From the NCBI RefSeq assembly GCF_004010195.1, contig NC_057718.1, positions 40,938,023 to 41,002,022 on the forward strand: DNA of 64,000 nucleotides, in the 5' to 3' direction. The translations under genes and the position numbers were made by a program. Positions 1 through 64,000 of this stretch are shown here, piece by piece (positions within the stretch are counted from its first letter, which is position 1; the number at the start of each line of letters is the position of its first letter). The notes beneath the pieces are model-generated. The model had not been told where the DNA came from. It saw only the letters and a list, made by a program, of their open reading frames with translations, and made no database searches. This DNA is from Chiloscyllium plagiosum (lineage: Eukaryota).

Positions 1-241
1 CGGGTTCAATTCCTGACTCAGGCGACTGACTGTGTGGAGTTTGCACATTCTCCCCGTGTCTGCGTGGGTTTCCTCCCACAGTCCAAAGATGTGCAGGTCA
101 GGTGAATTGACCATGCTAAATTGCCCGTAGTGTTAGATAAAGGGGTAAATGTAGGGGAATGGGTGGGTTGCGCTTCGGCAGGTCGGTGTGGACTTGTTGG
201 GCCGAAGGGCCTGTTTCCACACTGTAAGTAATCTAATCTAA
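1..241 (+). mobile_element. HE1-type tRNA-derived V-SINE, 5' end cut by the window
   Basis: B-box-like GGTTCAATTCC at 3-13, V-domain-like TGTGTGGAGTTTGCACATTCTCCCCGTGTCTGCGTGGGTTTCC, CR1-derived tail GGGCCGAAGGGCCTGTTTCCACACTGTAAG ending in TAATCTAATCTAA. Close copies at 38120, 44711 and 55697. Confidence 0.9.
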
Positions 242-458
242 TGTTCTATGTCTGATAGCCCAGCAGCTCTAAGGCTGAGGAGGGTGGAATTTCTAAACCT
301 CCAGGATTATTGTGCAGTTTTCCTCCTGAGGAAAGCTAGAGAAGCTAATCTAATGTTCTATGTCTGATAGCCCAGCAGCTCTAAGGCTGAGGAGGGTGGA
401 ATTTCTAAACCTCCAGGATTATTGTGCAGTTTTCCTCCTGAGGAAAGCTAGAGAAGCT
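235..458. repeat. Perfect 112-bp tandem duplication (235-346 / 347-458)
   Basis: AATCTAATGTTCTATGTCTGATAGCC...GAAAGCTAGAGAAGCT occurs twice at an offset of 112, with no mismatch seen. Confidence 0.95.
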
Positions 459-749
459 GTTTAAGTGCCTGATTGCAGGGCCTTTCTAAGGTGCTGTAAT
501 GGGTGCACTTGGCATCTCTTTACCCAGGTCAAACTACCATCACTTGGATTAAATATCGTCCAAGTGTAGCCAAAAATGAATTATATACGTGCACATTCTT
601 ACAAAATTTAAGTTTCAAATGATAGTTTTAATGAGGAAGGAAAGATTGTGAGGGAGTAGAAGTTACAAAGTTTAAAACTGCTAAGAAAGAGGTAATCAAT
701 CTAGAGGCTATGTAATTTTAAAAAGACCCAAGGTTTGAATATATTAATT

Positions 750-920
750 TCATTTACAGAGAACAGGCCCCTGTGCACAAATGCACACTTCTTCTCGCAG
801 GTGTAAATGTATCACATTAAGAGCATGCGTGATTATCTTCAATTGTTTGTTTGTGCAGCAGTTAGCACAGTCAGAATTGTTCAGCAAAAGCCATCCAATC
901 ATGGAATTACACTTAACAGT
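750..920 (-). mobile_element. Penelope-like element relic: GIY-YIG endonuclease C-terminus
   Basis: ORF 750..1109 ends CNSMIGWLLLNNSDCANCCTNKQLKIITHALNVIHLHLREEVCICAQGPVLCK. This matches the PLE pattern SAIGQHLLxNPxCAxxYxxxQFxIlxxAxxxxHLxxLEAxYIxxxxPxLCxQK and the paralogous relic at ~39930-40080. Confidence 0.75.
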
Positions 921-1241
921 AGCTATTTGTTCACCTTGAATCTCTACACTCGCCTGAGGTGTGATGACCCTCAAATTATACCCCCATGAGTTGCCTCCCT
1001 CTAACGAGAGAGCAGAACTATGATGATCTGGGATTATTGGACAATTGCTGAGGCTGGTATTCCAGTACTCCTGTAATAAGTTTAAAAGGGAGAGTGCTGC
1101 AGGTTGCAAAAATAAAGGCTACAGAATTAACAAGTCCTTAGAGTCCTTGAGTTGTTATAACCAAAATCTACAGTTGTTTAATTGTGAACTGATGTGCTCA
1201 ATTATGGCAAAATGTATAGATATTGTAGGTTCCTGATATAG

Positions 1242-1370
1242 ATTCCTGATGAAGGACTTTTGCCCAAAACATTGATTTTCTGCTCCTCTGATGCTGACTG
1301 ACCTGCAGTGCTTTTCCAGCACCATTCTAATCTTGACTGTAATCTGCAGCATCTCCAGACCCCACTTCTG
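1242..1370 (+). mobile_element. PLE-derived mini-element with decayed hammerhead motif
   Basis: ATTC-CTGATGA-A-GGAC-TTTT-GCCC-AAAAC (G12 lost), followed by the family 3' region TGCTCCTCTGATGCTG...CAGCATCT..CCCACTTC. Homologous to 3391, 13494 and 54252. Confidence 0.8.
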
Positions 1371-2237
1371 TATAGGTACCCTTGAGTTCCTGATGAAAGT
1401 TTGACTCCACAGTTTTCCTCTTCACTGTGTACTTTTTTCTGAGGTGGTGGGAGAAACAGGCATGGAGAGTGAAAGAGACTTCCAGTTCTTAGTTACACAT
1501 TCATTTTTTAAAATCTCTCCTCTGGTGTTCAAAAGCAGCGATTGAAATCTAGTTCAGAGGACATTCTGGAATCTAGCTCCATTGTCTTTCCAAGCTGGCT
1601 AAATGGCAGGAGAAGTTTTCATCTTCCAGTATGTGGTATTATCACACAGGTTTGAATTATGAAATTCTTGACAGTCAATCAATTGTCTGGTTTCCATGAC
1701 TTTAGATAGTGTTAAGTTTAACATTACCTTCACCAAAAAAGCTGTTGCGCTCAAACACAGTGTGGGAAAAGAGAGAAGTCATCCTAAACCTCATCACCTG
1801 GTCTTAATACTAACAAGGTGCTGGTGTCTGAGAATTTCCTTTTGCATGATGACTCCTGTCAAATAATGTAAAGCTGCACAGCATTTAGTTTTTACTTTAC
1901 GTGAAGTCCTCAGAGACGTTCCAGAATAAATGATCTTGCAATTTTGACGAAGCCTTGACAAAGCATTTTGGAAAGCCTCTGTAAGTGTTTCAACAGTCCT
2001 CTTTATAGCTCCAGCAGCAAGTGAACAGTAAAACATGATATAAAGTGAAGTAGTGCTCAAAATTCTCTGTACTGCTGATACTTCAATGGTAAAGTCATAA
2101 TTCAGGTTAAGGGTGAAGATGTTCCAGATGAGAATACTGGAAATGCCATTTAGTATTAGAATAATAACAAAAAGTGCCAGAATTGCTCTTCGTTCAGCAG
2201 GCAATTGGAAAAATAGAAGGTCACAAGCTTTACCATT

Positions 2238-2730
2238 ATAGACTTGTAATTCAGAGGTTTGGGCTAATGGTTAGCAGATATAATTTCATATCCCAATGCG
2301 GCAGCTGGAAACTTTAAATTCAGTTAATGAAATAAATCTGGAATTAAAAAGCAATTATCATTATTAGTGACCATGAAACTACCAGATTAATGTAAAAATA
2401 TGTCTGATTCACTAATGTCCTTTGAGAACAAAATATAATCTGTGTGTAATGCCAGAACCATAGCAAGGCAGTTAAATCTTCAATGTACTCCGAAATAGGA
2501 TGGCAAGCCTCTCTGTTGTGCCAAACTACAGATGAAAGAACAGAACAATAAAAGCAAGTGGATCACTTAACTGTACTGGGACATTGGATTCAGATGGACC
2601 AAGGAATAATTCAGTTGACCCTGCAAACCACCCCTACAACTAACATCTGGGGTGTGTGCCAAAATTGTGAAAATTATCCCATTGACTTCCCAAACAACAG
2701 TCTGACATTGTCATATGAAATCATACATTT
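2238..2730 (+). mobile_element. tRNA-SINE-like head running into the APE-endonuclease start of a CR1-type LINE (family B)
   Basis: SINE-like segment (GTGACCATGAAACT...TTCACTAATGTCCTTTG) followed by AACATCTGGGGTGTGTGCCAAAATTG...CAACAGTCTGACATTGTC, read as a frameshifted NIWG.VPKL.ELS..L..QQ.DIV APE N-terminus. Confidence 0.55.
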
Positions 2731-3260
2731 CAGCCGGTGTTTCAAACTCATGAATCCTCCATCATGAGCCCCATATGTTGGTTCATCTTGTTAGGCCCCC
2801 TTACTGATTTTTCATTATTTTGTTTTATTCTATTTATAACCTTTGGTTTGGAGTTGTGAACTGTGAGATAAATAGTGGACGTAACGTACTTCAGACAACA
2901 GTAAACAATCATATGACAGATAGGTATTCCTGCCACAGCCAGTCATGATGATGGAAAAAAAGAAAAACAAGTGGAAAGCGGAGGATACTTCAACATTCCC
3001 ATCCTCAGTGATATTGGCACACAACAGGAGTACAAAAGACTACTGTGGGGTTTAGCCAAATGTATAACTCAGCCTCCTCTTGATGTTCCTACCATATAAA
3101 AGCCAATCTGAATCAATCTGTATTTTCTTAAAATAGCTGAGTATATTAAAGACATTAGGCCACAATACCATTCTGGCTGCATTGCTGAAGATTTCCATTG
3201 GTCAATATCAGCTTCACCTCTACCAAGCTGCTTCAGTTATAGTTACAATGCTGGTACATT

Positions 3261-3480
3261 AGGAGAAAGTGAGGACTGCAGATGCTGGAGACCAGAGTTG
3301 AAAACTGTGGTGCTGGAAAAGCGCAGCAGGCCAGGCAGCATCCGAGGAGCAGGAGAATCGACGTTTTGGCCATAAGCCCTTCTTCAGGAATTCCTGAAGA
3401 AGGGCTTATGCCCGAAACGTCGATTCTCCTGCTCCTCGGATGCTGCCTGGCCTGCTGCACTTTTCCAGCACCACACTTTT
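3261..3480. mobile_element. Head-to-head palindromic PLE insertion with TSD
   Basis: Inverted arms of ~90-100 bp centred on GGAA|TTCC (3390/3391). Flanked by CAATGCTGGTA at 3246-3256 and 3481-3491. Confidence 0.9.
3391..3425 (+). ncRNA. Minimal type I hammerhead ribozyme motif, intact core
   Basis: CTGAAGA (3394-3400), extra A, stem II GGGC-TTAT-GCCC, GAAAC, GTC (predicted cleavage after 3421). Palindromic ACGT replaces stem III. Stem I is only ~2 bp. Confidence 0.75.
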
Positions 3481-3751
3481 CAATGCTGGTATGTACCTAT
3501 TATGATCCCAACTGTTGGTGATACTGCATAAGTCTGATCTGAGCAGGAAACCTGGCTTGATCGATCATATTTTGATTTTGCAGTTGGCTAATATAGTGGT
3601 CAGGCAATGAAATATATTCATGTGGGGCTGCAGATACTCATTATCAATAGAACACAAGTTTATTATATAAAAAAACAAATAAACTAATTGCGTGTATGTA
3701 TGTGCGTCAGCTAGAAAGATCTTAACACAAAAATCAAAACAAATTGTTAGA

Positions 3752-3880
3752 AACCAAAAGAATGCAGATGCTGTAAATCAGAGACACAACTGCTTTAGGT
3801 CAGAATTGGAACCACTGAGGAAGTTACTCGACCTGAAATGTTTACCCACACCTGCTGAGCTTTTCCAGCAAACAACTTGT
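3752..3880. mobile_element. Decayed inverted PLE terminal fragment
   Basis: Minus-strand tail GAATGCAGATGCTGTAAATCAG, then plus-strand CTGAGGA-AGTTACTCGACCT-GAAATGTT and CCTGCTGAGCTTTTCCAGCA, similar to 9120-9340. Confidence 0.55.
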
Positions 3881-4679
3881 TAACCTTTTCCCCAACACTA
3901 CCTGGTACAAAGTCTCAATGTTAGGGAAGTGTTCTTCCTCTCACTGTTTTTTCTTAACATTTGTACTCAGCTGACTTTTCCCACTTGTTTTTTTCTTGAA
4001 CCATGAAGACAATGTTATGTTTCCTTTTTGGGTCTGTTTGCATGATGTTTCACAATTCTGATAGACTGCTGTTTCTCAGTTTTAACAACTTGAAGATTTC
4101 CATCCAAACTTTCCTGACTTGGAAGCTCCACAGACCAGAAACCACTTCTGAGATGACAGGTCCCCCTAACCTCCCTTGATTCCCTGGCTAGGAATAACTG
4201 TTTTACCTTCTGAACTCAACACCGGGTTCTTCTGAATGCAAACTTAGAATCGTCTGTTCTGAAGTCAGAGGTGGCTTAATGTATTACTCTGTCTGTTATA
4301 ACTGCAACAGTATAATTGTTTACCCATTGACATGTCAGGGGTTTAGCAGGGTGGAATCACATGCAATCACATCATTCTTGGAACTGATAAATTTAGGTCA
4401 TTTTCCAAATGATTTTCTGATCTGTTGAAAAATCATCCTTTACAGAATTGACCAATATCAATCTGCCTCTACTTTGAAATCCTAATCTCAAAATATAACG
4501 TATATATTATACGCTTTTCATCACATACAGCACATAATAGAAAATTTCCCAGTTTTGTCCTCACCTCAAAAAGCAGGGCAAATCCAAGCTAGCCAAAGCC
4601 TCTTGCAATTATCAGCATGGAAGAGATTGTGAACAGTACTATCAAGTGATGCTTAATCATCAATAACTTACTCATTGAT

Positions 4680-4914
4680 ATAACAACAGAAAGTACTAGA
4701 AATACATAACAAGTATGACAGAATCTGTAGAGAGAGAAACAGGTGAACTTTTCAAGTCACGACCTTTCATCAGACCTGAGAAAAAATTAAAATTTCGCCT
4801 TTTAAGTAGGTGAAATGAAGGAGAGTGAAAAAGATGAAATAATGTCCCTTGATTTGCATTGAGATTCATTGGAACATTGCAGTCGGTCAAGGACAGAGAT
4901 GTCAAAGTGCAGCA
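4680..4914 (-). mobile_element. PLE 3' fragment carrying a hammerhead, nested in a LINE
   Basis: Interrupts the LINE between the diverged direct repeats TACTCATTGAT (4669-4679) and TACTCACTTAT (4915-4925). Confidence 0.65.
4740..4778 (-). ncRNA. Minimal type I hammerhead ribozyme motif with 5-bp stem I
   Basis: Minus strand reads CAGGT-CTGATGA-A-AGGTC-GT-GACTT-GAAA-AGT-TC-ACCTG. CAGGU pairs with ACCUG (stem I), AGGUC pairs with GACUU (stem II), and the UC site precedes stem I. Confidence 0.7.
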
Positions 4915-5069
4915 TACTCACTTATGCTCAGTTTGGGTTCTGCCAGCACCACTAAGCTTCAGATCTCTTTGGTTTGGTTCAAACACCAACATAAGAATTG
5001 AGTTGCAGAGGTGCAGTGAGAGTAACTGCTCTTGGATTCAAGGCAATATTTGATGAAACAGACATAGAA

Positions 5070-6190
5070 GAATTAAAGTCAATGCAATAGATGCTATCTA
5101 TATGTACTTTAAGCAAGTGTTTGAGAACGTACCACAGGAAGACTGGTTAGGAAAATCAAGGACCATTGAATAGGAATTACAGTGGGAACTTCATTAAAAC
5201 ATATTGAATAAACAGAAGCAGATTGTGGTAAATGGTTGGTTTCCCGATCGGAGGATGGGAGACAGTGGTGTTCCCAAAGGGTCAGTACTAAAACCACTGT
5301 TTTCAATATAACTTGGATATTGAAATAAAAATTGATATTTCAAATTTTTCCAATGACACCAAAATTGGAGATATCATAATCTGTGGGATTGATTCCAAAC
5401 AACTGCAAAAAAATATAGATTGGGTGCTGAAGTGGAAAATGGACTTTCGTATAAAGAGGTATGAAATATTAACAATAAAACAAACAACTGCAGATTCTGG
5501 AAATCTGAAACAAAACCAGAAATTGCAGGAGAAACTCAACAGCTCTGGACCAAAATGCTAACACTGCTTTCTCTCCACAGATGCTGCCAGACCTGCTGAT
5601 TTTCTCCAGCAATTTCTGTTTTTGAAGTATGAGATGATACACTGGCAGAAGAGATGGGATGGCCAATATGGATCTAATGGCCTAAAGAGAATGGGAAGGG
5701 ACAGCAAAACCTGGAGGTTCATGCATCTAGATTTTTGAAGGTGGTCAGACATGTTGAGAGAGTAGTAAGAAAAGCATATGTCATCTTTGGCTTCATAAAT
5801 ACCGTACGAGCTATTCCGTGCGAAAACATGGAGGCTATTGTTGATCTTTTTAAAACACTGATTCAGCCACAAGTGGAACACTGTATTCCGTTCTGGTCAC
5901 CACTCTTTAAGAAGGATATGAAGATCTATCAGATGATGCAGATGACCAAAATAGTCCCAGTTATGAGGGATATTATCTAAACGATTAGACTGAAGAAACT
6001 GGAGTTTCTCTCCTTAAAACAAAGAAGATTGAGAGGAGGTCTGATAGCAGTGTACAAGATTAAAGCAAGCTTAAGATTGTGAGAGAAAAGAAATGCTTGT
6101 ATTAGCCGATGGTACAGGACACAAAATTAAAATTTGGGCAAGAGATGTGGTGGTGATGTGAGGATGAGCCTTTTTACACAGTAAATGTAA
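5070..6190 (+). mobile_element. CR1 (HER1-like) LINE RT/3' fragment, decayed
   Basis: ISNFSNDTKIG (YADD-region equivalent FADDTK), LIQPQVEHCIPFWSP and LKKLEFLSLKQRRLRGGLI motifs. Confidence 0.85.
5475..5625. mobile_element. Inverted PLE terminal fragments nested in CR1
   Basis: CAAAACCAGAAATTGCAGGAGAAACTCAAC and its reverse complement GCTGATTTTCTCCAGCAATTTCTGTTTTTG flank GGACCAAAATGCTAAC. Confidence 0.7.
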
Positions 6191-6449
6191 CAGTTGAGAA
6201 TTCCATGGAGCAATTTGAAAATAAGGCTGAAAACTTTAAAGTCAATATGCTCCTTGAGTGGAAGCCAGTGTGGTGAATAGAGAAGTAGTGGGTGAATAGA
6301 CTTGGTGAAAATTATGGCATAAACATCATCGATTCAATGAACTCAGCTTTACAGACCACAGAATTTGGGAGACCAGCCAGGAGTGCATTAGAATTTTCAT
6401 GTTATGAGATAATAATGAAAGCTGAACATGAACAAGGCATTCAAGACAG

Positions 6450-6750
6450 TTATCCCTCTCATAAAAGGATTAAAAATGAGAGGCACAGATTTAAAGTCAT
6501 TTGCAAAGTAAGCCGATGCAATGTGAGAAAATCTTCTTCACACAGCGAGTAAATAGGGTCTAGAATGCAGTGCTTGGAAGTGTGGTGGGGTCAAGTTCAA
6601 TGAGGCATTCAAGAGGGCACTAGATGATTACTTGAATAGAAACAATTTCCAAGGTAATGGGGAAAAGGCAGCATAATGAAATTAAGTCATAATTCTGTAC
6701 AGACACAATGTACCAAATGATCTCCTTCTGCACATAACAATTCTGTGTTT
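6450..6750 (+). mobile_element. CR1 LINE 3' end
   Basis: RHRFKVI..K...NVRKSSS motif plus the CR1 3' UTR (CCAAATGATCTCCTTCTG...ATTCTGTG). Confidence 0.75.
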
Positions 6751-6789
6751 CAGTTCCATTTACAACTCCTCAAATAATGAGGCAGTCTA

Positions 6790-7100
6790 TGTTTGCATGC
6801 AGCAACAGCTGGAAAAAAGGCTAATGCTGAATTAGCAGCAAGTAACCTTGGGGCAACACAAGTGCCAAAAACAATGACTATCTCCATCAAAAGAATCTAA
6901 CCACCTCCCTTTGGCATTCAGCAGCATCGCTACCACCTACCATCAATATTCGAATCTTCATTGATCAGGAACATAACTGAATTGTCCACATAAGTATAAT
7001 AGCTACAAGATTGTGTCAGAGACTGAGAATTCTCTAATGACTAATCCATCTCCTGACTGCTCAAGACCTTCCAACATCAACAAAATACAAGCTTGAAACA
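6790..7100 (+). mobile_element. CR1-type family B post-RT fragment
   Basis: AAGTGCCA..CAATGACTATCTCCATCAAAAGAATCTAACCACCTCCC is the reverse complement of the family-B copy at ~56390-56450. Confidence 0.65.
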
Positions 7101-7139
7101 CACTCTCGGATAGATACTTTATGCCCCAGAAACTTGTAT

Positions 7140-8600
7140 ATTTCAATAAGACCATTTCTCATTCTTCTAAACTCCAATGTTGTGGATCCAACCTGCTCAC
7201 CCTTTCCTCATGAGACAACTTTTTCATCCCTGGAGTCTGCCTAGTGAACCTTCTCCAAACTACTTCCAGTACAAGAATATTCTCTTTACATAAAGCAACT
7301 AGAACTACACACAATGCTAGATGTGGCCTCACCAATGCCCTGTACAGATATAGCAAGAAATCCTTAGTCTTATGCTCAATCACCCTTGCAATAAAGGACA
7401 ACACTCCATTTATCTTCCTCATTACTTTTTGTGCCTGTGTCATAAACTGCCATTCATGTATGAGGACACCCAGATGCTATTGTATCAAAGCAATTCTATT
7501 TTACTTTTCTATTCTTTCTGTCAAAATTGACAACATACTTTAATCTGACAAATATTTATCATTCACCAAATCTAACTTTATCACTTTGCAGACTGTTATC
7601 CTCTTTACTAAACTTTAACTATTTGGAGTGTATGGGGTGGGTGGGGAGTGAGGAGAAGGATCAGGAAGCTAAGTTGATAAATATATTCAAAGCTGAGATA
7701 GATTTTTATTCAGTAAGGGGATAACAGGTTATGGGGTTAAGGTAGCTAAGTGGATTAGCCATGATCTCATTAGATGGCAGAGCTGACTCAGTGGGCTGAA
7801 TGGCCTAATTCTGATCCTACATCTTATGCGCCTGTATATTTGTACATGAGAAAATTTAGTTTCAGTACGGTTGGTCCCCTCTTCCAAGCCCTTAATATAA
7901 ATGAGCTCAATCGTTAAGCCCCCAGTACTGATCCCCTATGGTACACTGCTAATTCAAGTTTGCAAAGTTGAAAATGGCCCTAACTCTGAATCCTAACTCT
8001 GTTTCCTGTTGATTCACCAATATTCTAGATAGCTTAATATCTCATCTACAATACAGAGAGCTGTTAACGTGTGTTACAGCATTTGACATTATACCTCATT
8101 AAATGTAAATGCATTACACCTTCTGGTTCCCCTTTTATCATCCTCTTCTTACATCTTCAAAGAATGCAAACAAATTTGTTGGACACAATTTCCCTTTCAT
8201 AAAACTATGTGCTGTCTGCTTAATACAAGAATAAAAACATGATGCTGAACATGTATAAGGTACATGTTTGAACTCAACTCGAGTATTGTGTACAATTCTG
8301 GGCACAACACCATAAGAAGGATGTGAATGCTTTGGAGAAAGTGTTGAAGAGATTTAGAGCAGCGGTTTCATGGATGACAAACCTTGGTCATGTAGATGGT
8401 TTGGAGATGTTGTGACCATTCTCTTTGGTGAGATGAAGGCTAAGTGGAAATCTGCTAGACATGTTGCATAGAGTAGATGAGAGAAACTGTTTTCAATTAT
8501 AAAAGGATGAAGAGCAAAAGAGTAAAATTTAAAGTGATTTATGAAAGAAGCAAATGTGGTGCGAGATAAAAACATTTTCACACAATGACTGGTTCAGGTC
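7140..8600. mobile_element. Cluster of CR1 fragments in alternating orientation (7140-7600 -, 7620-7830 +, 7850-8220 -, 8225-8600 +)
   Basis: ORF 7159..7443(-) LYLYRALVRPHL...RRFTRQTPGMKKLSHEERVSRL, and plus-strand LEYCVQFWAQHHKKDVNALEKV at ~8280-8345. Confidence 0.8.
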
Positions 8601-8604
8601 TGGT

Positions 8605-9562
8605 TTCACAGCTCATCTCCTCCAAGATGATGGCGAAGTAACAGGGCTGAGCCCAGGCCACATCAGCTCTTGTTCTTTTTTGTATCTCTTCTTCTTTTTA
8701 CTTTAGTTCTTTTCCTTTTTTTCTTCTTTTTTATCTTCGGTTTTCTTTTCTCCAAAGTGGTGGGTGAAGGAAGAGTACACTGGCAGTAGCAACAACAATG
8801 CCGGGCCGAGCAAGCCACAGCTCCATCCCAGCCTGAGGTCGCCTGGCAAGCAAGGAACAGGTCCCGGGTTGACTTGCCCAGCCTGGACCCGCAGGCTGAG
8901 CCGAGGCACCAGGCCTGGGCACCTGAAAGAGTGGAAGCAGCGGCAGCAGCATCTAGAGGAGTGTCGAATGGAAAACAGGTTGTATGTAACCCATGCATCC
9001 CCAGGCCCATGGTTCTAGCTTGGTGGTCGTGGGAATGATGGCAGTGAAAGCCTGCAACCAAGACCCTAGAGCTCATTACAAAAGCTCAGAAAACCATAAT
9101 ACCATCATAGGATCACCAAAATCTAAAAACTGAAAGGATTACAGATGCTATAAATCAAAAAAAAGAACTTGCTGGCAAAGCTCAGCAAGTCTGGCAGCAT
9201 CTGTAAAAAGAAATCAGAGTTAACCCTTCTTCAAAACTCTGCTTTCTCTTCACAGATGCTGCCAGACCTGCTGAGCTTTTCCAACAACTTGTGTTTTTGT
9301 TTTTGATTTACAGCATCTGCAATTCTTTCATTTTTTATGAAAACCCAGGAGCCAGTTTCAGAGACTCCAGCCAATGTCAAGCAACAACTGGAAAGCAGTG
9401 GAGTTTGAACAAAAAGAGAGAAAGATGAACTCCATTACAGAAAAACCTTACATTATATTTAGGTTTCAAGATGACGTTGGAGCATGGTGACTCTTTGCAT
9501 ATAACGTGCAAGAAAACACTTTTCACTGTATTTTTATATACATGTGACAATAAATCTAAATC
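8605..9562 (+). mobile_element. Non-coding LINE-tailed retroposon inserted in CR1
   Basis: Starts near CAAGATGATGGCG, then a pyrimidine tract and a GC-rich body. Ends CACTTTTCACTGTA...TACATGTGACAATAAATCTAAATCT (Rex1/L2-like tail from memory). CR1 resumes at ~9563. Confidence 0.5.
9120..9340. mobile_element. Head-to-head palindromic PLE terminal fragment
   Basis: ACAGATGCTATAAATCAAAA...CTCAGCAAGTCTGGCAGCATCTGT is mirrored by ACAGATGCTGCCAGACCTGCTGAG...TTTTGATTTACAGCATCTGC. Confidence 0.8.
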
Positions 9563-9735
9563 TGGAAGTGGAGGCAGGTTCAACTGAGGCATTCAAAAGT
9601 GAATTGGATATTTATTTGAGTAGAAATAATGTATAGGGCTGTGGGGAAAAGGAAGGAGAATGGCCATAAATTGTGATGCTAATTCAGAAAGCAAGTACAG
9701 ATATGAGGGGCCATAACACTTTGGTGATTCTGTGA
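9563..9735 (+). mobile_element. CR1 3' end (continuation of 8225-8600)
   Basis: GGAGGCAGGTTCAACTGAGGCATTCAAAAGTGAATTGGAT, similar to 6590-6630. Confidence 0.7.
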
Positions 9736-9779
9736 TAGTGTTGTGGTTTTCTGAGATTTGAGTATTCTCCCAATGACAA

Positions 9780-11460
9780 ATACTTTGCTAACTGACCACA
9801 CTTTATGTTTTCTGTCTCATCCTTTCTTGAATTGAGGTGTTATATTTGTAATTTTCAATCTACTAGGGATCTTGCCTCAATCCAGGGAATTTTGAGAGAG
9901 TACAACTGTTTCTTGAGATGCTAGGCTGGAGGTCCTAAGATCAAATGCTGTTAGTCTTTAGACTCATTAGTTTTTGTAGAACTAAACATCGTTTTAAGTT
10001 CCTCTCTTCCGTATTTTTGTCATGTGTTTTGTGCTGCCTTCTGTGAAGACAGGTACAAAATACTTGTTGAAAGTCTCTGTCATTTCTTTATTTCACATTA
10101 ATAATTCCCAAGCCACTCCTTGCAAGGTACCAATGCTTTCCATAGGTACCTTTTTCCTTTATGTACATGTAAAACATTTACTGTTTTTAAAATTTCCTTC
10201 TGGTTATTTCTTATACTGTAATTTTATCCTGTTTATTTTTGGGTCATACTTTATTGGTTTCTTTAAAAAAAAATAAGTCAACCTCTGACCTACCACTAAT
10301 ATAGGCAACATTGGAAGACTTTTCTTTCAATGTTATTCTACCCTTAGCTTCTTTAGTTTGCTACAGATAGTGGTATCCTTCTCATAGAGTCTTTATTTCT
10401 CAATGGAATATACCAGATGATTTTAGCAAGAGTTTATTTCGACGGATATCTGCTACTGCTTCTCTACCATCTTAAATTTAGCTTATTTTCTTCATCCACT
10501 TTAGCCAACACTGTCTTGATACCCTTATAGTTGCCATATTTTAGTTTAAGACACTAGTTTCAGACCCCATACTGAATGTGAATATTTTTCATGTTGTGAT
10601 TGCTTTTCCTTAGCAGGTTCTTTGCAATGAAGCCAATGATTAATACTGTCTCTTTATACATTACTAGGTCTTATATAAACTGTTCCCAGGTTGATGCAGA
10701 ATATATTGTTCTAAGAAACTTGCACAAATACACTCCATGAATTCATCCTCCAGGCTACTTTTGCCAATTCAATTGTCTAATCTGTATGAAGATTAAAATT
10801 GCCCTCAATTATTCCAGTACTTCTCTTGCAAACAACTATGATTTATAGAATTATACAGTGTATCTACTTTCAGGAAGCCTATAAACTACTCTTGCCAGTG
10901 AATTTCTTCTTTACTATTTCTTATCTGAACCAAGCTGACTCTAGAATGTTAATCTTCTGAACCAAGTTCATTTTCACTCTGCACTGATCACAATCTTTAT
11001 TCACAGAGCTACCCTATTTCTCTTTATTTTTCTCCTGGTCCTTCAGAAACGTCAATTACCATCAAATATCCATCATCTTGAAACCACGACTTTGTAATGT
11101 CTATCATATTACACCCATTTATTTCTAATTGTGTTACCAATTCATTTGTCTTGTTATAAAAGATGTGAATATTCCGATAAAGAGCTTTTTAATCTGTATT
11201 TTTATCATTTTTACCTTATCTACTCTTACATGCTGGTGCACTATTTTGCTGTATGTTTATACCTTCTTGCTAAATCCCGGTTTTCATTACTTGTTGACTT
11301 CCCTGTATTATTGTCCTTTATTTTCTGTTTAGCGTTCCAAGTCTTTCTTCACATAAATCCTCTCCCAACCCCTCCAACAATTTACTGAAAAACCCTCTCT
11401 ACAGCTAAAGTTATTTAGTTTGCCAGGACTATAGTTCCAAACTGGTTCAGATGGTGTGGC
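9780..11460 (-). mobile_element. Old CR1 LINE (APE to RT region), heavily decayed
   Basis: Reverse-complement matches to CR1 segments elsewhere in the window, e.g. CTTCTGTGAAGACAG..ACAAAATACTTGTT versus 27560-27590. Confidence 0.6.
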
Positions 11461-12050
11461 CAGCAAACAGAATAGTGCAATATTCAAAGAGACCTTTTTT
11501 TCCTAAATGTTTTACTGTAGCAAATATTGGCAGTATTCCCAGTCCAATAGTTAGTTAAATGGAGAATGGATTCAGTGCATGGAGAAAATAAAGGTCCACA
11601 AAGAGCTGGGTATTAATTAAGTGAAACACTTGCATATTTTTCAAGTACTTGTACCATATGGAGTGAATCTGACTGCATTAAAGAAATTAATGTTGAATTA
11701 GGGGTGCTGTGGTGGAAATTTTCCACAGCATATTGGATAATAAGTTGGAAAATAAGCAATCTTAAGTATTTAGAATGGTTAGATTTAGGAAAATATTTTT
11801 CTGTTAAATTAGTTTCTGTGTTTCATTTATAATAAAATTCAATATAAATCTTGATTTTGATTATTAAAAAGTAGCCTTGAATATATTTTAATAACTAATG
11901 TTTATTTTAATTGTTTGACAATTTCACAATGAAATCATATCTTCGGAGTTACTGTTAGTTGGTATTGGAATAATTAAAAAATATGAAGTAATCAGTTCAT
12001 CTTGTGAACTTAATTTCAGCTGTCCTAAAATCTTGTGGTCATAAGTACTC

Positions 12051-12175
12051 AGTCATACTGGACTCAAAACAGTAACTCTGTTTCTCTCTCCACTGTGATT
12101 GCCAAACCTGCTGAGTTTCTCCAGCACTTTCTGTTACAGATTTTCAGCTTCTGCACTATTCTGCTTTTATACTTT
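12051..12175 (+). mobile_element. PLE 3' terminal fragment starting inside the hammerhead stem II
   Basis: AGTC-ATACTG-GACT-C-AAAAC, then AACTCTGTTTCTCTCTCCAC...CCTGCTGAGTTTCTCCAGCACTTTCTGTT. Confidence 0.65.
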
Positions 12176-12234
12176 TGGGTTGATCACTGGGATTGGGTTA
12201 ATCAAGATTTTAATGTGCAGGTGTAATACCAAAA

Positions 12235-13330
12235 CAATTAGAACAACAAAATGATCAAAAGGTTACAGCACAGAAAGAAGCCATTCAGCTAATAACATCT
12301 ACATTGGCTGAATAAACTAGCTGCCTATTCTATTCACACTTTCAAGCATAGTCATGGTTCATAGTCATGTGGGTTACAGCACTTTAGGAACAGATCCAGG
12401 TTTCTTTACATTGAAGCAGAATCCCTCAACTCAATCACCAATCTGGGTAGTAAATATCAGACACCCATCACTCTCTGGATGAAAATACATCTTCATGTCC
12501 CCTGTAAATGCTTCTACCATCACTATCAAGGCCTTCTGGTAATAAACCTCTCTATTAGGGGAATTAGATCTTCCTTGTCCATTCTATCCAAACCTATCAT
12601 TATGTTGTACACCTTGATTAATTCACTTCTCAGACTTCTCACTCTCTCAAGGAAAACAATTGTAGCCTATCCAATCTTTTCTGAAATCTGTAATTTTAAG
12701 TCCTGGCAACATTCTAGTAAATCTCTTCTGTACTCTCTCTCTAGAGAGAATATGTCCTTCCTGAAATGTGGTGACCAAAACTGTACACAAAACCCAGCCA
12801 TAGTCTAACTGCTTCCATTATTCCAGCATTGCAGCCTGCCACTGTATTCAACAGTTCACCCAATATGCCTTTTTTAACCATCTTACTTACTTGTCCTGCC
12901 ACCTTCAGTGACCTCTAGATATGCACACAAAGGTCTTCAGCTCCTCAACTCTTCTCCTTATTGTGTCTTCCATTGCTTTGTTTGCCTTCCTCAGACTTAA
13001 ATTCCTTTTGCCGTTTTCCTTCCCACTCAACCATACCATTGCTATCTCCCTACAATCAATAGCTATCCTCTTCAACATCAATTACCAGTTCAATTTTTCC
13101 TGTTGTTTGTAAATTCCCCATCATGCCTCCCACATTTAAATCTAAATCATTATTATATATCCCACCCAGGAGTGAACTCTGTGAAACACCAGTGAAAATT
13201 GCTTTCCATTCTGAAAGACATTTGTCTGCCATTACACCTTATTTCCTGTCATTGAGCAAATTGTGGTTCCAACTCACCCCATTTTCAGTATCGCATTGGC
13301 TTTAATCTCTCTTACCAATCTGCCATTTGT
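12235..13330 (-). mobile_element. CR1 LINE 3' portion, decayed
   Basis: CAGCACAGAAAGAAGCCATTCAGC tail and CCTGAAATGTGGTGACCAAAACTGTACACAA (minus strand CVQFWSPHFRKD). Confidence 0.75.
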
Positions 13331-13493
13331 ATCTGAAAAGATTGCCACTTAAATGTGATCTGAGTGTGAAGCAGCTGCAGACAATGTGACTTCAGTTATT
13401 CAGACAGATACTTTAGTCCTAAATTAGACAGACAAAGCAAATTGTGATAATAATTTGGGAGTTGATCACAAAATTGACGGCTCAGTAGTTCTT

Positions 13494-13625
13494 ATTTCTG
13501 ATGAAGGGCTTTTGCCTGAAACATTGATTTTCCTGCTCCTTAGATGCTGCCTAATCTGCTGTACCTTTCCAGCACTATTCTAATCTTGAATCTAATCTCC
13601 AGCATCTGCAGTATTCACTTTCACC
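13494..13625 (+). mobile_element. PLE-derived mini-element with hammerhead motif and TSD
   Basis: ATTT-CTGATGA-A-GGGC-TTTT-GCCT-GAAAC-ATT, ending CACTTTCACC. TAGTTCT at 13486-13492 and 13626-13632. Confidence 0.8.
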
Positions 13626-14256
13626 TAGTTCTAATTATTTGCCTGCTAATAAATTATGGTTGTGTGATCTGGGTATAGTCTATTACTTGTTTATGTGCAT
13701 TAAATGTTATGTTTTGAACTACTATTGAGCAGCAATGGGAATGAGTTTCATATGAACTGTCCAATATCTTTCACAAATGAGCAAATGAATTGACAGAGCC
13801 AATTACAACACTGATTCAATAGATTGTAATGTTTACGATTTTCAGTACAACTGACACAGGCATTATAACATATCAGAATGCCAACCCCTCCAGAGAATAG
13901 AATCTAGCTGCCCATGTGTGATTTCAAGATGTGACATAGAAATAATGGAGAATGCTGGTAACTTCATTGTTATTTTTACAGATAAATTTAGCCCACTATT
14001 TTGAAATGTTTAACCAAATGAAAAAATGTGTGCCTCAATCGATATCACAGTCCCATGCATTATTTGCAGCATCTGTTTTGCTGTTAAGGTTTGATTCCAT
14101 ATAACCACCACATCAAATATATGAACAGAGGAATATCATCTTCTGGTTATTAGCATGAAACTGCTCTTCTTGATGTTAGAATGCATTTGAATACTTGAGG
14201 GTTTGGATCTTATTGCCAGTATAAACAGTAGCACACACAGTCTTTCCTTATTTTCT

Positions 14257-14500
14257 AGGAGAAAGTGAGGACTGCAGATGCTGGAGATCAGAGTCAAGAG
14301 TGTGATGCTGGAAAAACACAGCAGGTCAGGCAGCATCTGAGGAGCAGGAGAATCGACGTTTCAAGCATAAGCCCTTCATCAGGAATGAGGCTGATAAGCC
14401 TCACTCCTGATGAAGTGCTTATGCCCAAAACGCTGATTCTCCTGTTCCTCGAATGCTGCCTGACCTGCTGTGTTTTTCCAGCTCCACACTCTCGACTCTG
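14257..14500. mobile_element. Head-to-head palindromic PLE insertion
   Basis: Arms mirror about GAGGCT-GATA-AGCCTC (~14387-14402). The left arm has the full terminus AGGAGAAAGTGAGG. The right arm is 3'-truncated at CTCGACTCTG. Confidence 0.9.
14351..14386 (-). ncRNA. Minimal hammerhead ribozyme motif, intact core
   Basis: Minus strand ATTC-CTGATGA-A-GGGC-TTAT-GCTT-GAAAC-GTC-GATT. Stem II is retained through G-U pairs. Confidence 0.65.
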
Positions 14501-16989
14501 CTTGTATAAAAAAAATTAAAGAAGGGTTGGGGGCAGGGGATTAAGTTTTGACTGCCTACCACTCTGTTCATAAGGAATGTTAGGGCAATAGGTAGATTTT
14601 GTTTTATTTGTATCTCATTTGGCTACTCAGTGACAGTGCTCCCATTCAAAATAGGCAACAGGCTCATCTAAATATTTAAACTGGAGTATTTTTCCAACAC
14701 AATTTCAAGTTCCAATAGGCAATGTGAACATCACACAGGTCTAGCCAGTGGTACCAGTCATGACATAATCCATAACCCTTAAAGGGGTAGCTTTAGGCTG
14801 CAATAAAAATGGGCAAAAACTCCTTTTCATGCTTTGGACTCTCAGAAATCTTCTGACCTACTCACACCTGCTCATTTCTGACCTGACCAATGTCTTTAAT
14901 TTAAAGTTTACTCTTGTGGAGCAGCTATTAGCTGGATGGACCAAACATAATGTTAATCTGTGTGCCAGCATTTACTCATATTCAACTGAATGGTGTGGCG
15001 AATGTGAATCAAATAATTTATTTCTAAAAAGCTTTACTGATCAGATGTCCATATTTGTTAAAATAGTTCTTCAGAAAATATTTAAACTTGTTCAAATTCA
15101 AGGCTGATCAACACAGAATCACCCAAAATTATTTCTAGGAACTAGAAAAATCCACAAATTCTGATAAAAAGCATCATAATCTCTCCCAATGTTGGGGTAA
15201 ACCCATCAGCAAATTTGAGCATTTCTTCACTCAGCATTTGCTACTGTTGAGATAATTAAGGATTTTATTTACTTTTTCAAAAAATACTTTCTTGCCTCTT
15301 CCATGATGTTGGTGGGTTAATATTTTAACTGTTTGATCTGCATTGGTAACCCTGAAAGTAAATGGTTCAAGGCTATTCAAATGGTGGACACCAAAAAAGA
15401 GCTAACCTATTTTCATCTGACATGTGCAGTAACCATCAACTGGTAGTGATCTGGAGCAGGATTCCTGTCCAGTTGTTGCCTCTCTACCTCAAAAACCCAA
15501 TTGCTGCAATCCTGTCATGTGAGTTGTACCTAAAATCAGCAAATCTGACCTGCTAAGTTTTTCCAGAACGTTCTGCTTTGATTTCAGATATTCAGCATAT
15601 GCAATATTTTATTTTTACTTGATGAGGAGGTAGTTGTAAGGTATGGATTAAAAGAACATATGTCAGTCTAAATATGACTGTTCTTTCAATGAACCAGTAA
15701 TGCAGGACCAAAGGCATTTTTCAGTGCCATAAGTTTCTATAGTTCTTAGCCGAGGCCACCTATCCATACTCTTTATAACTGAAATGATGTGGAACAAGTG
15801 GGATGAATTATCACCATGGCTTTATGTTTCCATCTTATTAGGATGCCAAGAAATAACCAGATACTTAACATGCAACTATGTTAGTAATTGAGTATTTAGG
15901 TAGAGCAAGTGCTCCAGGGCAAGGATGTAAATGACACAATACTGCTTTGGGAATCCTCTTTACACAGTACCTGATATCCTCTTGTACTGAACAAAAGACA
16001 AACTTCATCCTAAAATGTTTTCTGTTTCAATTTGGCTTTAGAGGGTCAAGTTTATGATTATCAGGAAATCAGAATAACCTGAATTCCTGATCCCCAATGG
16101 ACTATTTCAATTTCAGAGTGTTTTTGGTTATGCACATACGAAATTGGAAATGTGAGCAAAATGAATCTTGAACCTTGATAATAAAGACTCAAAATTAGAA
16201 TGTTTACAAAATCAAGATGATTAATTCTGTTGATAAATGTGTGAGTGTATGAAAGACAAAGTAAAGGATCCTATTGTCTTCAGAATTCAGTCCCAAATTC
16301 AGCTGTTAGTCTCAATGCTGCTGACCAACAGTCAAGTCTCCCAGAATCTCATGGAACACAGATGTTCCATTTTACAACTAAGGATTAAAACTGACTAATT
16401 CTGTGGGCACCAGAAATCATCTTGTTTTAATTTAGGGTTGGAAATGTTTACAATGGAAAGCGAGCAGGTTTGGCTTTTTGGTAACAAAGGTTTTAAGTTT
16501 TTCAGGACTAGTGGCTAAAAAACGATACTTGAATAGTATTTTATCACCATAAAATATTTGATGGAAAAGTGTATTAAGAACAGTATTCTAAAGAAAAATC
16601 GCTGTCCATAGACCAATGAAATTATTTTCCTGGCCAGTAAAATTATAGGGGGCCGCTTACTCAAAGAACAAAAAACCTAAATGTGGAGACTTGATTTTAT
16701 AAGATTTTCCAGGAGATTTTGGCATTGTTAGTGCAAAACATCATGCTAGGATTACATATATGTTCCCTGTATGATATGTAAAGGGACGAAACATAACATA
16801 TATTTGACTGTTGTAATTGCTGATGTCAGATCCATTTAATGTTATCAATTCTGTTAATAACATAAAATGTGCTCCTCAGAAATTAACTTGCTTCTCTGTT
16901 GGTATTAAACTTTACACACAGCCTATAGCAGGACTGATTTAGCCACGAAGTATTGCTGGAGGAGATTAATAATTACCGAGAGGGTTAAA

Positions 16990-19780
16990 AGGTGAGAAGC
17001 AGTGAATCTGAATTACTTCAAGATGCTGTTCAGGATTGTAGGAGAACTGACCAGTATAAGAAGTGGCATCACTGTACCAATCAAGAGTGAAGATGGTAGG
17101 CTACTACTGACAGATGAGGAATAGGAGCAAAATGGATGGAACACTTTCAGGAGGTGGTCAATCAACCTATTCTCCACCCAATATTTGAGTTTGATGACCA
17201 CACCAGGCCTCAGCAACTGACCATCAACCTTGGAAAACTGATCAGATCAGAGGTCCATAGAGCCATCTAAGGCCTGAAGAACACTAAAATAGCTGATATC
17301 TTTGCGATACCTGGCATAATTGAAATACCTAGGATCTTTGAGATACTTAGCAAGGTCTTCAGCACTGCACTCCTCGACAAATTGAAAGTAGACATTGGTG
17401 ATAACCTTTGTGGTAAACAGGCAGGTTTCCAGGCTAACAAATCATTCTGTGAGCAGATGGTTACATTCAGCAATGCAGAGTCTACTGTATCACAAACCAC
17501 TGGTTAGCAACTTCAATGATTTCAAGTGGGATTTCAATAGCACTCACCAACAGTCAAATGATACATTGTAAGACAACACAGCATCCCAGAGTGGTATAGT
17601 AACCTTTTCTGAGCTTTATGTATGAAACCAGCTTCTGCATCAAGACAAGCTCAGGCACCACAGATTCCATCAACATCATTACAGGAGTACAGCAAAGTGA
17701 CCTACCCTCCCCATTCCTTTTGTCTTTATTATTGATTTTCTCATGAAGAAGATGATAGTCAATGCAGACTTTGATATCATGTTGCATTGGCACCAGTAGA
17801 CAGCTGTGAAAAGACAAACACAATGATGTCCGAAAAGCAACAAGACCTCCCATTGCCATTGGACAACAAAACTTCAAGAATGCTAATCACATCCTGTGTT
17901 GAAGAAGCGAAATCTCCAGGGAGGATGATGTAGGGATTGATGTCCACACAAAAATTTAGAGGGCAGCATCAGTCTTCTAGCGACCCTACACAGAGAGGGA
18001 ATCCAATACCATCAAAACAGCCATGAAGCTGCAACTTCATGTGTGCATTGTAGTACCAATTGCAATCAATATCAGTGAGGCAAGGACAAGAATGACAAAG
18101 GTGTAACATACTGGGATGTCTTGCAACATGTATTTGGAAAGGCAAGGACTGATTAGGGATAGTCTTCATGGTTTTGTGCATGGGAAATCATGTCTAATGG
18201 ACTAGATTGAATTTTTTGAAGAAGTAACTAAGAGGATTGATGAGGACAGAGCAGTGGACAGAGCAGTGGATCTATATGGACTTCAGTAAGGTGTTCGACA
18301 AGGCTCTTCATGGTAGACTGGTTAGCAAGGTAAGATCTCATGGAATATTGCCATTTGAATACAGAACTGGCTCAAAGGCAGAAGACTGAGGGTAGTGGTG
18401 GAGTGTTGTCTTTCGGACTGGTGGCCTGTGACCAGTGGAATGCCACAAGGATTAGTGCTGCGTCCACTGTTTTTTGGCATTTATATAAATGATTTGGATA
18501 TGAACATAGGAGATATAATAAGTAAGTTTACAGATAACACCAAATTTGGAGGTGTAGTGACCAACAAAAAAGGTTACCTCAGAGTACAATGGGATCTTGA
18601 TGAGATGGATTAATGGGCTGAGATAATTTAGATAAATGTGAGGTGTTACATTTTGGAAAGGCAAATCAAAGCAGTACTTATACATGTAATTAGATTAGAT
18701 TAGATTAGATTACTTAAGGTGCTGGGGTGTGTTGCTGAACAAAGAGACCTTGGAGTGCAGATTCCTGGTTCCTTGAAAGTGGAGTCGCAGGTAGATAGGA
18801 TAGTGAAGAAGATATTTACTTTGCTTTCCTTTATTGGTCAGAGCACTGAGTGTAGGAGTTGGGAGGTCATGTTGCAGCTGTACAGGACATTGGTTAGGCC
18901 ACTGGAATATTGCATGCAATTCTGGTCTCCCTCCTATAGGAAAGATATCGTGAAACTTCAAAGGGTTCAGATTTACCACTGTGAAGCCAGCATTGGAGGA
19001 TTTGAACTAAAGCGAGAGATTGAATAGGCTGGAGCTGTTTTTCCTGGAGCGTTGGAGGTTGAGGAGTAAATTATGAGGTTTATAAAATTATGAGGGGCAT
19101 GGATAGGGTAAATAAACAAGGTCTTTACCCTAGGGTGGGAGAGTCCAGAACAAGAGGGCATAGGTTTACGGTGAGAGTGGAAAAATCTAAAAGGGCAACT
19201 TTTTCACGCAGGGTGTGGTATGTGCATGGAATGAGCTGCAGAGAAAGTGGTGGAGGCTGGTACAATTCAAGTATTTGAAAGGCACCTAGATGGGTATATG
19301 AGTAGGAAGCATTTAGAGGGATATGGGCCAAGTGCTGGCAAATGGAACTAGATTAAGTTAAGATATCTGGTTGGCATGGACGAGTTAGACCAAAGTGTCT
19401 GTTTCTGTGCTGTACATCTCTATGGCAATGACTGTATGTTGCCAACATAAGATCTTAGGTGTCACTTGGAGAGAAAACATGACCAATGAAGAACTGCTAC
19501 ACAGGACTTTTCAGAAGCACCTCAAGGACATTGTGACAGAGGAATGTCTGGTCTGTCAGGACCATTTCATCTCTTGGATGAGCGCTAAAGTGTTGTCGTT
19601 GTATGGACACCACCAGTTTAGAAAAGAAGATGGGTACAGCTAAAAAAGGTGTAGTGCAGTGCATTTAAAGGCAGGACACCACCTGAGCTGGAACAAAAGA
19701 GATTGCAATGGACCCAGGCCAGTGGCAGAGTCTTGTCTATTTTCCTGTATGGCACCAGAGTGGAACTAAAGATAATTAAG
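16990..19780 (+). mobile_element. RTE-clade LINE relic, split by a CR1 insertion
   Basis: PIKSEDGRLLLTDEE..WMEHFQEVVNQP, KQAGFQANKSFCEQMVTF, NFNDFKWDFNSTH and TGVQQSDLPSPFLF. Resumes after 19435 with CCQHKILGVTWRENMTNEELL. Confidence 0.75.
18128..19435 (+). mobile_element. CR1 (HER1-like) LINE, 5'-truncated
   Basis: VTSGMPQGLVLRPLFFGIYINDLD..ISKFTDNTKFGG and LYRTLVRPLEYCMQFWSP, with a 3' UTR ending CTGTACATCTCTATG. Contains a (TAGAT)n run at 18690-18713. Confidence 0.92.
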
Positions 19781-21004
19781 TATAGCAGAGATGTACTGAA
19801 TTTATTCGAATAATGTATAACCCTTCATTAAATAGAACTGAGTTGTCCACTTTTCCCTGTTTTGTTTGATACAGTATTATACTAAATTGGATCATGAAGA
19901 TATATTAGCCTATTACTGAAATCTAAACAGGAAGCTAGCATTTAGATAGTTAATTTGACATTGTGAATCATTTCTTCACCCTTATATAATATACTTCTAG
20001 ACTTGATCTACACTGGACTGTTAATTTACAGCTCATAGCTGTGTGGCCTCTGACATCTGTTCTGTTTTGTGAATGTTTACTGGTGTGCTGTGCAACCACA
20101 TTGAAGGGACCCATCTGTTTTTGTTTCTTTCCTCCAAGAGGCTGAAGTTAAATTACAAACAGAAATATCTGGACGCCACAATGTTTTTGCAAACTTTCAG
20201 GTATAGTTTATCTTTTTATGTTGCAATTTATGTTTATTCTTACTCCCATAAATGAATTGACATAAGGCTGAATGGCAGAATATATTTCAATAGATTTGCG
20301 TGAACATCATGTCAAACACTTGTTATTGTTTTCTTACACTGTTCAGTGAGATGCCGTGCAGAACACTGAGTGATAGGAGCAAACTATTTTTTAGAAACAA
20401 ACACGATTTCCCTTCTCTCTTCCAGCTGTGCCAAAGAGCAACATTAATATTTATTTTGAAATGTATTGTTGATTGCAATTGACATTGATATCATAGTTAT
20501 GCTACCTTTCAGGCTGTACTGACCATTTCTCACCTAAGGTGGTGTGTGTGTTAACTACTGTACACACCTCTAGCTATATTGTATTTTATGAACACCTTGA
20601 AAGCATGTAAGAAATGTTAAGCTTGACAGGCCCCACAATCTATACTTTGACAAGAGTCTCAGAGATTGTATATCAAAACACAAATGATTTTACAGACAGC
20701 CACCAATCATATTTCTATAATATTTATAATTTATGTATAATGCAAAATGAATGCGCCAAATTTGGCAAGTTGAAATTCAAATGTGAAAGAAAGACACAGA
20801 TATATTAAAAGTATTTACTCATAAAATATTGAACAATTTTTTTAGTAGTTGGCAATATTATGGAGAAATTATTCTTCCATGTTTTTACACATTATTTATT
20901 AGTGAGCTGTTGAAATTTATTTGTAAATATATCAACAATTTTAATTTAAGTAGTAATAATGTATTTTTACAAGTAAAAGCTTGTAATGAATGACAAGTGA
21001 TTAC

Positions 21005-21755
21005 AAATAAATCTTGATCAATTTCATCAATGGGCTGAGGATTGGCAGACAGAGTTTAATTTGGATGAATGTGAAATATTGCATTTTGGTAAAACAAGCA
21101 AGGGCATGACTTACACAATTAATGGTAGGGCCCTGGGTAATGTTGTACAAGAGAGAAACCTAGGGGTTCAGGTACATCATTGTTTGAAATTTGCACCACA
21201 GGTTGACAGGATGGTTAAGGTGGCATTTAGCATGCATGCCTTCATTGCTCAGACCTTTGAGTATAGGAGTTGGATATCATGTTGAGGTTGTGCAGGATGT
21301 TGGTGAGGCTTCTTCTGGAGTACTGTGTGCAGTTCTGGTCACCCTTCTATACGAAGAATATTATTAAATTGGAGGGGGTTCAGAACAGATTTATGAGAAT
21401 GTTATGCTGGGAGAGAGGGTTTGAGTAATGAAAGTAGATTGGTTAGGCTGGGACTTTTTTCACTGGAGCGTAGAAGGTTAAGGGGTGAGCTTATAGAGGT
21501 TTATAAAATCATGAAGGGCAAGGATAAGGTGAATAGCAAGAGTCTTTTCCATAGGGTGAGGGAGTTCAAAAGTAGAGGGCATACGTTTAAGGTGAGAGGA
21601 GAAAGTTTTATAAAAGACATCGGGGCAACATTTTTACACAGTGGTTTGTTATGTGGAAATGAGCTGCCAGAGGAAGTGGTGGATGCAGGCATAGTTACAA
21701 TATTTAAAAGACAGTTGGGTAAATACATGAATAGGAAAGGTTTGGAAGGATAAAC
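21005..21755 (+). mobile_element. CR1 LINE 3' fragment
   Basis: ORF 21421..21753 RLGLFSLERRRLRGELIEVYKIMKG...RGHTFKVRGE. Confidence 0.9.
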
Positions 21756-23958
21756 TTGCCTCTGATCAGATGCCAAGTTCTAGATTTGAGGATGTTATCG
21801 AACTTGGCAGTTCAGAGAATGTGGAAGAATTCATTTGAAAAGACACATACAATTACAAAATTTTTCTTTAATACAAAAAAAAACCCAAAGCATACAGTTG
21901 TAAAATGTATACATTTTTCTTGGGAAAATTTTCATTAAAAATAAAGAATAATTCTCCAAACAACTAGCTCACAAATACGCCTTTTTCAGTGCAAGAGCTT
22001 GTTGTAACTAATTCCCAAACAGTAGATCATCAATGACTGTTTTACATGACAATCTAGAATAAATATCAATTGCATTGTATTTTGTTTCAAAACGGTTTAT
22101 GGGGGTTCATAAATAAATATGTTCTGTTTTCTATTTTCTTTTTTATGTGTTTACTAAAATAGGATTACCAAGTGATACTATAAAACTATTGTGCATATTA
22201 ACTGATTTAAACAGTAGAACATATGTTGTTTCTTGTGTTTTTCAAATAATTTAGCAATTTTGGCAAATCGTTCTGAGAAAACACATGGTGGAATGAAGAT
22301 CACAAAGATGTCATAAATATAAATCATTTCAATCCTAAGTATTGCGGTCACATTAAAAAAGAAAGCAACTTGCTATCAATGATTGCAAACAATTAACAAA
22401 CATTTTGGTGACATATCTGCTTCCGTGTTTCCTTGAGGGAATTAAAGAGTAGAGTATTTTGTCACTAATTAAAACATAATAACCAGGGTTTTGTGGTCAG
22501 CAGTTAGTAGATGGCACTTGCAGAGCACTACATGGTTCATCCAATTCAATAACCTCCACAGAATGGTGTCAGTGAGCACTATGTAAAACCTAGAGGCTGG
22601 CCAATCAATAAAAATGAACCTCATTCAGGAAAGGCAGGGGCTAAATTTGATAACTTGTGAAAACTGTTGCAGGGGATGTGGTATATGTGCCTTTCGGTGG
22701 CAATGCAGGCTGCTAGCCACATTTGTGCAATCATTAATCTCTTTAAATTCAGTGTCCAACCCATGCTAACTGTGCTGTTCTTGGCTGGATATCTGAATGG
22801 CAGGTCCAAATCATGTGTTAACACCAATTAAAGGTATCCTGCACTGTAGAAACTAGTGTATACCTCTTAAAGGGGATGAGCATTGTGGTTAGAGTAGGGG
22901 TTGGCAGTTGTATAAGAAATGCATCTGGCCTGAGAAACATTGAATAATGAGATGTGAGAAACATTGGGTTCCAGGATTTTCTGATGCTGCCCTGAAGGTC
23001 TGGCAGAGGAGGTGGACAGTAGTCGAAATTTCCTGTATCTGTAGGGGTCAGTCTTCAGACCCAGGCTGTGGCAACAGTGAGTTCAAGTAGCCTTGATGAT
23101 CAATGTCCCCAGCATGCAAACACCAAGGACTTGGCTATATTTTTACAAGAACTTTGTACTTTGTGAATGCCTCTTAAAAAATAATCTGCTCTACTTGTCT
23201 CAGACACACTGCTCATTTCAGCACGTCCTCATCTTTCAGCTACCAAACACCTTAATTACTCATGATGCATACGTAACATTCATATGCTGCACTATACTGT
23301 AATATACACACAGAGCTGCTGCATATCTCACACCCACATCCTCCAGTTTACACTCAGTGCCAGCTGTTCATCAATGACAGCCACATCATCCAAACAGATT
23401 GTACAGCAATCGTTGAGGAACTTGCTTCTCTCTTGCCGAACAGATTGTCTCTAACAGAGGCCATGGAAGCTGACTGGTAAAGGGGCACATCCGGATGTTC
23501 TGAACTCCATTGAAGACACCTTATTAGGAAGACCATTACTGATGCTGTGACCCATGGTAATATTGAAACATCAAAAGTTTAAACCATCAAAGTTATCTCA
23601 ATGTCCAATCCCCTTTCTCACTTCCTCTCTCTCTTCTGAGTTGTCAGAGTTGCTGTAACCACACACTTCTTAATTTTCCTCACTCCCTCACCATAAACCT
23701 ACCCTTATACCTTTATTGTTCAATCGTTGAAGTGCAACCTTGATATTCAATGGAGGGCAAGCAAGTATAATGAAGCCATATCCTCACTTTATTTCACACT
23801 TGTAACCATTTGGTCAGATACTGTACATAATTTAGTAGAGAACATTGAGGCGTGATCTACATTGGGTGAGATACTGGGTTTGAGTGCCCAGCAATATTGC
23901 AGAGCTCAGCTTGACAGAGGACAGAGTTGTCCATGAATTTTCCACAGAACACACAACT

Positions 23959-24569
23959 TGTGACAAGCCTGTTCCTTTAACAAGTTTAGGTTGTCCTTGT
24001 TTTTTTTTTCAGACACGTTATAAATGACACAGGTTCTGAAACATCTGAGATTGGATGGACCTTAGGGTCAATTTGTTTACAACTAACAGATACTGCCTCA
24101 TGCAGAAGGCTTTCAAGTTTAAAGAAACACATGTATAATGAAAGGGCAGTGGCCAGTTCTAGCATCTCAGCTATTCTTTGGTTTGATTTTAATACTCTGT
24201 GTGTGTGTGTGTTATTGAAGAAAGGCTGGACTCTCTCTGTCTCTGACTTAATTCCTGTAAGAACTTGTGTTTCATTTTACCTTTTGTGCCAATGGGTGTT
24301 TATGGGGATTGTTGCAAATATTTTGGTACAGCATCATCAAGTTGGGATAGCCTATTGGGTTTTCGGATAGGATAATTTATTTGGTATTCTGTTTTCTGTT
24401 CTTTGTGTTTCATTCGGTAATTTTGTAAATAAGTTCTGTTTTGTTGAAAACTATTAGTTTGACCAGCTGATCCTCTACTGGATTATCCACTGTATACTTG
24501 TTTAAAACAAGTGCAAAGTTAGGGCTACATTCTTGAAATGTTTTGAGGGGTCTGGCCTGGTCCATAACA
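23959..24569 (+). mobile_element. Solo LTR (611 bp) with 4-bp TSD
   Basis: Starts TGTGACAA and ends CCATAACA, with AACT at 23955-23958 and 24570-24573. Termini shared with 53993-54652. Strand inferred only from shared orientation. Confidence 0.85.
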
Positions 24570-25529
24570 AACTCTTCATTGGGGTAGCTCACAGAAAAAG
24601 GCTAATGTGTACTGTAACATGAGATTTCAATACACGGATGGGTCCTGAATCAGGGATTATTTATTCCACTGGCAACAGGCCATTATAAACAGAAGGGAAA
24701 TTAAGTATAAATGAAGAACTATTAACATTATAAACGTGGAATCACCAAGTGGGTTACGTTGGATTGAAGAATTCCCTTGTTTCCATTCTCCCCGTTACCA
24801 TCAGCCTTCTCAACACCAAAGACACTTTCTTTCTGGTGAAAGGTCACTCAACAGCTCCAACTGCCCTCTTTCACTATTGCCACCTGCTGGCTAAGGTCCT
24901 GGTCAACATCTTAGCTCCTGTCCTCAATGCCTCCATCCCTATTGCTACCTGCTGCTAGAAGTCTTATTCCACATCACCGAAGAACTAATTTGATTCTGAT
25001 ATTGCCCAAGTAGACTCATTGGAAAGTCCCAAATGGGTCCTGGTACTGAATCAGTGCTCATTTCTGTAGTTGCTTCCATAAGGGCTGCTACTTGAATGGA
25101 TGACGAACGCATGTTTGGAAGCCTCAACCTCCCAGCTGACATGGAGCTGCTTCCTTCTGTTGAGCTTCCAGCCATCAGTGCTGTCAAGATTTGAGGAACA
25201 CACAAGAAACCACAGTCACTTATCTTCCATAGAATCCCATGTAGATGGGCGAGGGGAAGCAGCACTTTACTCTGTCTAGAGGCAGTGGTCAGAATGTCAT
25301 ATAATGAATTCCATCTTATCTGCAAGCAACATCTTCTTCCACTGGGGTCACTAAGGGCCATGGAATGACTCCTGCACATTAAGCTCCCATGCAGGTCATG
25401 TTGGGGACTTCATACGTACAGTACATATAGAGGACCCCTCTTGACTGACAGCTTTGTGGGAGTTTGGGGTGTGTGATTGGGAATAAAATTCTGACTATAA
25501 AAGTATATGGTTTGATTTTGACAAACAAA

Positions 25530-25650
25530 CATATAACTCTGGTCTCTGACCATTGGCAGGATGAAGCAGTAACCTCTCTCTATGACTCCATTCACAAGCA
25601 TCTCCAGTCGTCAGTCAGTAAAGCTGGGCTGCCAGCCTCCCTTTCTAAGC
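25530..25650 (-). mobile_element. Possible Harbinger Myb/SANT-like ORF relic
   Basis: Minus strand reads, with frameshift and stop, RKG..QPSFTD*.LEMLVNGVIER..LLHPANGQRP. From memory this resembles the APRFSDxxLExLVxxVxxRxxxLFP N-terminus of Harbinger DNA-binding proteins. Confidence 0.35.
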
Positions 25651-26399
25651 ATGTTGACAGCCCAGTACCACGGAGTGAAGGGCAGATTCCGGATTGCAGT
25701 GTTTGAAGTGGTTTACAGCTGGGCTGTAAATGTGGGAAACACTGGAACGTGCCAACCGTGGCAAATACTTCCCAGCTCCCCAGCCACATGATCCTCTGAG
25801 AAAGGTGTCCAAGAGCCAAGCTTCTTCATTAATGAAGTGAAGAGCAGACAATTGCATGAGAAATGTCATTCCAGTTTATCTGCATAACTGAACAGGCACC
25901 ACGATTCTTACTCAGTAAAACACGAATCCAAAATGGGAACATTTAGCTCATTGTCTTGATTGTGCTTGGTTGTGAATTGACTGTTAAGAGGAAAAGCCAA
26001 CAGAAGGTATATTTACAACCAATTACAACTCAAACACAGAATATTGAAATATCAATGTGGTATTTGTGGAAAAATGAAAAGGTAGTGTGATTTCTTGGAT
26101 CGTTCATGAAATCAAGATAACACTCACCTGTCTTTGAGCTGCCAATTGACTTGAGAAGTGTCTTCAGCATGAGATACAATGAGGGGCATGTTTTCATTGG
26201 CCACGAACTGTGCTGGAGGAGTTCATCATTCCTGCCAACACTCTCTTGTTGAAGAGAAAGCAAGAATGTTCTCTCTTGCAGCCATGCACCAAGGGTGACT
26301 TTAATTGGCAGAGAGATTGGACAAACCAAACTAGCAATAATGATGTGAAGGAGGATTTCCTTCAATGTATATGTGACAGTTTTTGAGACTAATATGTTG

Positions 26400-28527
26400 A
26401 AGAACCTACTTGAGAGCACGTTATTCTAGACTGGGTGTCGTGCTACGAGAAAAGATTAATTAACAACCTTGTTGTGCAGGGTCAATCGGAAAAAGAGCAA
26501 CCATGAAATGGTAGAGTTAATCATTTAAAATGGAGAGCAAAGAAATTGAATCTTAAACTAATGCCCTGCATCTAAATAAAAGGAACTATAGAGTATGAGG
26601 AAATAATGGATTGGGAAACTTTACTAAAGGGGTTGACAGTGGATAGGCAATGGTTATTAGTTAATAATGTTTGCATGAATTACAATTAGCCATTCCTATC
26701 CAGTGTAAAAGTAAAACAGGAAATATGGCTCAAACATGGTTTACAGAAGAAATTAAAGACAGTATTAAATCCAAAGAGGAGACATATAAAATTGTCAGAA
26801 AAAGCAACAAGCCTGAGGATTTGTAACAGTTTAGAACTCAACAAAGAGGTTGATCAAATGCAGGAAAGTTGAATATGAAAGCAAGTTTGCAAGGATCTTA
26901 GAAATTGATTGTAAAAGCTTCTATAGATAGAAGAAGAGAAAAAAAATGAGTGAAGAAAAATGTAGGTCCTTTACAACCAGAAACACTGGCAATTATAATG
27001 GGAAACAAAGAAATTACAGAAGACTTCAATACATACTGAAAACAACAAATCCTGGAGATCACAGCAATTCAGACAACATCCATGGAGTGAGTCACAGCAC
27101 AAACTGCAGGAATAACATCCCATTTTCACGCACTTTACAGCCTCCTGGATTTAATATTGAGTCCAAAACCTCTAATTTGAGAACCAATTCCCATTTCTTA
27201 CCCTTCTTTTAGCTTGTTATCATGTCCTTCCCTCCCCTATTCCACTCACTATTCTTTTAAGTTTGGCAGGAGACACACCTTTGTTCTGCCGTTCTCACAT
27301 TCTGATTATTTAATCTGAACTATCAACATCTTTTCTCCATCAGCACCCTGCGCTCACTACCCTCACCCCCACCCCTTGCAAACAAAAGCATAAATGCTGT
27401 CCCCTTCACACTTCAGCTCTGATGAAGAGTTGTCTGGATTGAAGTGTTAGCTTGCTGTCTCTCCATGGATGCTGCCTGACCCACTGTGATCTCCAGCATT
27501 TGTTGTTTTCAGTACAGATTTCAGCATCTGCAGTAATTTGTTCCTACAACTTAAATACATATTTCAGTTCTGTCTTCACAAAAGAGGACAGAAATAATTT
27601 CCCAGAAATGTTAGGGAACTAAAGATCTAATGAGTTCAACGAATTGATGAAAGTCAATATTAGTTTGGTTAATGGTATTGTTAATGGGGTTTTAAAATAA
27701 ATTAATGAGGTTAACGGTTGACAAATCACCAGGGCCTGATCATCACCATCCCATAGTACTAAAGCAAGTAACCTTGGAAATACTGGATGCATTGGTGGTC
27801 ATCTTCCAAAATTTTGGAGCAATTCGTACAGATAGAGGATGACAGATGTAACCCCACTATTTAAAAAGAGAGAAGGAAAAAATGAAATACAGATCAGTTA
27901 GCCTAATATCTGTGGTGGGGAATATATTAGACTCTATTATAAAAGATGTGATAACAGAACACTTGGAAAGCATTCCTGGGATTGGGCAAATTCAGCATGG
28001 ATTCATTAAAGGGAAATCATGCTTAACTAGTCTTCCAGAGTTTTTTGAGGATTTAATTAGTAGTTGGATAAGGGACAATCAGTGACTATCATGTATTCGG
28101 GTTTCAAGAAGGCCAAAGATAAGGTCTCACGTAACAGGCAAATAGGCAAAATGAAAACACATTGGATTGGAGGAAATATATTGGCATGGATTGAGAATTG
28201 CTTGACAGGCCAGAAACACAGAGTTGTGAGAACAATGCAAGGAGGCTTCAAGGCGACTTAGATGGGTTGAGTATGTGGACAAACACTTGGTGGATACAGT
28301 ACAATGTGGCTAAATGTGAAATTATACACTGCAGTGTAAAAAACCGAGAGGGGAAATGTATATACAAAAGGATCACCAGCTAGTGAAAGTAGATAGCCAT
28401 GTACAGCAAGTTTTCGGAAGACAAGTGGTATGTTGGCCTTCATTGCAAGAGGATTTGAGTTCAGAAGCAGAGATGTCTTATAATAATTATACAGGGCTTT
28501 GATGAGAGCACTCCTGGAGAACTGTAC
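26400..28527 (+). mobile_element. CR1 LINE (APE end to RT), left part; continues at 34448
   Basis: KYRSVSLISVVGNILDSIIKDVITEHLE..QIQHGFIKGKSCLTSL and QGDLDGLSMW..WIQYNVAKC. Breaks at LENCV. Confidence 0.88.
27035..27548 (+). mobile_element. PLE 3' end (GIY-YIG tail, 3' UTR, decayed hammerhead) with inverted upstream terminal copy and TSD
   Basis: QHKLQE*HPIF..TLQPPGFNIE at ~27095-27165 and AGCT-CTGATGA-A-GAGT..GATT-GAAG-TGTT-AGCT at 27415-27452. Segment ~27035-27087 is the reverse complement of ~27462-27514. ACTTCAATACATA / ACTTAAATACATA flank it. Confidence 0.85.
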
Positions 28528-28529
28528 AA

Positions 28530-30435
28530 AGAGCAACACAGTACAGAAACAGGCCCTTCTACCCACCAATACAGTACTGACATAGGATGCCTTTCTAAAC
28601 TAAAAAGCTTTCACCTCTACGCGGTCCATAACCCTCTATTCCCTGTTTCTTCATATCTCTGTCAAGATGCTTCTTAAATATTGCTATTGTATCTGTCTCC
28701 ACCATCTCCTCTTGGCAGCACATTCCAGGCACTTACCACTGTCTGTGTGAAAAACCTGCCTTTCACATCCCCTTTAAACTTACCCCATTTTACCTTAAAC
28801 CAATGTCCCTTAGTAATTGACATTTCTGCTCTGGAAAAAGACTCTGAAAATACATTCTACTTATGCCTGTCATAATTGTGTAAACTTCTATCATAATACC
28901 AATCATACTTGGACATTGAAGTGAAAACAAACCAATTTTTTCCAATCGCTCCTCCAAACTCGGTTACATCCTGGTAAACTGTTTCTGTATCCTTTCAAAA
29001 GCCTCCACATCTTCTTGTTGTGTGATAACCAGAATTGTACAAAATATTCTAAATGTGGTGTAACTAAAGTCCTAACAGCAGCAACATGACTTGCCAATTT
29101 TTGTATGCTATGTCCTGACCAATGAAGGCAAGCATACCATATGCCTTCTTGACCACCTTATCGACTTGTGTTGCCACATTCAGGAAACTGTAGAACTATA
29201 TGCCTAGATCTCTCAAAATGTTGATGCTACTAAGGGTTCTGCCATTTACTGTGTACTTTCCTACTGACTACACCTCCCAAAATGCCTCACTTCGCATTTG
29301 TTTGTTCTATCTGCTCAAGTCTCCAACCTATTTGTATCGTATAGAATCCTCTAGCAATTCCTCTCATTATCTGTTGTTCCCGCAATCTTTGTGACATCTG
29401 CAAACTTACTAATCAGGCCATCTGCATTCTCCTCCAAATCATTTATATATATTACAAACAGCTGGGGTCCCAGCACTGATCCCTGTGGAACACCACTGGT
29501 CACAGATCTCCAATAAAAAAAACACTACCGCCACTACTCTATGTCTTCAATGACTAAGCCAGTTCTGCATGCATCTTACCAGTTACCGTAGATCCCATGT
29601 GAAATCACCTTTTGTAACAGCCTGCCATGAAGGACCTTGTCAAAGGCCTTGCTAACATCTATCACCCTGCCCTCATCAATCATTTTTGTCACTTCCTCAA
29701 AAACTCAATCATGGTCAGGAGACACAATTTTCGCCACACAAAGCCATTCTGCCTCACGCTAATAAGTCCATATTTTTCCAGATAAGAATAAATCCTATCC
29801 CCAAGAATCTTCCCCTATAATTTCCCTACCACTGACCTAAGGCTCACCAGCCTGTAAGTTCCCAGATTATTCCTGTTTCCCTTCTTAAACAAAGGAACAA
29901 CTGACTATTCTTGAGTCCTCTGGGTCCTTTCCTGTGACTAATGAGGATGCAAAGATTTTGTGCAAGGCCCCAGTAATTTCTTCACCTGTCTCCCTCAGCA
30001 TTCTGGGATGGATCCTGTCAGGTCCTGGGGACTAGTCTACCTTAATCCTTTTTAAAGTACCCAACACCTGTTTTTTATATTAACATGCTCTAGAATATCA
30101 ATGTATCACTCCCGAGACTCACTATCCACCATGTCCTTCTCAAAGACCTCACCCATTTTCTCTGGCTCCACCAATACGTTCCCTCCTTCTTCCTTGAATG
30201 GAGATACCTTTTCCCTAGTTACCCCTCGCTCCTTATATATGTATAAAATACCTTGGGATTTTCCTTCATTCTGTTTGCCAAAGACATTTCATGGTCTCTA
30301 TAGCTCTCCTCACTCCTTGTGCCTACTTTTTCTTTTTGACTAATCTCTCAATTTTTCTTGTTGGCCAAGGTTCCTGAATCTTACCATCCTTATCATTTAT
30401 CTTCACAGAAATATTCTGGTCCTGAACTGTAATCA
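28530..30435 (-). mobile_element. CR1 LINE 3' two-thirds (nested in the + CR1); 5' part at 33078-34440
   Basis: 3' tail CACAGTACAGAAACAGGCCCTTC, and RTLVTPHLEYFVQFW in ORF 28903..29097. Confidence 0.88.
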
Positions 30436-30868
30436 TAGAGTTATAGAATCATAGCAATGTACAGCATGAAATAGACCCTTCGGTCCAACTCGTCCATGCC
30501 GACCAGATATCCCAACCCAATCTAGTCCCACCTGCCAGCACCTGGCCAATACCCCTCCAAACCCTTCTTATTCATCCAGATGCCTTTTAAATGTTGCAAT
30601 TGTACTAGCCTCGACCACTTCCTCTGGCAGCTCATTCCAGATATGTATCACCCTCTGAGTGAAAATGTTGCCTCTTAGGTTTCTTTTATATCTTTCCCCT
30701 CTCATCCTAAACCTATGCCCTCTAGATCTGGACTCCTCCCACCCCAGGGAAAATACTTTGTCTACTTATCCTATACATGCCCATCATAATTTTATAAACC
30801 TCTATGAGGTCACCCCTCAGCCTCCGATGCTTCTGGGAAAACAGCCCTAGCCTATTCAACCTCTCCCT
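30436..30868 (-). mobile_element. Young HER1-like CR1 3' end
   Basis: Close match to 44175-44600 (CCATGCCGACCAGATATCCCAACCCAATCTAGTCCCACCTGCCAGCA). Confidence 0.9.
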
Positions 30869-31696
30869 AGAAATTGGATTGAAGTATATTTACATCGGAA
30901 ATCCTCTTCTACTTCCAGTAAAGAAAAGTAAATTGCTTGTCTTCAGGTCTGGTACTTTCAATATATTATGTCAAAAATGGACAAGTTTTGGTTTATGAGA
31001 ATGAAGGCTTGCTTGTGGAAGATGTCTTTTGGATGGGCACAAACAAAGCATGATGGGAGAAAGCCCAACTTGTCAAATCCTTATTTCCCTGTGCATCTGA
31101 ATTAATTAAAACATGGGAAAATCAAGTTGCATTGTTTTTGACTTTGATTCCCATAGATTCCCAAATACATATCAGATAAGGCAGTTAAGAAAGGGGGGGA
31201 CAGGCAAAATTTCATGTGAATGACCATAATGAAAAAGGACTAATTATCTAGGCTATCAAATATAAAGTCAATACTTATCTGGCTTCTGACTGTATCATGT
31301 CATCTAGCCATTAGCTTATTCTATGTAAATTATAATTTACTGTGGTCTCAATGAGTCTTTGCTGAAGTTTGGGGATTAGACTCAAAGTTGCTGCAGAGTA
31401 ATACAGTATAATATTACAAAAAACATAACACCCTTTTAAAAGGGACGCGGATAAATGTTTGACATTGAAATATTTACAAGAGAATGAGAAAAGGCCAACC
31501 CCATGGAGCTAAGATGATAGATCTTATAAACAATTAGCACAGTTGCATTGGGTGAAAAAGACTGCTCACTACACTGAAGGACAACTAGGAATGAGCACTG
31601 ACATGCTGGCCATGTCAGTGATATCCAAATCCTGAAAATGAATAATCACCTCCTGTGTGACTGTTTTCATTATGATAAGTGTATGTTTACCACTTC

Positions 31697-32270
31697 GAGT
31701 CACAGAGATGGACAACACAGAAAGAGACCCTGCGGTCCAACCCGCTAACCAGATATCCTACATTAATCTAGTCCTATTTGCCAGCATTTGGCCCATATCC
31801 CTTTTAAACTCTTCCTATTCATATACCCATCTAGATGCCTTTTATATGTTGTAATTGTACCAGCCTCCATTACTTCCTCTGGTAGCTCTTTCCATACGCG
31901 CACCACCCTTTTTGTGAAAACGTTGTGCCTTAGGTCTTTTAATTTATCCCCTCTCACCTTAAACCCATGCCCTCTAGTTCTGGACTCACCCACCCAGGGA
32001 AAATACCTTGTCTATTTACCCTATCAATGCCCCTCATGATTTTATAAATCTCTAAGGTCACCCCTCAAGCCTCTGACACTCCAGGGAAAACAGTTCCAGC
32101 CTATCCAGCTTCTCTGTATAGTTCAAACCTCCCAACCCCGGCAACATCCTTGTAAATCTTCTCTGAACCGTTTCACAGCACCCTTCCAAAGGAGGGAGGC
32201 CATAATTGGGCACAATATTCCAAAAGTGGCCCACCTAATGTTCTGTACAGCCACAACATGACCTACCTCT
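31697..32270 (-). mobile_element. HER1-like CR1 3' end
   Basis: ORF 31763..31993(-) GESRTRGHGFKVRG..VVRVWKELPEEVMEAGTI. Confidence 0.9.
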
Positions 32271-33077
32271 CACCCCTATACTTATACAATTGATAGTTTT
32301 AATTCTCAATATGGAAAACGCCTATGCTGAGCAAAGATCCTGGCTATCAAAGCACACTCAGCTATTTGTCTTTACTGCAACACCTTTATAAAACAAACAC
32401 CCAGATAAATATGTGAGTTACAATCACTTGTTTTTATTTGACTAATCTTTTGTACTTGACAGACTACATTCATACGTGAGACATGTAGAATTAGTGAAAA
32501 TCATTAGAAATGCATACAGCTCTCTTTCCACAAGCTGCAAATTAGCTTCAGAATCAGGACATTTATGTTGGTTTGTAAATTAAGAGTTTAAACCATTTAC
32601 CAAATGAAGGCAAACTTTCTGATCTTTTCAATTCTATCAATAAGAATAAATATCCTGCTATTTGCTGCAATTTTACATGCATGGAATAGGAAAATCAATA
32701 ATCCTTCATCTTCAGGTTAAAAGTAGTACAGGTAACTTTAGACTGATAATTTAACTTGGGCATTAAGAGAAACTGATCCACAAAAACAATACATTCACAT
32801 TCTTTCATAAAGTTACTGATAGAAAATGAGAAATTAATTTAACTTAATTTACAAGTTCACAAATTAAGAAACTTAAACCTTGAAGCACTGAATATTCATC
32901 AAGTCCAATTTATTTTAAAAACTATGAGAGAAAGAGAAAAAGAGAGTAGTGAAAACAGAGGCACCAAGAAAAGGGGCTGAATAGGGCACTGTGGGTACGT
33001 AACAGGGAAACCAGGGGTGGCCTGCCCAAGGGGAGTAAAGGAGGTATGCTGCATAGCTAATTGATGAAGCTTGGTCA

Positions 33078-34440
33078 AAACTGGCCTTTAAAAAATTCCC
33101 ACATACCAGGTATGGATTTACCCTCAAACTGCTGCGCTCAGTGTACATTCCCCAATTCCTGTCTAATATTGTGGTGGTTACCCTTCCCAAAATGTAGTGC
33201 TTTCACCCAAGGATTATTCTTATCCATATCCATACGTAACTTAAACTTACAGAATTATGATCATTGTTCCCAAAATGCTCCCCACTGAAACTTCAACTAC
33301 CTGGCCTGGCTCATTCTCTAGTACCACGTCTAGTATGGCTCCTTCCTGAGATGTACTATTTGCATACTATTTCAAAAGACTGTCCTGAACGCAGTGAGCA
33401 AATTCTCCCCCATCCAAGCCCTGGCACTTAGCAAGTCCCAGTCAAAATAGGGGAAGTTAAAATCACCCACCAAAACAACCTGTTTGCACATTTTCCCACA
33501 ATCTGTCCACATATTTGTCCCTCTATCTCACACTGGCTTTTGGAGGCCTGTGATACAATCCAACCTTTTCTATTCCTGAGCTCTATACATAATGCCTCGC
33601 TGGATAAGCCTGTAATGAAGCCTCCCTCGATACAGCTGTGACTTTCTTAATACAACTCCCCCACTTAAACTAGTCTTGCCTCTCTCTCAACCAAGTCTCT
33701 GCAATAGCTACAACATCAATGTTATTATGTATTAATCCAAGCTCTAACTTCATCTGCCTTACCTGTCATATTCCTTGTATTAAAGTAAGTTCACCTTGGG
33801 CCACCGGCCATGCTGTGTTTAATTACCTCTCCTTGTCTGTCCTTCCTCTTAGCCTTACCAGCCTTAGTCTCTCACTCCTTCTCCATTGTTTTACTTAGTA
33901 CCCTACTTTCTGGTTCCTGCCCCTCTACCACACTAATTCAAACCCTCATGAGTGGTACTAACAAAACTCCCTGTCAGGATATTGGTGCTCCTCCAGTTTA
34001 GGTGCAATTTGTTCTTCTTGTACAGGTCCCATCTGCCCCAGAAGACATCCCAATAATCCACATACCTGAAGCCCTCCTTACTACACCAGCTGTTTAGCCA
34101 AATATTCAACTCTGTGATCTTCTAATCCCTAGCCTCACTGGCATGTGGTACAGGAAGTAGTCCCAAGATTTCAACCCTAGATGGCCTACTTTTCAATTTC
34201 TTGCCTAACTCCCTGAACTCCCTTCAAAGGACATCCTCTCTTCCTGTCTATGACTTTGGTACCAATATATGCCACAACCTCTGACTGCTCACCCTTCAAA
34301 ATAATTGCTCAGAGACATCCTTGACCTTGACACCAGGTAGGCAACACAACCATGCTGGAGTCTCACATGCAACCACCAAAATCTATATATGCCCCTGACT
34401 ACAGAGTCCTCAAACCCTATGCTCGACCCTTGCTGCTGTA
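33078..34440 (-). mobile_element. CR1 LINE 5' part (APE/ORF1 region), continuation of 28530-30435
   Basis: Colinear with 46620-47270 of the paralogous CR1. GGGAAGTTAAAATCACCCAC reads VGDFNFP on the minus strand. Confidence 0.75.
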
Positions 34441-34447
34441 AAACAGT

Positions 34448-34980
34448 GACAATTCTGATCTCCCTACCTTATACAGGATATACTTGCCATATAGGGAGTG
34501 CAGCAAAGGTTCATTAGGCTAATACCAGGGATGGCAGGACTGTCATATGAGGAAATATTTGTTTGACTGGGCCTGAAGTCACAAGAGTTTAGAAGGATGA
34601 GATTGAAGCCTGATTAAAACATATGAAATTCTAACATGGCTGGACAGACCAGATGTTGGGAGGATGTTTTCCCCAGTTGGGAGTTTAGAATCATGGGTCA
34701 CATACTCAGGATACAGAGTTGACCATTAAGAAATGAAATGAGGGAATATTTCTTCACTCCGAGGATGGTCAACCCATGGAATTCACTACCACAGAAGGCT
34801 GTGGAGACCAGGTCACTGAGTATGTTCGAGAAAGAGATTTATAAATCGTTGGGTATTAAAGTCATTAATAGTATGGAAAGGAAGTGGAATATAGCATTGA
34901 ATAAAGGATCACATTGAATGGTGGAGTCGGCTTGAAGGGCCAAGTGGCCTACTCCTGCTCCTAATTTCGATATTTCTATG
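34448..34980 (+). mobile_element. CR1 LINE 3' end (continuation of 26400-28527)
   Basis: Resumes QF*SPYL..DILAI.GVQQRFIRLIPGMAGLSYEE and ends GGCCTACTCCTGCTCCTAATTTC. Confidence 0.85.
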
Positions 34981-36749
34981 TAATAAATAATATCTTGGCC
35001 TCATTTCATGTGACATTTTCAAAGGTAAATTGATTATTGTTAACAAGTCAGTTATTGTGTTTCAGTTTTAATCTATTTTTTTCAGTAATTCATCATAAAT
35101 TGAATGACACCAACTTAAACGCACCTTTTGGATGATATCTACTTGAGATATTACAACATTATTGGGAAAATTTTCATAAACGTATTTTCTTTTTTAAGTA
35201 AAATAGCAGATTTATTAATCTAGAAATCACTCCTTATGTCTGTTTGAAGTAACGCGTGCTTGCACAGCATGAAACATCAAGGACCTTTCAAGTTTTCCTC
35301 TGGTATGTGTTCTGGTATGTGGTTATGGCATTTTTTCCAGTCAAATCAGTACTTTAATTTTACCACTGTTAATGTCGGTTTTAGGGCTTGTATTTAACAG
35401 TTGGCTTTCTTTTAAACTATGATTCAAACTCATGGAATTATATTTAATCAATAGAAGTAAGAATAATCATTCATCTCATTTTGAAGCACTTGATGAAATA
35501 ATAGCCTTCATATTACCAGAAAATATATCTAAGATTTTTTTTATCGAAAACAAGCTCTTACTATGTATTAAAACTTATTGCAAAACATCATGAAAGAAGA
35601 CTTGAAAAGGGCTTTATTTTACTGCCATGAAACCTTTTATATGATCCAGGAAACTTTTGTATAAAAATTTTAATCTGTTTTAATTGAAAGGGATATGGCA
35701 GACTGCTTACATTGTTACCAATTGCTATTTTGTATATATTAAATTCAGGATATGGAAGCTATATGTCATTGGCAATTCATTACAGGTACTTATTATTCTT
35801 ATGTGGTGCAATGGTGTAGGGGGTGCCACAGTATATGACACAGTATTATGAAATCACTGTGTGATTAGATAGTCAATCCATTAAGCTCTCTACCATTCAT
35901 ACAAAATGCTTTCTACTATTTTTCTGACTGAACTTCAAGATAATTCTTAAGTCAAAGGAATATTCCTGTAACCTTGTTAAAAATCATAAATCTGTGCATA
36001 TTTCTGTCAGCCTTTTATTTTTATCTAGTCTTACTGCAGTTAGTCTTATACTGTAAAGCTTAGCTAGCTGTTTCCACACTGATTGAGCAATATGACCTGT
36101 GGATTTCAAGAAATCACTCAAAATCATTTCTGAAAATAATTTCATTACCTTTTTTTGTTTTGGTAAATTAATTTTCAAGCATTTAATGTGAGGCTTTGTC
36201 AGAAGAAAACAAAATCAAAGCAAAACAAGCTATTGCAATTGTGTTTGTCCATTAATTTGTATTTTGCATATTATAATGCCCACAATGCATTTTTATTCAA
36301 GAAGACTTCAGCCTCTGCCAAGATGTTGATGATACTATTTACATTAATTATCCTTTAGTCCACTGCAATTATTTCCTTTCCCTTACTTTGCACTTCCTTT
36401 CTCTTACTTCCCAAATGTCACCCAACAAAACCTCTTGGACATACCAGTGGTTGACCTGGGTCACTCATCATTGCCAGACTGCTCCCGTTTGAGGAACTGG
36501 CATTAGGAAAGAGGGAATACCAAAATCTACCTTCCTGCCCTTGCCTCTAACCCCACACTCCACCATGGCCCTTATCCTGTCAACACCCATTTGAGTCCAA
36601 GGGTCCAACAGTCACATCTGGAGAAGTCCCTTAAACACAACCAGTTTAATCCAACTTGATTTCTTTGGGGTGCTGACGACAAAGCAGAGCTAGTTGGCTG
36701 GCTGCTGTCAGCATGTGAAATTCACCCCATTGCCCCTGAGAGGCAATTA

Positions 36750-37639
36750 CTTTGGTTGAGCCTCGCCCATACAAGTGAGGCATTTGCTTTTGGTTTTGGT
36801 CTGTGTGTATGGAAGGATTAAACAATCAACTTGTCAGTTTAGCTGGAGCTATGCTTTTAAGCTATTATGTGTCAGAAAGCAGCAGACTGGGGCCCTGTTG
36901 TAGTAGTAACGAGAACTTGTTTGTTTTCTGAGAGTCTCACAATTGGAGAGTCCAAAATTTGAAAGGCATTAGCTTGCTTTTGGTTTAGAAGAATCCTCTA
37001 TTAATTATTTCTTTGCTTAGGAAAATCCCATAGATTGAAAAGCTTTTGGGTTCAGTTGGAAGAAGACTTAGCTGGGGCCAGATATGATAACAGTTCCTCC
37101 TGGAGAAAGGAGTTAGTTCAGAACAGTTGTAAAATAGATTACCTCAGGGTAAGGGCTTTTGTTTGAAAATTCCTGAGCAGAAGTGTTTGAGTAGAAACCT
37201 GAAGGGGTTATTTTAAGCTAATAAAATTTACACTTAGTTGTGTGAATAAACAATGAAAAGGCTATCAATCTCTCAAGTCCAGGAATTGAAGGAAGCAGTT
37301 ACATAAAACTCATCAATGTGATAGAGAAGGAACTCTCTCTGATATTTGAGTACTACAAACTGACGGATTTTGTTTTGTCATGTATTTTGAAACTTTCATA
37401 TTGTGTTATATGTAAATAATTTTGTTTTATTTTGTCATAGAGGCATAAAGGTGGACAGCACAGAAAAAACAAAGCCTCAAATAAACTTGTGCTTTATTGT
37501 CAAGAGCAAATCTGCAGCATTTAGTACTTATATATCAGTGAAATACCACTATAATTAATATAAAGAATATGATTAAACAAGCCAGACTTTAGTCTGGGAC
37601 CTGGGTTTTCTAGAAGTAACATCATCTGGGATCACAACA
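36750..37639 (+). mobile_element. Possible LTR-like element (5' boundary unresolved)
   Basis: Ends CTGGGATCACAACA, resembling the CCATAACA LTR termini, and contains an AATAAA. No 5' TG or TSD identified. Confidence 0.3.
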
Positions 37640-37656
37640 CAATCAATCTTGCAAAA

Positions 37657-37830
37657 GTTGGTTGAAGGATGAATACCAGCCAAAACACCAGAAAAAAAAC
37701 ACCCGCGCTCGGTTTTGAAAACTGTTGGGGCAATCACTTATGCACACCGAAAAGTGCAGCTGATAATCTTTGCTGAAAAATCCATTCTGATAGTCAAGAC
37801 CTTCTGTACTACTTCAATACTCAATGAAGA
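37657..37830 (-). mobile_element. Possible ancient Deu-domain SINE relic
   Basis: TTGGTTGAAGGATGAATACCAGCCAAAACACCAG...CCCGCGCTC..TTGAAAACTG..GGG resembles, from memory, the reverse complement of the Deu central domain. Highly diverged. Confidence 0.35.
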
Positions 37831-38119
37831 TTGCATCAAAAAGTGCCTGTCTGTTCATGAAACACAGAAGTACTAGAAGCAGATGCAAATAGTGTAAAAT
37901 GGATTGAAGGAGAGAAATGGATGTTAGTAACATATCTGAAATATTAATAATTGCTTTTAAGTTCATTTAAACATAGTACGTGCACATTATTTAATATAAT
38001 ATTAGTTATTTCTGTGTACAATTGGGGATGAAGTTCATTGAGAATTTTTTGCTGACATTTTATAGTATTGCATTTGTATTTGTAACAGATTTCTAGCTTG
38101 TGTGGCGCATGTTTTTAGT

Positions 38120-38455
38120 AATTAGATTAGATTAGATTCCTTACAGTATGGAAGCAGGCCCTTTGGCCCAACAAGTCCCAAACCGATCCTCTGAAGAGTA
38201 ATCCACCCAGACCCATTCCCCTCCCCTATATTTACCCCTGACTAATGCACCTAACACTATGGGCAATTTAGCATGGCCAATTCACCTGACCCATACATCT
38301 TTAGATTGTGGGAGGAAATCAGAGCACCCAGAAGATACCCACGCAGACACGGAGAGAATGTGCAAACTCCACATAGACAGTCGCCCGAGGCAGGAGTCGA
38401 ACCTGGGTCCCTGGTGCTGTGAGGCAGCAGTGCTAACCACTGAGCCACCGTGCCA
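38120..38455 (-). mobile_element. HE1-type SINE, full length
   Basis: (ATTAG)n tail at 38121-38138 and tRNA-like head (minus strand GGCACGGTGGCTCAGTGGTTAGCAC...GGTTCGACTCC). Confidence 0.92.
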
Positions 38456-39614
38456 ACCTCAAGGGATAGTATTTTGATATCTTTCATAATTATACTATAA
38501 AGTGAAGTGGTTTACGTTTTAGCACAGAATGTGCCAGTAGGTTTCCTTTATAAGCAGGATTTTTCTTTTCCCCTTAATCATGTGATGTTTTTAGTGATGG
38601 ACAGGGTCATCTTAAGGGCTGAAACATCCCATATTTGTAAATATTTCGAGCAGGGATTGATGCCGGGGAGAAACCAGCTCAAAGCAACCACAGCTTCATG
38701 GTATAAGTGAAGCTTCCATGACCTGGTCTTTTTGATTGACCAAAAAGAATGTGACTTGAGTAGTTTTGGACTTAAGCCCATATAAATGCAAAGATTGGAA
38801 TGGTGAGTGAGTTCTAAGGACTTACTCACAGAATACTTAACGTTTTAGTCATGCATCCAATTTAGATTATCTTAATTGGTATTTTTTTCAATTTTTTTTA
38901 TTAAGGGATTATTTATTGAGTGAGCAGTAACAGGGCAGGAAGCAATAACTTCATCAAAGGTATGAAGCAAACTATTCAGCTGCTCACACCATGATAGCAG
39001 TCAGATTGCAGCTCCTGTGTCAGATCATGGATTTTACCCTTGAAACTTCAAGCAAAGAGTTTTTATGACCCACTGCATTATTATATAAGACTTCATGCTG
39101 TGCCTTTAGTGATTCAAATAGATTTTCACAAGACTTTGCCCAAGCTTTAAAGAAGTCATAAACATGTATCAAAGTACAGTAATTGAATTTCAACATGGCA
39201 TTCTAGTGTTTATGAAATTGTACTCTTAGGAGAGCATACTGAGAAATAACAGGCATGTTTCCCCTGAATTTCTATGCATGATGGATGGTATGTATTGGGG
39301 AGTGCACCCATAATTTCCTCAGGCATGATCCCCATGTGAGGCTCCACACTGAGTATGGATAAATTCAGCCAATAGATCTTTGCATTTGGACAATTAAACT
39401 GTTTGAAATTTATGTTGTATGAGTACATCTTTAATGGTAACACTTGGTCGTTTCGATATTATGATTTTACATCTCTCTGTTTCTCGCCCAATGGTCAACC
39501 AAGTCTGTTTGAACTTTATTCATTATTTAATGAAAGCGTATTTATACCTTTAGAAATATTAGATCAAGAACAATGGTTACATATGACCTATTGATAGTAC
39601 AGAACTTGAAGATA

Positions 39615-40235
39615 CTTGAAAAGATCCACATTTTGTTGCAGCTTTTCATCTTGTGTTCATCAGGGCAATTCACAAGGTTATCAATGTAGAGGGAAAACAA
39701 TATTTTCACTATATGAGGAGAATGTGCTGATTGGTTGACAGGTAGGCTCTTGTTGATAAAGGTGTTGCCATGGAAGATGCATTAGCTCAATGATGACTGG
39801 CAGTTAACTGTAAGATCCATTTAAACTTTAAACCAGATAACTTGACTCTTATTAGTCAAGGCATTGTCCTGCAAAATGAATTAGAGAATGATTTTCACCT
39901 ATTTTGTTGAGTTGAAACAGATTGATTTTGTGTTCACATCCTTTCTCTTTCGGTACTGATATATGTAATTTTCATTATACACAAGTATGCTATCCTGCAA
40001 ACTCAGCTGTTACTCCCAAATTGATTGTCAGCATTTTTTGTGCATGCAGGATTATTTAGCAATTTTTGTTCATTTGCAGAATAGTATCAAATTTTGAGTT
40101 ATGCAAGCATAGATTGTTTGTATGGACTCAATACCTTGCTTGTTGTGACTGTTTAACATCTTCCATCATTCTTTGGGACGTACAAACCTAACATCACACT
40201 GGCACCGAAACTCATATACCACAATACTCACTTGT
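39615..40235 (-). mobile_element. Old PLE: GIY-YIG domain relic, 3' UTR and decayed hammerhead
   Basis: Minus strand QVSIVVYEFRCQCDVRFV (40235-40180), then SANEQKLLNNPAC..DNQF. Hammerhead-like CTGATGA-ACACAAGAT-GAAA-AGCT-GC at 39663-39638. Confidence 0.75.
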
Positions 40236-40672
40236 ACTCTTTCTGCAGATCGTTAAAGCAATAAAGGAATGGAGATTAGAAATAGCCAGGACTATGGAAC
40301 CAGGAAAAGTTAGCCTTGGTAAAATGGGCATTCATGGTGTAGATAATGATTATAGAGGGCAAAGTGCTTTTTAGGTAGTGTATAACATACCGCCTGATTT
40401 GACTGCATATTGAACACTGTGTTGTGTCAGAAAGCAACAGCACAGTTGCAGTTTCTGCTCTCCAAGACTAGATCTCAAGATTCCTGCATTTGTTTCCATG
40501 TGCTATGACCAACACATCAAACCTTCTCCCTCTGCAATTTTTTATGTTGTCCACTCATATATATATATTCCCTTGGGGAATAGTAGGGGGAATCCAATAA
40601 TGGTGGCGAATCCTATTGCCCTCGGTGCCTATGAGGGTGTGTTTCTGGTGAATTGAGTGTGTGGTTCAGCCT

Positions 40673-40930
40673 TAGTGCATCTGTGGCCTATGAAATACAA
40701 TTGGGTGCAGTCATTTGTGAGATGCCAATAAAGTCTGCGACTGATCCTTCAAAGAAGCCCGAGGCAAAGATGTTTGAGGCCACAGTGACTTGGATGATGA
40801 ATCAAAGGGTATGATGACTAGCGTAAGGTCACAAATTTCTGTGATTAGTAATTTGGAGAGTTGTATCTCCAACAGCCCTAATTCTTTATCATCTCCAGGT
40901 ACTTTCATGTTCAGTGATAGATCCATTGCC
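40673..40930 (-). pseudogene. PIF/Harbinger transposase (HARBI1-like) N-terminal relic
   Basis: 40795-40673 translates IQVTVASNIFASGFFEGSVADFIGISQMTAPNCIS*ATDAL, preceded by YLEM and LSKLLITEICDL. Matches the KVxxALxFFASGSFQxxxxDxxGISQxxxxxCIxxVTxAL pattern. Confidence 0.8.
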
Positions 40931-43257
40931 TCAAGAGTATGACCTCTGTTTCCTTCTTGCCCTACCTTCAGCTTCCTGCCTTTTTGATGCCCAATGCCCT
41001 TCCTTTCCTATAAGAGGTGTTGGTTCACATTGCCACTGAGCCTAAAATATGAGAGCCTGGCACTCATTACCAGCTGTTGCCTTTCTGCTTCTCAGGTGGC
41101 CCACTCAATGATGTATTCCAACCTGTTTCCTACGCCCCATGAGGTGAGCAGAGGGATGATTCCTTGCATTACCTAATTGCTTACTACCCACTCTTCCTGT
41201 CATCTTTTATGAAACTGAGGTAATTCTTTGGGCTGGCCTGGACAAGCACTCATTGTGTATCTTCCTTGTTTAACCTTTGCCCGTGGTGAGCACTTCCAGC
41301 CCTGAAAAAAATCTCAATGCCCCTCATTGAAAAGATTTGAATGACATCCTCAATCAGCTTAACTATCCTTAAAAAGGGATGAGGTGGGATCACAATCCCT
41401 CCAGGCCATGAACAGGTGAATATGATCAGAGAATGGAATCAAGAAACAGGTAAGCTGGCAGTACCCACTATTTTCTGGCACTGTCTATCTCCAGTCCTGT
41501 CAGCCTTGTTTCTTGAGCAATACTAAATATAGAGATGTTTTGTTGGATATGCTTTTTGAATTGGTTGTCCAACTTTTCTTGGAATAATTTTGAGAGACTA
41601 CATACTATTTGGTAGTATGAATCCATTGATGCAATCTGACCTTTTAGAGCAAAAGATTAAAGTCAAGCTCAGCTATTTGGGAGGATTAAAGAAAACCGTT
41701 AATGAAAATGTTAAAAGCTACAAAAACAGTCAGTGGCTAGATTTAAATATAAATGTTTACTTTTTTCTGGGAAGGAAGTCAAGCGCTTTGAGAGCTTGGT
41801 GGCTGAAAATGACCACAGAAGCTATCTCTGCCAGGATCTCCTGGAGGTCCCTGCATATACACGGCTCTAACAGTCAGCAGCATAGCATAAATCTGTATGA
41901 AGCAGGATTTATGGAGTTGTAATAACATGCAAGTCCCACAATGTTACAGTTATGAATGCAATGAAACGTATAAATGGTAGAAGAGGTTTTATCTTTGTCT
42001 GATTAGGCTGTAGCTTTTTCCATGGAGCAGTAAAGAGTTAGTGACCTCTATTGTGGCACTATTAGTGTGGCCTATGATCCTAAATTTTCATCTCTGGGTG
42101 AATGTGGTAGGGTAGAGTAACAGCAGGAATTCTGTTGCACTGCATTTTTAGTGTTACATTTTACTGTAAGAACCTCAGCAGTTACATTTTGGGGAAAAGC
42201 TTAACTTGGCCATTAGAAATGTTAGTTTTCAAGGAAAAGTGTATTTTTGAGCAATCCATATCATTTGTCAACAAACTGAAATAAAAATTGGTCATGAATG
42301 ATTGCTGTAATGTAAAATACTTATATACAGTTGTTGTTTGTGACTATATACATATATTTATAGATATGCTTAGGCTGCAATATGCTATAAACGGTTACAT
42401 AATTTTCCCTGCTAAATACTAGCACAGAAGGTGTGCCCCAGATGTATTTTAATAATGTATATATATTCCCAGTTGTACCAAAAGCATCGTCATGTGCTTC
42501 TTGAGGACTCAACTGGCTGTAAAGATCAAGATTCTTCATATTAATTTGCAATGTTAATATTTCTGCAATTAGCACTGGCTAATCTTTTCACAGTGCACAC
42601 TGTAACTTGTGCTTTATTGTCTTTTTCATTTAGTATTATTTTGTTGCCATACATATTAAAGGATTGTGAGTGTGAACGTTCTGGTCAAAGGCAATGCACT
42701 TGTTGGCCCATCAGACAACCTTCTGTCACTGTCAAGATGCATAGAATAGTCCTGTTTTGACTTATTAGAAGTCATCAAACAGTGTTTTCTTTGTTTTCGT
42801 TGTGTCTGTTCCACCTCTCTGTGACGAGTTGCAAACACTGACATACAGTGCCTGCTGCCTCCATGCCTGTTGCAGCCTTTGAATGATCACCATTATTGTG
42901 GTCATGAAATGGGATTGACAAACTTGCATACTGCTACCCACCTAAAGAACCAGTGTTAATGTTCAAACACTTATGAAGATAGTGCTGCACTATTTTGCAT
43001 TGAATGAAACAATGGATGTTAGAGTTGATTATCTAATTCCTGGAAAAGACAATAGGGAGAAATCTGCATGTACAGGAAATAACAGGCATTGGAATGTGGA
43101 TGTGACCTCCCCAGAGGTAATGGTCCAGAAATTCCAGTCTGTGTCAGAAACTCTGTTTCTGAGTCTGATCAGATGGAAAAAATAATCACTTACCTTTCGA
43201 TTCGCTCTGCTCCAGAATTTCTTGGATAGGAACATCCTGTAAGAAAACAATGCAGAC

Positions 43258-43566
43258 AACTGCTGTCTCACAGTGCCAGGGACTCGAGTTTGATTCCACC
43301 CTCAGGCGACTATGTGGAGTTTGCCCATTCTCCCTACGCCTGCGTGGGTTTCCACAAGGTGCTCCGGTTTCTTCCCGCAGTCTAAAGACGTGCAGATTAG
43401 GTGGGTTGGCCATGTTAAATTGCCTATTGTATCCAGGAATGTGCAGGTTCGGTGGATTAGCCATGGGAAATGCCATGGGGGTTGGTCCGAGTGGGATGCT
43501 ATTCGGAGGGTGAGTGTGGACTGGTTAGGTCGAATAGCCTGCTCCCATACTGTAGGTATTCTATGA
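43258..43566 (+). mobile_element. HE1-type SINE, older copy
   Basis: CTCACAGTGCCAGGGAC..GGCGACTATGTGGAGTTTGC..GCGTGGGTTTCC, with tail CTGTAGGTATTCTATG. Confidence 0.85.
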
Positions 43567-44710
43567 ACTCTGGGAAACAATACAGCCTGCAGTGGAGCAG
43601 ATCAGATGGAAAACATATCCCTTTCACCTGCATTCAGTAGTTTAAATGTTCAGCAGTCACTTTGACAACTATTCAGAAGAATTGAATATGTAAATATAGG
43701 GATTGGCTGGCAAACGGGTGGAGAACGTTAGGATGCCAAATGAATGAGAGGTTGGGTGGCATATGGGTCCAAGTTGTAGAATGCCAGGTGGGTTGGGGTT
43801 TAGGCTGCCAGACAGGTGAGGGGTCAGCATGCCAGCTATGTCAATTAGTTTTTAGAGTAAGTCTAGGTGTGTATTTGCAGTATGTGTCAGGTCCAGTGAG
43901 GTTGGGCCAGGATGGGATACTGGACCAGGTGGGTGGGTTTGGCATGAGTAGAGAAATGTATAGTTCAGTGGACAGGTTAGGGGAAGGGGAGAGGAGGGAG
44001 TTGAACAAGGAGATCATATTGGTCTGGTGGGATCAGATTGGGTTGACAGGTTGTGGTCAAAGTGATTGTCAGATCGTATAGAGTTGGGGCTGTGGGAGTG
44101 CGACTGGGGACACATCCGAAGGTGGAATGTGTGGTGCAGGAGGAGAATAGTGTTAAATTGAGGTTTCGGTTTAATAGTTATAGAGTCATAGAGATGTACA
44201 GCACCCTAACAGATCCTTTGGTCCAACTTGTCCATGCCGACCAGATATCCCAACCCAATCTAGTCCCACCTGCCAGCACCTGGCCCATATCTGTCCAAAC
44301 CCTTCCTATTCATATACCCATCCAGATGCTTTTAAATGTTGCAATTGTACTAGCCTCCACCACTTCCTCTGGCAGCTCATTCCATACACGTACCACCCTC
44401 TGCGTGAAAATGTTGTCCCTTGGGTCTCTTTTATATCTTTCCCTTCTCATCTAAACCTATGCCCTCTCATTCTGGACTCACTCACCCGAGGGAAAAGACC
44501 TTGTCTATTTACCCTATCCATGCCCCTCATGACCTCTACAAGGTCACTCCTCAGCCTCTGAGGCTCCAGGGAAAACAGCCCTAGCCGATTCAACCACTCC
44601 CTATAGCTCAAAACTTCCAAATCTTTTCTAAACCCTTTCAAGTTTCACAACATCTTTCTGATAGGAAGGAGACCAGAACTGCATGCAACATTCCAAATGT
44701 GGCTTAACCA

Positions 44711-45056
44711 ATTAGATTAGATTAGATTAGATTAGATTAGATTAGATTAGATTAGATTAGACTACTTACAGTGTGGAAACAGGCCCTTCGGCCCCACAAG
44801 TCCACACCGACCCGCCGAAGCGTAACCCACCCATACCCCTACATTTACCCCTTTACCTAACACTACGGGCAATTTAGCATGGCCAATTCACCTGACTTGC
44901 ACATCTTTGGACTGTGGGAGGAAACCGGAGCCCCCGGAGGAAACCCACGCAGACACGGGGAGAACGTGCAAACTCCACACAGTCAGTCGCCTGAGTCGGG
45001 AATTGAACCCGGGTCTCTGGCGCTGCGAGGCAGCAGTGCTAACCACTGTGCCACCG
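44711..45056 (-). mobile_element. Young HE1-type SINE nested in CR1
   Basis: (ATTAG)10 tail at 44711-44760 and a CpG-rich body. Host CR1 reads ACCAAT|...|AATGTCCTG (short AAT duplication). Confidence 0.95.
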
Positions 45057-45974
45057 AATGTCCTGTAAAGCTGCAACATGACCTCCCAACTCCTGTACTC
45101 AACACTCTGACCAATAAAGGAAAGCATGCCAAATGTCTTCTTCATTATCCTATCTATCAGCGACTATACTTTCAAGGAGCTATGAACCTGCACTCCATAG
45201 TCTCTTTGTTCAGCAACACTCCCTAGGACCTTACCATTAAGTGTATAAGTCATGCTAAGATTTGCTTTCCTAAAATGCAGCACCTCACATTTATCTAAAT
45301 TAAATTCCATCTGCCACTCCCTAGCCCATTGGCCCATCTGATCAAGGTCCCGTAGTACTCTGAGGTAACCTTCTTCGCTGTCCACTACACCTCCAATTTT
45401 AATGTCAGCTGCAAACTTACTAACTGTACCTCTTAAGCTCACATCCAAATCATTTGTATTAATGACTAAAAGTAATGGACCCAGCACCGATCCTTGTGGC
45501 ATTCCATTGGCCACAGGCCTCCAGTCTGAAAAACAACCCTCCACAACCACCACCCTGTCTTCTACCTTTGAGCCAGTTCTGTATGCAAATGGATAGTTCT
45601 CCCTGTATTCCATGAAATCTAACCTTGCTAATCAGTCTCCCATGGGGAACCTTTTTGAATGCCTTGCTGAAGTCCATATAGATCACATCTACTACTCTGC
45701 CCTCATCAATCCTCTTTATTACTTCCTCAAAAACTCAATCAAGTTTGAGAACATGATTTCCCATGTTCAAAGTCATGTTGACTATCTGTAATAAGTCCTT
45801 GCCTTTCCAAATGCATGTACATCCTGTTCCTCAGGATTCCCTCCAACAACTTGTCCACCACCTACATCAGGCTCACTGGTCTATAGCTCCCTGGTTTGTC
45901 CTTACCAACTTTCTTAAGTAGTAGCCACCCTCCAGTCTTCCGGCACCTCAACTGTGATTATTGATGATACAAAT

Positions 45975-46048
45975 TTAGAACATAGAACAGTACAGCACAA
46001 AACAGGCCCCTTGGCCCTCGCTGTTGCGCTGACCTGTGAACTAATCTA
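45975..46048 (-). mobile_element. Very short CR1 3' tail nested in CR1
   Basis: TAGAACATAGAACAGTACAGCACAAAACAGGCCCCTTGGCCC, flanked by AAAT. Confidence 0.7.
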
Positions 46049-49000
46049 AAAATATCTCAGCAAGACACCCAGCAATCACTTCCCTAGCTTCCCACAGAGT
46101 TCTAGGGTATACCTGATCAAGTCATGGGGATTTATACACCTTTACGCATTTCAAGATAGCCAGTATTTCCTCCTGTGTAATATGGACATTATTGAAGATG
46201 TCACCATCTATTTCCCTACATTCTATATCTTCCAAGTCCTTTTCCACAGTAAACAATGATGCATAATACTTGTATTTATATCTCCCCATCTCTTGCGGCT
46301 CCACACAAAGGCCACCTTGCTGAACTTTGAGGGGCCCTATTCTCTCCCTAGTTACCCTTTTGTCCTTAATGTATTTGTAAAAGCCCTTCATTAAAAACCT
46401 CCTTAACTATCTGACCAAACCTATCTCATGTCCCTGATTTTCCTCTTCAGTATACTTCTACTGCCTTTATACTCTTCTAAGGATTCACTCGATCTATCCT
46501 GGTGATTCCTTCTGTTTCTTAACCAAACCCTCAATTTCATTAGTCATCCAGCACTCCCCATACCTACCAGCCTTTTCTTTCACCCTGACAGGAATATACT
46601 GTCTCTGTACTCTCGTTATCTCATTTCTGAAGGCTTCCCATTTTCCAGCCATCCCTTTACCTGCGAACATCTGCCCCCAATCAGCTTTTGAAAGTTCTTG
46701 CCTAATACTGTCAAAATTGGCCTTCCTCCAATTTAGAACTTCAACTTTTAGATCTGGACTATCTTTTTTTCATCACTATTTTAAAACAAATAGAATTATG
46801 GTCGCTGGCCCCAACGTGCTCCCCCACTGACACCTCAATCACCTGCCCTGCCTTATTTACCAAGGGTAGGTCAAGTTCTGCATCCTCTCTAGTCGGTACA
46901 TCCACATACTGAATCAGAAAATTTTCTTGTATGAGCTTAACAAATTCCTCTCCATCTAAACTTTTAACACTATGGCAGTCCCAGTGTATGTTTGGAAAGT
47001 TAAATCCCCTACCAAATCCAGCCTATTACTCTTACTGTGATGTCTTTACAAATTTGTTTCTCAATTTCCCGCTGACTACTAGGGGGTCTATAATCCAATT
47101 CTAGTAAGGTGATCATCCCTTTATTTCCCAGTTCCACCCAAATAACTTCCCTGGATGTATTTCCAGGAAGACACTCACTCAGCACAGCTGTAATGCTATC
47201 CCTTATCAAAAACACCACTCCCCCTCCTCTCTTGCTTCCCTCTCTATCCTTCCTGTAGCATTTATATCCTGGAACTTTATGTGGAATGGTCCTCACCTGT
47301 AAGAAACTGTTTCTCTCCACAGATACTGTCTGATATCATGCACCTTTATTGCGTTTTAGGTTTTTAATTTAAGATTTCTGGCAATGACAGTATTTTGCAT
47401 TTGTCTCAGAACATCAAGAGTGGCATGGTGGCTCTGCAGTTAGCACTACTGCCTCACAGTGCCAGGGACCAGGGTCAGTTATTCAGGAACTAGAGCAAAT
47501 TTTTAATCCTTTAATGTTTCCTCGGTATTTATGAAACTTAACTGAGTCAGAACCCTCTGAAATTGTTGAATGCAAGGGACCTTTCTGCAGAGCTTTGGAT
47601 GCAGACAGAATTTCCACTGAGAAAATTTGAATTTCCTTGGTAATGCCATAGAGTCAGCTGCTTCAGGATTTCAGCATGGCCCTAATGGGCAACTCAAACC
47701 TAACCCGCAGAAATTACTATTTTGCTGTTTGAATTTTCTGAGCCAATGAGATTAACACCTTCTAAAAATGATGTACTTCTCTGAGCTTCTATGTAATAAT
47801 TTTTCAGGGTTTTTGCTGCTGGCAAATGTGGGTTAGAGACTCCAGACAACAAGGCTGTGCTGGAAATGGAATCTTACAAAATAACACTCTAAATGTCACA
47901 TAAATGTCACTCTAGAATGGTGTTTGCCAAAGTCATAATACCACCTCAAACTAATTGCAGATGATGGAGATAATTTTACGACTATGGGTTGCTGATGGAA
48001 AACCTCACCTGCCGCAAACATGGTCACAAAATTATTCCTGCTGTGTCGCCTTCCATGTACACTGAGTGTTAGACATTGGGAATGCATCTCATTATAGTCA
48101 AATGGTTAGACCACTTGTGTTTTCTGTTTTTAAAGGAAAAGGCTGAGCACAACCACAGGCCCACTTAACATATGCCACTTGAGCCACAAGGAGGAAACAG
48201 TTCTTGAAATGTTGGTGGTGGAGGCCACATATGATGTGAAGAAGGACAAGTTGATGGCTTAGTGCCAACCCAGCAAAACCTCTAAATAATTTCCTCCTTC
48301 AGGCACAAACACCCAGTGGAGGGAGAGCACTCAATTGCCAGCTGATATGGTATTTTTATCTTGCTTTCTCCACATCCTCTACTGCTGGTTTCAGAATAGG
48401 TAGGAAGAAATAACCATTTATTTTATATAAATAAATAACCATTTCCAGGCTCTAAATATCCTGGGACATCATCCCTGTCAGAAACCAGTGATAGCTCATA
48501 TTGCAGTTTCAGTTTTTCCATCACTAATTGGTTCAATAATTAAATATTGCTTTTACCAAAATACATTTCTCTTCAAATACATTTCTTTCATATGCTCAGA
48601 TGCAATAAACTGTAGTCATGCAATGGTCTTATCATTCAGGATTAGCACCAGAACCTGGTATTCTTTTTATGCCTGTCTTCTCTATAGAATGATCCTAATT
48701 CTTTGATGGATCTGTCAGAGTTATTGATGTATAGAGTGACTGATTATCATAGCTAAGTAGAAACCTAGCTGAGCTGTTTTGATAGCCAGAAACATCTTTC
48801 ACAAATTGTGCAAAAAGAAATGCAAGGCAAGATTCACTAGTCATATTCATTAAAACAGATTTCTTTATTTAAAATAGTGAAAATTAGGAGAAATGCCTCC
48901 ATCCTTTTGGTTGTCTAACTCAACTAAAATGTAAACCAATCAAATCTCTCTGTTCTGATATGACTACATACTGAAAAGAACAGGGTAACATATTTTTCAA

Positions 49001-50879
49001 ATGCCAAAGCTATCATTTTGCCTTAGGCCTAGCATTCTGATCTGTTCCAATCTAGAGGGCAATGCATGCTTGCCTTCTCTGTTGCATGCCATCTTTGATG
49101 ATATCTCTCCTTAGATAAATGGAGATGGTCAGAAATGGTTAGATTTGAAGATACAATAAATATTTATGTTTAAAGGTAGTACAGAGCTAGAATGAGAATA
49201 CAAATAAACCAATGAAATGGAATAATGTATTCGGTTTAAATTACACAACAGCACTTTAATACTTTGACAAGGATATACAGATTAATTAATGCAGTAACTG
49301 GCAAATCAGAAAAATCAGAAAAATCAGAACAATGAAGCTCAATCAGTTTGTAGATAATATCGGGCTCCTGGCTATTGTTGTTTCTTTTAACTCGAGCTAT
49401 TTAGTTTTAACTAAGTCAAATTATTATGTTAATTTGTTCAGATTCCTTGTGAGTTCCTGCTACTTAGAAGTCCCTCAGCTTTGTCACCTGTGACTGCAAT
49501 GATGCTAAGTTTGTAAACTCTAAACATTTGCTATGCAAAAATATATAGGTTTATTGAGCATGTTACATGAAATATTTACTTTGACATTTGTTTATTCTTG
49601 TAATTGATTCATTAGCTTATTGACTAACTTGTGTACATTATAAAGATTTAAGAAACTTTGCATGCACTGTCTTGATGATCAGGAATATATTTCACAGATT
49701 CAATTATCAGCTGGAGTAAGTTTTTGTCTAAAAGAAACACAGCAAATGTATATTCAAAAGAAAAGATTTCTTCAGGTAAAATCAATGCAAATCATAAGGG
49801 TTGTTTGCATCTTTTTGGAAGTCAGCTTGAATTCAAACCAAAACAAAGCATATAATCCTAGACATAAGTCACTTTTAAGGTGGTGTTAAGTGTCAAACAT
49901 CATTCTGCATGAAGAGCTGTTCAACTCTGTCTTCACATATCAGTACTTCAGCTAGCACCATTTAACTTCTTATCTTTGTTTTTCATTTCCAAATCATGCA
50001 GGGCCCATATGTTTCTCAGTATGGGTTCTGACAAATACATACTGAATTGAAGAAAACCACACCTTGAAGATGATTGTGTTGATAGGACAATCTGACGTAT
50101 TCTAGTACTTTAACTCTCACGTAAGGAAAGGCTGGTGCAACCCAGGAGCATATACTGTTGAGAGACAATTCTGCAGTAGTGTACTCAGAGAGTTGATGTT
50201 TGCCAGTGGTGACTGCACCCCATGAAATTGCAAAGGTATAAACTCCTGATTTTGTAGGAGATAATGGTTAAGTTTTGGAATATATTGGAGTTACACTTAC
50301 TGCACTATAAACTTGTTAATTTGTACAGATAGCTCCACCTTTAGATGCCCGAGGTAATTTTGCAGTGTGGCTTTCAATTCACTAATAATGTGTATAAGAT
50401 GAATGCTGAGCGGACTGAATGCTGTTTGTCAAAAAAACCCACTAGAATTAGTGGATCATAAGTTTTCTACCAATTAAATGATGAGTCTAGCGGAATTTGT
50501 TGTTATTTGTCTTACTGGTGTAACAAGATTAGGCAGGGGCAGTTAAATGTCAATATTAAAGGTTCTGCCATTGAGATGTTATCTTTTCAGAAAATGACCT
50601 ATTGCTGTTTGCCTTATCAATAAACTGTATTGAATGTCATGAAGTTGCATTATTTTGAAGCCGACACAAAAATAACCTGCTGTGCATATTGTTAATCACT
50701 GCAAATCAATGTCTCTGAATTCTACCAATTATAATTGTAGCATTTCATTCAATTTGAATTTTTGGGAGATCTTGAAATATCATTTCTTTATTTTTAATTT
50801 CTTATTATTTTGTATGTGTCTGTTTCCCAGTTCTCTTAGTCCTCTTTCATGTACGTCTCACGACTGTTGCTGTAACCAC

Positions 50880-52075
50880 GTGATAGACAATAGACAATAG
50901 GTGCAGGAGTAGGTCATTCTGCCCTTCGAGCCAGCACCACCATTCATTATGATCATGGCTGATCATCCTCAATCAGTATCCTGTTCCTGCCTTATCCCCA
51001 TAACCCTTGATTCCATTATCCTTAAGAGCTCTATCCAACTCTTTCTTGAAAGTATCCAGAGACTTGGCCTCCACAGCCTTCTGGGGCAGAGCATTCCATA
51101 CACCCACCACTCTCTGGGTGAAGAAGTTTCTCCTCAACTATGTTAAACTCTATCTTCTGGTTCGGGACTCACCCATCAGCAGAAACATGCTTCCTGCCTC
51201 CAGAGTGTCCAATCCTTTAATAATCTTATACATCTCAATCAAATCCCCTCTCAGCCTTCTAAACCCAAGTGTACACAAGCCCAGTTGCTCCAATCTTTCA
51301 GCGTAAGATAGTCCCGCCATTCCGGGAATTGATCTCATGAACCTACGCTGCACTCCCTCAAAAGCCAGAATGTCTTTCCTCAAATTTGGAGACCAAAACT
51401 GTGCACAATATTCCAGGTGCGGTCTCACCAGGGCCCTGTGCAGCTGCAGAAGGACCTCTTTGATTCTATACTGAATTCCTCTTGTTATGAAGGCCAGCAT
51501 GCTATTAGCTTTCTTCGCTGCCTGCTGTACCTGCATGCTTGCTTTCATTGACTGATGTACAAGAACATCTAGATCTCGTAGTACTGCCTCTTTACCTAAC
51601 TTGATTCCATTTAGTTAGTAATCTTCCTTCCTGTTCTTGCCACCAAAGTGGATAACCACACATTTATCCACATTAAATTGCATCTGCCACATATCCGTCC
51701 ACTCACCTAGCCTGTCCAGGTCACCCTGTATTCTCCTAACATCCTCCTCACATTTCACCCTGCCACCCAGCTTTGTGTCATCAGCAAATTTGCTAATATT
51801 ACTTTTAACACCTTCATCTATATCATTAATGTACATTGTAAAAAGCTGCGGTCCCAACACTGATCCCTGCGGCACACCATTGGTCACCGCCTGCCATTCC
51901 GAAAGGGAGCCATTTATCACTACTCTTTGTTGCCTGTCAGCCAACTAACTTTCAATCCATGTCAGTATTTTGCCCTTAATACTATGTGCCCTAAGTTTGC
52001 TCACTAACCTCCTATGTGAGACTTTATCAAAGGCTTTCTGAAAGTCCAGGTATACTACGTCCACTGGATCTCCCT
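50880..52075 (-). mobile_element. CR1 LINE RT and 3' end, young subfamily
   Basis: ORFs [36 protein letters not shown] and RALVRPHLEYCAQFWSP. Tail TAGACAATAGACAATAG. Confidence 0.95.
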
Positions 52076-52318
52076 GATCTCTGTCTGCTGACTGGTTATC
52101 AATGTTTCCCTCCACATTTTCATCCAAAATGTACATTCATTTGTTAATAAAGCCTTTTTGTATCGTGGAGGACTTTATTGAAAGAGAAATGTCTAAACGG
52201 TGAAGGCCAGACGAGAGGTCTGTTTCCTGTTATGCGTGGCTAATCTGTGTAAGTGTACAAACTTCTTTTCTGCATGTTCTGTCCACAAGTTTGAAAAGAC
52301 TGACTTGTGTACAGCCTG

Positions 52319-52408
52319 AAAAATGTGTTGCTGGAAAAGCGCAGCAGGTCAGGCAGCATCCAAGGAGCAGGAGAATCGCCGTTTCGGGCATAAGCCCTTC
52401 TTCAGGAA
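52319..52408 (-). mobile_element. 90-bp hammerhead mini-element with 13-bp TSD
   Basis: TGTGTACAGCCTG at 52306-52318 and 52409-52421. Minus strand TTC-CTGAAGA-A-GGGC-TTAT-GCCC-GAAAC-GGC (cleavage triplet mutated). Confidence 0.9.
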
Positions 52409-53992
52409 TGTGTACAGCCTGCATAGTTTGACAGCCACAAGTCTAGAGGAGACATTGGTGACATATTATTCCACCTTTAATCACTTGCTGAAACTTTCAG
52501 AGTACTGATGTTGGATTTATCTCTAAATCATATCTTCATCTCTCCCCTTTCTCTGCTGGCAACTTCTCCTCCATTGAACATCTCACCTTATGTCAATTTT
52601 CATTTAATTAAAATCTCAACTAAAATCTTTTTCTCCCCCATCTCATTGTTTTCCTGAATAACCCCCCACTGATATACAAATCCCAGGAGACTCAGGAAAC
52701 TGTCAGGACTGGAGAAAAAGGTAAAGAGAGACATACAATAGGTACAAAAAGAACAAAACAACCGAGGTTCTGGTGAAGTATAAAGAGTGCAAGGGGAGCT
52801 CAAGATAGCAATTGGAACAGCAAAGAGGGGACATAAAAGAAAACACCAGTGGGCAAGATTATGGGGAATTCCAAGATATTCCACAAATATATCCAGGGGA
52901 AGAGAATAACCACAGAGAGTCAGACACATGAGGGGCAATCTGTGCATGAAGCCGTAGGATATTAGTGGAGTGTTAAATGAGTATGCCACATCGATCTGTA
53001 CTGAGGAGGAGGTCGCAAGTACAAAATTTGAAAAGATGGACTGTGAAGTTCTTGAGCAGATTGATATTGGAAGTGAGGAATTATTGGAGGTTTTGGCAGA
53101 TTTAAATTCTCACATCTGGATAGGTTGTATTCCAGACTGTTGTGAGATGATGAAAGAAATTACAGGGCTCCTGACCCAAATTTCTAACTCATCCCTGGCT
53201 ACAGTGGAGGTGCCAGAAGATTGGAGGACAGATAATGTGCTTCCACTTTACAAGAAGAATGGTAGAGATAAACCAAGGAACTATAGGTCAGTGCGCTTCA
53301 CATCAGTAATAGGAAGCTATCAGAGAAAGTAGCAAAGGATAAAATTAATCTCCATTTAGAGAAGTAGGGTTTATGGTCAGAAATAGTCAGCATGGTGTTT
53401 TTAGAGGGAGGGCATGTCTAACAAATCTAGTTGAAGTTTTCAAGGAAGTGTTCAAGTGTTTGGATGAGCATAGGCCAGTTGATGTCATTTCAGAAAGACC
53501 TTTGACAAGGTCCCACATGGAAAATTGATTTTAAAAATGTAAAGCTCATAACATCCAGGGTAAGTTGTCAGGTTGGATCTAAAATTAGCTTAGTTACAGG
53601 AGACAGAAGGTGTTGGTTGAAGGCTGTTTGTGTGATTGGAGGCCAGTGTCCAGTGACATTCCACAGCGACCAGTGCTGGATCCCTTAATGTTTATGATGT
53701 TCATAAATAATGTAGATGAGAATATAAGGGAGAATGATAAGCAAATTTACGGATGAAACAAGGATTAGCCGGGTGGCTGACTATAAAATGGAAGGTGTTA
53801 GGTAACAGAAGGATATATATTGGTCAGATGGACAGATCAATGGCAGATGGAATTTGATGTTGATAAATGTGAAGTGATGTTCCTTCTTCCAAAGTGCAAG
53901 ACATGGGAGTAGTCAGTGCATGACAGCACGCCAGGAAACTCAGAGGGATCTTGGAGTGTTTGTCTACAGATCCCTGAAGGTGGCAAAACAGG

Positions 53993-54652
53993 TGTGACAA
54001 TTCTGTGGCTTTAAGAGGTATGCTTTGTCCTGGTTTCTTTTCAAGAGAGATTGCAGGACAGGTAGTGAGCAGTCTATGAGAAGATAAACAACTTGTGAAG
54101 CCTTGAGATTTTTTTAAGTGGGAAGAATAGAGGTAGCCTAGATGGGTGTGGTCAAGCTCCCACACACAGAACCAGCATTCCGCAGTTCTGTTGGGGTCTT
54201 GAAGACATGGAAGGTATTTTTTTCCCTGTCAGCTGTTACTATTTTGGAACACATTCCTGACGAAGGGCTTATGTCAGAAATGTTGACTCTCCTGCTCCTC
54301 GGATGCTGCCTGACCTGCTGTGCTTTTCCAGCATCACACTTTTTGATTCTGATTGCCAGCATCTGCAGTCCTCAGTTTCTCCTACTATATTGGAACAGTT
54401 AATTAATAACAGTTACTGTATCTAATGTTCTGTCAAGGTTTCCAATAGAGTTTTTATTCCAATTTCGTCTTTTATTTATTGACGTTTAACTATAGTGGAT
54501 GTATAAGTGTGTTTTTCTTTAAATCCGGTAGTTTGACCAATCAAATTGCATCTGGGACACCTTGCCTTATATTTACCTTGAAAATAAGAAAAAAAGTTAG
54601 GGTCGAGACTATCTTTTGAATGTTTTGAAGGAGTTTGGTGTGGTCCATAACA
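53993..54652 (+). mobile_element. Solo LTR related to 23959-24569
   Basis: TGTGACAA...TTGAATGTTTTGAAGGAGTTTGGTGTGGTCCATAACA. Flanks CAGG/AAGG form a 4-bp TSD with one mismatch. Interrupts CR1. Confidence 0.8.
54252..54382 (+). mobile_element. 131-bp hammerhead mini-element with 15-bp TSD, nested in the LTR
   Basis: CATTC-CTGACGA-A-GGGC-TTAT-GTCA-GAAATGTT...CAGTTTCTCC. TACTATTTTGGAACA (54237-54251) / TACTATATTGGAACA (54383-54397). Confidence 0.88.
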
Positions 54653-55431
54653 AAGGTTAATTGGGGAGTTAGGTAAGAATACACAACACTTGCCTTTATC
54701 AGTTGTGGCATAGATAATAAGAGCAAAAAGAAGTCATGTTGGAGCTGTACAGAATTTTGGTTAGGCCAGAGCTGGAGTACGATATGCCGTCTGGTCTCCA
54801 CACCATAGGAAGAATGTGATTGCACTAGAGGGGGGTAGAAAAGAAATTCACCAGGATGTTACCTGGGGAGAACATTTCAGCTACAAGAGAGGATGGATAA
54901 GCTCAGGTTGTTTTCTTTAGAGCAGGGAAGGCTGAGGCTGAGGGGGGAACCTGATAGAAATGTAAAAGACGATGAACTGCATGGGCAGGGTGAATAGAAA
55001 GCAGCTGTTTCTCTTCGTTGAAAGGTTAATAATAAGGCGGCATAATTTTAAAGTGAAAGGATGTTTAGAGGGGATTTGAGCAAACGCTTTATCACACAGA
55101 GTGTGTTGGAGATCTGCAATGCACTGCCTGGAGGGTAGTTGAGGTGGGAAACTTTGCAATCTTTAAAAAGTACTTGCTTGAGCACTTGCAGTGTCATAAT
55201 ATTTAAGGCTGTGGTCCTAGTGTAGGAAAGTGGGACTAATATAAGTAGTAGTGTACTTTTAATAGTACAGATAGGCTGAAGGGCCACTTCTGTATCGTAT
55301 GATTCTAAGATTCAGCAATAACAGAAAACAGAGTTTTCTCTCCAAAAGGAGTAAATATTCATTATTTCCAGATTAATGGAAGAAATTGTTTTATTTGCAT
55401 AAAACGTTTGTGTAACTAGTTTTTTAAAAAG

Positions 55432-57065
55432 TCTTTTTTGGGACGTGAATGTCACTGACAAGGCCAGCATTGATTGCCTCTTCCTAGTTTCCCTTGAGGG
55501 AGTTTTGATAAGTTACCTTCTTGCACCATGTGGCATGGGCATACATTGTTGGCAACAGAGTTCCAGGCTTTTGGCACAATTATAGTGAATCTATGGCAAT
55601 ACAATTCAAAATCAGGATGGTGTGTGCCTTAGAAAGGAGTTTGCAGGTAATTGTCTTTCCTTACATCTGCTGCTCTTGTCTTATAAGGTGGTCTTTTTAG
55701 ATTACTTACAGTGTGGAAATAGGCCCTTCGGCCCAACAAGTCCACACCAACCCTCCAAAGAAGCAACCCACCAGACTCATTCCCCTACATTTACCCTTCA
55801 CCTAACACTATAGGCAATTTAGCATGGCCAATTCACCTAAACTGCACATTTTTAGACTGTGGGAGGAAACCGGAGCACCTGGAGAAAACCCACGCAGACA
55901 CGGGGAGAATGTGCCAACTCCACACAGACAGTTGCCTGAGGCGGGAATTGAATCCGGGTCTCTGGTGCTGTGAGGCAGCAGCGCTAACCACTGTGCCACC
56001 ATGCCACCGTAAAGAGCATAAATTTGACAAATGCAGTTGTAGGAGGTTTGGTGAGCTGCTGTAGTGCATCTTATAGATGGTACACACTGTGCCACTGTGC
56101 ATGATCATAGTGGGATGAATATTTAAGGTGCTGGTCTTGACCTGATAGTATTAGCTTCTTGAGCATTGCTGGAGCTGCCCTCATGTAGTACAGGTACACA
56201 GCACTGCATCAAACGTCTTGCTTTGTAGATGGTAAACAGATTTTTGGAGTCAGGTGCTGAGTTACTAGCTACAGATTCCCCAGCCTCTGACCAGCTACTG
56301 TAAGCCCCATTATACATATGGCTGGCCCAGTTAAACTTTGGGTCAATCTTGACTTCCAGGAGAGGCATTCAGCAATGGTAAAGCTTTTGGACATTATGGG
56401 GAGATCATTAGATTTTCTTTTGTTGGAGATGGTCATTGCCTGACATGTATGGCATGAATGTTATTTACTACTTAACAAGTTAAGCCTGAATGTTTTTCCA
56501 TGGCATAGCCCAGTTTAGTAACTAAGTTGCGAATGGTACTGACTGCTGTACACTCCTCATTGATCTTTTGACCTGAGAATGGAGCAAAACTCAATGGTGA
56601 AACAGGTGAAGATGATTGGGCCTAGCACAGGACCTTGAGGAATTCCTGCCATAATATCCAGGGGCTGAGATGATTGGTTTTTAACAAACACAATCATTGT
56701 CCTTTGTACTGGGTATGACTCCAACCAGCGGAGAGGTCTTTCCATGTATTCCCAATGACTTCAATATTGTTAGGATTCATTGATGCTCTACTTGGTCCGA
56801 TTCTGCCTTGATGTCAAGGACATCTACTTTCAGCTCACCTGTAGAGTTCAGCTCTTCTGTTCATATTTGGAGCAAGACTGTAATGACATCTGCAATGAAT
56901 GGTCTGGTTGAAACTGAGCAAATTAACCATCTGTGAGCAGGCTTGTGCTGTGTAGGTGCTACTTAATAATACTGACAGCGGCACCTTCCATCAGTTTGCT
57001 GGTGATGGAGAGTAAACTTATGGATGGGAATTGGCTGATTGAATCTCTTCTCCTGTTTGGGGACA
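55432..57065 (-). mobile_element. CR1-type family B LINE, RT to 3' end
   Basis: ORF 56557..56745(-) LRWLESYPVQRTMIVFV..QSS...AGIPQGPVLGPIIF, with tail GGGACGTGAATGTCACTGACAAGGCCAGCATT. Confidence 0.8.
55697..56009 (-). mobile_element. HE1-type SINE, full length
   Basis: TTAGATTACTTACAGTGTGG tail and minus-strand head GGCATGGTGGCACAGTGGTTAGCGC..GGATTCAATTCC. Confidence 0.92.
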
Positions 57066-57571
57066 GCATGAAATATGTGATATAAAATACTAAATGAAAC
57101 TTTCTAGCATCCCCTTCCATATATTCAACGATAAATATGCCATTTGCTTTATGTTTAAAAAATAGTCACAAAGTTTAAATGGGACGCAAATGTGGATAAA
57201 CGTTTTGTTGATAATAAAGAACATTAATGTTCATTCCTCTTGGATCAGATTTGAGAGTCATACGTAAATCAGATCTTAAGATCTGAGTAGTAATGGATAC
57301 ATTGTTTGTAAGATAAACCACAGGAAGAATATTCTCCTCTGAAAATAAATCAGCAGCATCGTCCACTCCGAATTCAAAACAACAAATTAATTTAAAAGGC
57401 TATTGGGTGGAGTGTTACCATGGACACTTATCTCAGTAAAACCTGACACAACTGCAGAAGAGGCCTCAAATAGTAAGAGCTGAAACTGTTTCTGAGCAGG
57501 AGGAGCATGCTGCTAGCATCTCCAACATTTTCCCTTAACGACCTTTGGCTTTGAGATGGGGGACAGTGTAC

Positions 57572-57778
57572 GGTTTTGGTTAGCTCAGTTGGCCAGATGA
57601 CCAATGTGCAGAATGAAACCAACAGTGAGGATTCAATCCTTGTATTGCCTATTGTAGTTTCTGGAGGCCTGCATCCTCACATTACTCCACACTTGTGGAG
57701 CACCTGCCTTCAAGCTACACAAACCTGATTGCCTCTATTTAATGGAGAAAAATGCTTATGACCTTTTGTGGACAATGA
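57572..57778 (+). mobile_element. Second tRNA-derived SINE family, old copy
   Basis: A-box TAGCTCAGTTGG and B-box GGATTCAATCC. Related minus-strand copy at 60420-60610. Confidence 0.55.
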
Positions 57779-57887
57779 CTCCATATATACCTATGAGAAA
57801 GTGAGGACTGCAGATACTGGAGATCAGAGCTGAAAAATTTGTTGCTGGAAAAGTGCAGCAGGGCAGGCAGCATCCAAGGAGAAGGAG

Positions 57888-57923
57888 AATCGACGTTTCG
57901 GGCATAAGCTCTTCTTCAGGAAT
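57888..57923 (-). ncRNA. Minimal hammerhead ribozyme motif, intact core
   Basis: Minus strand ATTC-CTGAAGA-A-GAGC-TTAT-GCCC-GAAAC-GTC-GATT, with one A-C mismatch in stem II. Confidence 0.65.
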
Positions 57924-58325
57924 GAGGAAGGTATGCCAAGCAGGCTAAGATAAAAGGTAGGGAGGAGGGACTTGGGGGAGGGGCATTAGGAATGCGATAG
58001 GTGGAAGGAGGTTAAGGTGAAGGTGATAGGCTGGAGAGGGGCTGGGGGCAGAGAGATCGGGAAGATGATTGCAGGTCAAGAAGGCGGTGCTGAGTCCGTG
58101 GGTTGGGACTGAGATAAGGTGGGGGGAGGGGAAATGAGGAAGCTGGAGAAATCTCTCAGCACCGCCTTCTTGACCTGCAATCTTCTTCCCGACCTCTCCG
58201 CCCCCACCCCCTCTCCGGCCTATCACCCTCACTTTAACCTCCTTCCACCTATCGCATTCCCAACACCCCTCACCCAAGTCCCTCCTCCCTACCTTTTATC
58301 TTAGCCTGCTTGGCATACCATCCTC

Positions 58326-58361
58326 ATTCCTGAAGAAGAGCTTATGCCCGAAACGTCGATT
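58326..58361 (+). ncRNA. Minimal hammerhead ribozyme motif, intact core
   Basis: ATTC-CTGAAGA(58330-58336)-A-GAGC-TTAT-GCCC-GAAAC-GTC(58355-58357)-GATT, identical to the opposite arm. Confidence 0.65.
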
Positions 58362-58554
58362 CTCCTGCTCCTTGGATGCTGCCTGACTGCTGCGCTTTTC
58401 CAGCAACACATTTTTCAGCTCCATATATACCTATCTTTTGCCTAGCCACGGATTCTATCTGGCAACTCAATAATGGATTGTCCATGGACTGCTGGAGAAA
58501 GGTGTGATATGTCATATATAATTTTCACAAGTTCAGACCTTAACATTTTTAAAA

Positions 58555-60078
58555 AATATATTTTTATTTAAATTTTTTTTTAAATATTGCAACAAATACA
58601 AAACAATACAATTTTAAAAAATACAAAGAAAGAACACAAGAAGAAATTTATAAAACCCAAACTGCCCTTAGGCACAAATGTATTAATATATATAAAAACC
58701 CAAATAACCATTTAACTAAATAAATAATAACTAACAACAAACCAATAAATAATAATAATACAGCTCAGCAAAACAAAACACTAACTCTCGAATATCGAGA
58801 GCAGTAATTTTCACATATTCATATGTTTGCAGTTTTCCCTCTCTGCTTATTGAACTCATAAAGCACAATCGTTATGGCTATATTGAAAGCCCTTCATAGT
58901 GTGGCAGACAAATCTGTTTTCAAGTAGCCCAAAAAGGGCCATCATCTCTTATAGAAATTCTCAGTTTTGCAGTGTACCATAATTGTAAGAAAATCCATGG
59001 GGATATGCTCCATAATAACCTTACTCCAAACCAACAGGCCTGGGGGAGTTTTGGACACCCAATCTAACAACATATTCTTTCTTGTGCAGAAATTCAGCAC
59101 ATTGAAAAGTGTTTTCTCATGCGCATCTACAGGACATACACTGGGCAGGCCAAGAAGAAGAGAAATTGGGTCTTTGTCCACCCTTGCACCCAAAATCCCC
59201 TTCATTTCACCCACCACAATGCTCCAGTATATTTGAAGCCTACCACAGGACCAGAGACAATGGGTAAGAGTGCCCGTACTAACTTTACACTTGGGGCATG
59301 TTGAAGAAACCCCTGGTTTAAATTTCGACAAATGATCCAGAGCCAAGTGGACACTGTGGGGAATCTTTAACTGTAAAGCATGGGTCCTATTGCAAATTAA
59401 TATCTTTCTTGCATTTTCCCAAATATCTTCCCATGCCGCTGAGGAGATCTCAATGACTAGCTCTCTCTCCCACACCCTACAAAGTCGATCAAACTCATCT
59501 GAGGAGCCCCCCCAACCCCTGCTTGATGATATAAAGTGCTGACAGAAAGTGTACTCTGAGCACCAAGCACCCTCCTCTCTATGTCGGATTTGCAAGGATC
59601 AATCAAAAGTATAGCCTTTTTTTTGAATAACATTCCTAATTTGGAAAAAACGAGAGGTTCTTCCGAGATAGCTCGTATTTCCGTGCTAACTGATCAGAAG
59701 GCATCATTGTGTCTCCCTCAAATAAATCACCCATGCAAAACACACCCCTAGCTGCCCAATGTTTGAATCCTGAATCCATCAACCTTGGTTGAAAGCCCCA
59801 GCATACCCACTATAGGCGTAAGAAAAGATGTTTTGCCAATATTGCCTTCCCTCTGCCGAATTGCCCTCCATTCTTTAACAGTATCGGTAACTATTGGGTT
59901 ATGGCAATATTTCTTAACTGTCCTCATTTTGTCCAAAAACAGCAAACTGCTAAAGGGGCACTTTGCCTGAGAGGTTTCGATATCTAACCATATTGAAATA
60001 GGGTCCCCACAAGCCCAATCACTCACATAAAAGTGAGCTTAGTTGATCGTTTTTAATGTCCAGGAGATCCACTCCCCA
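58555..60078 (-). mobile_element. L1/Tx1-clade LINE 3' end
   Basis: ORF 58942..59595(-) WERELVIEISSAAWEDIW...CPKCKVSTGTLTHCLWSC (CCHC zinc knuckle of L1 ORF2). T-rich 3' UTR and A-rich tail on the minus strand near 58560-58580. Confidence 0.9.
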
Positions 60079-60419
60079 CTAAAATTATTTAACATTCGAC
60101 CAGTAATATCAGGTAATGAGGAGAATGTGGGTCATGATCCAACCACACTAATAACTCATAATTTCCAGAAAAATTCAGCCTATCTCCACTCAAATTAAGG
60201 TGTGGAATATTTTACCTGTTGTGGTTTGAATCAGTATAATTTGCTCTATTATACTGACAGACAAGTTATTAACCTGGTAGGTTGCAGTAAGATTAAAGAA
60301 AATTTGAGAAATAATTTTCCGGTGCCTAGATTGTACATGGACATCATTATAAATCTATTTATAACCTTTGACAATGCAGGCGTGGTGGTAGCAGTGACCA
60401 CAAAGGTTAACAAAAATGT

Positions 60420-60610
60420 AAAATTGTCATTGTGCTGTTCGTCATTAGGGAGAGACAGTTGGTAATGGTTTAACCTTTGGGTCAGCATGCCTCAAGCAAA
60501 GAGAGAGATTAAGAAAGCGACCCCTTTCTGGTAACCTCAGTCAGTGTAGGAATCATGCTGTTAGCCATCTCTCTGCATCGCAAACCAGTCATCTTACCTA
60601 GCTGGCCCCC
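60420..60610 (-). mobile_element. Second tRNA-derived SINE family, old copy
   Basis: Minus strand GATGACTGGTTTGCGATGCAGAGAGATGGCTAACAGCA..CTGAGGTTACCA..GGTTAAACCA..CTCTCCCTAATGA resembles 57572-57778. Confidence 0.5.
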
Positions 60611-60859
60611 AAAGTTTAACAGAATACAATATAGCGTTGCCGCCTGGAATGTTCAACATCTGTTCTGGTAAGAGCAAACTATTGATTGACAGACTTTAAT
60701 TAATAATAATATACAGTGCATAGGCAAGTTTCATATTTTTGATCCTTTTTCCAGAGAAGAAATTTGGAAAAAAAAGCGTAATAATATTACTGAAATAAGT
60801 AAAATGTAAACCATTCAGTTAAAAGTACACCTAGACTCCAGATGCTAAGTAGTTGTTTT

Positions 60860-61115
60860 CCCATTGACTTCGGTCTTGCTAAAGCTCCTTAGTGCCACAC
60901 TCAGTTTAACACTGCCTTCATGTGAAGGGCAGTTACTCTCCCTGGTGTCTTGAGTTGGGCTCTTTTGTCAATATTTGGAGCAAGTCTGTAATGACGACTG
61001 GATTGAGTGATGCTGCTGGAAATTTGGCAACTTAACCATCTGTGAAAAGTTATTGCAATGTAAGTGCTGCTTGATTACACTGTCAGTGATACCTTCAACC
61101 AGTTTGCTGATGGCT
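60860..61115 (-). mobile_element. CR1-type family B fragment
   Basis: ATATTTGGAGCAAGTCTGTAATGAC...ACCTTCAACCAGTTTGCTGATGG matches 56863-57008. Confidence 0.7.
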
Positions 61116-61344
61116 AAATATTAAGCAATTTGATAACTTTTCTGAATAATCAGAACATTTCACAAACCTCTCAGGTAAAACAGCAATTTAGTATGCTGTA
61201 CTCAACATAAGAACTAAGAGCAGGGGTAGGAAAGTCAGCCCCTTGAGCCTGTTCCACCATTTGATACAATCATAGCTGATGTCATCTTGGTCTCTCCTCC
61301 ACTTTCCTGCCTGGTCTCCTAATCCATGTGTTGCCTGGGATAGA

Positions 61345-61880
61345 GACCCATCAACATTTGGGAGATCAAACACAATTTGGAAAATTGCTTTGCTGAACTA
61401 CATTGAGTCTGTAAGGATGACTTCAAAGACTGACCCCTTATCCCTTTGATTCTTCACCCGACTGTGAATTCACTGTCTTTGTTGTCCTACCCTGTTCCAA
61501 TGAAGTTCAACAGAAGTTTAATGAACAGCATCATATTTTTCAATGAGGTACTTTACAACCATCTGCATTCAGTATTGTACTTAGTAATCTGAGATCATAA
61601 TCAAAACTCCTATTTTTTGGTGCTGGTAATGATTCTGCTGTTCCAACTTATATTTTGTTTCTTTACTAGTTCATTACCAACCTCTTTTGCCTTATATCTT
61701 TCATACCTTTCTCCATTTAATCACGCTGCCCTCCAAAATATTTTAGACCTCTTGACCCTATTCATTCCTTCTGTTTTCCACCACCCCACATTATTTTCCC
61801 CAGCACTGACCTTGCCCATAAACTGTTAAGTCTCCAACATCTTTTTCCAGTTACCATGAAAAATGATTGATGTGAGCTGT
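61345..61880 (+). mobile_element. Old PLE: GIY-YIG relic and 3' UTR
   Basis: I.EIKHNLENCFAE (IGETxRxLxxRFxEH-like), then LPCSNEVQQKFNEQHHIFQ*GTLQPSAFSIVLSNLRS* at ~61487-61600. Confidence 0.7.
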
Positions 61881-62649
61881 TGGGGGTAATTCTATCCTCA
61901 CGAACCTGTCCCAACCTGACCTCTTCCAGTTTTAGTGGGACAGGCAATTAGCTAGCTTCCTTAAGCATGTAATTGTTACAATGAGGCTATGTGTCTGATA
62001 TTTAACCTATCTTTCAGGTTTAACCCCAGCAGCTATGGGAAATGAGGCCTACTTTGTGGAAGATAGTTCTTTTCAGCATAGTTTGTGGGTCAAAAAGTGT
62101 TTCCTACTGGACCAATAATCTACCCTTCTTCCTTTCATATCCACCAGTTTCCAGGAGATTTAACAATGTCTTCACCTCCCTCCCCACCCCCTCCCAACAA
62201 TCATGCTTTCCCCACTCTGGGCCAAGACCAAGACTTGGAGATTACACCCCCTCAACATGACTTTAGATTGATTTCCCCTCCAGGCATCAATGCCCAATTC
62301 CACTTGTGATGAGATTATACCGTCCCTGAAGATCCAGGTATACACTCCCTCCAGCCCAGCTACATCTCCCTAGCAATCTTGGATTTTGTCCTCCTCCAGA
62401 GCATTGCCTTTCTCAAAAGGAAGCCACGATTGTCAATTTGGCTGGCTTTGAGATGGGTAACATGCTTGAAAGGAAAGACTATGTATTGTAAAGTCAAATG
62501 ACTAATAGTTGACAAAGATTACACACTGATGTAGAAAAACATGGCATGTTATTTAGTTTGTATCATGAAGGTAAGTTGTACTGATTGAATTAAGTGAACT
62601 GGTCATAACTATTTCTCTGTATGCCACCTCAGTAAAATAAAACAATTAA

Positions 62650-62960
62650 GTAGGAACATAGAAACAGGAATGGTCTATTCAGCTTTTCGAGCCTGTTCCA
62701 TCATTCAATGAAATCAAATGGTTGATCTGTTGCCTAACTTCAAAGGCCTGCCTTTGAACTATATCTTTTAATACCTTTGTTTAACAAAAGATTATCTATC
62801 TCTCAGATTTAAATTAATAACTGATCCAAACTCCACTGCCATTTATGGAAGGGAATTCCAAGCATCTGCCATCCCTATGTTTCTTAAAATCTCTCCCGAA
62901 CGGTCTGGCCCTAATTTTTGGAATCCCAACTAATGTAAATAGTTTGTTTACCTTGTTTTT
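62650..62960 (-). mobile_element. CR1 3' end
   Basis: GGAACATAGAAACAGGAATGGTCTATTCAGC..GAGCCTGTTCCATCATTCAATG tail. A shorter similar tail lies at 61205-61325. Confidence 0.7.
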
Positions 62961-63032
62961 TTCCTGTTATGATTCCTGTAAATCCATACTGTTTCTATGT
63001 TTGTTTAGTTCATATCCCAAGTGATATAAAAA

Positions 63033-63910
63033 TGAAATAAAAACAGAAATTGCTGGAGAAACTCAGCAAGCTTGGCAGTATCTGTGGAGAGAAAGCGGAG
63101 TTAACATTTTAGGTCCAGTGATCCTTCTTTAGAATTGACTGTAGCTAGGAAAAGTTGATATTGAAGAGAGGGTAAGGGGAGGTGAGAGAGAGCAAACAGT
63201 AAGTGGAGATAGATTGCAGAGAGATAGCCAGGTAAATAGACAAGGTCTTTTCCCCAGGGTGGAGCAGTCCAAAACTAACGTGCATAAGTTTAAAGTGAGA
63301 GGGGAAAGATTTAAAAAGGACCTAAGGGGCAACTTTTTCATGCAGAAGGCAGTGTGTGCATGGAATGAGCTGCCAGAGGAAGTGGTGGTGGCTCATACAA
63401 TTATAACATTTAAAAGACATCTGGATCGGTATATGAATAGAAAGGGTTTAGAGGGACTTGGACCAAATGCTGTCAAATGGGACTAGTTTTATCTAGGATA
63501 TCTGCTCAGCATGGATGGGTTGGACTAAAGGGTCTGTTTCCCTGCTATACAGCTCTATAACTTCATGACTAACAGCAGTTGGGCAGACAAAGGAATGGGG
63601 AAAGGTTAGCCTGGGAGAATCAAGCGCTGCTAATGGGGACCATATAACTGACAACGGGTAGATTGTTGTGGCAGCTCATGTGTGTGGAGGTGTGTGTGAA
63701 GACATAAAAGAAAGTACTCAGACCCTAAAATTATTGAACATGATATTGAATCCATAAGGCTGCAGTGTCCCCAAGCGAAAAATGAGATCCTGTTCTTCCA
63801 GCTTGCACTGAGCTTCGCTGGAGAACTGCAGCATGCCTGAGACAGAGATGTTGGCCAGGGAACATGGTGGTGTATTGAAGTGGCAGGCAACTGAAGGCTC
63901 AGGATCAGTA
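63033..63910 (-). mobile_element. PLE 3' end: GIY-YIG C-terminus, 3' UTR and decayed hammerhead; split by CR1
   Basis: 63906-63718 translates DPEPSVACHFNTPPCSLANISVSGMLQFSSEAQCKLEEQDLIFRLGTLQPYGFNIMFNNFRV*. Minus strand CTAAAGA-A-GGATC-ACTG-GACCT-AAAAT-GTT-AACT at ~63132-63098. Confidence 0.85.
63228..63570 (+). mobile_element. HER1-like CR1 3' end nested in the PLE 3' UTR
   Basis: ORF 63214..63486 VNRQGLFPRVEQSKT..HKFKVRGERFKKDLRGNFF. Confidence 0.9.
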
Positions 63911-64000
63911 TTGTGGTCGTCCAGTCTGAGTTTTATCTCACCAGTGAACTGGAGGAATTATTATGAACAGAGAATACAGTAGACTCGATTGAGTGAAGTT

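Follow-up and report, generated by a model that had tools for sequence, protein, structure and literature searches.

Known Hammerheads of Penelope-Like Elements

Minimal type I hammerhead ribozymes (min-HHRs) of metazoan Penelope-like elements (PLEs) are characterized by a loopless helix III with a palindrome at 15.2-16.2, an extra base between positions 9 and 10.1, a G10.1-C11.1 pair and a short helix I; many families occur per genome, most of the motifs being single or placed on opposing strands (Cervera and de la Pena, 2014, PMC4209133). In the Neptune clade of PLEs, an RT is followed by a CX2-5CxxC linker and, at the C terminus, a GIY-YIG domain, and copies show strong 5′ truncation, an adjoining inverted copy, a 30-40-bp tail on one end and a hammerhead inside the pseudo-LTR (Craig et al., 2021, PMC8557442). 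What PLE hammerheads do is described there as unclear (PMC8557442).

The elements analyzed here resemble the published ones in each of these features. The DNA examined was a 64,000-nt window of Chiloscyllium plagiosum (GCF_004010195.1, NC_057718.1, 40,938,023-41,002,022, forward strand), in which an initial annotation had proposed minimal hammerheads carried by several PLE families. That identification is upheld by the GIY-YIG/RT linkage, by covariation between families and by the published definition (PMC4209133). Judged from sequence, the motifs appear to be decayed 3′-end copies of several Neptune-type families, the clade being assigned from motifs alone. Below, 5′ ends and boxes are numbered with hammerhead position 3 as 0.

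Detection of the Motif

Each of the 15 coordinates given in the initial annotation coincides, on the strand claimed, with position 3 of a CTGANGA-like box, and N7 is indeed A, T, C or G among the window copies. The remaining core had been described as mostly kept; a per-copy audit found both boxes exact in 10 of the 15 copies but altered in the rest. The strict pattern CTGANGA-N10..18-GAAAYGT occurs six times in the window, against a mean of 0.01 (maximum 1) in 100 Markov-1 resamples, and the two core boxes alone occur nine times, against 2.18 (maximum 6) in 100 such resamples. A profile derived from 198 seed copies matches 18 places in the window, namely 14 of the 15 claimed motifs and four further ones (5541, 9235(-), 9237 and 12059); the sole claimed motif that it does not match, 39663, belongs to a different family. 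The covariance-model check proposed earlier did not return a hammerhead at E<=5: an Rfam scan of the window gave 20 matches at this threshold, with the hammerhead families absent. The miRNA-type matches from Rfam fall on inverted pairs. A longer-stem Poseidon-type motif was not found in the window.

Conserved Core and Covarying Stems

Stem pairing was borne out in six family representatives, in which 97% of cells are paired and double changes affect 6 of the 11 pairs. Only 4 of 500 shuffles scored as high, and slid controls were 18-40% paired. The double changes include a core swap from C3-G8 to U3-A8; this swap excepted, the CUGANGA and GAAA boxes and U16.1-H17 are invariant in the six representatives. 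Helix I comprises 4 bp, with double changes at three of the four pairs; in A1, the dominant family, one pair is a U.U mismatch. In helix II, G10.1-C11.1 is present in 6/6 representatives, an extra base follows A9, and two of four pairs show double changes. A helix III loop is absent, and the 15.2-16.2 palindrome is ACGT in families A, B, C and E. Family D carries AAGCTT instead, a short palindromic helix III variant; its window member, 39663, had been listed with the minimal motifs and is not one of them. In family E (968 exact copies), U3-A8 occurs in 94/100, C3-A8 in 6/100 and G8 in 0/100 of the copies listed. For cleavage assays, this family combines a naturally occurring U3-A8 swap in the core with a stem I that is perfect.

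Self-cutting activity of the motif is predicted from its sequence, and in the two window copies examined, the minimum-energy structure predicted differed from the full hammerhead. That the motif serves as a promoter or protein-binding structure, merely resembling a hammerhead and never cleaving, is extremely improbable: core pair 3-8 covaries, G5, A6, A9, G12, A13, A14, A15.1 and U16.1 are invariant in the six representatives, and the motif of PAc, a Poseidon element of Anolis, cleaves with protein help (Frangieh et al., 2024, PMC11167929). Such a structure would fit the derivation of copies from uncut RNA, the dispensability of PAc cleavage for insertion in vitro (PMC11167929) and the absence of canonical hammerheads from Naiads (PMC8557442). 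Cleavage as dimers had also been suggested. PLE motifs of this type can cleave as dimers, but such cleavage is unlikely at the window copies: motifs close to each other have opposite orientations, and 43-55 kb separate the best copies that share a strand. Head-to-head pairs are unable to dimerise in cis.

Families and Reading Frames

The window motifs fall in at least five retroelement families, which agrees with the proposal of several distinct lineages. Colonization of this locus in particular was not borne out, as the density is a whole-genome trait: one family has 35,369 exact copies genome-wide, and one 31-mer has 127,054.

Several motifs had been placed downstream of GIY-YIG ORF ends. 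A recognizable end does lie upstream of 63132, but most other motifs lack an ORF; upstream of 27419 and 57919 only terminal codons could be read by eye, and the remaining window motifs are stubs or 3′UTR fragments without one. Among long loci, the hammerhead follows a GIY end in 12 of 18; of the family C loci, 16 of 19 have such an end ahead of it, and in family E the end was found upstream in 0/25 copies examined, all short. Families A and B encode an RT and then a C-terminal GIY-YIG domain, with a Pfam GIY-YIG match at E=6e-4, below the curated cut-off, while only the GIY end of family C was recovered. Compared with the Atlas, a family B frame matches GIY-YIG/HTH_animal clusters at 0.96-0.97. 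The CX2-5CxxC linker precedes the endonuclease in family B loci, the copy adjoining the window among them, and was not seen intact among the family A loci read. None of the loci retrieved contained an intact full-length ORF. A Pfam search of the window's own GIY frame returned nothing. For family D, for which the Hydra clade, marked by a CxCX5C linker, a divergent RT and the absence of CCHH, was considered, Pfam, Atlas and homologue searches were blank, and only the C-terminal end was recovered.

Copies in the Window

The best-preserved copy is the family A1 hammerhead 3394 (3390..3425, plus strand), with its core, a 4-bp stem II, ACGT and GUC. It is paired head-to-head with 3387 (3356..3391, minus strand), a tail-bearing family A1 arm, and the whole inverted-pair insertion (3246..3491) has an 11-bp target-site duplication (3246-3256 and 3481-3491). 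Similarly, 14382 (14351..14386, minus), a tail-bearing family A arm with a complete core and two G.U pairs in stem II, has 14407 (14403..14438, plus), also of family A, as its partner arm. The inverted-pair insertion at 57779..58434, with a 16-bp target-site duplication, contains the family A1 hammerheads 57919 (57888..57923, minus) and 58330 (58326..58361, plus), both weakened by an A.C mismatch in stem II. The 57919 arm carries 3′UTR and the last ORF codons, and a TATA-like TTTATCT stands at -35 of 58330 (58295..58301, plus). In a further head-to-head pair matched by the profile (9160..9298), stem II of the minus arm is deleted, and the plus arm begins at the 3′ arm of stem I.

Family A also accounts for several single stubs. 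These are the family A2 stubs 1246 (1242..1277, plus) and 13498 (13494..13529, plus), the latter with a tail and without G16.2; a 93-bp family A1 stub, 52405 (52317..52409, minus), which starts exactly at A(-4), has an 11-bp flanking duplication and has lost U16.1; and 54257 (54253..54385, plus), a CpG-decayed family A stub with a tail and a start near A(-4). The family B hammerhead 63132 (63099..63136, minus) has two core changes and accompanies a GIY-YIG C-terminal frame (63721..63957, minus) whose CxxC linker and RT motifs extend past the window. A worn B-like motif, 3815 (3811..3846, plus), assigned to its family by eye, has broken stems I and II. The family C hammerhead 27419 (27415..27452, plus) is worn, with stem I AGCT/AGCT intact; its TATA-like CATAAAT (27389..27395, plus) lies at -30 owing to a 5-nt deletion, versus -35 in 11 of 12 family copies. 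The stem II pairing AGTC/GACT from the initial annotation is that of the family as a whole, this copy itself being worn. The family D hammerhead 39663 (39633..39668, minus) is worn and belongs to a different element. Two other profile matches are a 3′ half of the motif with its downstream module (5541..5624, plus), absent from the first list, and a worn copy with stem II AGTC/GACT whose first box is lost (12059..12137, plus).

Five copies had been credited with a complete catalytic core. Only 3394 and 14382 combine core, stem II and palindrome, which 57919, 58330 and 4773 do not; the last, an old motif (4742..4777, minus) with stem II AGGTC/GACTT, lacks the ACGT palindrome and three of four stem I pairs, and its 10.1-11.1 pair is A-U. 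According to the per-copy audit, G12 is lost in 1246, 3387, 14407 and 63132. Selection on individual copies was considered and rejected: among 48 A1 copies, the non-CpG core differs in 5/480 cells and the flank in 6/480, the latter counted over ten columns after the subfamily-diagnostic positions +37, +38, +42 and +44 had been dropped. G12, which lies in a CpG, differs in 7/48 A1 copies. The copies decay neutrally, and those in the window are most likely inert.

Copy Ends and a Candidate Promoter

Through a downstream anchor, 107 copies were found, of which five are interrupted by gaps, leaving an unbiased set of 102. Pseudo-LTR, inverted partner (47/102 copies), tail and target duplication are all present. 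Most copies are 90-135-bp stubs; two 3′ ends occur, near +91 and +126, and most sampled copies start at or within the front half of the motif. Ends number 12/107 in +45..+17, 30/95 inside the motif (+16..+1), 31/65 at risk in 0..-8 and 2/31 in -12..-40. Twenty-five of the 31 lie at -5..-3, a peak that holds 25 of the 102 unbiased copies and stands 3-5 nt before the core; the ends inside the motif blur this boundary. Exact copies that extend to -4 number 32,534 genome-wide, versus 16,602 that extend to -8. Starts at the cut site (+27..29) were considered as an alternative and rejected, with 2/102 copies; the insertion templates were likely uncut RNA. The A at -4 is conserved. G occupies -5 in 59/100 copies versus 27% expected, and in the unbiased set it precedes 9/22 starts at -4..0 versus 21/80 other starts. 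In 25 scored copies, the -5 G falls within the target duplication eight times and is an added base only twice, so that a cap is not established.

Upstream of this boundary, a TATA/initiator Pol II layout, with TATA about 31 nt ahead of an initiator A, is present as a sequence pattern. By a single score over 154 upstream positions, the best TATA match falls at -35 in A1, A2, B, C and E, which is 31 nt upstream of the A at -4 in all five families scored. A1, A2 and B match weakly, averaging 2.1-2.4 mismatches of 7, the family E result comes from four copies, and the five agreements are not independent because the families are related. TCAKTY describes the hexamer at -6..-1 of A1 and B and not that of C and E. 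For comparison, the first base of the SCP1 TATA is at -32 relative to the peak start (bioRxiv 2025.11.21.689830). At one locus, L140, the pseudo-LTR precedes the ORF, and a TATA-like box is followed by the motif and then by a candidate ATG, about 20 nt after the cut site and in frame with the RT motif. In poly(A) reads from a related organism, dominated by passenger copies and derived from both strands, no shared RNA start or end was seen, the predicted cut site included. In Penelope of D. virilis, an internal TATA-less promoter starts transcription well upstream of the hammerhead (PMC2377424, PMC4209133), which by analogy would count against a promoter at stem I.

The probable explanation is that the motifs are 3′-end copies of Neptune-type PLEs with a minimal type I hammerhead, mostly run-off stubs of uncut RNA that began at stem I. 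The pseudo-LTR would hold a Pol II core promoter, with TATA at -35 and the initiator A at -4, and the hammerhead would then form the first 32 nt of the transcript. Reverse transcription may start at a pair of sites inside the tail, by analogy with measurements on the Anolis element, and RT would run off the 5′ end of uncut RNA at the first base of stem I to give stubs. A start in the 5′ copy would yield a promoter-less stub and a start in a downstream copy of read-through RNA a long copy, and two cDNAs, or a snap-back cDNA, could be joined by microhomology into head-to-head pairs. In an active tandem, the ribozyme, as a dimer and/or helped by protein, would cut after GUC/GUU at +27 and thereby remove the capped leader. 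A more specific proposal, which we advance tentatively as a possibility, makes the hammerhead the first 32 nt of a capped Neptune-type mRNA, with stem I's first base set by the promoter, and a self-decapping switch just upstream of the ATG, with the >100,000 solos as uncut run-off copies.

Under the same identity, the 5′ pile-up could instead reflect RT stalling at the folded motif together with microhomology to AT-rich targets, with no promoter involved. In its favor are the ends inside the motif, the many target duplications that overlap the element's first 1-4 bases and the preference of the PAc endonuclease for ATT (PMC11167929). We consider this unlikely: ATTC also occurs at +29..+32, yet 6 of about 100 ends fall at +28..+31 versus 25/65 at -5..-3, the peak sits at the far edge of the structure, and stalling leaves unexplained why the TATA match of five families is fixed at -35. 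It is very unlikely that the boundary is a 3′ splice site at which copies start through splicing. Pyrimidines followed by AG at -4/-3 do occur in B, C, E and the 4773 copy, and a D. virilis Penelope intron ends at helix I (PMC4209133). However, A1 has CAT rather than CAG and still shows the peak, no upstream exon intervenes between the motif and the adjoining target duplications, and the A at -4, intronic on this reading, is kept in many copies. Very high copy number, defined length and target duplications would also suit a separate self-propagating SINE- or retrozyme-like family, transcribed and cut independently, but the bases diagnostic of subfamilies are common to stubs and long ORF-linked copies, stubs lack the -35 box, and the cut-site starts or head-to-tail arrays expected of retrozymes are represented by the two starts noted above and by no array seen in the window. 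Such a family is highly improbable. On the run-off reading, the copy ends and the fixed TATA position would together predict the start site to the base.

Comparison with Known Systems

The identification of the motif repeats the 2014 result in another vertebrate. As in Schistosoma min-HHRs, a U3-A8 variant occurs, here in family E, whereas helix II has 4-5 bp versus 7-8 bp there (PMC4209133). The count of the most abundant 31-mer stands against about 4,000-9,000 motifs in coelacanth and Xenopus (PMC4209133). The 5′-end peak at helix I with TATA 31 nt upstream is not mentioned in the main text of PMC4209133, and a link between hammerhead and start site was not found in the literature searched, mostly open-access texts without supplements. 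If the proposed link is true, PLE hammerheads gain a concrete role, and the solo motifs littering animal genomes are explained.

The pseudo-LTR of Adineta Pen2a_Av likewise contains a putative TATA box and initiator and shows inverted pseudo-LTRs, palindromic junctions, a tail and a target duplication (Arkhipova et al., 2013, PMC3846280). Its spacing is 20 bp, and the text of that paper as consulted ties these features neither to a hammerhead nor to copy ends. PAc also uses uncut RNA as template and has two internal 3′ ends, separated by about 35 nt and located some 90-125 nt below the motif; it belongs to another clade, however, its ORF starts at stem II versus a candidate ATG about 20 nt past the cut here, and the main text gives no mapped start site for it (PMC11167929). 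Finally, non-LTR retrozymes are, like the stubs, non-coding, hammerhead-bearing and derived from pseudo-LTRs (Li, Clavereau and Pollet, 2026, bioRxiv 2026.07.22.740005). Retrozymes form head-to-tail arrays, whereas the copies here are solo stubs or head-to-head pairs; in the window, same-strand copies lie 0.4-40 kb apart and close pairs are inverted.

Hammerhead Motifs, Families, and Covariation

The initial annotation had claimed about 15 minimal hammerheads from several Penelope-like element (PLE) lineages, and a motif is present at all 15 of its coordinates (15/15). The strict pattern matches the window six times against 0.01 expected (100 Markov resamples), and Rfam returned no hammerhead family for the window at E≤5. 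A profile search of the window gave 18 matches, namely 14 of the claimed positions and four new ones. Across the 3.56-Gb genome, exact matches number 35,369 for a 28-mer that covers the motif and 127,054 for a 31-mer immediately 3′ of it, and the reversed controls give none; the window thus does not stand out from the genome as a whole. It is very nearly certain that these motifs are PLE minimal hammerheads, a class whose solo and inverted occurrence and U3-A8 variant were already published (PMC4209133).

Clustering of 259 copies yielded families A1 (121), B (66), A2 (29), and E (5), with 38 copies in small clusters, and families C and D were defined by searches with the window copies at 27419 and 39663, respectively. 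Sequences related to 4773 formed a mixed set from which no clean family emerged. Across six intact representatives (A1, A2, A3, B, C, and E), 97% of cells were paired, compared with 18–40% in slid-partner controls; the shuffle control ignores relatedness, so its value is not a probability. Both sides had changed at 6/11 pairs, of which three belong to stem I and two to stem II, with the 3–8 core pair as the sixth.

Family E, which lies outside the window (L266–L290), carries U3-A8 in 94 of 100 copies among the matches listed and never G8, a swap likewise reported for Schistosoma (PMC4209133). It also has a perfect AGCT/AGCT stem I, a canonical TATAAAT at −35, and 968 exact copies. Family D (window 39560–39860 (−) and L171–L195 elsewhere in the genome) represents a separate element of old age whose ORF end differs; its stem I is of the TTGTC/GACAA type and possibly extended, its stem II is weak, and its stem III is AAGCTT.

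Decay and Arrangement of Window Copies

Both core boxes are exact in 10/15 window copies. Of the copies initially listed with complete cores, 3394 and 14382 stand: no other copy retains both boxes together with stem II and the palindrome (ACGT). Copies 57919 and 58330 carry an A·C mismatch in stem II, and 4773 lacks the palindrome and the greater part of stem I. In 48 young A1 copies, with four subfamily-diagnostic columns excluded, 5/480 core cells had changed versus 6/480 in invariant flank columns, and the catalytic G12, within a CpG, was altered in 7/48. Single copies decay neutrally.

The close pairs 3387/3394, 14382/14407, 57919/58330, and 9235/9237 each consist of copies from opposite strands in head-to-head orientation, and RNA across such a pair would join one sense and one antisense copy into a long hairpin rather than a ribozyme dimer. 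The three main pairs of the window have a tail on one arm only. At 9160–9298, the pair is joined via the two complementary stem I arms, a junction suggesting that cDNA may have primed itself by snap-back.

Link to Penelope-Like ORFs

A GIY-YIG C-terminus was located by frame reading at 63721–63957 (−); this copy, with 72,886 first-look candidates genome-wide, runs on past the window with a CxxC linker and RT motifs, and a LINE fragment (identified by eye) separates its end from the 63132 motif. The placement of motifs downstream of GIY-YIG ORF ends, noted initially, was confirmed in 12/18 long loci. In family C, a GIY end precedes the motif in 16/19 loci, and long family A copies extend into the same ORF end. 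Pfam matched a family A frame to GIY-YIG at E=6e-4, below the curated cut-off, and Atlas grouped a family B frame with GIY-YIG/HTH_animal clusters (0.96–0.97). The linker motif, as defined in PMC8557442, points to Neptune as the element clade. None of 25 family E copies extended to an ORF (0/25); this family is therefore tied to PLEs by the shared downstream module only.

A second, worn GIY-YIG end lies at 61340–61600 (+). Some 250 nt further on come a CATAAAC box and a remnant hardly recognizable as the motif (about 61810–61900 (+)), outside the profile matches. At another locus, L137:519–1178 (+) encodes a GIY-YIG frame of another type, which we take to be Poseidon-like; judging by this frame, the genome may hold a further PLE clade.

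The window also contains many LINE fragments (18400–21750, 28700–32100, 44200–45630, 51000–53330, and 63145–63570), presumably CR1-like, with an RVT_1 Pfam match at 51618–51944. Three positions (38243, 44849, and 55794) share a repeat of 207 nt. A 218-codon frame at 58942–59598 (−), with zero Pfam matches, resembles, we assume, the C-terminus of L1/Tx1 ORF2. A 112-bp tandem duplication at 230–453 (99% identical) may be an assembly artefact. Outside the window, a family B element adjoins a host exon of 1,289 codons (L136:3–3869 (−)) in which immunoglobulin-like repeats were recognized by eye.

Copy Ends and Promoter-Like Sequences

Zero in our numbering is the C of CTGA (hammerhead position 3); stem I begins at −4, and the predicted family A cut falls after +27. 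We drew 107 family A copies, five of them interrupted by assembly gaps, from loci picked by a downstream anchor at +46..+76, so that the sample is unselected for the hammerhead; these loci cover most of the first 100 entries listed out of 127,054 matches, all on one contig, C1. Their 5′ ends fell at +45..+17 in 12/107, +16..+1 in 30/95, 0..−8 in 31/65, and −12..−40 in 2/31. Within the 0..−8 group, 25 of the 31 lie at −5..−3, and only two ends of the whole sample fall at the predicted cut site. Lengthening the exact pattern from −4 to −8 halved the genome-wide count (32,534 to 16,602), a fall due partly to mutation and subfamily variation. Upstream extension common with another copy was ≤14 nt in 20/25 family E and 26/30 family B copies; both families were sampled on the motif itself, and the comparison allowed no gaps, so that long, worn copies are undercounted. 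In reads from a related organism, depth rose about sevenfold over 58312–58343, and 163 reads carried unrelated sequence before 58326 (position −4); the reads derive from both strands, reflect passenger copies, and show no conspicuous RNA start or end. A target duplication was scored in 25/44 solo copies, often abutting or overlapping the first element bases, and 3′ ends lie near +91 or +126.

The A at −4 (6/6 representatives) is the pairing partner of the final stem I nucleotide. Its context is TCATTC in A1 and TCAGTT in B, both matching the TCAKTY initiator; C and E match less well. When one TATA pattern was scored at 154 upstream positions, −35 was best in A1 (n=31), A2 (n=10), B (n=31), C (n=12), and E (n=4), with mean mismatches there of 0.25 (E) to 2.35 (B) versus medians of 4.3–4.9. 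Family D, with a TATA-like box at about −45, falls outside this rule. At locus L140, the box is followed by the motif and then by an ATG in the RT-motif frame, with stops between. G precedes A(−4) in 59/100 non-templated copies among the matches listed (by-eye count) versus 27% expected; it mostly belongs to the target duplication, so a cap-derived G is possible only. All Neptune-type families share a conserved module at +44..+126 with a GATGCTG...CAGCATC long-range stem and a TGCTG/CAGCA hairpin, opening with a common ATG; it is a candidate RT-binding structure and ORF start.

Proposed Mechanism and Comparison With Known Systems

Minimal hammerheads cleave weakly, as dimers (PMC4209133). PAc, the Poseidon element of Anolis, has two internal reverse-transcription start sites, extension of both target strands, and uncut RNA as template, and its hammerhead cleavage requires protein to be present (PMC11167929).

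From the directly observed motif, families, covariation, ORF link, copy ends, and TATA position, we infer the remaining mechanism. The element transcript would begin at stem I, a start-site reading that we consider fairly probable. Reverse transcription from the 5′ pseudo-LTR (the terminal repeat carrying the hammerhead) would run off at 95–130 nt and leave promoter-less stubs, while long copies would arise by reverse transcription from a downstream pseudo-LTR and head-to-head insertions from paired cDNAs. Cleavage, when it occurs, would take off the capped leader; that such decapping is the selected function of the hammerhead is conceivable, although we lean slightly against it.

A fixed −35 TATA position was not found in the main texts and passages searched, including passages of PMC6765202 and PMC6155905. 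The TATA start lies 31 nt upstream of A(−4), and in the SCP1 synthetic promoter the first TATA base is at −32 relative to the peak start (bioRxiv 2025.11.21.689830). For a rotifer, a pseudo-LTR with a TATA/initiator pair had been described before (PMC3846280), whereas Penelope of D. virilis is TATA-less (PMC2377424). The fixed −35 TATA position is one sharp, testable addition to the known motif class.

Follow-up and report, generated by a model that had tools for sequence, protein, structure and literature searches.

A spacerless hammerhead palindrome in Chiloscyllium plagiosum is a single head-to-head insertion of the short end of a Penelope-like element

Results

The palindrome and its boundaries

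The locus analyzed here lies at 3246-3494 of the window, by which we mean the whole 64,000-nucleotide stretch of Chiloscyllium plagiosum DNA, and its features are collected in Table 1. The palindrome is real. An inverted-repeat search of the window returned arms at 3291-3390 and 3391-3490 that are 94% complementary with 0 nt between them, which places the symmetry axis at 3390/3391 with no spacer. The outermost 7 bp of the nominal 100-bp arm are a chance extension into the target-site duplication (TSD), and homology between the arms is limited to 93 nt (3298-3390 versus 3391-3483) with four differences (3370/3411, 3367/3414, 3322/3459 and 3305/3476), two of which are CpG transitions. The original prediction of arms of about 100 bp meeting without a spacer is therefore correct for the spacer but not for the length, since 93 nt are homologous and the left arm carries some 38 nt more, while its view that both arms copy one segment is borne out. 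Its outer limits, 3246 and 3494, coincide with the edges of the 14-bp TSD. The left arm is more like the right arm (95.7%) than it is like the eight other family arms in the window (79-93%, aligned core).

Table 1. Features of the palindrome and of its repeat family in the window
Feature	Position	Strand	Remarks
TSD, left copy (14 bp)	3246..3259	+	11 bp exact, 3 bp explained by one CpG decay
3' tail, about 38 nt, left arm only	3260..3297	-	its end is the putative outer priming site
Left arm, short Penelope-like terminal-repeat copy	3298..3390	sense on -	95.7% identity to right arm
Minimal hammerhead core, decayed	3360..3387	-	G12>A at 3367, stem II mismatch at 3370
Centre, GGAATTCC	3387..3394	.	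two ATTCC 5' ends overlapping by self-complementary AT at 3390-3391
Right arm, inverted, tail-less	3391..3483	+	ends at the putative inner priming site, +89 from C3
Minimal type I hammerhead core	3394..3421	+	predicted cut 3421/3422; read against the min-HHR features in PMC4209133
TSD, right copy	3481..3494	+	first 3 bases, CAA, match the element too (junction microhomology)
Focal family, 7 insertions with 10 arms	solos 1243, 13495, 52317, 54254; inverted pairs 3260, 14256, 57792		within the window

The insertion as a whole consists of two end pieces only, 224 bp without an open reading frame (ORF). Each arm matches a long copy of the family exactly up to position -4, the A four bases before the hammerhead core, and not beyond. 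Since both arms end at this A, the central GGAATTCC can be read as two ATTCC ends that overlap by AT; the 14-mer spanning the axis occurs once in the window relative to 0.04 occurrences expected by chance. The mismatch between the TSD copies is a single CpG that has decayed on opposite strands in the two copies, and about 3/1500 random pairs score as well (p = 0.002).

Contigs from public sequencing runs recover the boundaries. In run X2, from the same species, contigs pass from the left flank into the element (2800-3283) and from the right arm into the right flank (3461-4000). Contigs of run X9, from organism B, contain both junctions with flanks about 5% diverged (26/492 and 24/541 letters), and organism B has a further change at the TSD CpG site (3493); contigs of run X7 show the right junction only. 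The presence of these junctions in X2 and X9 indicates that the inverted orientation is independent of the assembly and predates the split from organism B. Because the 14-bp TSD bounds the palindrome, the left arm alone is tailed and both junctions recur independently, we conclude that the palindrome is one insertion. It corresponds to the ribozyme-bearing short end of a very abundant Penelope-like element (PLE).

Public contigs support both junctions of the palindrome, but none of the listed contigs bridges the centre when 31 letters are required on each side of it. A 71-nt X7 contig crosses the axis without a gap (3347-3417; 44 + 27 letters) and has 7 other letters, being probably another copy, and an X9 contig covers 3371-3449; these two contigs suggest that such centres exist, the X7 contig pointing to other copies with the same centre. 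The four sites at which the arms differ, two of them CpG decay, also argue against a read fold-back artefact. Divergence amounts to 2.2% per arm (95% interval 0.6-5.5) relative to 2.4% per lineage to organism B, and judged from these substitutions the insertion would agree with an age near that split. The focal insertion is old and has since decayed neutrally.

Two hammerhead cores beside the axis

The plus-strand core contains CUGAAGA, a bulged A after A9, a 4-bp stem II, GAAA, a palindromic ACGU and C17, and by eye the conserved core, the bulge 9/10.1, the G10.1-C11.1 pair and the palindromic 15.2-16.2 are all present. Its helix I has 3/4 bp (3390-3393 with 3422-3425) and a U-U mismatch, with a pairing probability of about 0; in a lone arm, fold prediction gives the stem II pairs a probability of 0.95-0.99. 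As originally described, the cores begin 3 nt from the axis on either side, at 3394 (plus) and 3387 (minus), and the minus copy is without G12, to which we can add the broken stem II pair. G12>A occurs in 3/10 family arms in the window and the CpG is kept in only 4/10, indicating that the loss of G12 reflects the usual decay of CpG sites. Both focal arms retain an intact ACGU.

A hammerhead core, variously decayed, is found in all 10 family arms in the window. A search of Rfam gave no hammerhead match to the focal cores, neither at the gathering score nor at E values up to 10. Across related subfamilies in the window the paired positions of helix I covary by eye, and at 4773, 27419, 58330 and 63132 the helix I and stem II sequences differ among four subfamilies with pairing mostly kept. 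A frame of 38 codons runs from an ATG in loop II to the end of the tail, a geometry like that of the Anolis PLE protein PAc discussed below, with a length compatible with chance.

The predicted hairpin of the palindrome has a free energy of -199.7 kcal/mol relative to -80.4 +/- 5.0 for shuffled sequences (z = -23.8; 0/200 shuffles equal it). The expectation that a read-through transcript would sequester the ribozyme is upheld in silico, with a stem II probability of 0.00 and a cost of 18 kcal/mol for keeping stem II. Read-through RNA of the locus would thus fold, in this model, as a hairpin that silences both ribozymes.

Ends of the family in the window

The focal repeat is very abundant, as indicated by the 93,152 X2 contigs that align to the window, a depth that does not equal copy number. 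Inverted pairs make up 3/7 of the family insertions in the window and single arms 4/7. When compared with the long copy, 6/10 arms, belonging to 5/7 insertions, have 5' ends at -4/-5 from the core, and 0/10 arms end at the ribozyme cut site. Under a uniform-truncation model this pile-up has p below 1e-5, a value that overstates the case and serves as a guide only. The focal axis therefore lies beside the ribozyme because most family copies begin there. Mapping of the axes across the window, another check that came with the original prediction, shows that they are not fixed at the ribozyme, but neither are they unrelated to it, given that 5' ends pile up at this place.

The 3' ends fall into two groups. 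Four of the tailed arms are well preserved, and these have their ends at +126/+127 from C3; the tail-less arms end at +89 to +93 (+89 in the focal right arm and in 52317; +91 and +93 in the other pairs). Each of the three pairs combines a tailed arm with a tail-less one, and the ends of the two are offset by 33-38 nt. The solo copy 52317 is tail-less, has its own 13-bp TSD and ends at the same +89 as the focal right arm, which indicates that the inner end behaves as a reverse transcription (RT) start site and thereby favors priming over resolution of a fold-back. TSDs of 11-16 bp are clear in 5/7 family insertions (p 0.001-0.013). The TSD is displaced at insertion 1243, and none was recovered at 14256 or at three pairs of family C.

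The two other pairs have different centres. In the 14256-14500 pair a 4-nt spacer is closed by 2 bp, the centre is 12 nt upstream of the cores and the arms are only about 86% alike. The arms of the long pair at 57779-58434 (57792-58421 within a 16-bp TSD) extend to -234 and -175 and leave a single-copy centre of about 60 nt some 200 nt upstream; the left arm appears to reach what we take to be the end of an ORF.

Both focal arms share a rare base, G at 3450 and C at 3331, where family depth in X2 is 95% A (671441/707297). Likewise, a stem II change common to the two arms of the 57792 pair is absent from the other eight arms. Barring later conversion, these shared bases point to one RNA or one source locus for each pair. 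The original proposal of two template copies brought together as a dimer gains no support from this pattern, as the rare base common to both arms points to one template or source locus and not to two random RNAs.

Joints between arms can also be read from contigs, with the bias that the reference holds no sequence upstream of 3390 and longer arms are clipped there. Among the 15 joints listed of 579, 12 join a short tailed arm (ending at 3284-3359) to an arm starting at 3387-3399, and the listed joints suggest a continuum down to L1-like non-overlapping inversions. A separate class of X2 and X7 contigs joins 3359 to 3260 head to tail, from the predicted cut-site boundary to the tail end with 4 letters between, and is possibly a tandem built from cleaved RNA. 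Patterns of the family had no match in viral contigs, metagenomes or prokaryote genomes; a relaxed 20-mer hit 25 metagenome loci, which we attribute to chance as 0/25 extend beyond about the seed.

Assignment to Penelope-like elements

PLE insertions generally have an inverted 5'-truncated copy at the 5' end and a tail of 30-40 bp at one end (PMC8557442), the tail being reported also in PMC3846280 and PMC11167929. The focal family shows these traits of endonuclease-bearing (EN+) PLEs: an inverted 5'-truncated copy adjoins the 5' end, a tail of this kind is found on one side only (33-38 nt, 3/3 pairs), the TSD is short and a hammerhead motif lies in the terminal repeat. A Pfam search of the 149 longest window frames found no PLE-type RT/GIY-YIG, the copies being too short to carry an ORF, and matched only LINE-type RVT_1, Exo_endo_phos pieces and one weak DUF705. 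The 96-codon frame upstream in the long copy had 0 matches among 168 candidates, an absence that is weak evidence, and the window holds no full-length copy of the family. As no RT/GIY-YIG ORF is tied to the family, its PLE membership rests on the four architectural features.

Other classes were considered and rejected. A non-LTR retrozyme is rejected as all copies in the window are solo or head-to-head, with no head-to-tail tandem. A MITE or DNA transposon is rejected by the tail on one side, by centres that differ among the three pairs, by the 4/7 single-arm copies and by the variable TSD of 11-16 bp. A microRNA precursor is rejected as well, the best Rfam miRNA matches being to generic hairpins (47 versus 99 bits gathering).

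Related subfamilies and other repeats in the window

Several related insertions are present in the window. The palindrome at 9124-9337 belongs to a related subfamily, has both arms tailed and has lost part of stem II; inspection by eye puts the end of one arm at -4 and the start of the other at the predicted cut site, the two overlapping by the 4 nt of helix I, which makes it the only case observed that points to the cleavage site. Only 270 bp from the focal palindrome, a related-subfamily insertion at 3757-3880 consists of an inverted tail-only piece and a longer arm that are nearly non-overlapping, as in an L1-like inversion. A third subfamily at 27023-27561 pairs a 57-nt tail-less inverted arm with a tailed arm of about 460 nt inside a 13-bp TSD whose copies differ at one position; its -4 A is preceded, at a distance of about 26 nt, by a TATA-like run, and its 5' part contains a decayed frame that we presume to resemble the end of a PLE ORF. 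The related-subfamily pair at 5474-5624 has a short tailed arm and a tail-less arm starting inside stem II. In 4/4 related subfamilies in the window, TC directly precedes the -4 A, a sequence that we take to resemble an initiator.

The window also contains two tandem 112-nt copies with 99% identity at 230-453, which either were duplicated recently or reflect an overlap in the assembly. Fragments of LINE-type RT (RVT_1) and endonuclease lie at 45167-45734, 46762-47022 and 51618-51944, with weaker RVT_1 matches at 18359 and 27852. SINE-like copies at 43259-43563 and 44710-45037 are in opposite orientation about 1.2 kb apart, and one of them adjoins an (ATTAG)n run.

RNA evidence

RNA run X21, a poly(A) single-cell run of which about 2% was read and which is poorly suited to this purpose, gives no coverage of the unique flanking sequence at 2800-3250 and 3497-3537. 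Reads on the element derive from other copies, and their A>G/T>C sites number 5/6 relative to 3-7/4-9 in the DNA runs. In the same portion of this run no position stood out as a start shared by many RNA molecules. In Drosophila, inverted Penelope copies feed double-stranded RNA (dsRNA) pathways (PMC3681739), and by analogy hairpins of the focal type could do so too.

Discussion

A mechanism for the focal insertion

The reading that we favor, and hold to be somewhat probable, is two-site priming of both nicked strands on uncleaved RNA from one source, with run-off at a common 5' end and a join through AT. According to this model the PLE endonuclease would make staggered nicks 11-14 bp apart, as shown by the TSD, and each freed 3' end would prime RT on the ribozyme-bearing end of the RNA, a step suggested by the geometry and known in vitro for another PLE. 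The tailed arm would begin at the outer start site and the tail-less arm at the inner site about 38 nt upstream. The template would be uncleaved RNA, the whole ribozyme being kept in both arms, and would come from one source, the shared rare base suggesting either that a single molecule served as template for both arms or that two transcripts came from the same locus. Both cDNAs would then stop at the 5' end preferred by the family, the -4 A at which the ends pile up and which may be a transcription start with an initiator-like TC/ATTC. Finally, the cDNA 3' ends, both in AT, may pair by two bases and be filled in to give the spacerless palindrome.

The original prediction that both ends of the cut target primed cDNA gains from the inner end of solo 52317 and from PAc, a purified Anolis PLE protein that cleaves the two strands of the target and extends both, initiating at two adjacent internal sites that bound the tail, and that is predicted to be a protein dimer (PMC11167929). 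The model also has weak points: the sample is seven insertions from one window, an overlap of 2 bp is a weak joint, fold-back or later gene conversion would produce the shared rare base just as readily, and the centres at 9124-9337 and 14256 fit fold-back as well as double priming.

A more general reading is possible, and we offer it with less confidence than the model itself. Transcription may start at the first base of helix I, in which case internally primed cDNAs would run off after a short and fixed length, and twin priming with microhomology may be the origin of head-to-head pLTRs in PLEs. As part of this same tentative reading, the microhomology might be the terminal AT in the focal insertion and helix I itself in a related copy.

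Weighing other explanations

A single cDNA or antisense template could instead have turned near the ribozyme and been copied back, with the endonuclease resolving the second end at the inner site. This fold-back route explains the shared rare base without an extra assumption, self-priming has been proposed for the junction palindromes of PLEs (PMC3846280), the tail has been ascribed to endonuclease resolution (PMC8557442), and the centres at 9124-9337 and 14256-14500 are readable as short fold-back stems. We nevertheless regard it as unlikely, since a primed hairpin requires a loop and a pre-existing stem, so that a centre with zero spacer is hard to prime. Upstream of ATTCC the long copy has CCTC in place of GGA, so that a zero-spacer fold-back needs three specific untemplated bases; if the turn were made through helix I, the 31-nt core would remain between the arms as a spacer, and the inner end arises in solo 52317 without any fold-back. 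Very unlikely, in our estimate, is the proposal that two RNAs joined as a hammerhead dimer through their palindromic ACGU were both reverse-transcribed, with the axis set at the ribozyme. A dimeric mode of action has been proposed for minimal PLE hammerheads, which show low cleavage in dimeric constructs (PMC4209133), and the ACGU is intact in both arms, but the self-duplex is matched by 79% of 200 shuffles and the predicted dimer makes no use of ACGU. An active dimer should moreover cut at 3421/3422, where no arm ends, solo copies reach the same -4/-5 position without a partner, and the two remaining pairs have their centres 12 nt and about 175-234 nt upstream. Mutant ribozymes leave PAc insertion in vitro unchanged, which proceeds equally well with dead ribozymes so that cleavage is not needed (PMC11167929), and Naiads, which lack canonical hammerheads, still form inverted copies (PMC8557442). 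The original suggestion that the RNA arrives as a hammerhead dimer is thus not supported, given self-pairing no better than that of shuffles, the missing ends at the cut site and the pairs centred elsewhere.

The two remaining explanations concern the centre. Long, near-perfect inverted repeats are unstable, and a longer inverted repeat of the 57792-58421 type, a long pair of the same family within the window, could have lost its centre between the ATTCC ends while gene conversion kept the arms alike. For this to happen a symmetric deletion must hit exactly where four solo copies also end; in addition, the arm divergence matches the age of the organism B split, which means that strong homogenisation is not needed, and we consider the route quite improbable. 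It is highly improbable that the inverted insertion is real and its spacerless centre an artefact of assembly collapse. PLE inverted structures do trouble assemblies (PMC8557442) and the centre is unbridged under the 31-letter rule, yet the four arm differences with their two CpG transitions speak against a collapse, and the axis-crossing X7 and X9 contigs suggest that such centres exist.

Significance and relation to known systems

The focal structure is ordinary for PLEs. It is of use as a clean observation bearing on how PLE tandem and inverted arrangements arise, an origin called 'still undefined' in PMC8557442. If the 5' pile does mark the RNA start and the pairs do arise by twin priming, there would be a sequence-level mechanism for PLE inverted repeats, and an abundant family such as this one would allow the models to be separated by counting junctions. 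In the mostly open-access literature searched, we found no description of twin priming in PLEs or of a 5'-end pile at helix I. A spacerless centre formed from two run-off ends joined by AT is likewise absent from the literature found, and is plausible.

In L1 twin priming, cDNA synthesis is primed from each of the two nicked target strands, and the resulting non-overlapping pieces are joined by microhomology. The focal insertion is similar in priming from both strands and in its microhomology, but its arms copy the same segment whereas L1 pieces do not overlap. Short-tail inversions of the family (3757-3880 and the contig joints) look intermediate towards L1.

The min-HHRs of PMC4209133 resemble the focal cores in the core itself, the bulge, the ACGU-type palindrome, the lack of helix III and their occurrence mostly as solo truncated copies. 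The focal pair differs in that its cores are 6 nt apart, with a 4-bp stem II and a U-U mismatch in helix I; in S. mansoni, pairs of minimal hammerheads on opposite strands are 100-700 bp apart (PMC4209133). In D. virilis, where the ribozyme likewise lies close to the RNA start, the start site is 46 nt before an intron whose end maps to the 5' end of helix I (PMC4209133, PMC2377424). Animal retrozymes (bioRxiv 10.64898/2026.07.22.740005) are, like the focal insertion, non-coding, hammerhead-bearing and PLE-derived, with an example in a chondrichthyan, but they form head-to-tail arrays whereas the focal copy is a dispersed head-to-head pair with a TSD. The PAc system shares with the focal insertion two priming sites that bound a tail downstream of the ribozyme, an uncleaved template and use of both strands; in the part of PMC11167929 available, inverted copies are not explained and 5' ends are not mapped.

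EN+ PLE insertions (PMC8557442, PMC3846280, PMC2377424) are like the focal one in head-to-head inversion, a one-sided tail and junction palindromes. Penelopes of A. vaga have inverted pLTR flanks with palindromes at the head-to-head junction (PMC3846280), and in D. virilis the form met most often has large inverted terminal repeats that vary in size (PMC2377424). Short TSDs are a further shared trait, of 8-10 bp in A. vaga PLEs and 11-16 bp in the focal family; relative to the EN+ PLE descriptions available the focal insertion is distinct in having two end pieces only, no spacer and 5' ends at one base. The head-to-head arrangement itself, which the original prediction did not relate to PLEs, is an already described PLE trait.

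Follow-up and report, generated by a model that had tools for sequence, protein, structure and literature searches.

The question raised by this locus was why short hammerhead-bearing insertions in the window (the whole 64-kb stretch of DNA analysed here) begin only a few nucleotides upstream of the catalytic core. Positions in the element were numbered from the C of CTGA (hammerhead C3) as 0, with the predicted cut after +27. The four insertions named in the earlier note, at 1242, 13494, 52409 (minus strand) and 54252, started at -4, -4, -4/-3 and -5/-4, respectively, and the near-core starts claimed for them were borne out. The tail-less pLTR stub at 52319..52409 (-) had its 5' end at -4/-3, where the base at 52409 was also the edge of the TSD. 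Its hammerhead core (52405-52378) had a cleavage triplet mutated to GGC and its 13-bp TSD lay at 52306-52318 on the left and at 52409-52421 on the right, the right copy overlapping the -4 base. The tailed stub at 54252..54382 (+) started at -5/-4 (C+ATTCC), carried a core at 54257-54284 (+) decayed at CpG sites and was bounded by a 15-bp TSD with one mismatch (54237-54251 and 54383-54397). Another tailed stub at 13494..13625 (+) started at -4 within a 7-bp TSD (13486-13492 and 13626-13632), while an older tailed stub at 1242..1367 (+), also starting at -4, was without a clear TSD. The first bases of the element recurred as short copies on both sides of this older stub, just past it (1385-1400) and just before it (1230-1237), and the TSD was blurred by these short copies. 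All four stubs carried changes in GAAACGTC or stem II. The measured lengths of the short elements (91-132 bp, against 90-135 bp claimed) and the TSDs of 7, 13 and 15 bp at three of the four insertions agreed with the earlier description.

Three head-to-head pairs were also present. The pair at 3260-3480 consisted of a tailed arm at 3260..3391 (-) and a tail-less arm at 3390..3480 (+) which overlapped by AT, within an 11-bp TSD (3246-3256 and 3481-3491). Both arms started at -4, and the palindrome centre at 3390/3391 therefore did fall at the common point, as had been noted. The pair at 14256..14490, with the tail on its minus arm, was an exception to -4 in that its arms started at about -9 to -11. 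The pair at 57795..58419 had a tailed minus arm (57795-58154), a plus arm (58155-58419) and a 15-bp TSD (57780-57794 and 58420-58434). Its long arms reached more than 170 nt upstream of the core and carried the 3' UTR and the ORF end, which links the stubs to a full element. Overall, six of the ten arms in the window started at -4/-5.

Judged from their sequence, the stubs are the pLTR module (minimal hammerhead, body and optional tail) of a predicted Neptune-type PLE of about 3.7 kb. Following the tail outward led to an ORF with a likely ATG at about +165, and the same module recurred about 160 nt after the ORF stop, which gives the pLTR arrangement. At one locus (L188) the module was present at both ends, with about 3.7 kb and an assembly gap between them; no gap-free full-length copy was found among 15 extended loci. 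The natural frames of loci L186, L263 and L182 contained the RT motifs QTKG.AMG and YIDD together with IYCI..LYIGETG. A first Pfam scan matched none of five fragments at E 0.01, and the weak Pfam matches obtained with RVT_1 (E = 0.0025 and 0.0063) and GIY-YIG (E = 0.035) were all under the curated cut-offs. In L182, as in other copies, a C-x4-C-xx-C linker preceded the GIY-YIG motif. A CX2-5CxxC linker before GIY-YIG is given as a feature of the Neptune clade, common to Nematis, in the accessible part of PMC8557442, and by its linker the element is assigned, from its predicted protein, to the Neptune type of endonuclease-positive PLEs. In protein comparisons, with 5 hits from 463 candidates, the best matches were to unnamed proteins from Chiloscyllium punctatum (83%) and from Rhincodon typus, which makes a carpet shark the likely host. 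In one copy (L038, upstream of 3893, minus strand), a 19-codon stretch was triplicated inside the endonuclease frame. Just one of the two arms had the tail in 46 of the 50 head-to-head pairs, and the 3' ends in the blind sample described below formed two peaks, at +84-89 and +124-127. For the hammerhead core and stem II, each fixed column was kept in 77-88 of 88 long copies, and the ribozyme is a predicted minimal type I hammerhead of the kind described in the accessible part of PMC4209133. An Rfam scan gave no hammerhead match and only hairpin-driven miRNA matches below gathering scores.

The distribution of 5' ends was measured in a blind sample of 140 10-kb stretches (1.36 Mb without N), in which 196 of 266 arms passed an 84% identity filter and 26 of the 196 were censored by gaps or reference ends. 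The 5' breaks were called against 19 natural subfamily references (13 earlier), since starts from single-reference BLAST are misleading where subfamilies diverge at -5. At -5..-3 there were 34 breaks per 252 nt at risk compared to 43 per 5133 in the flanks (+30..+11 and -12..-50), a 16-fold enrichment (Poisson P = 5e-29), and 32 of these breaks were left once two fold-back artefacts had been removed. The break hazard per nt was about 0.007 at +30..+11 and 0.019 at +10..+6, then 0.037 and 0.058, rose to 0.135 at -3..-5 and fell to 0.058, 0.025 and, from -12 to -100, 0.002-0.014. While 90 of the 196 arms started at -8..+5, 42 ran at least 30 nt further upstream. The 5' ends are thus a skewed pile-up and not a single point: the one shared breakpoint of the earlier note stood as a strong peak at -5..-3 in a breakpoint histogram relative to CTGA that was far from smooth, but the spread around it was skewed, and the four window arms that do not fit had been omitted. 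From the 196 arms in 1.36 Mb, roughly half a million arms can be extrapolated genome-wide.

The enrichment at -5..-3 was 13.6-fold in solo arms and 20-fold in inverted arms. The peak coordinate was the same for tailed arms (16 breaks per 42 at risk) and tail-less arms (18 per 58) although their copying starts lie 40 nt apart, so that the pile-up is not set by copy length. The peak was kept in the young group alone (26 breaks per 58 at risk), and 12 of 17 solo copies of the blind sample with credible TSDs started at -8..0 after five rows with doubtful TSDs were dropped. Two further sets were selected solely by their sequence from +8 on. Judged by eye, about half of these copies broke at +10..-10 and one of each 30 at about -21 to -24, while all others ran past -40 or into a gap. 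In four public runs, which may include the source reads of the assembly and do not count as independent support, the commonest 5' loose ends were -4 and -3, with counts among the rows listed of 13 and 12 contigs, 7 and 6, 1 and 6, and 26 and 20 reads, respectively; the last of these runs also held 36 near-identical reads at +7.

Composite insertions, found by targeted searches with ORF-start DNA, consisted of a pLTR, a tail and a variable ORF-start stretch followed by another pLTR stub. Where a TSD was visible, a single one enclosed the entire composite (e.g. L097). In the order of copying, a first pass would have begun at +85 or +125 and run to about -4, and after a jump into the ORF a second pass would have gone on to the 5' end once more. 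After 3 of 30 rows were dropped as duplicate or self-tandem, 27 junctions lay within -45..+45; jumps into ORF sequence left the pLTR at -8..-1 in 24 of the 27, and 16 were placeable at exactly -4. The junctions mostly showed 1-4 nt of microhomology and the donor positions in the ORF were scattered. The second pass got as far as +5 in 11 of the 19 composites, and in these the stops of the two passes could be compared. All 8 composites with a first-pass stop near -4 had their second-pass stop at -8..+5, and first-pass stops at -73, -87 and -117 were followed by second-pass stops at -65, -87 and -112 (3 of 3; Fisher P = 0.006), with only these three far cases available, from targeted searches. 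The two parts were also slightly more alike within an insertion than between insertions (1.7 vs 2.4 differences, P = 0.047). Stops that are paired within insertions are better explained by the end of the template molecule than by a sequence-determined pause, although the three far cases could also stem from a template that was circular or tandem. In three composites (L093, L100 and L106) the same ORF-to-pLTR junction occurred twice or was re-entered by 4-7 nt, as could result from several jumps along a single RNA or from a template that was circular. At three head-to-head junctions (L030:2402-2414, L052:1825-1835 and L119:1721-1731) the cDNA end GAA was apparently paired with TTC a few bases back, which, as read from the junction letters, appears to be a snap-back signature.

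Taken together, run-off at an RNA end, counting a start site and a nuclease-protected end as one, is the probable origin of the pile-up. For the narrower reading, in which the 5' ends pile up at A(-4) by run-off from RNA that likely begins there at a start site, the chances appear about even. Priming would take place within the 5' pLTR of an uncleaved RNA, at +85 or +125, and the enzyme would reach the RNA end after 90-130 nt. The cDNA could then join the target, leaving a solo stub with a TSD, or join a second cDNA or fold back, giving a head-to-head pair; otherwise the enzyme could jump elsewhere on the element RNA and resume copying, with a composite as the outcome. The breaks would be spread towards +10 by end trimming and microhomology, and long copies would derive from RNAs or pLTR copies reaching further 5'. 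The RNA end itself would be a Pol II start at an initiator-like YY-A-TTCC, which is the least certain step.

Regarding the template, the lack of a peak at +28 shows that the copied RNA was uncleaved, in agreement with the anole PLE as described in the accessible part of PMC11167929. The ribozyme core was retained, contrary to its loss on self-cleavage, as the earlier note had pointed out. Regarding the start site, 85 of the 88 long copies, from different subfamilies, had pyrimidines at -6 and -5 and an A at -4. The TCATTCC / YY-A-TTCC context of A(-4) is taken here to be initiator-like, a weak match in a 3' UTR that is pyrimidine-rich throughout. ORF-leading pLTRs ran past -10 in 4 of 15 uncensored cases, which indicates that not all templates start at -4. 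An extra junction G was present at 8 of 16 breaks at -4 (P = 0.036 vs flanks) but also at 19 of 40 breaks at 0..+30, and four of six linkers at -4 ended in G; an untemplated G at the 5' junction is a mark of capped full-length ends in the retrotransposons L1 and SVA (PMC4859970). One raw RNA run (X20) showed no start pile-up, though its fragmented poly(A) library makes it a poor test; the run covers both strands and looks like host transcripts containing copies. In published work, as far as the accessible text goes, the anole PLE in vitro used two internal start sites on uncleaved RNA, with product length set by the RNA 5' end (PMC11167929), and Drosophila Penelope has a promoter and start site inside its pLTR (PMC2377424). 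The Penelope start lies 46 bp before a 75-bp intron ending at helix I (PMC2377424, PMC4209133), hence about 120 nt upstream of the ribozyme, which counts against a start at the ribozyme edge. Two other origins of an end at -4 were ruled out: a splice acceptor, as there is no AG there and the AG of the young group after a pyrimidine tract lies at about -29, and ribozyme cleavage at the CUC before -4, where stems I and III cannot pair by eye.

Another hammerhead-bearing repeat family, the second, was found at L025:3754-3838 (-), L183:861 (+) and about 50 other loci; it differs in core and stem sequence and has a (CA)n-rich upstream region. It is likely another PLE, and at L183 a YIGET-type endonuclease frame adjoins the copy. 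Among 53 copies with a core, 32 started at -14..+2, one at -26 and 20 past -47; the pile-up had the same shape, with a 5' edge near the A of TCC-A-CA at -8. At L123:1385 (-), a second-family stub was joined directly to first-family ORF-start sequence, possibly a cross-family template jump to judge from this junction.

A doubtful alternative to the start site keeps the same run-off and has the RNA end arise by 5'-to-3' nuclease trimming down to the folded, protein-bound ribozyme. It would place the peak exactly where it is, at the 5' edge of stem I, in which A(-4) is the last paired base (with U+31), and it suits both the lack of a clear cap signal at -4 and the scattered ORF donor positions, as expected for RNA fragments. 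The anole PLE protein, according to the accessible part of PMC11167929, binds the hammerhead RNA region and assists its folding. The second family fits less well in that its edge (about -8 to -10) lies outside its three-pair stem I, although a bulged extension of stem I to -6 is possible there.

It is unlikely that the template was a longer RNA on which copying paused at the 5' arm of the ribozyme (e.g. in a dimeric hammerhead), or that the endonuclease nicked the cDNA at ATT -4..-2. A preference of the anole PLE endonuclease for 5'-ATT-3', a motif present here, is stated in the accessible part of PMC11167929, and about a fifth of the arms (42/196) did read far past the site; the edge of the second family, however, is without ATT. 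A stop set by sequence predicts independent passes, yet the composite stops were paired. Folding showed no stable structure upstream of -4 (z = -0.49 for -91..+262), and stem I, with only 4 bp, would already be unwound. The RT stop or template switch at stem I offered in the earlier note was therefore right in that jumps cluster there and the RNA was uncleaved, but as a fixed stop it fails on the paired far stops.

The other proposal of that note, a ribozyme-headed, SINE- or retrozyme-like retroposon replicating from its own short copies, is very unlikely. The great abundance of the arms (266 in 1.36 Mb, many with TSDs) would suit such a family, and retrozymes derive from PLE pLTRs and leave monomers, according to the accessible part of bioRxiv 10.64898/2026.07.22.740005. 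Nonetheless, short copies, which should have formed their own clade with diagnostic mutations, were scattered among the long ones. In a tree of 81 short and 38 long blind-sample arms (columns +5..+82, 77 columns, which could miss small secondary lineages), short/long labels changed 28 times compared to 30.3 +/- 2.3 when shuffled, with 64 of 300 shuffles at or below this value. No diagnostic column was fixed in the short copies, short copies occurred in every subfamily, and the nearest long and nearest short neighbours were equally close (median 0.026). Adding the targeted loci gave 60 changes vs 69.5 shuffled (4/300 shuffles), a slight clustering in favour of a separate family which is attributed to the subfamily-biased targeted searches. 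No unit tandems were seen, as only 2 of 266 arms had a head-to-tail neighbour and neither was a unit tandem; only 3 of 175 arms had an A-rich tail after the end. The stubs contained no tRNA, Rfam gave no match to a Pol III head (tRNA, 7SL, 5S), and none of nine B box matches fell inside a stub. In addition, stub ends did not coincide with the cleavage site, where 7 breaks at +26..+30 compared to 4.3 expected (5 vs 1.7 for solo arms) were not significant and from which the main peak is 32 nt upstream. A few contigs from runs guessed to be RNA join +89 or +125 back to about -3; such joins would suit circular RNA but were indistinguishable from genomic tandems. Finally, ordinary random 5' truncation combined with reader selection or alignment artefacts can practically be dismissed: subfamilies do diverge just upstream of -4, so that a wrong reference could fake a break, and the earlier note did leave out four of ten window arms, but the peak persisted with 19 subfamily references and in the young group alone. 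It was also present among junctions resolved by their TSD or donor, and its coordinate did not differ between the two start sites.

The stubs and their element can be compared with known systems, each as covered in the accessible parts of the sources cited. The order of RT, Cys linker and C-terminal GIY-YIG followed by the pLTR, with a tail on one arm, resembles Neptune PLEs (PMC8557442, PMC3846280). Truncated endonuclease-positive insertions in those accounts consist of a pLTR, an inverted pLTR and a 30-40 bp tail, and Neptune-clade insertions have TSDs similar to those of 7-15 bp found here; unlike the variable 5' truncation described there, the present copies have a preferred end at the ribozyme edge and mapped jumps from it (PMC8557442, PMC3846280). 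The ribozyme shares with metazoan PLE hammerheads the minimal type I core, the bulged base before stem II and the palindromic 15.2-16.2 positions, and those hammerheads likewise occur mostly solo or as close opposite-strand pairs thought to be truncated PLEs (PMC4209133). In contrast to that work, the element ends were mapped here relative to the ribozyme, and sharks are not among the cases named in its accessible text. Anolis PAc Poseidon likewise has a tail defined by two internal start sites of RT, and an uncleaved RNA template; it belongs to another clade, and its ORF starts inside the hammerhead, whereas the ORF here starts about 165 nt downstream (PMC11167929). Its 5' ends in vivo are not given in the accessible text. 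Non-LTR retrozymes are similarly non-coding, with a type I hammerhead and kinship to PLE pLTRs, and occur as tandem units that are cut by the ribozyme and circularised (PMC7761336, bioRxiv 10.64898/2026.07.22.740005). The present stubs differ from them in being solo or head-to-head, in ending 32 nt from the cut site and in not making up a separate lineage.

Earlier publications already describe minimal hammerheads, both solo and inverted, as debris of PLEs, and they also cover the tail and internal initiation. No report of a preferred 5' end at the PLE hammerhead edge with paired jumps was found in a search of mostly freely available main text, and the ribozyme-edge pile-up is considered real and new, as a feature of an element whose kind is known and not as a new family. 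The arms form a fossil record that maps the likely RNA start, uncleaved copying and the jump sites, and they yield single-base predictions, namely an RNA 5' end at -4 and RT starts near +87 and +125. How PLEs rebuild pLTRs and tandems, and the role of the hammerhead, are stated as open in the accessible parts of PMC2377424 and PMC7761336.

A tentative possibility is a strong-stop step, in which priming just downstream of a hammerhead at the extreme 5' end of the capped mRNA is followed by run-off and an obligatory jump to the 3' pLTR, from where the ORF is copied. In retroviruses, minus-strand strong-stop DNA arises by priming near the RNA 5' end, run-off and a jump along the template. Stub formation would work in the same way, differing in that it is target-primed, uses no tRNA primer and has the stub itself integrated; PLEs are not known to have an RNase H. 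If this step were true, stubs, hairpins and composites, in their hundreds of thousands, would be failed or misdirected jumps, and the jump would supply the mechanism, missing so far, by which pseudo-LTRs and partial tandems are regenerated.

Other repeats were also observed in the window. An older, third hammerhead-like family was present at 63035-63121, 5545-5624, 9122-9342, 12057-12135, 3815 and 4773, the copy at 9122-9342 being a head-to-head pair. At 230-458, a unit of about 112 bp was duplicated in tandem nearly perfectly, with 99% identity. Decayed repeats, presumably CR1/L2-type LINE pieces by their resemblance, occupied the interval between the stubs at 52319 and 54252 (52430-54000) and much of the rest of the window (18126-19424, 29383-32282 and 44175-45876).
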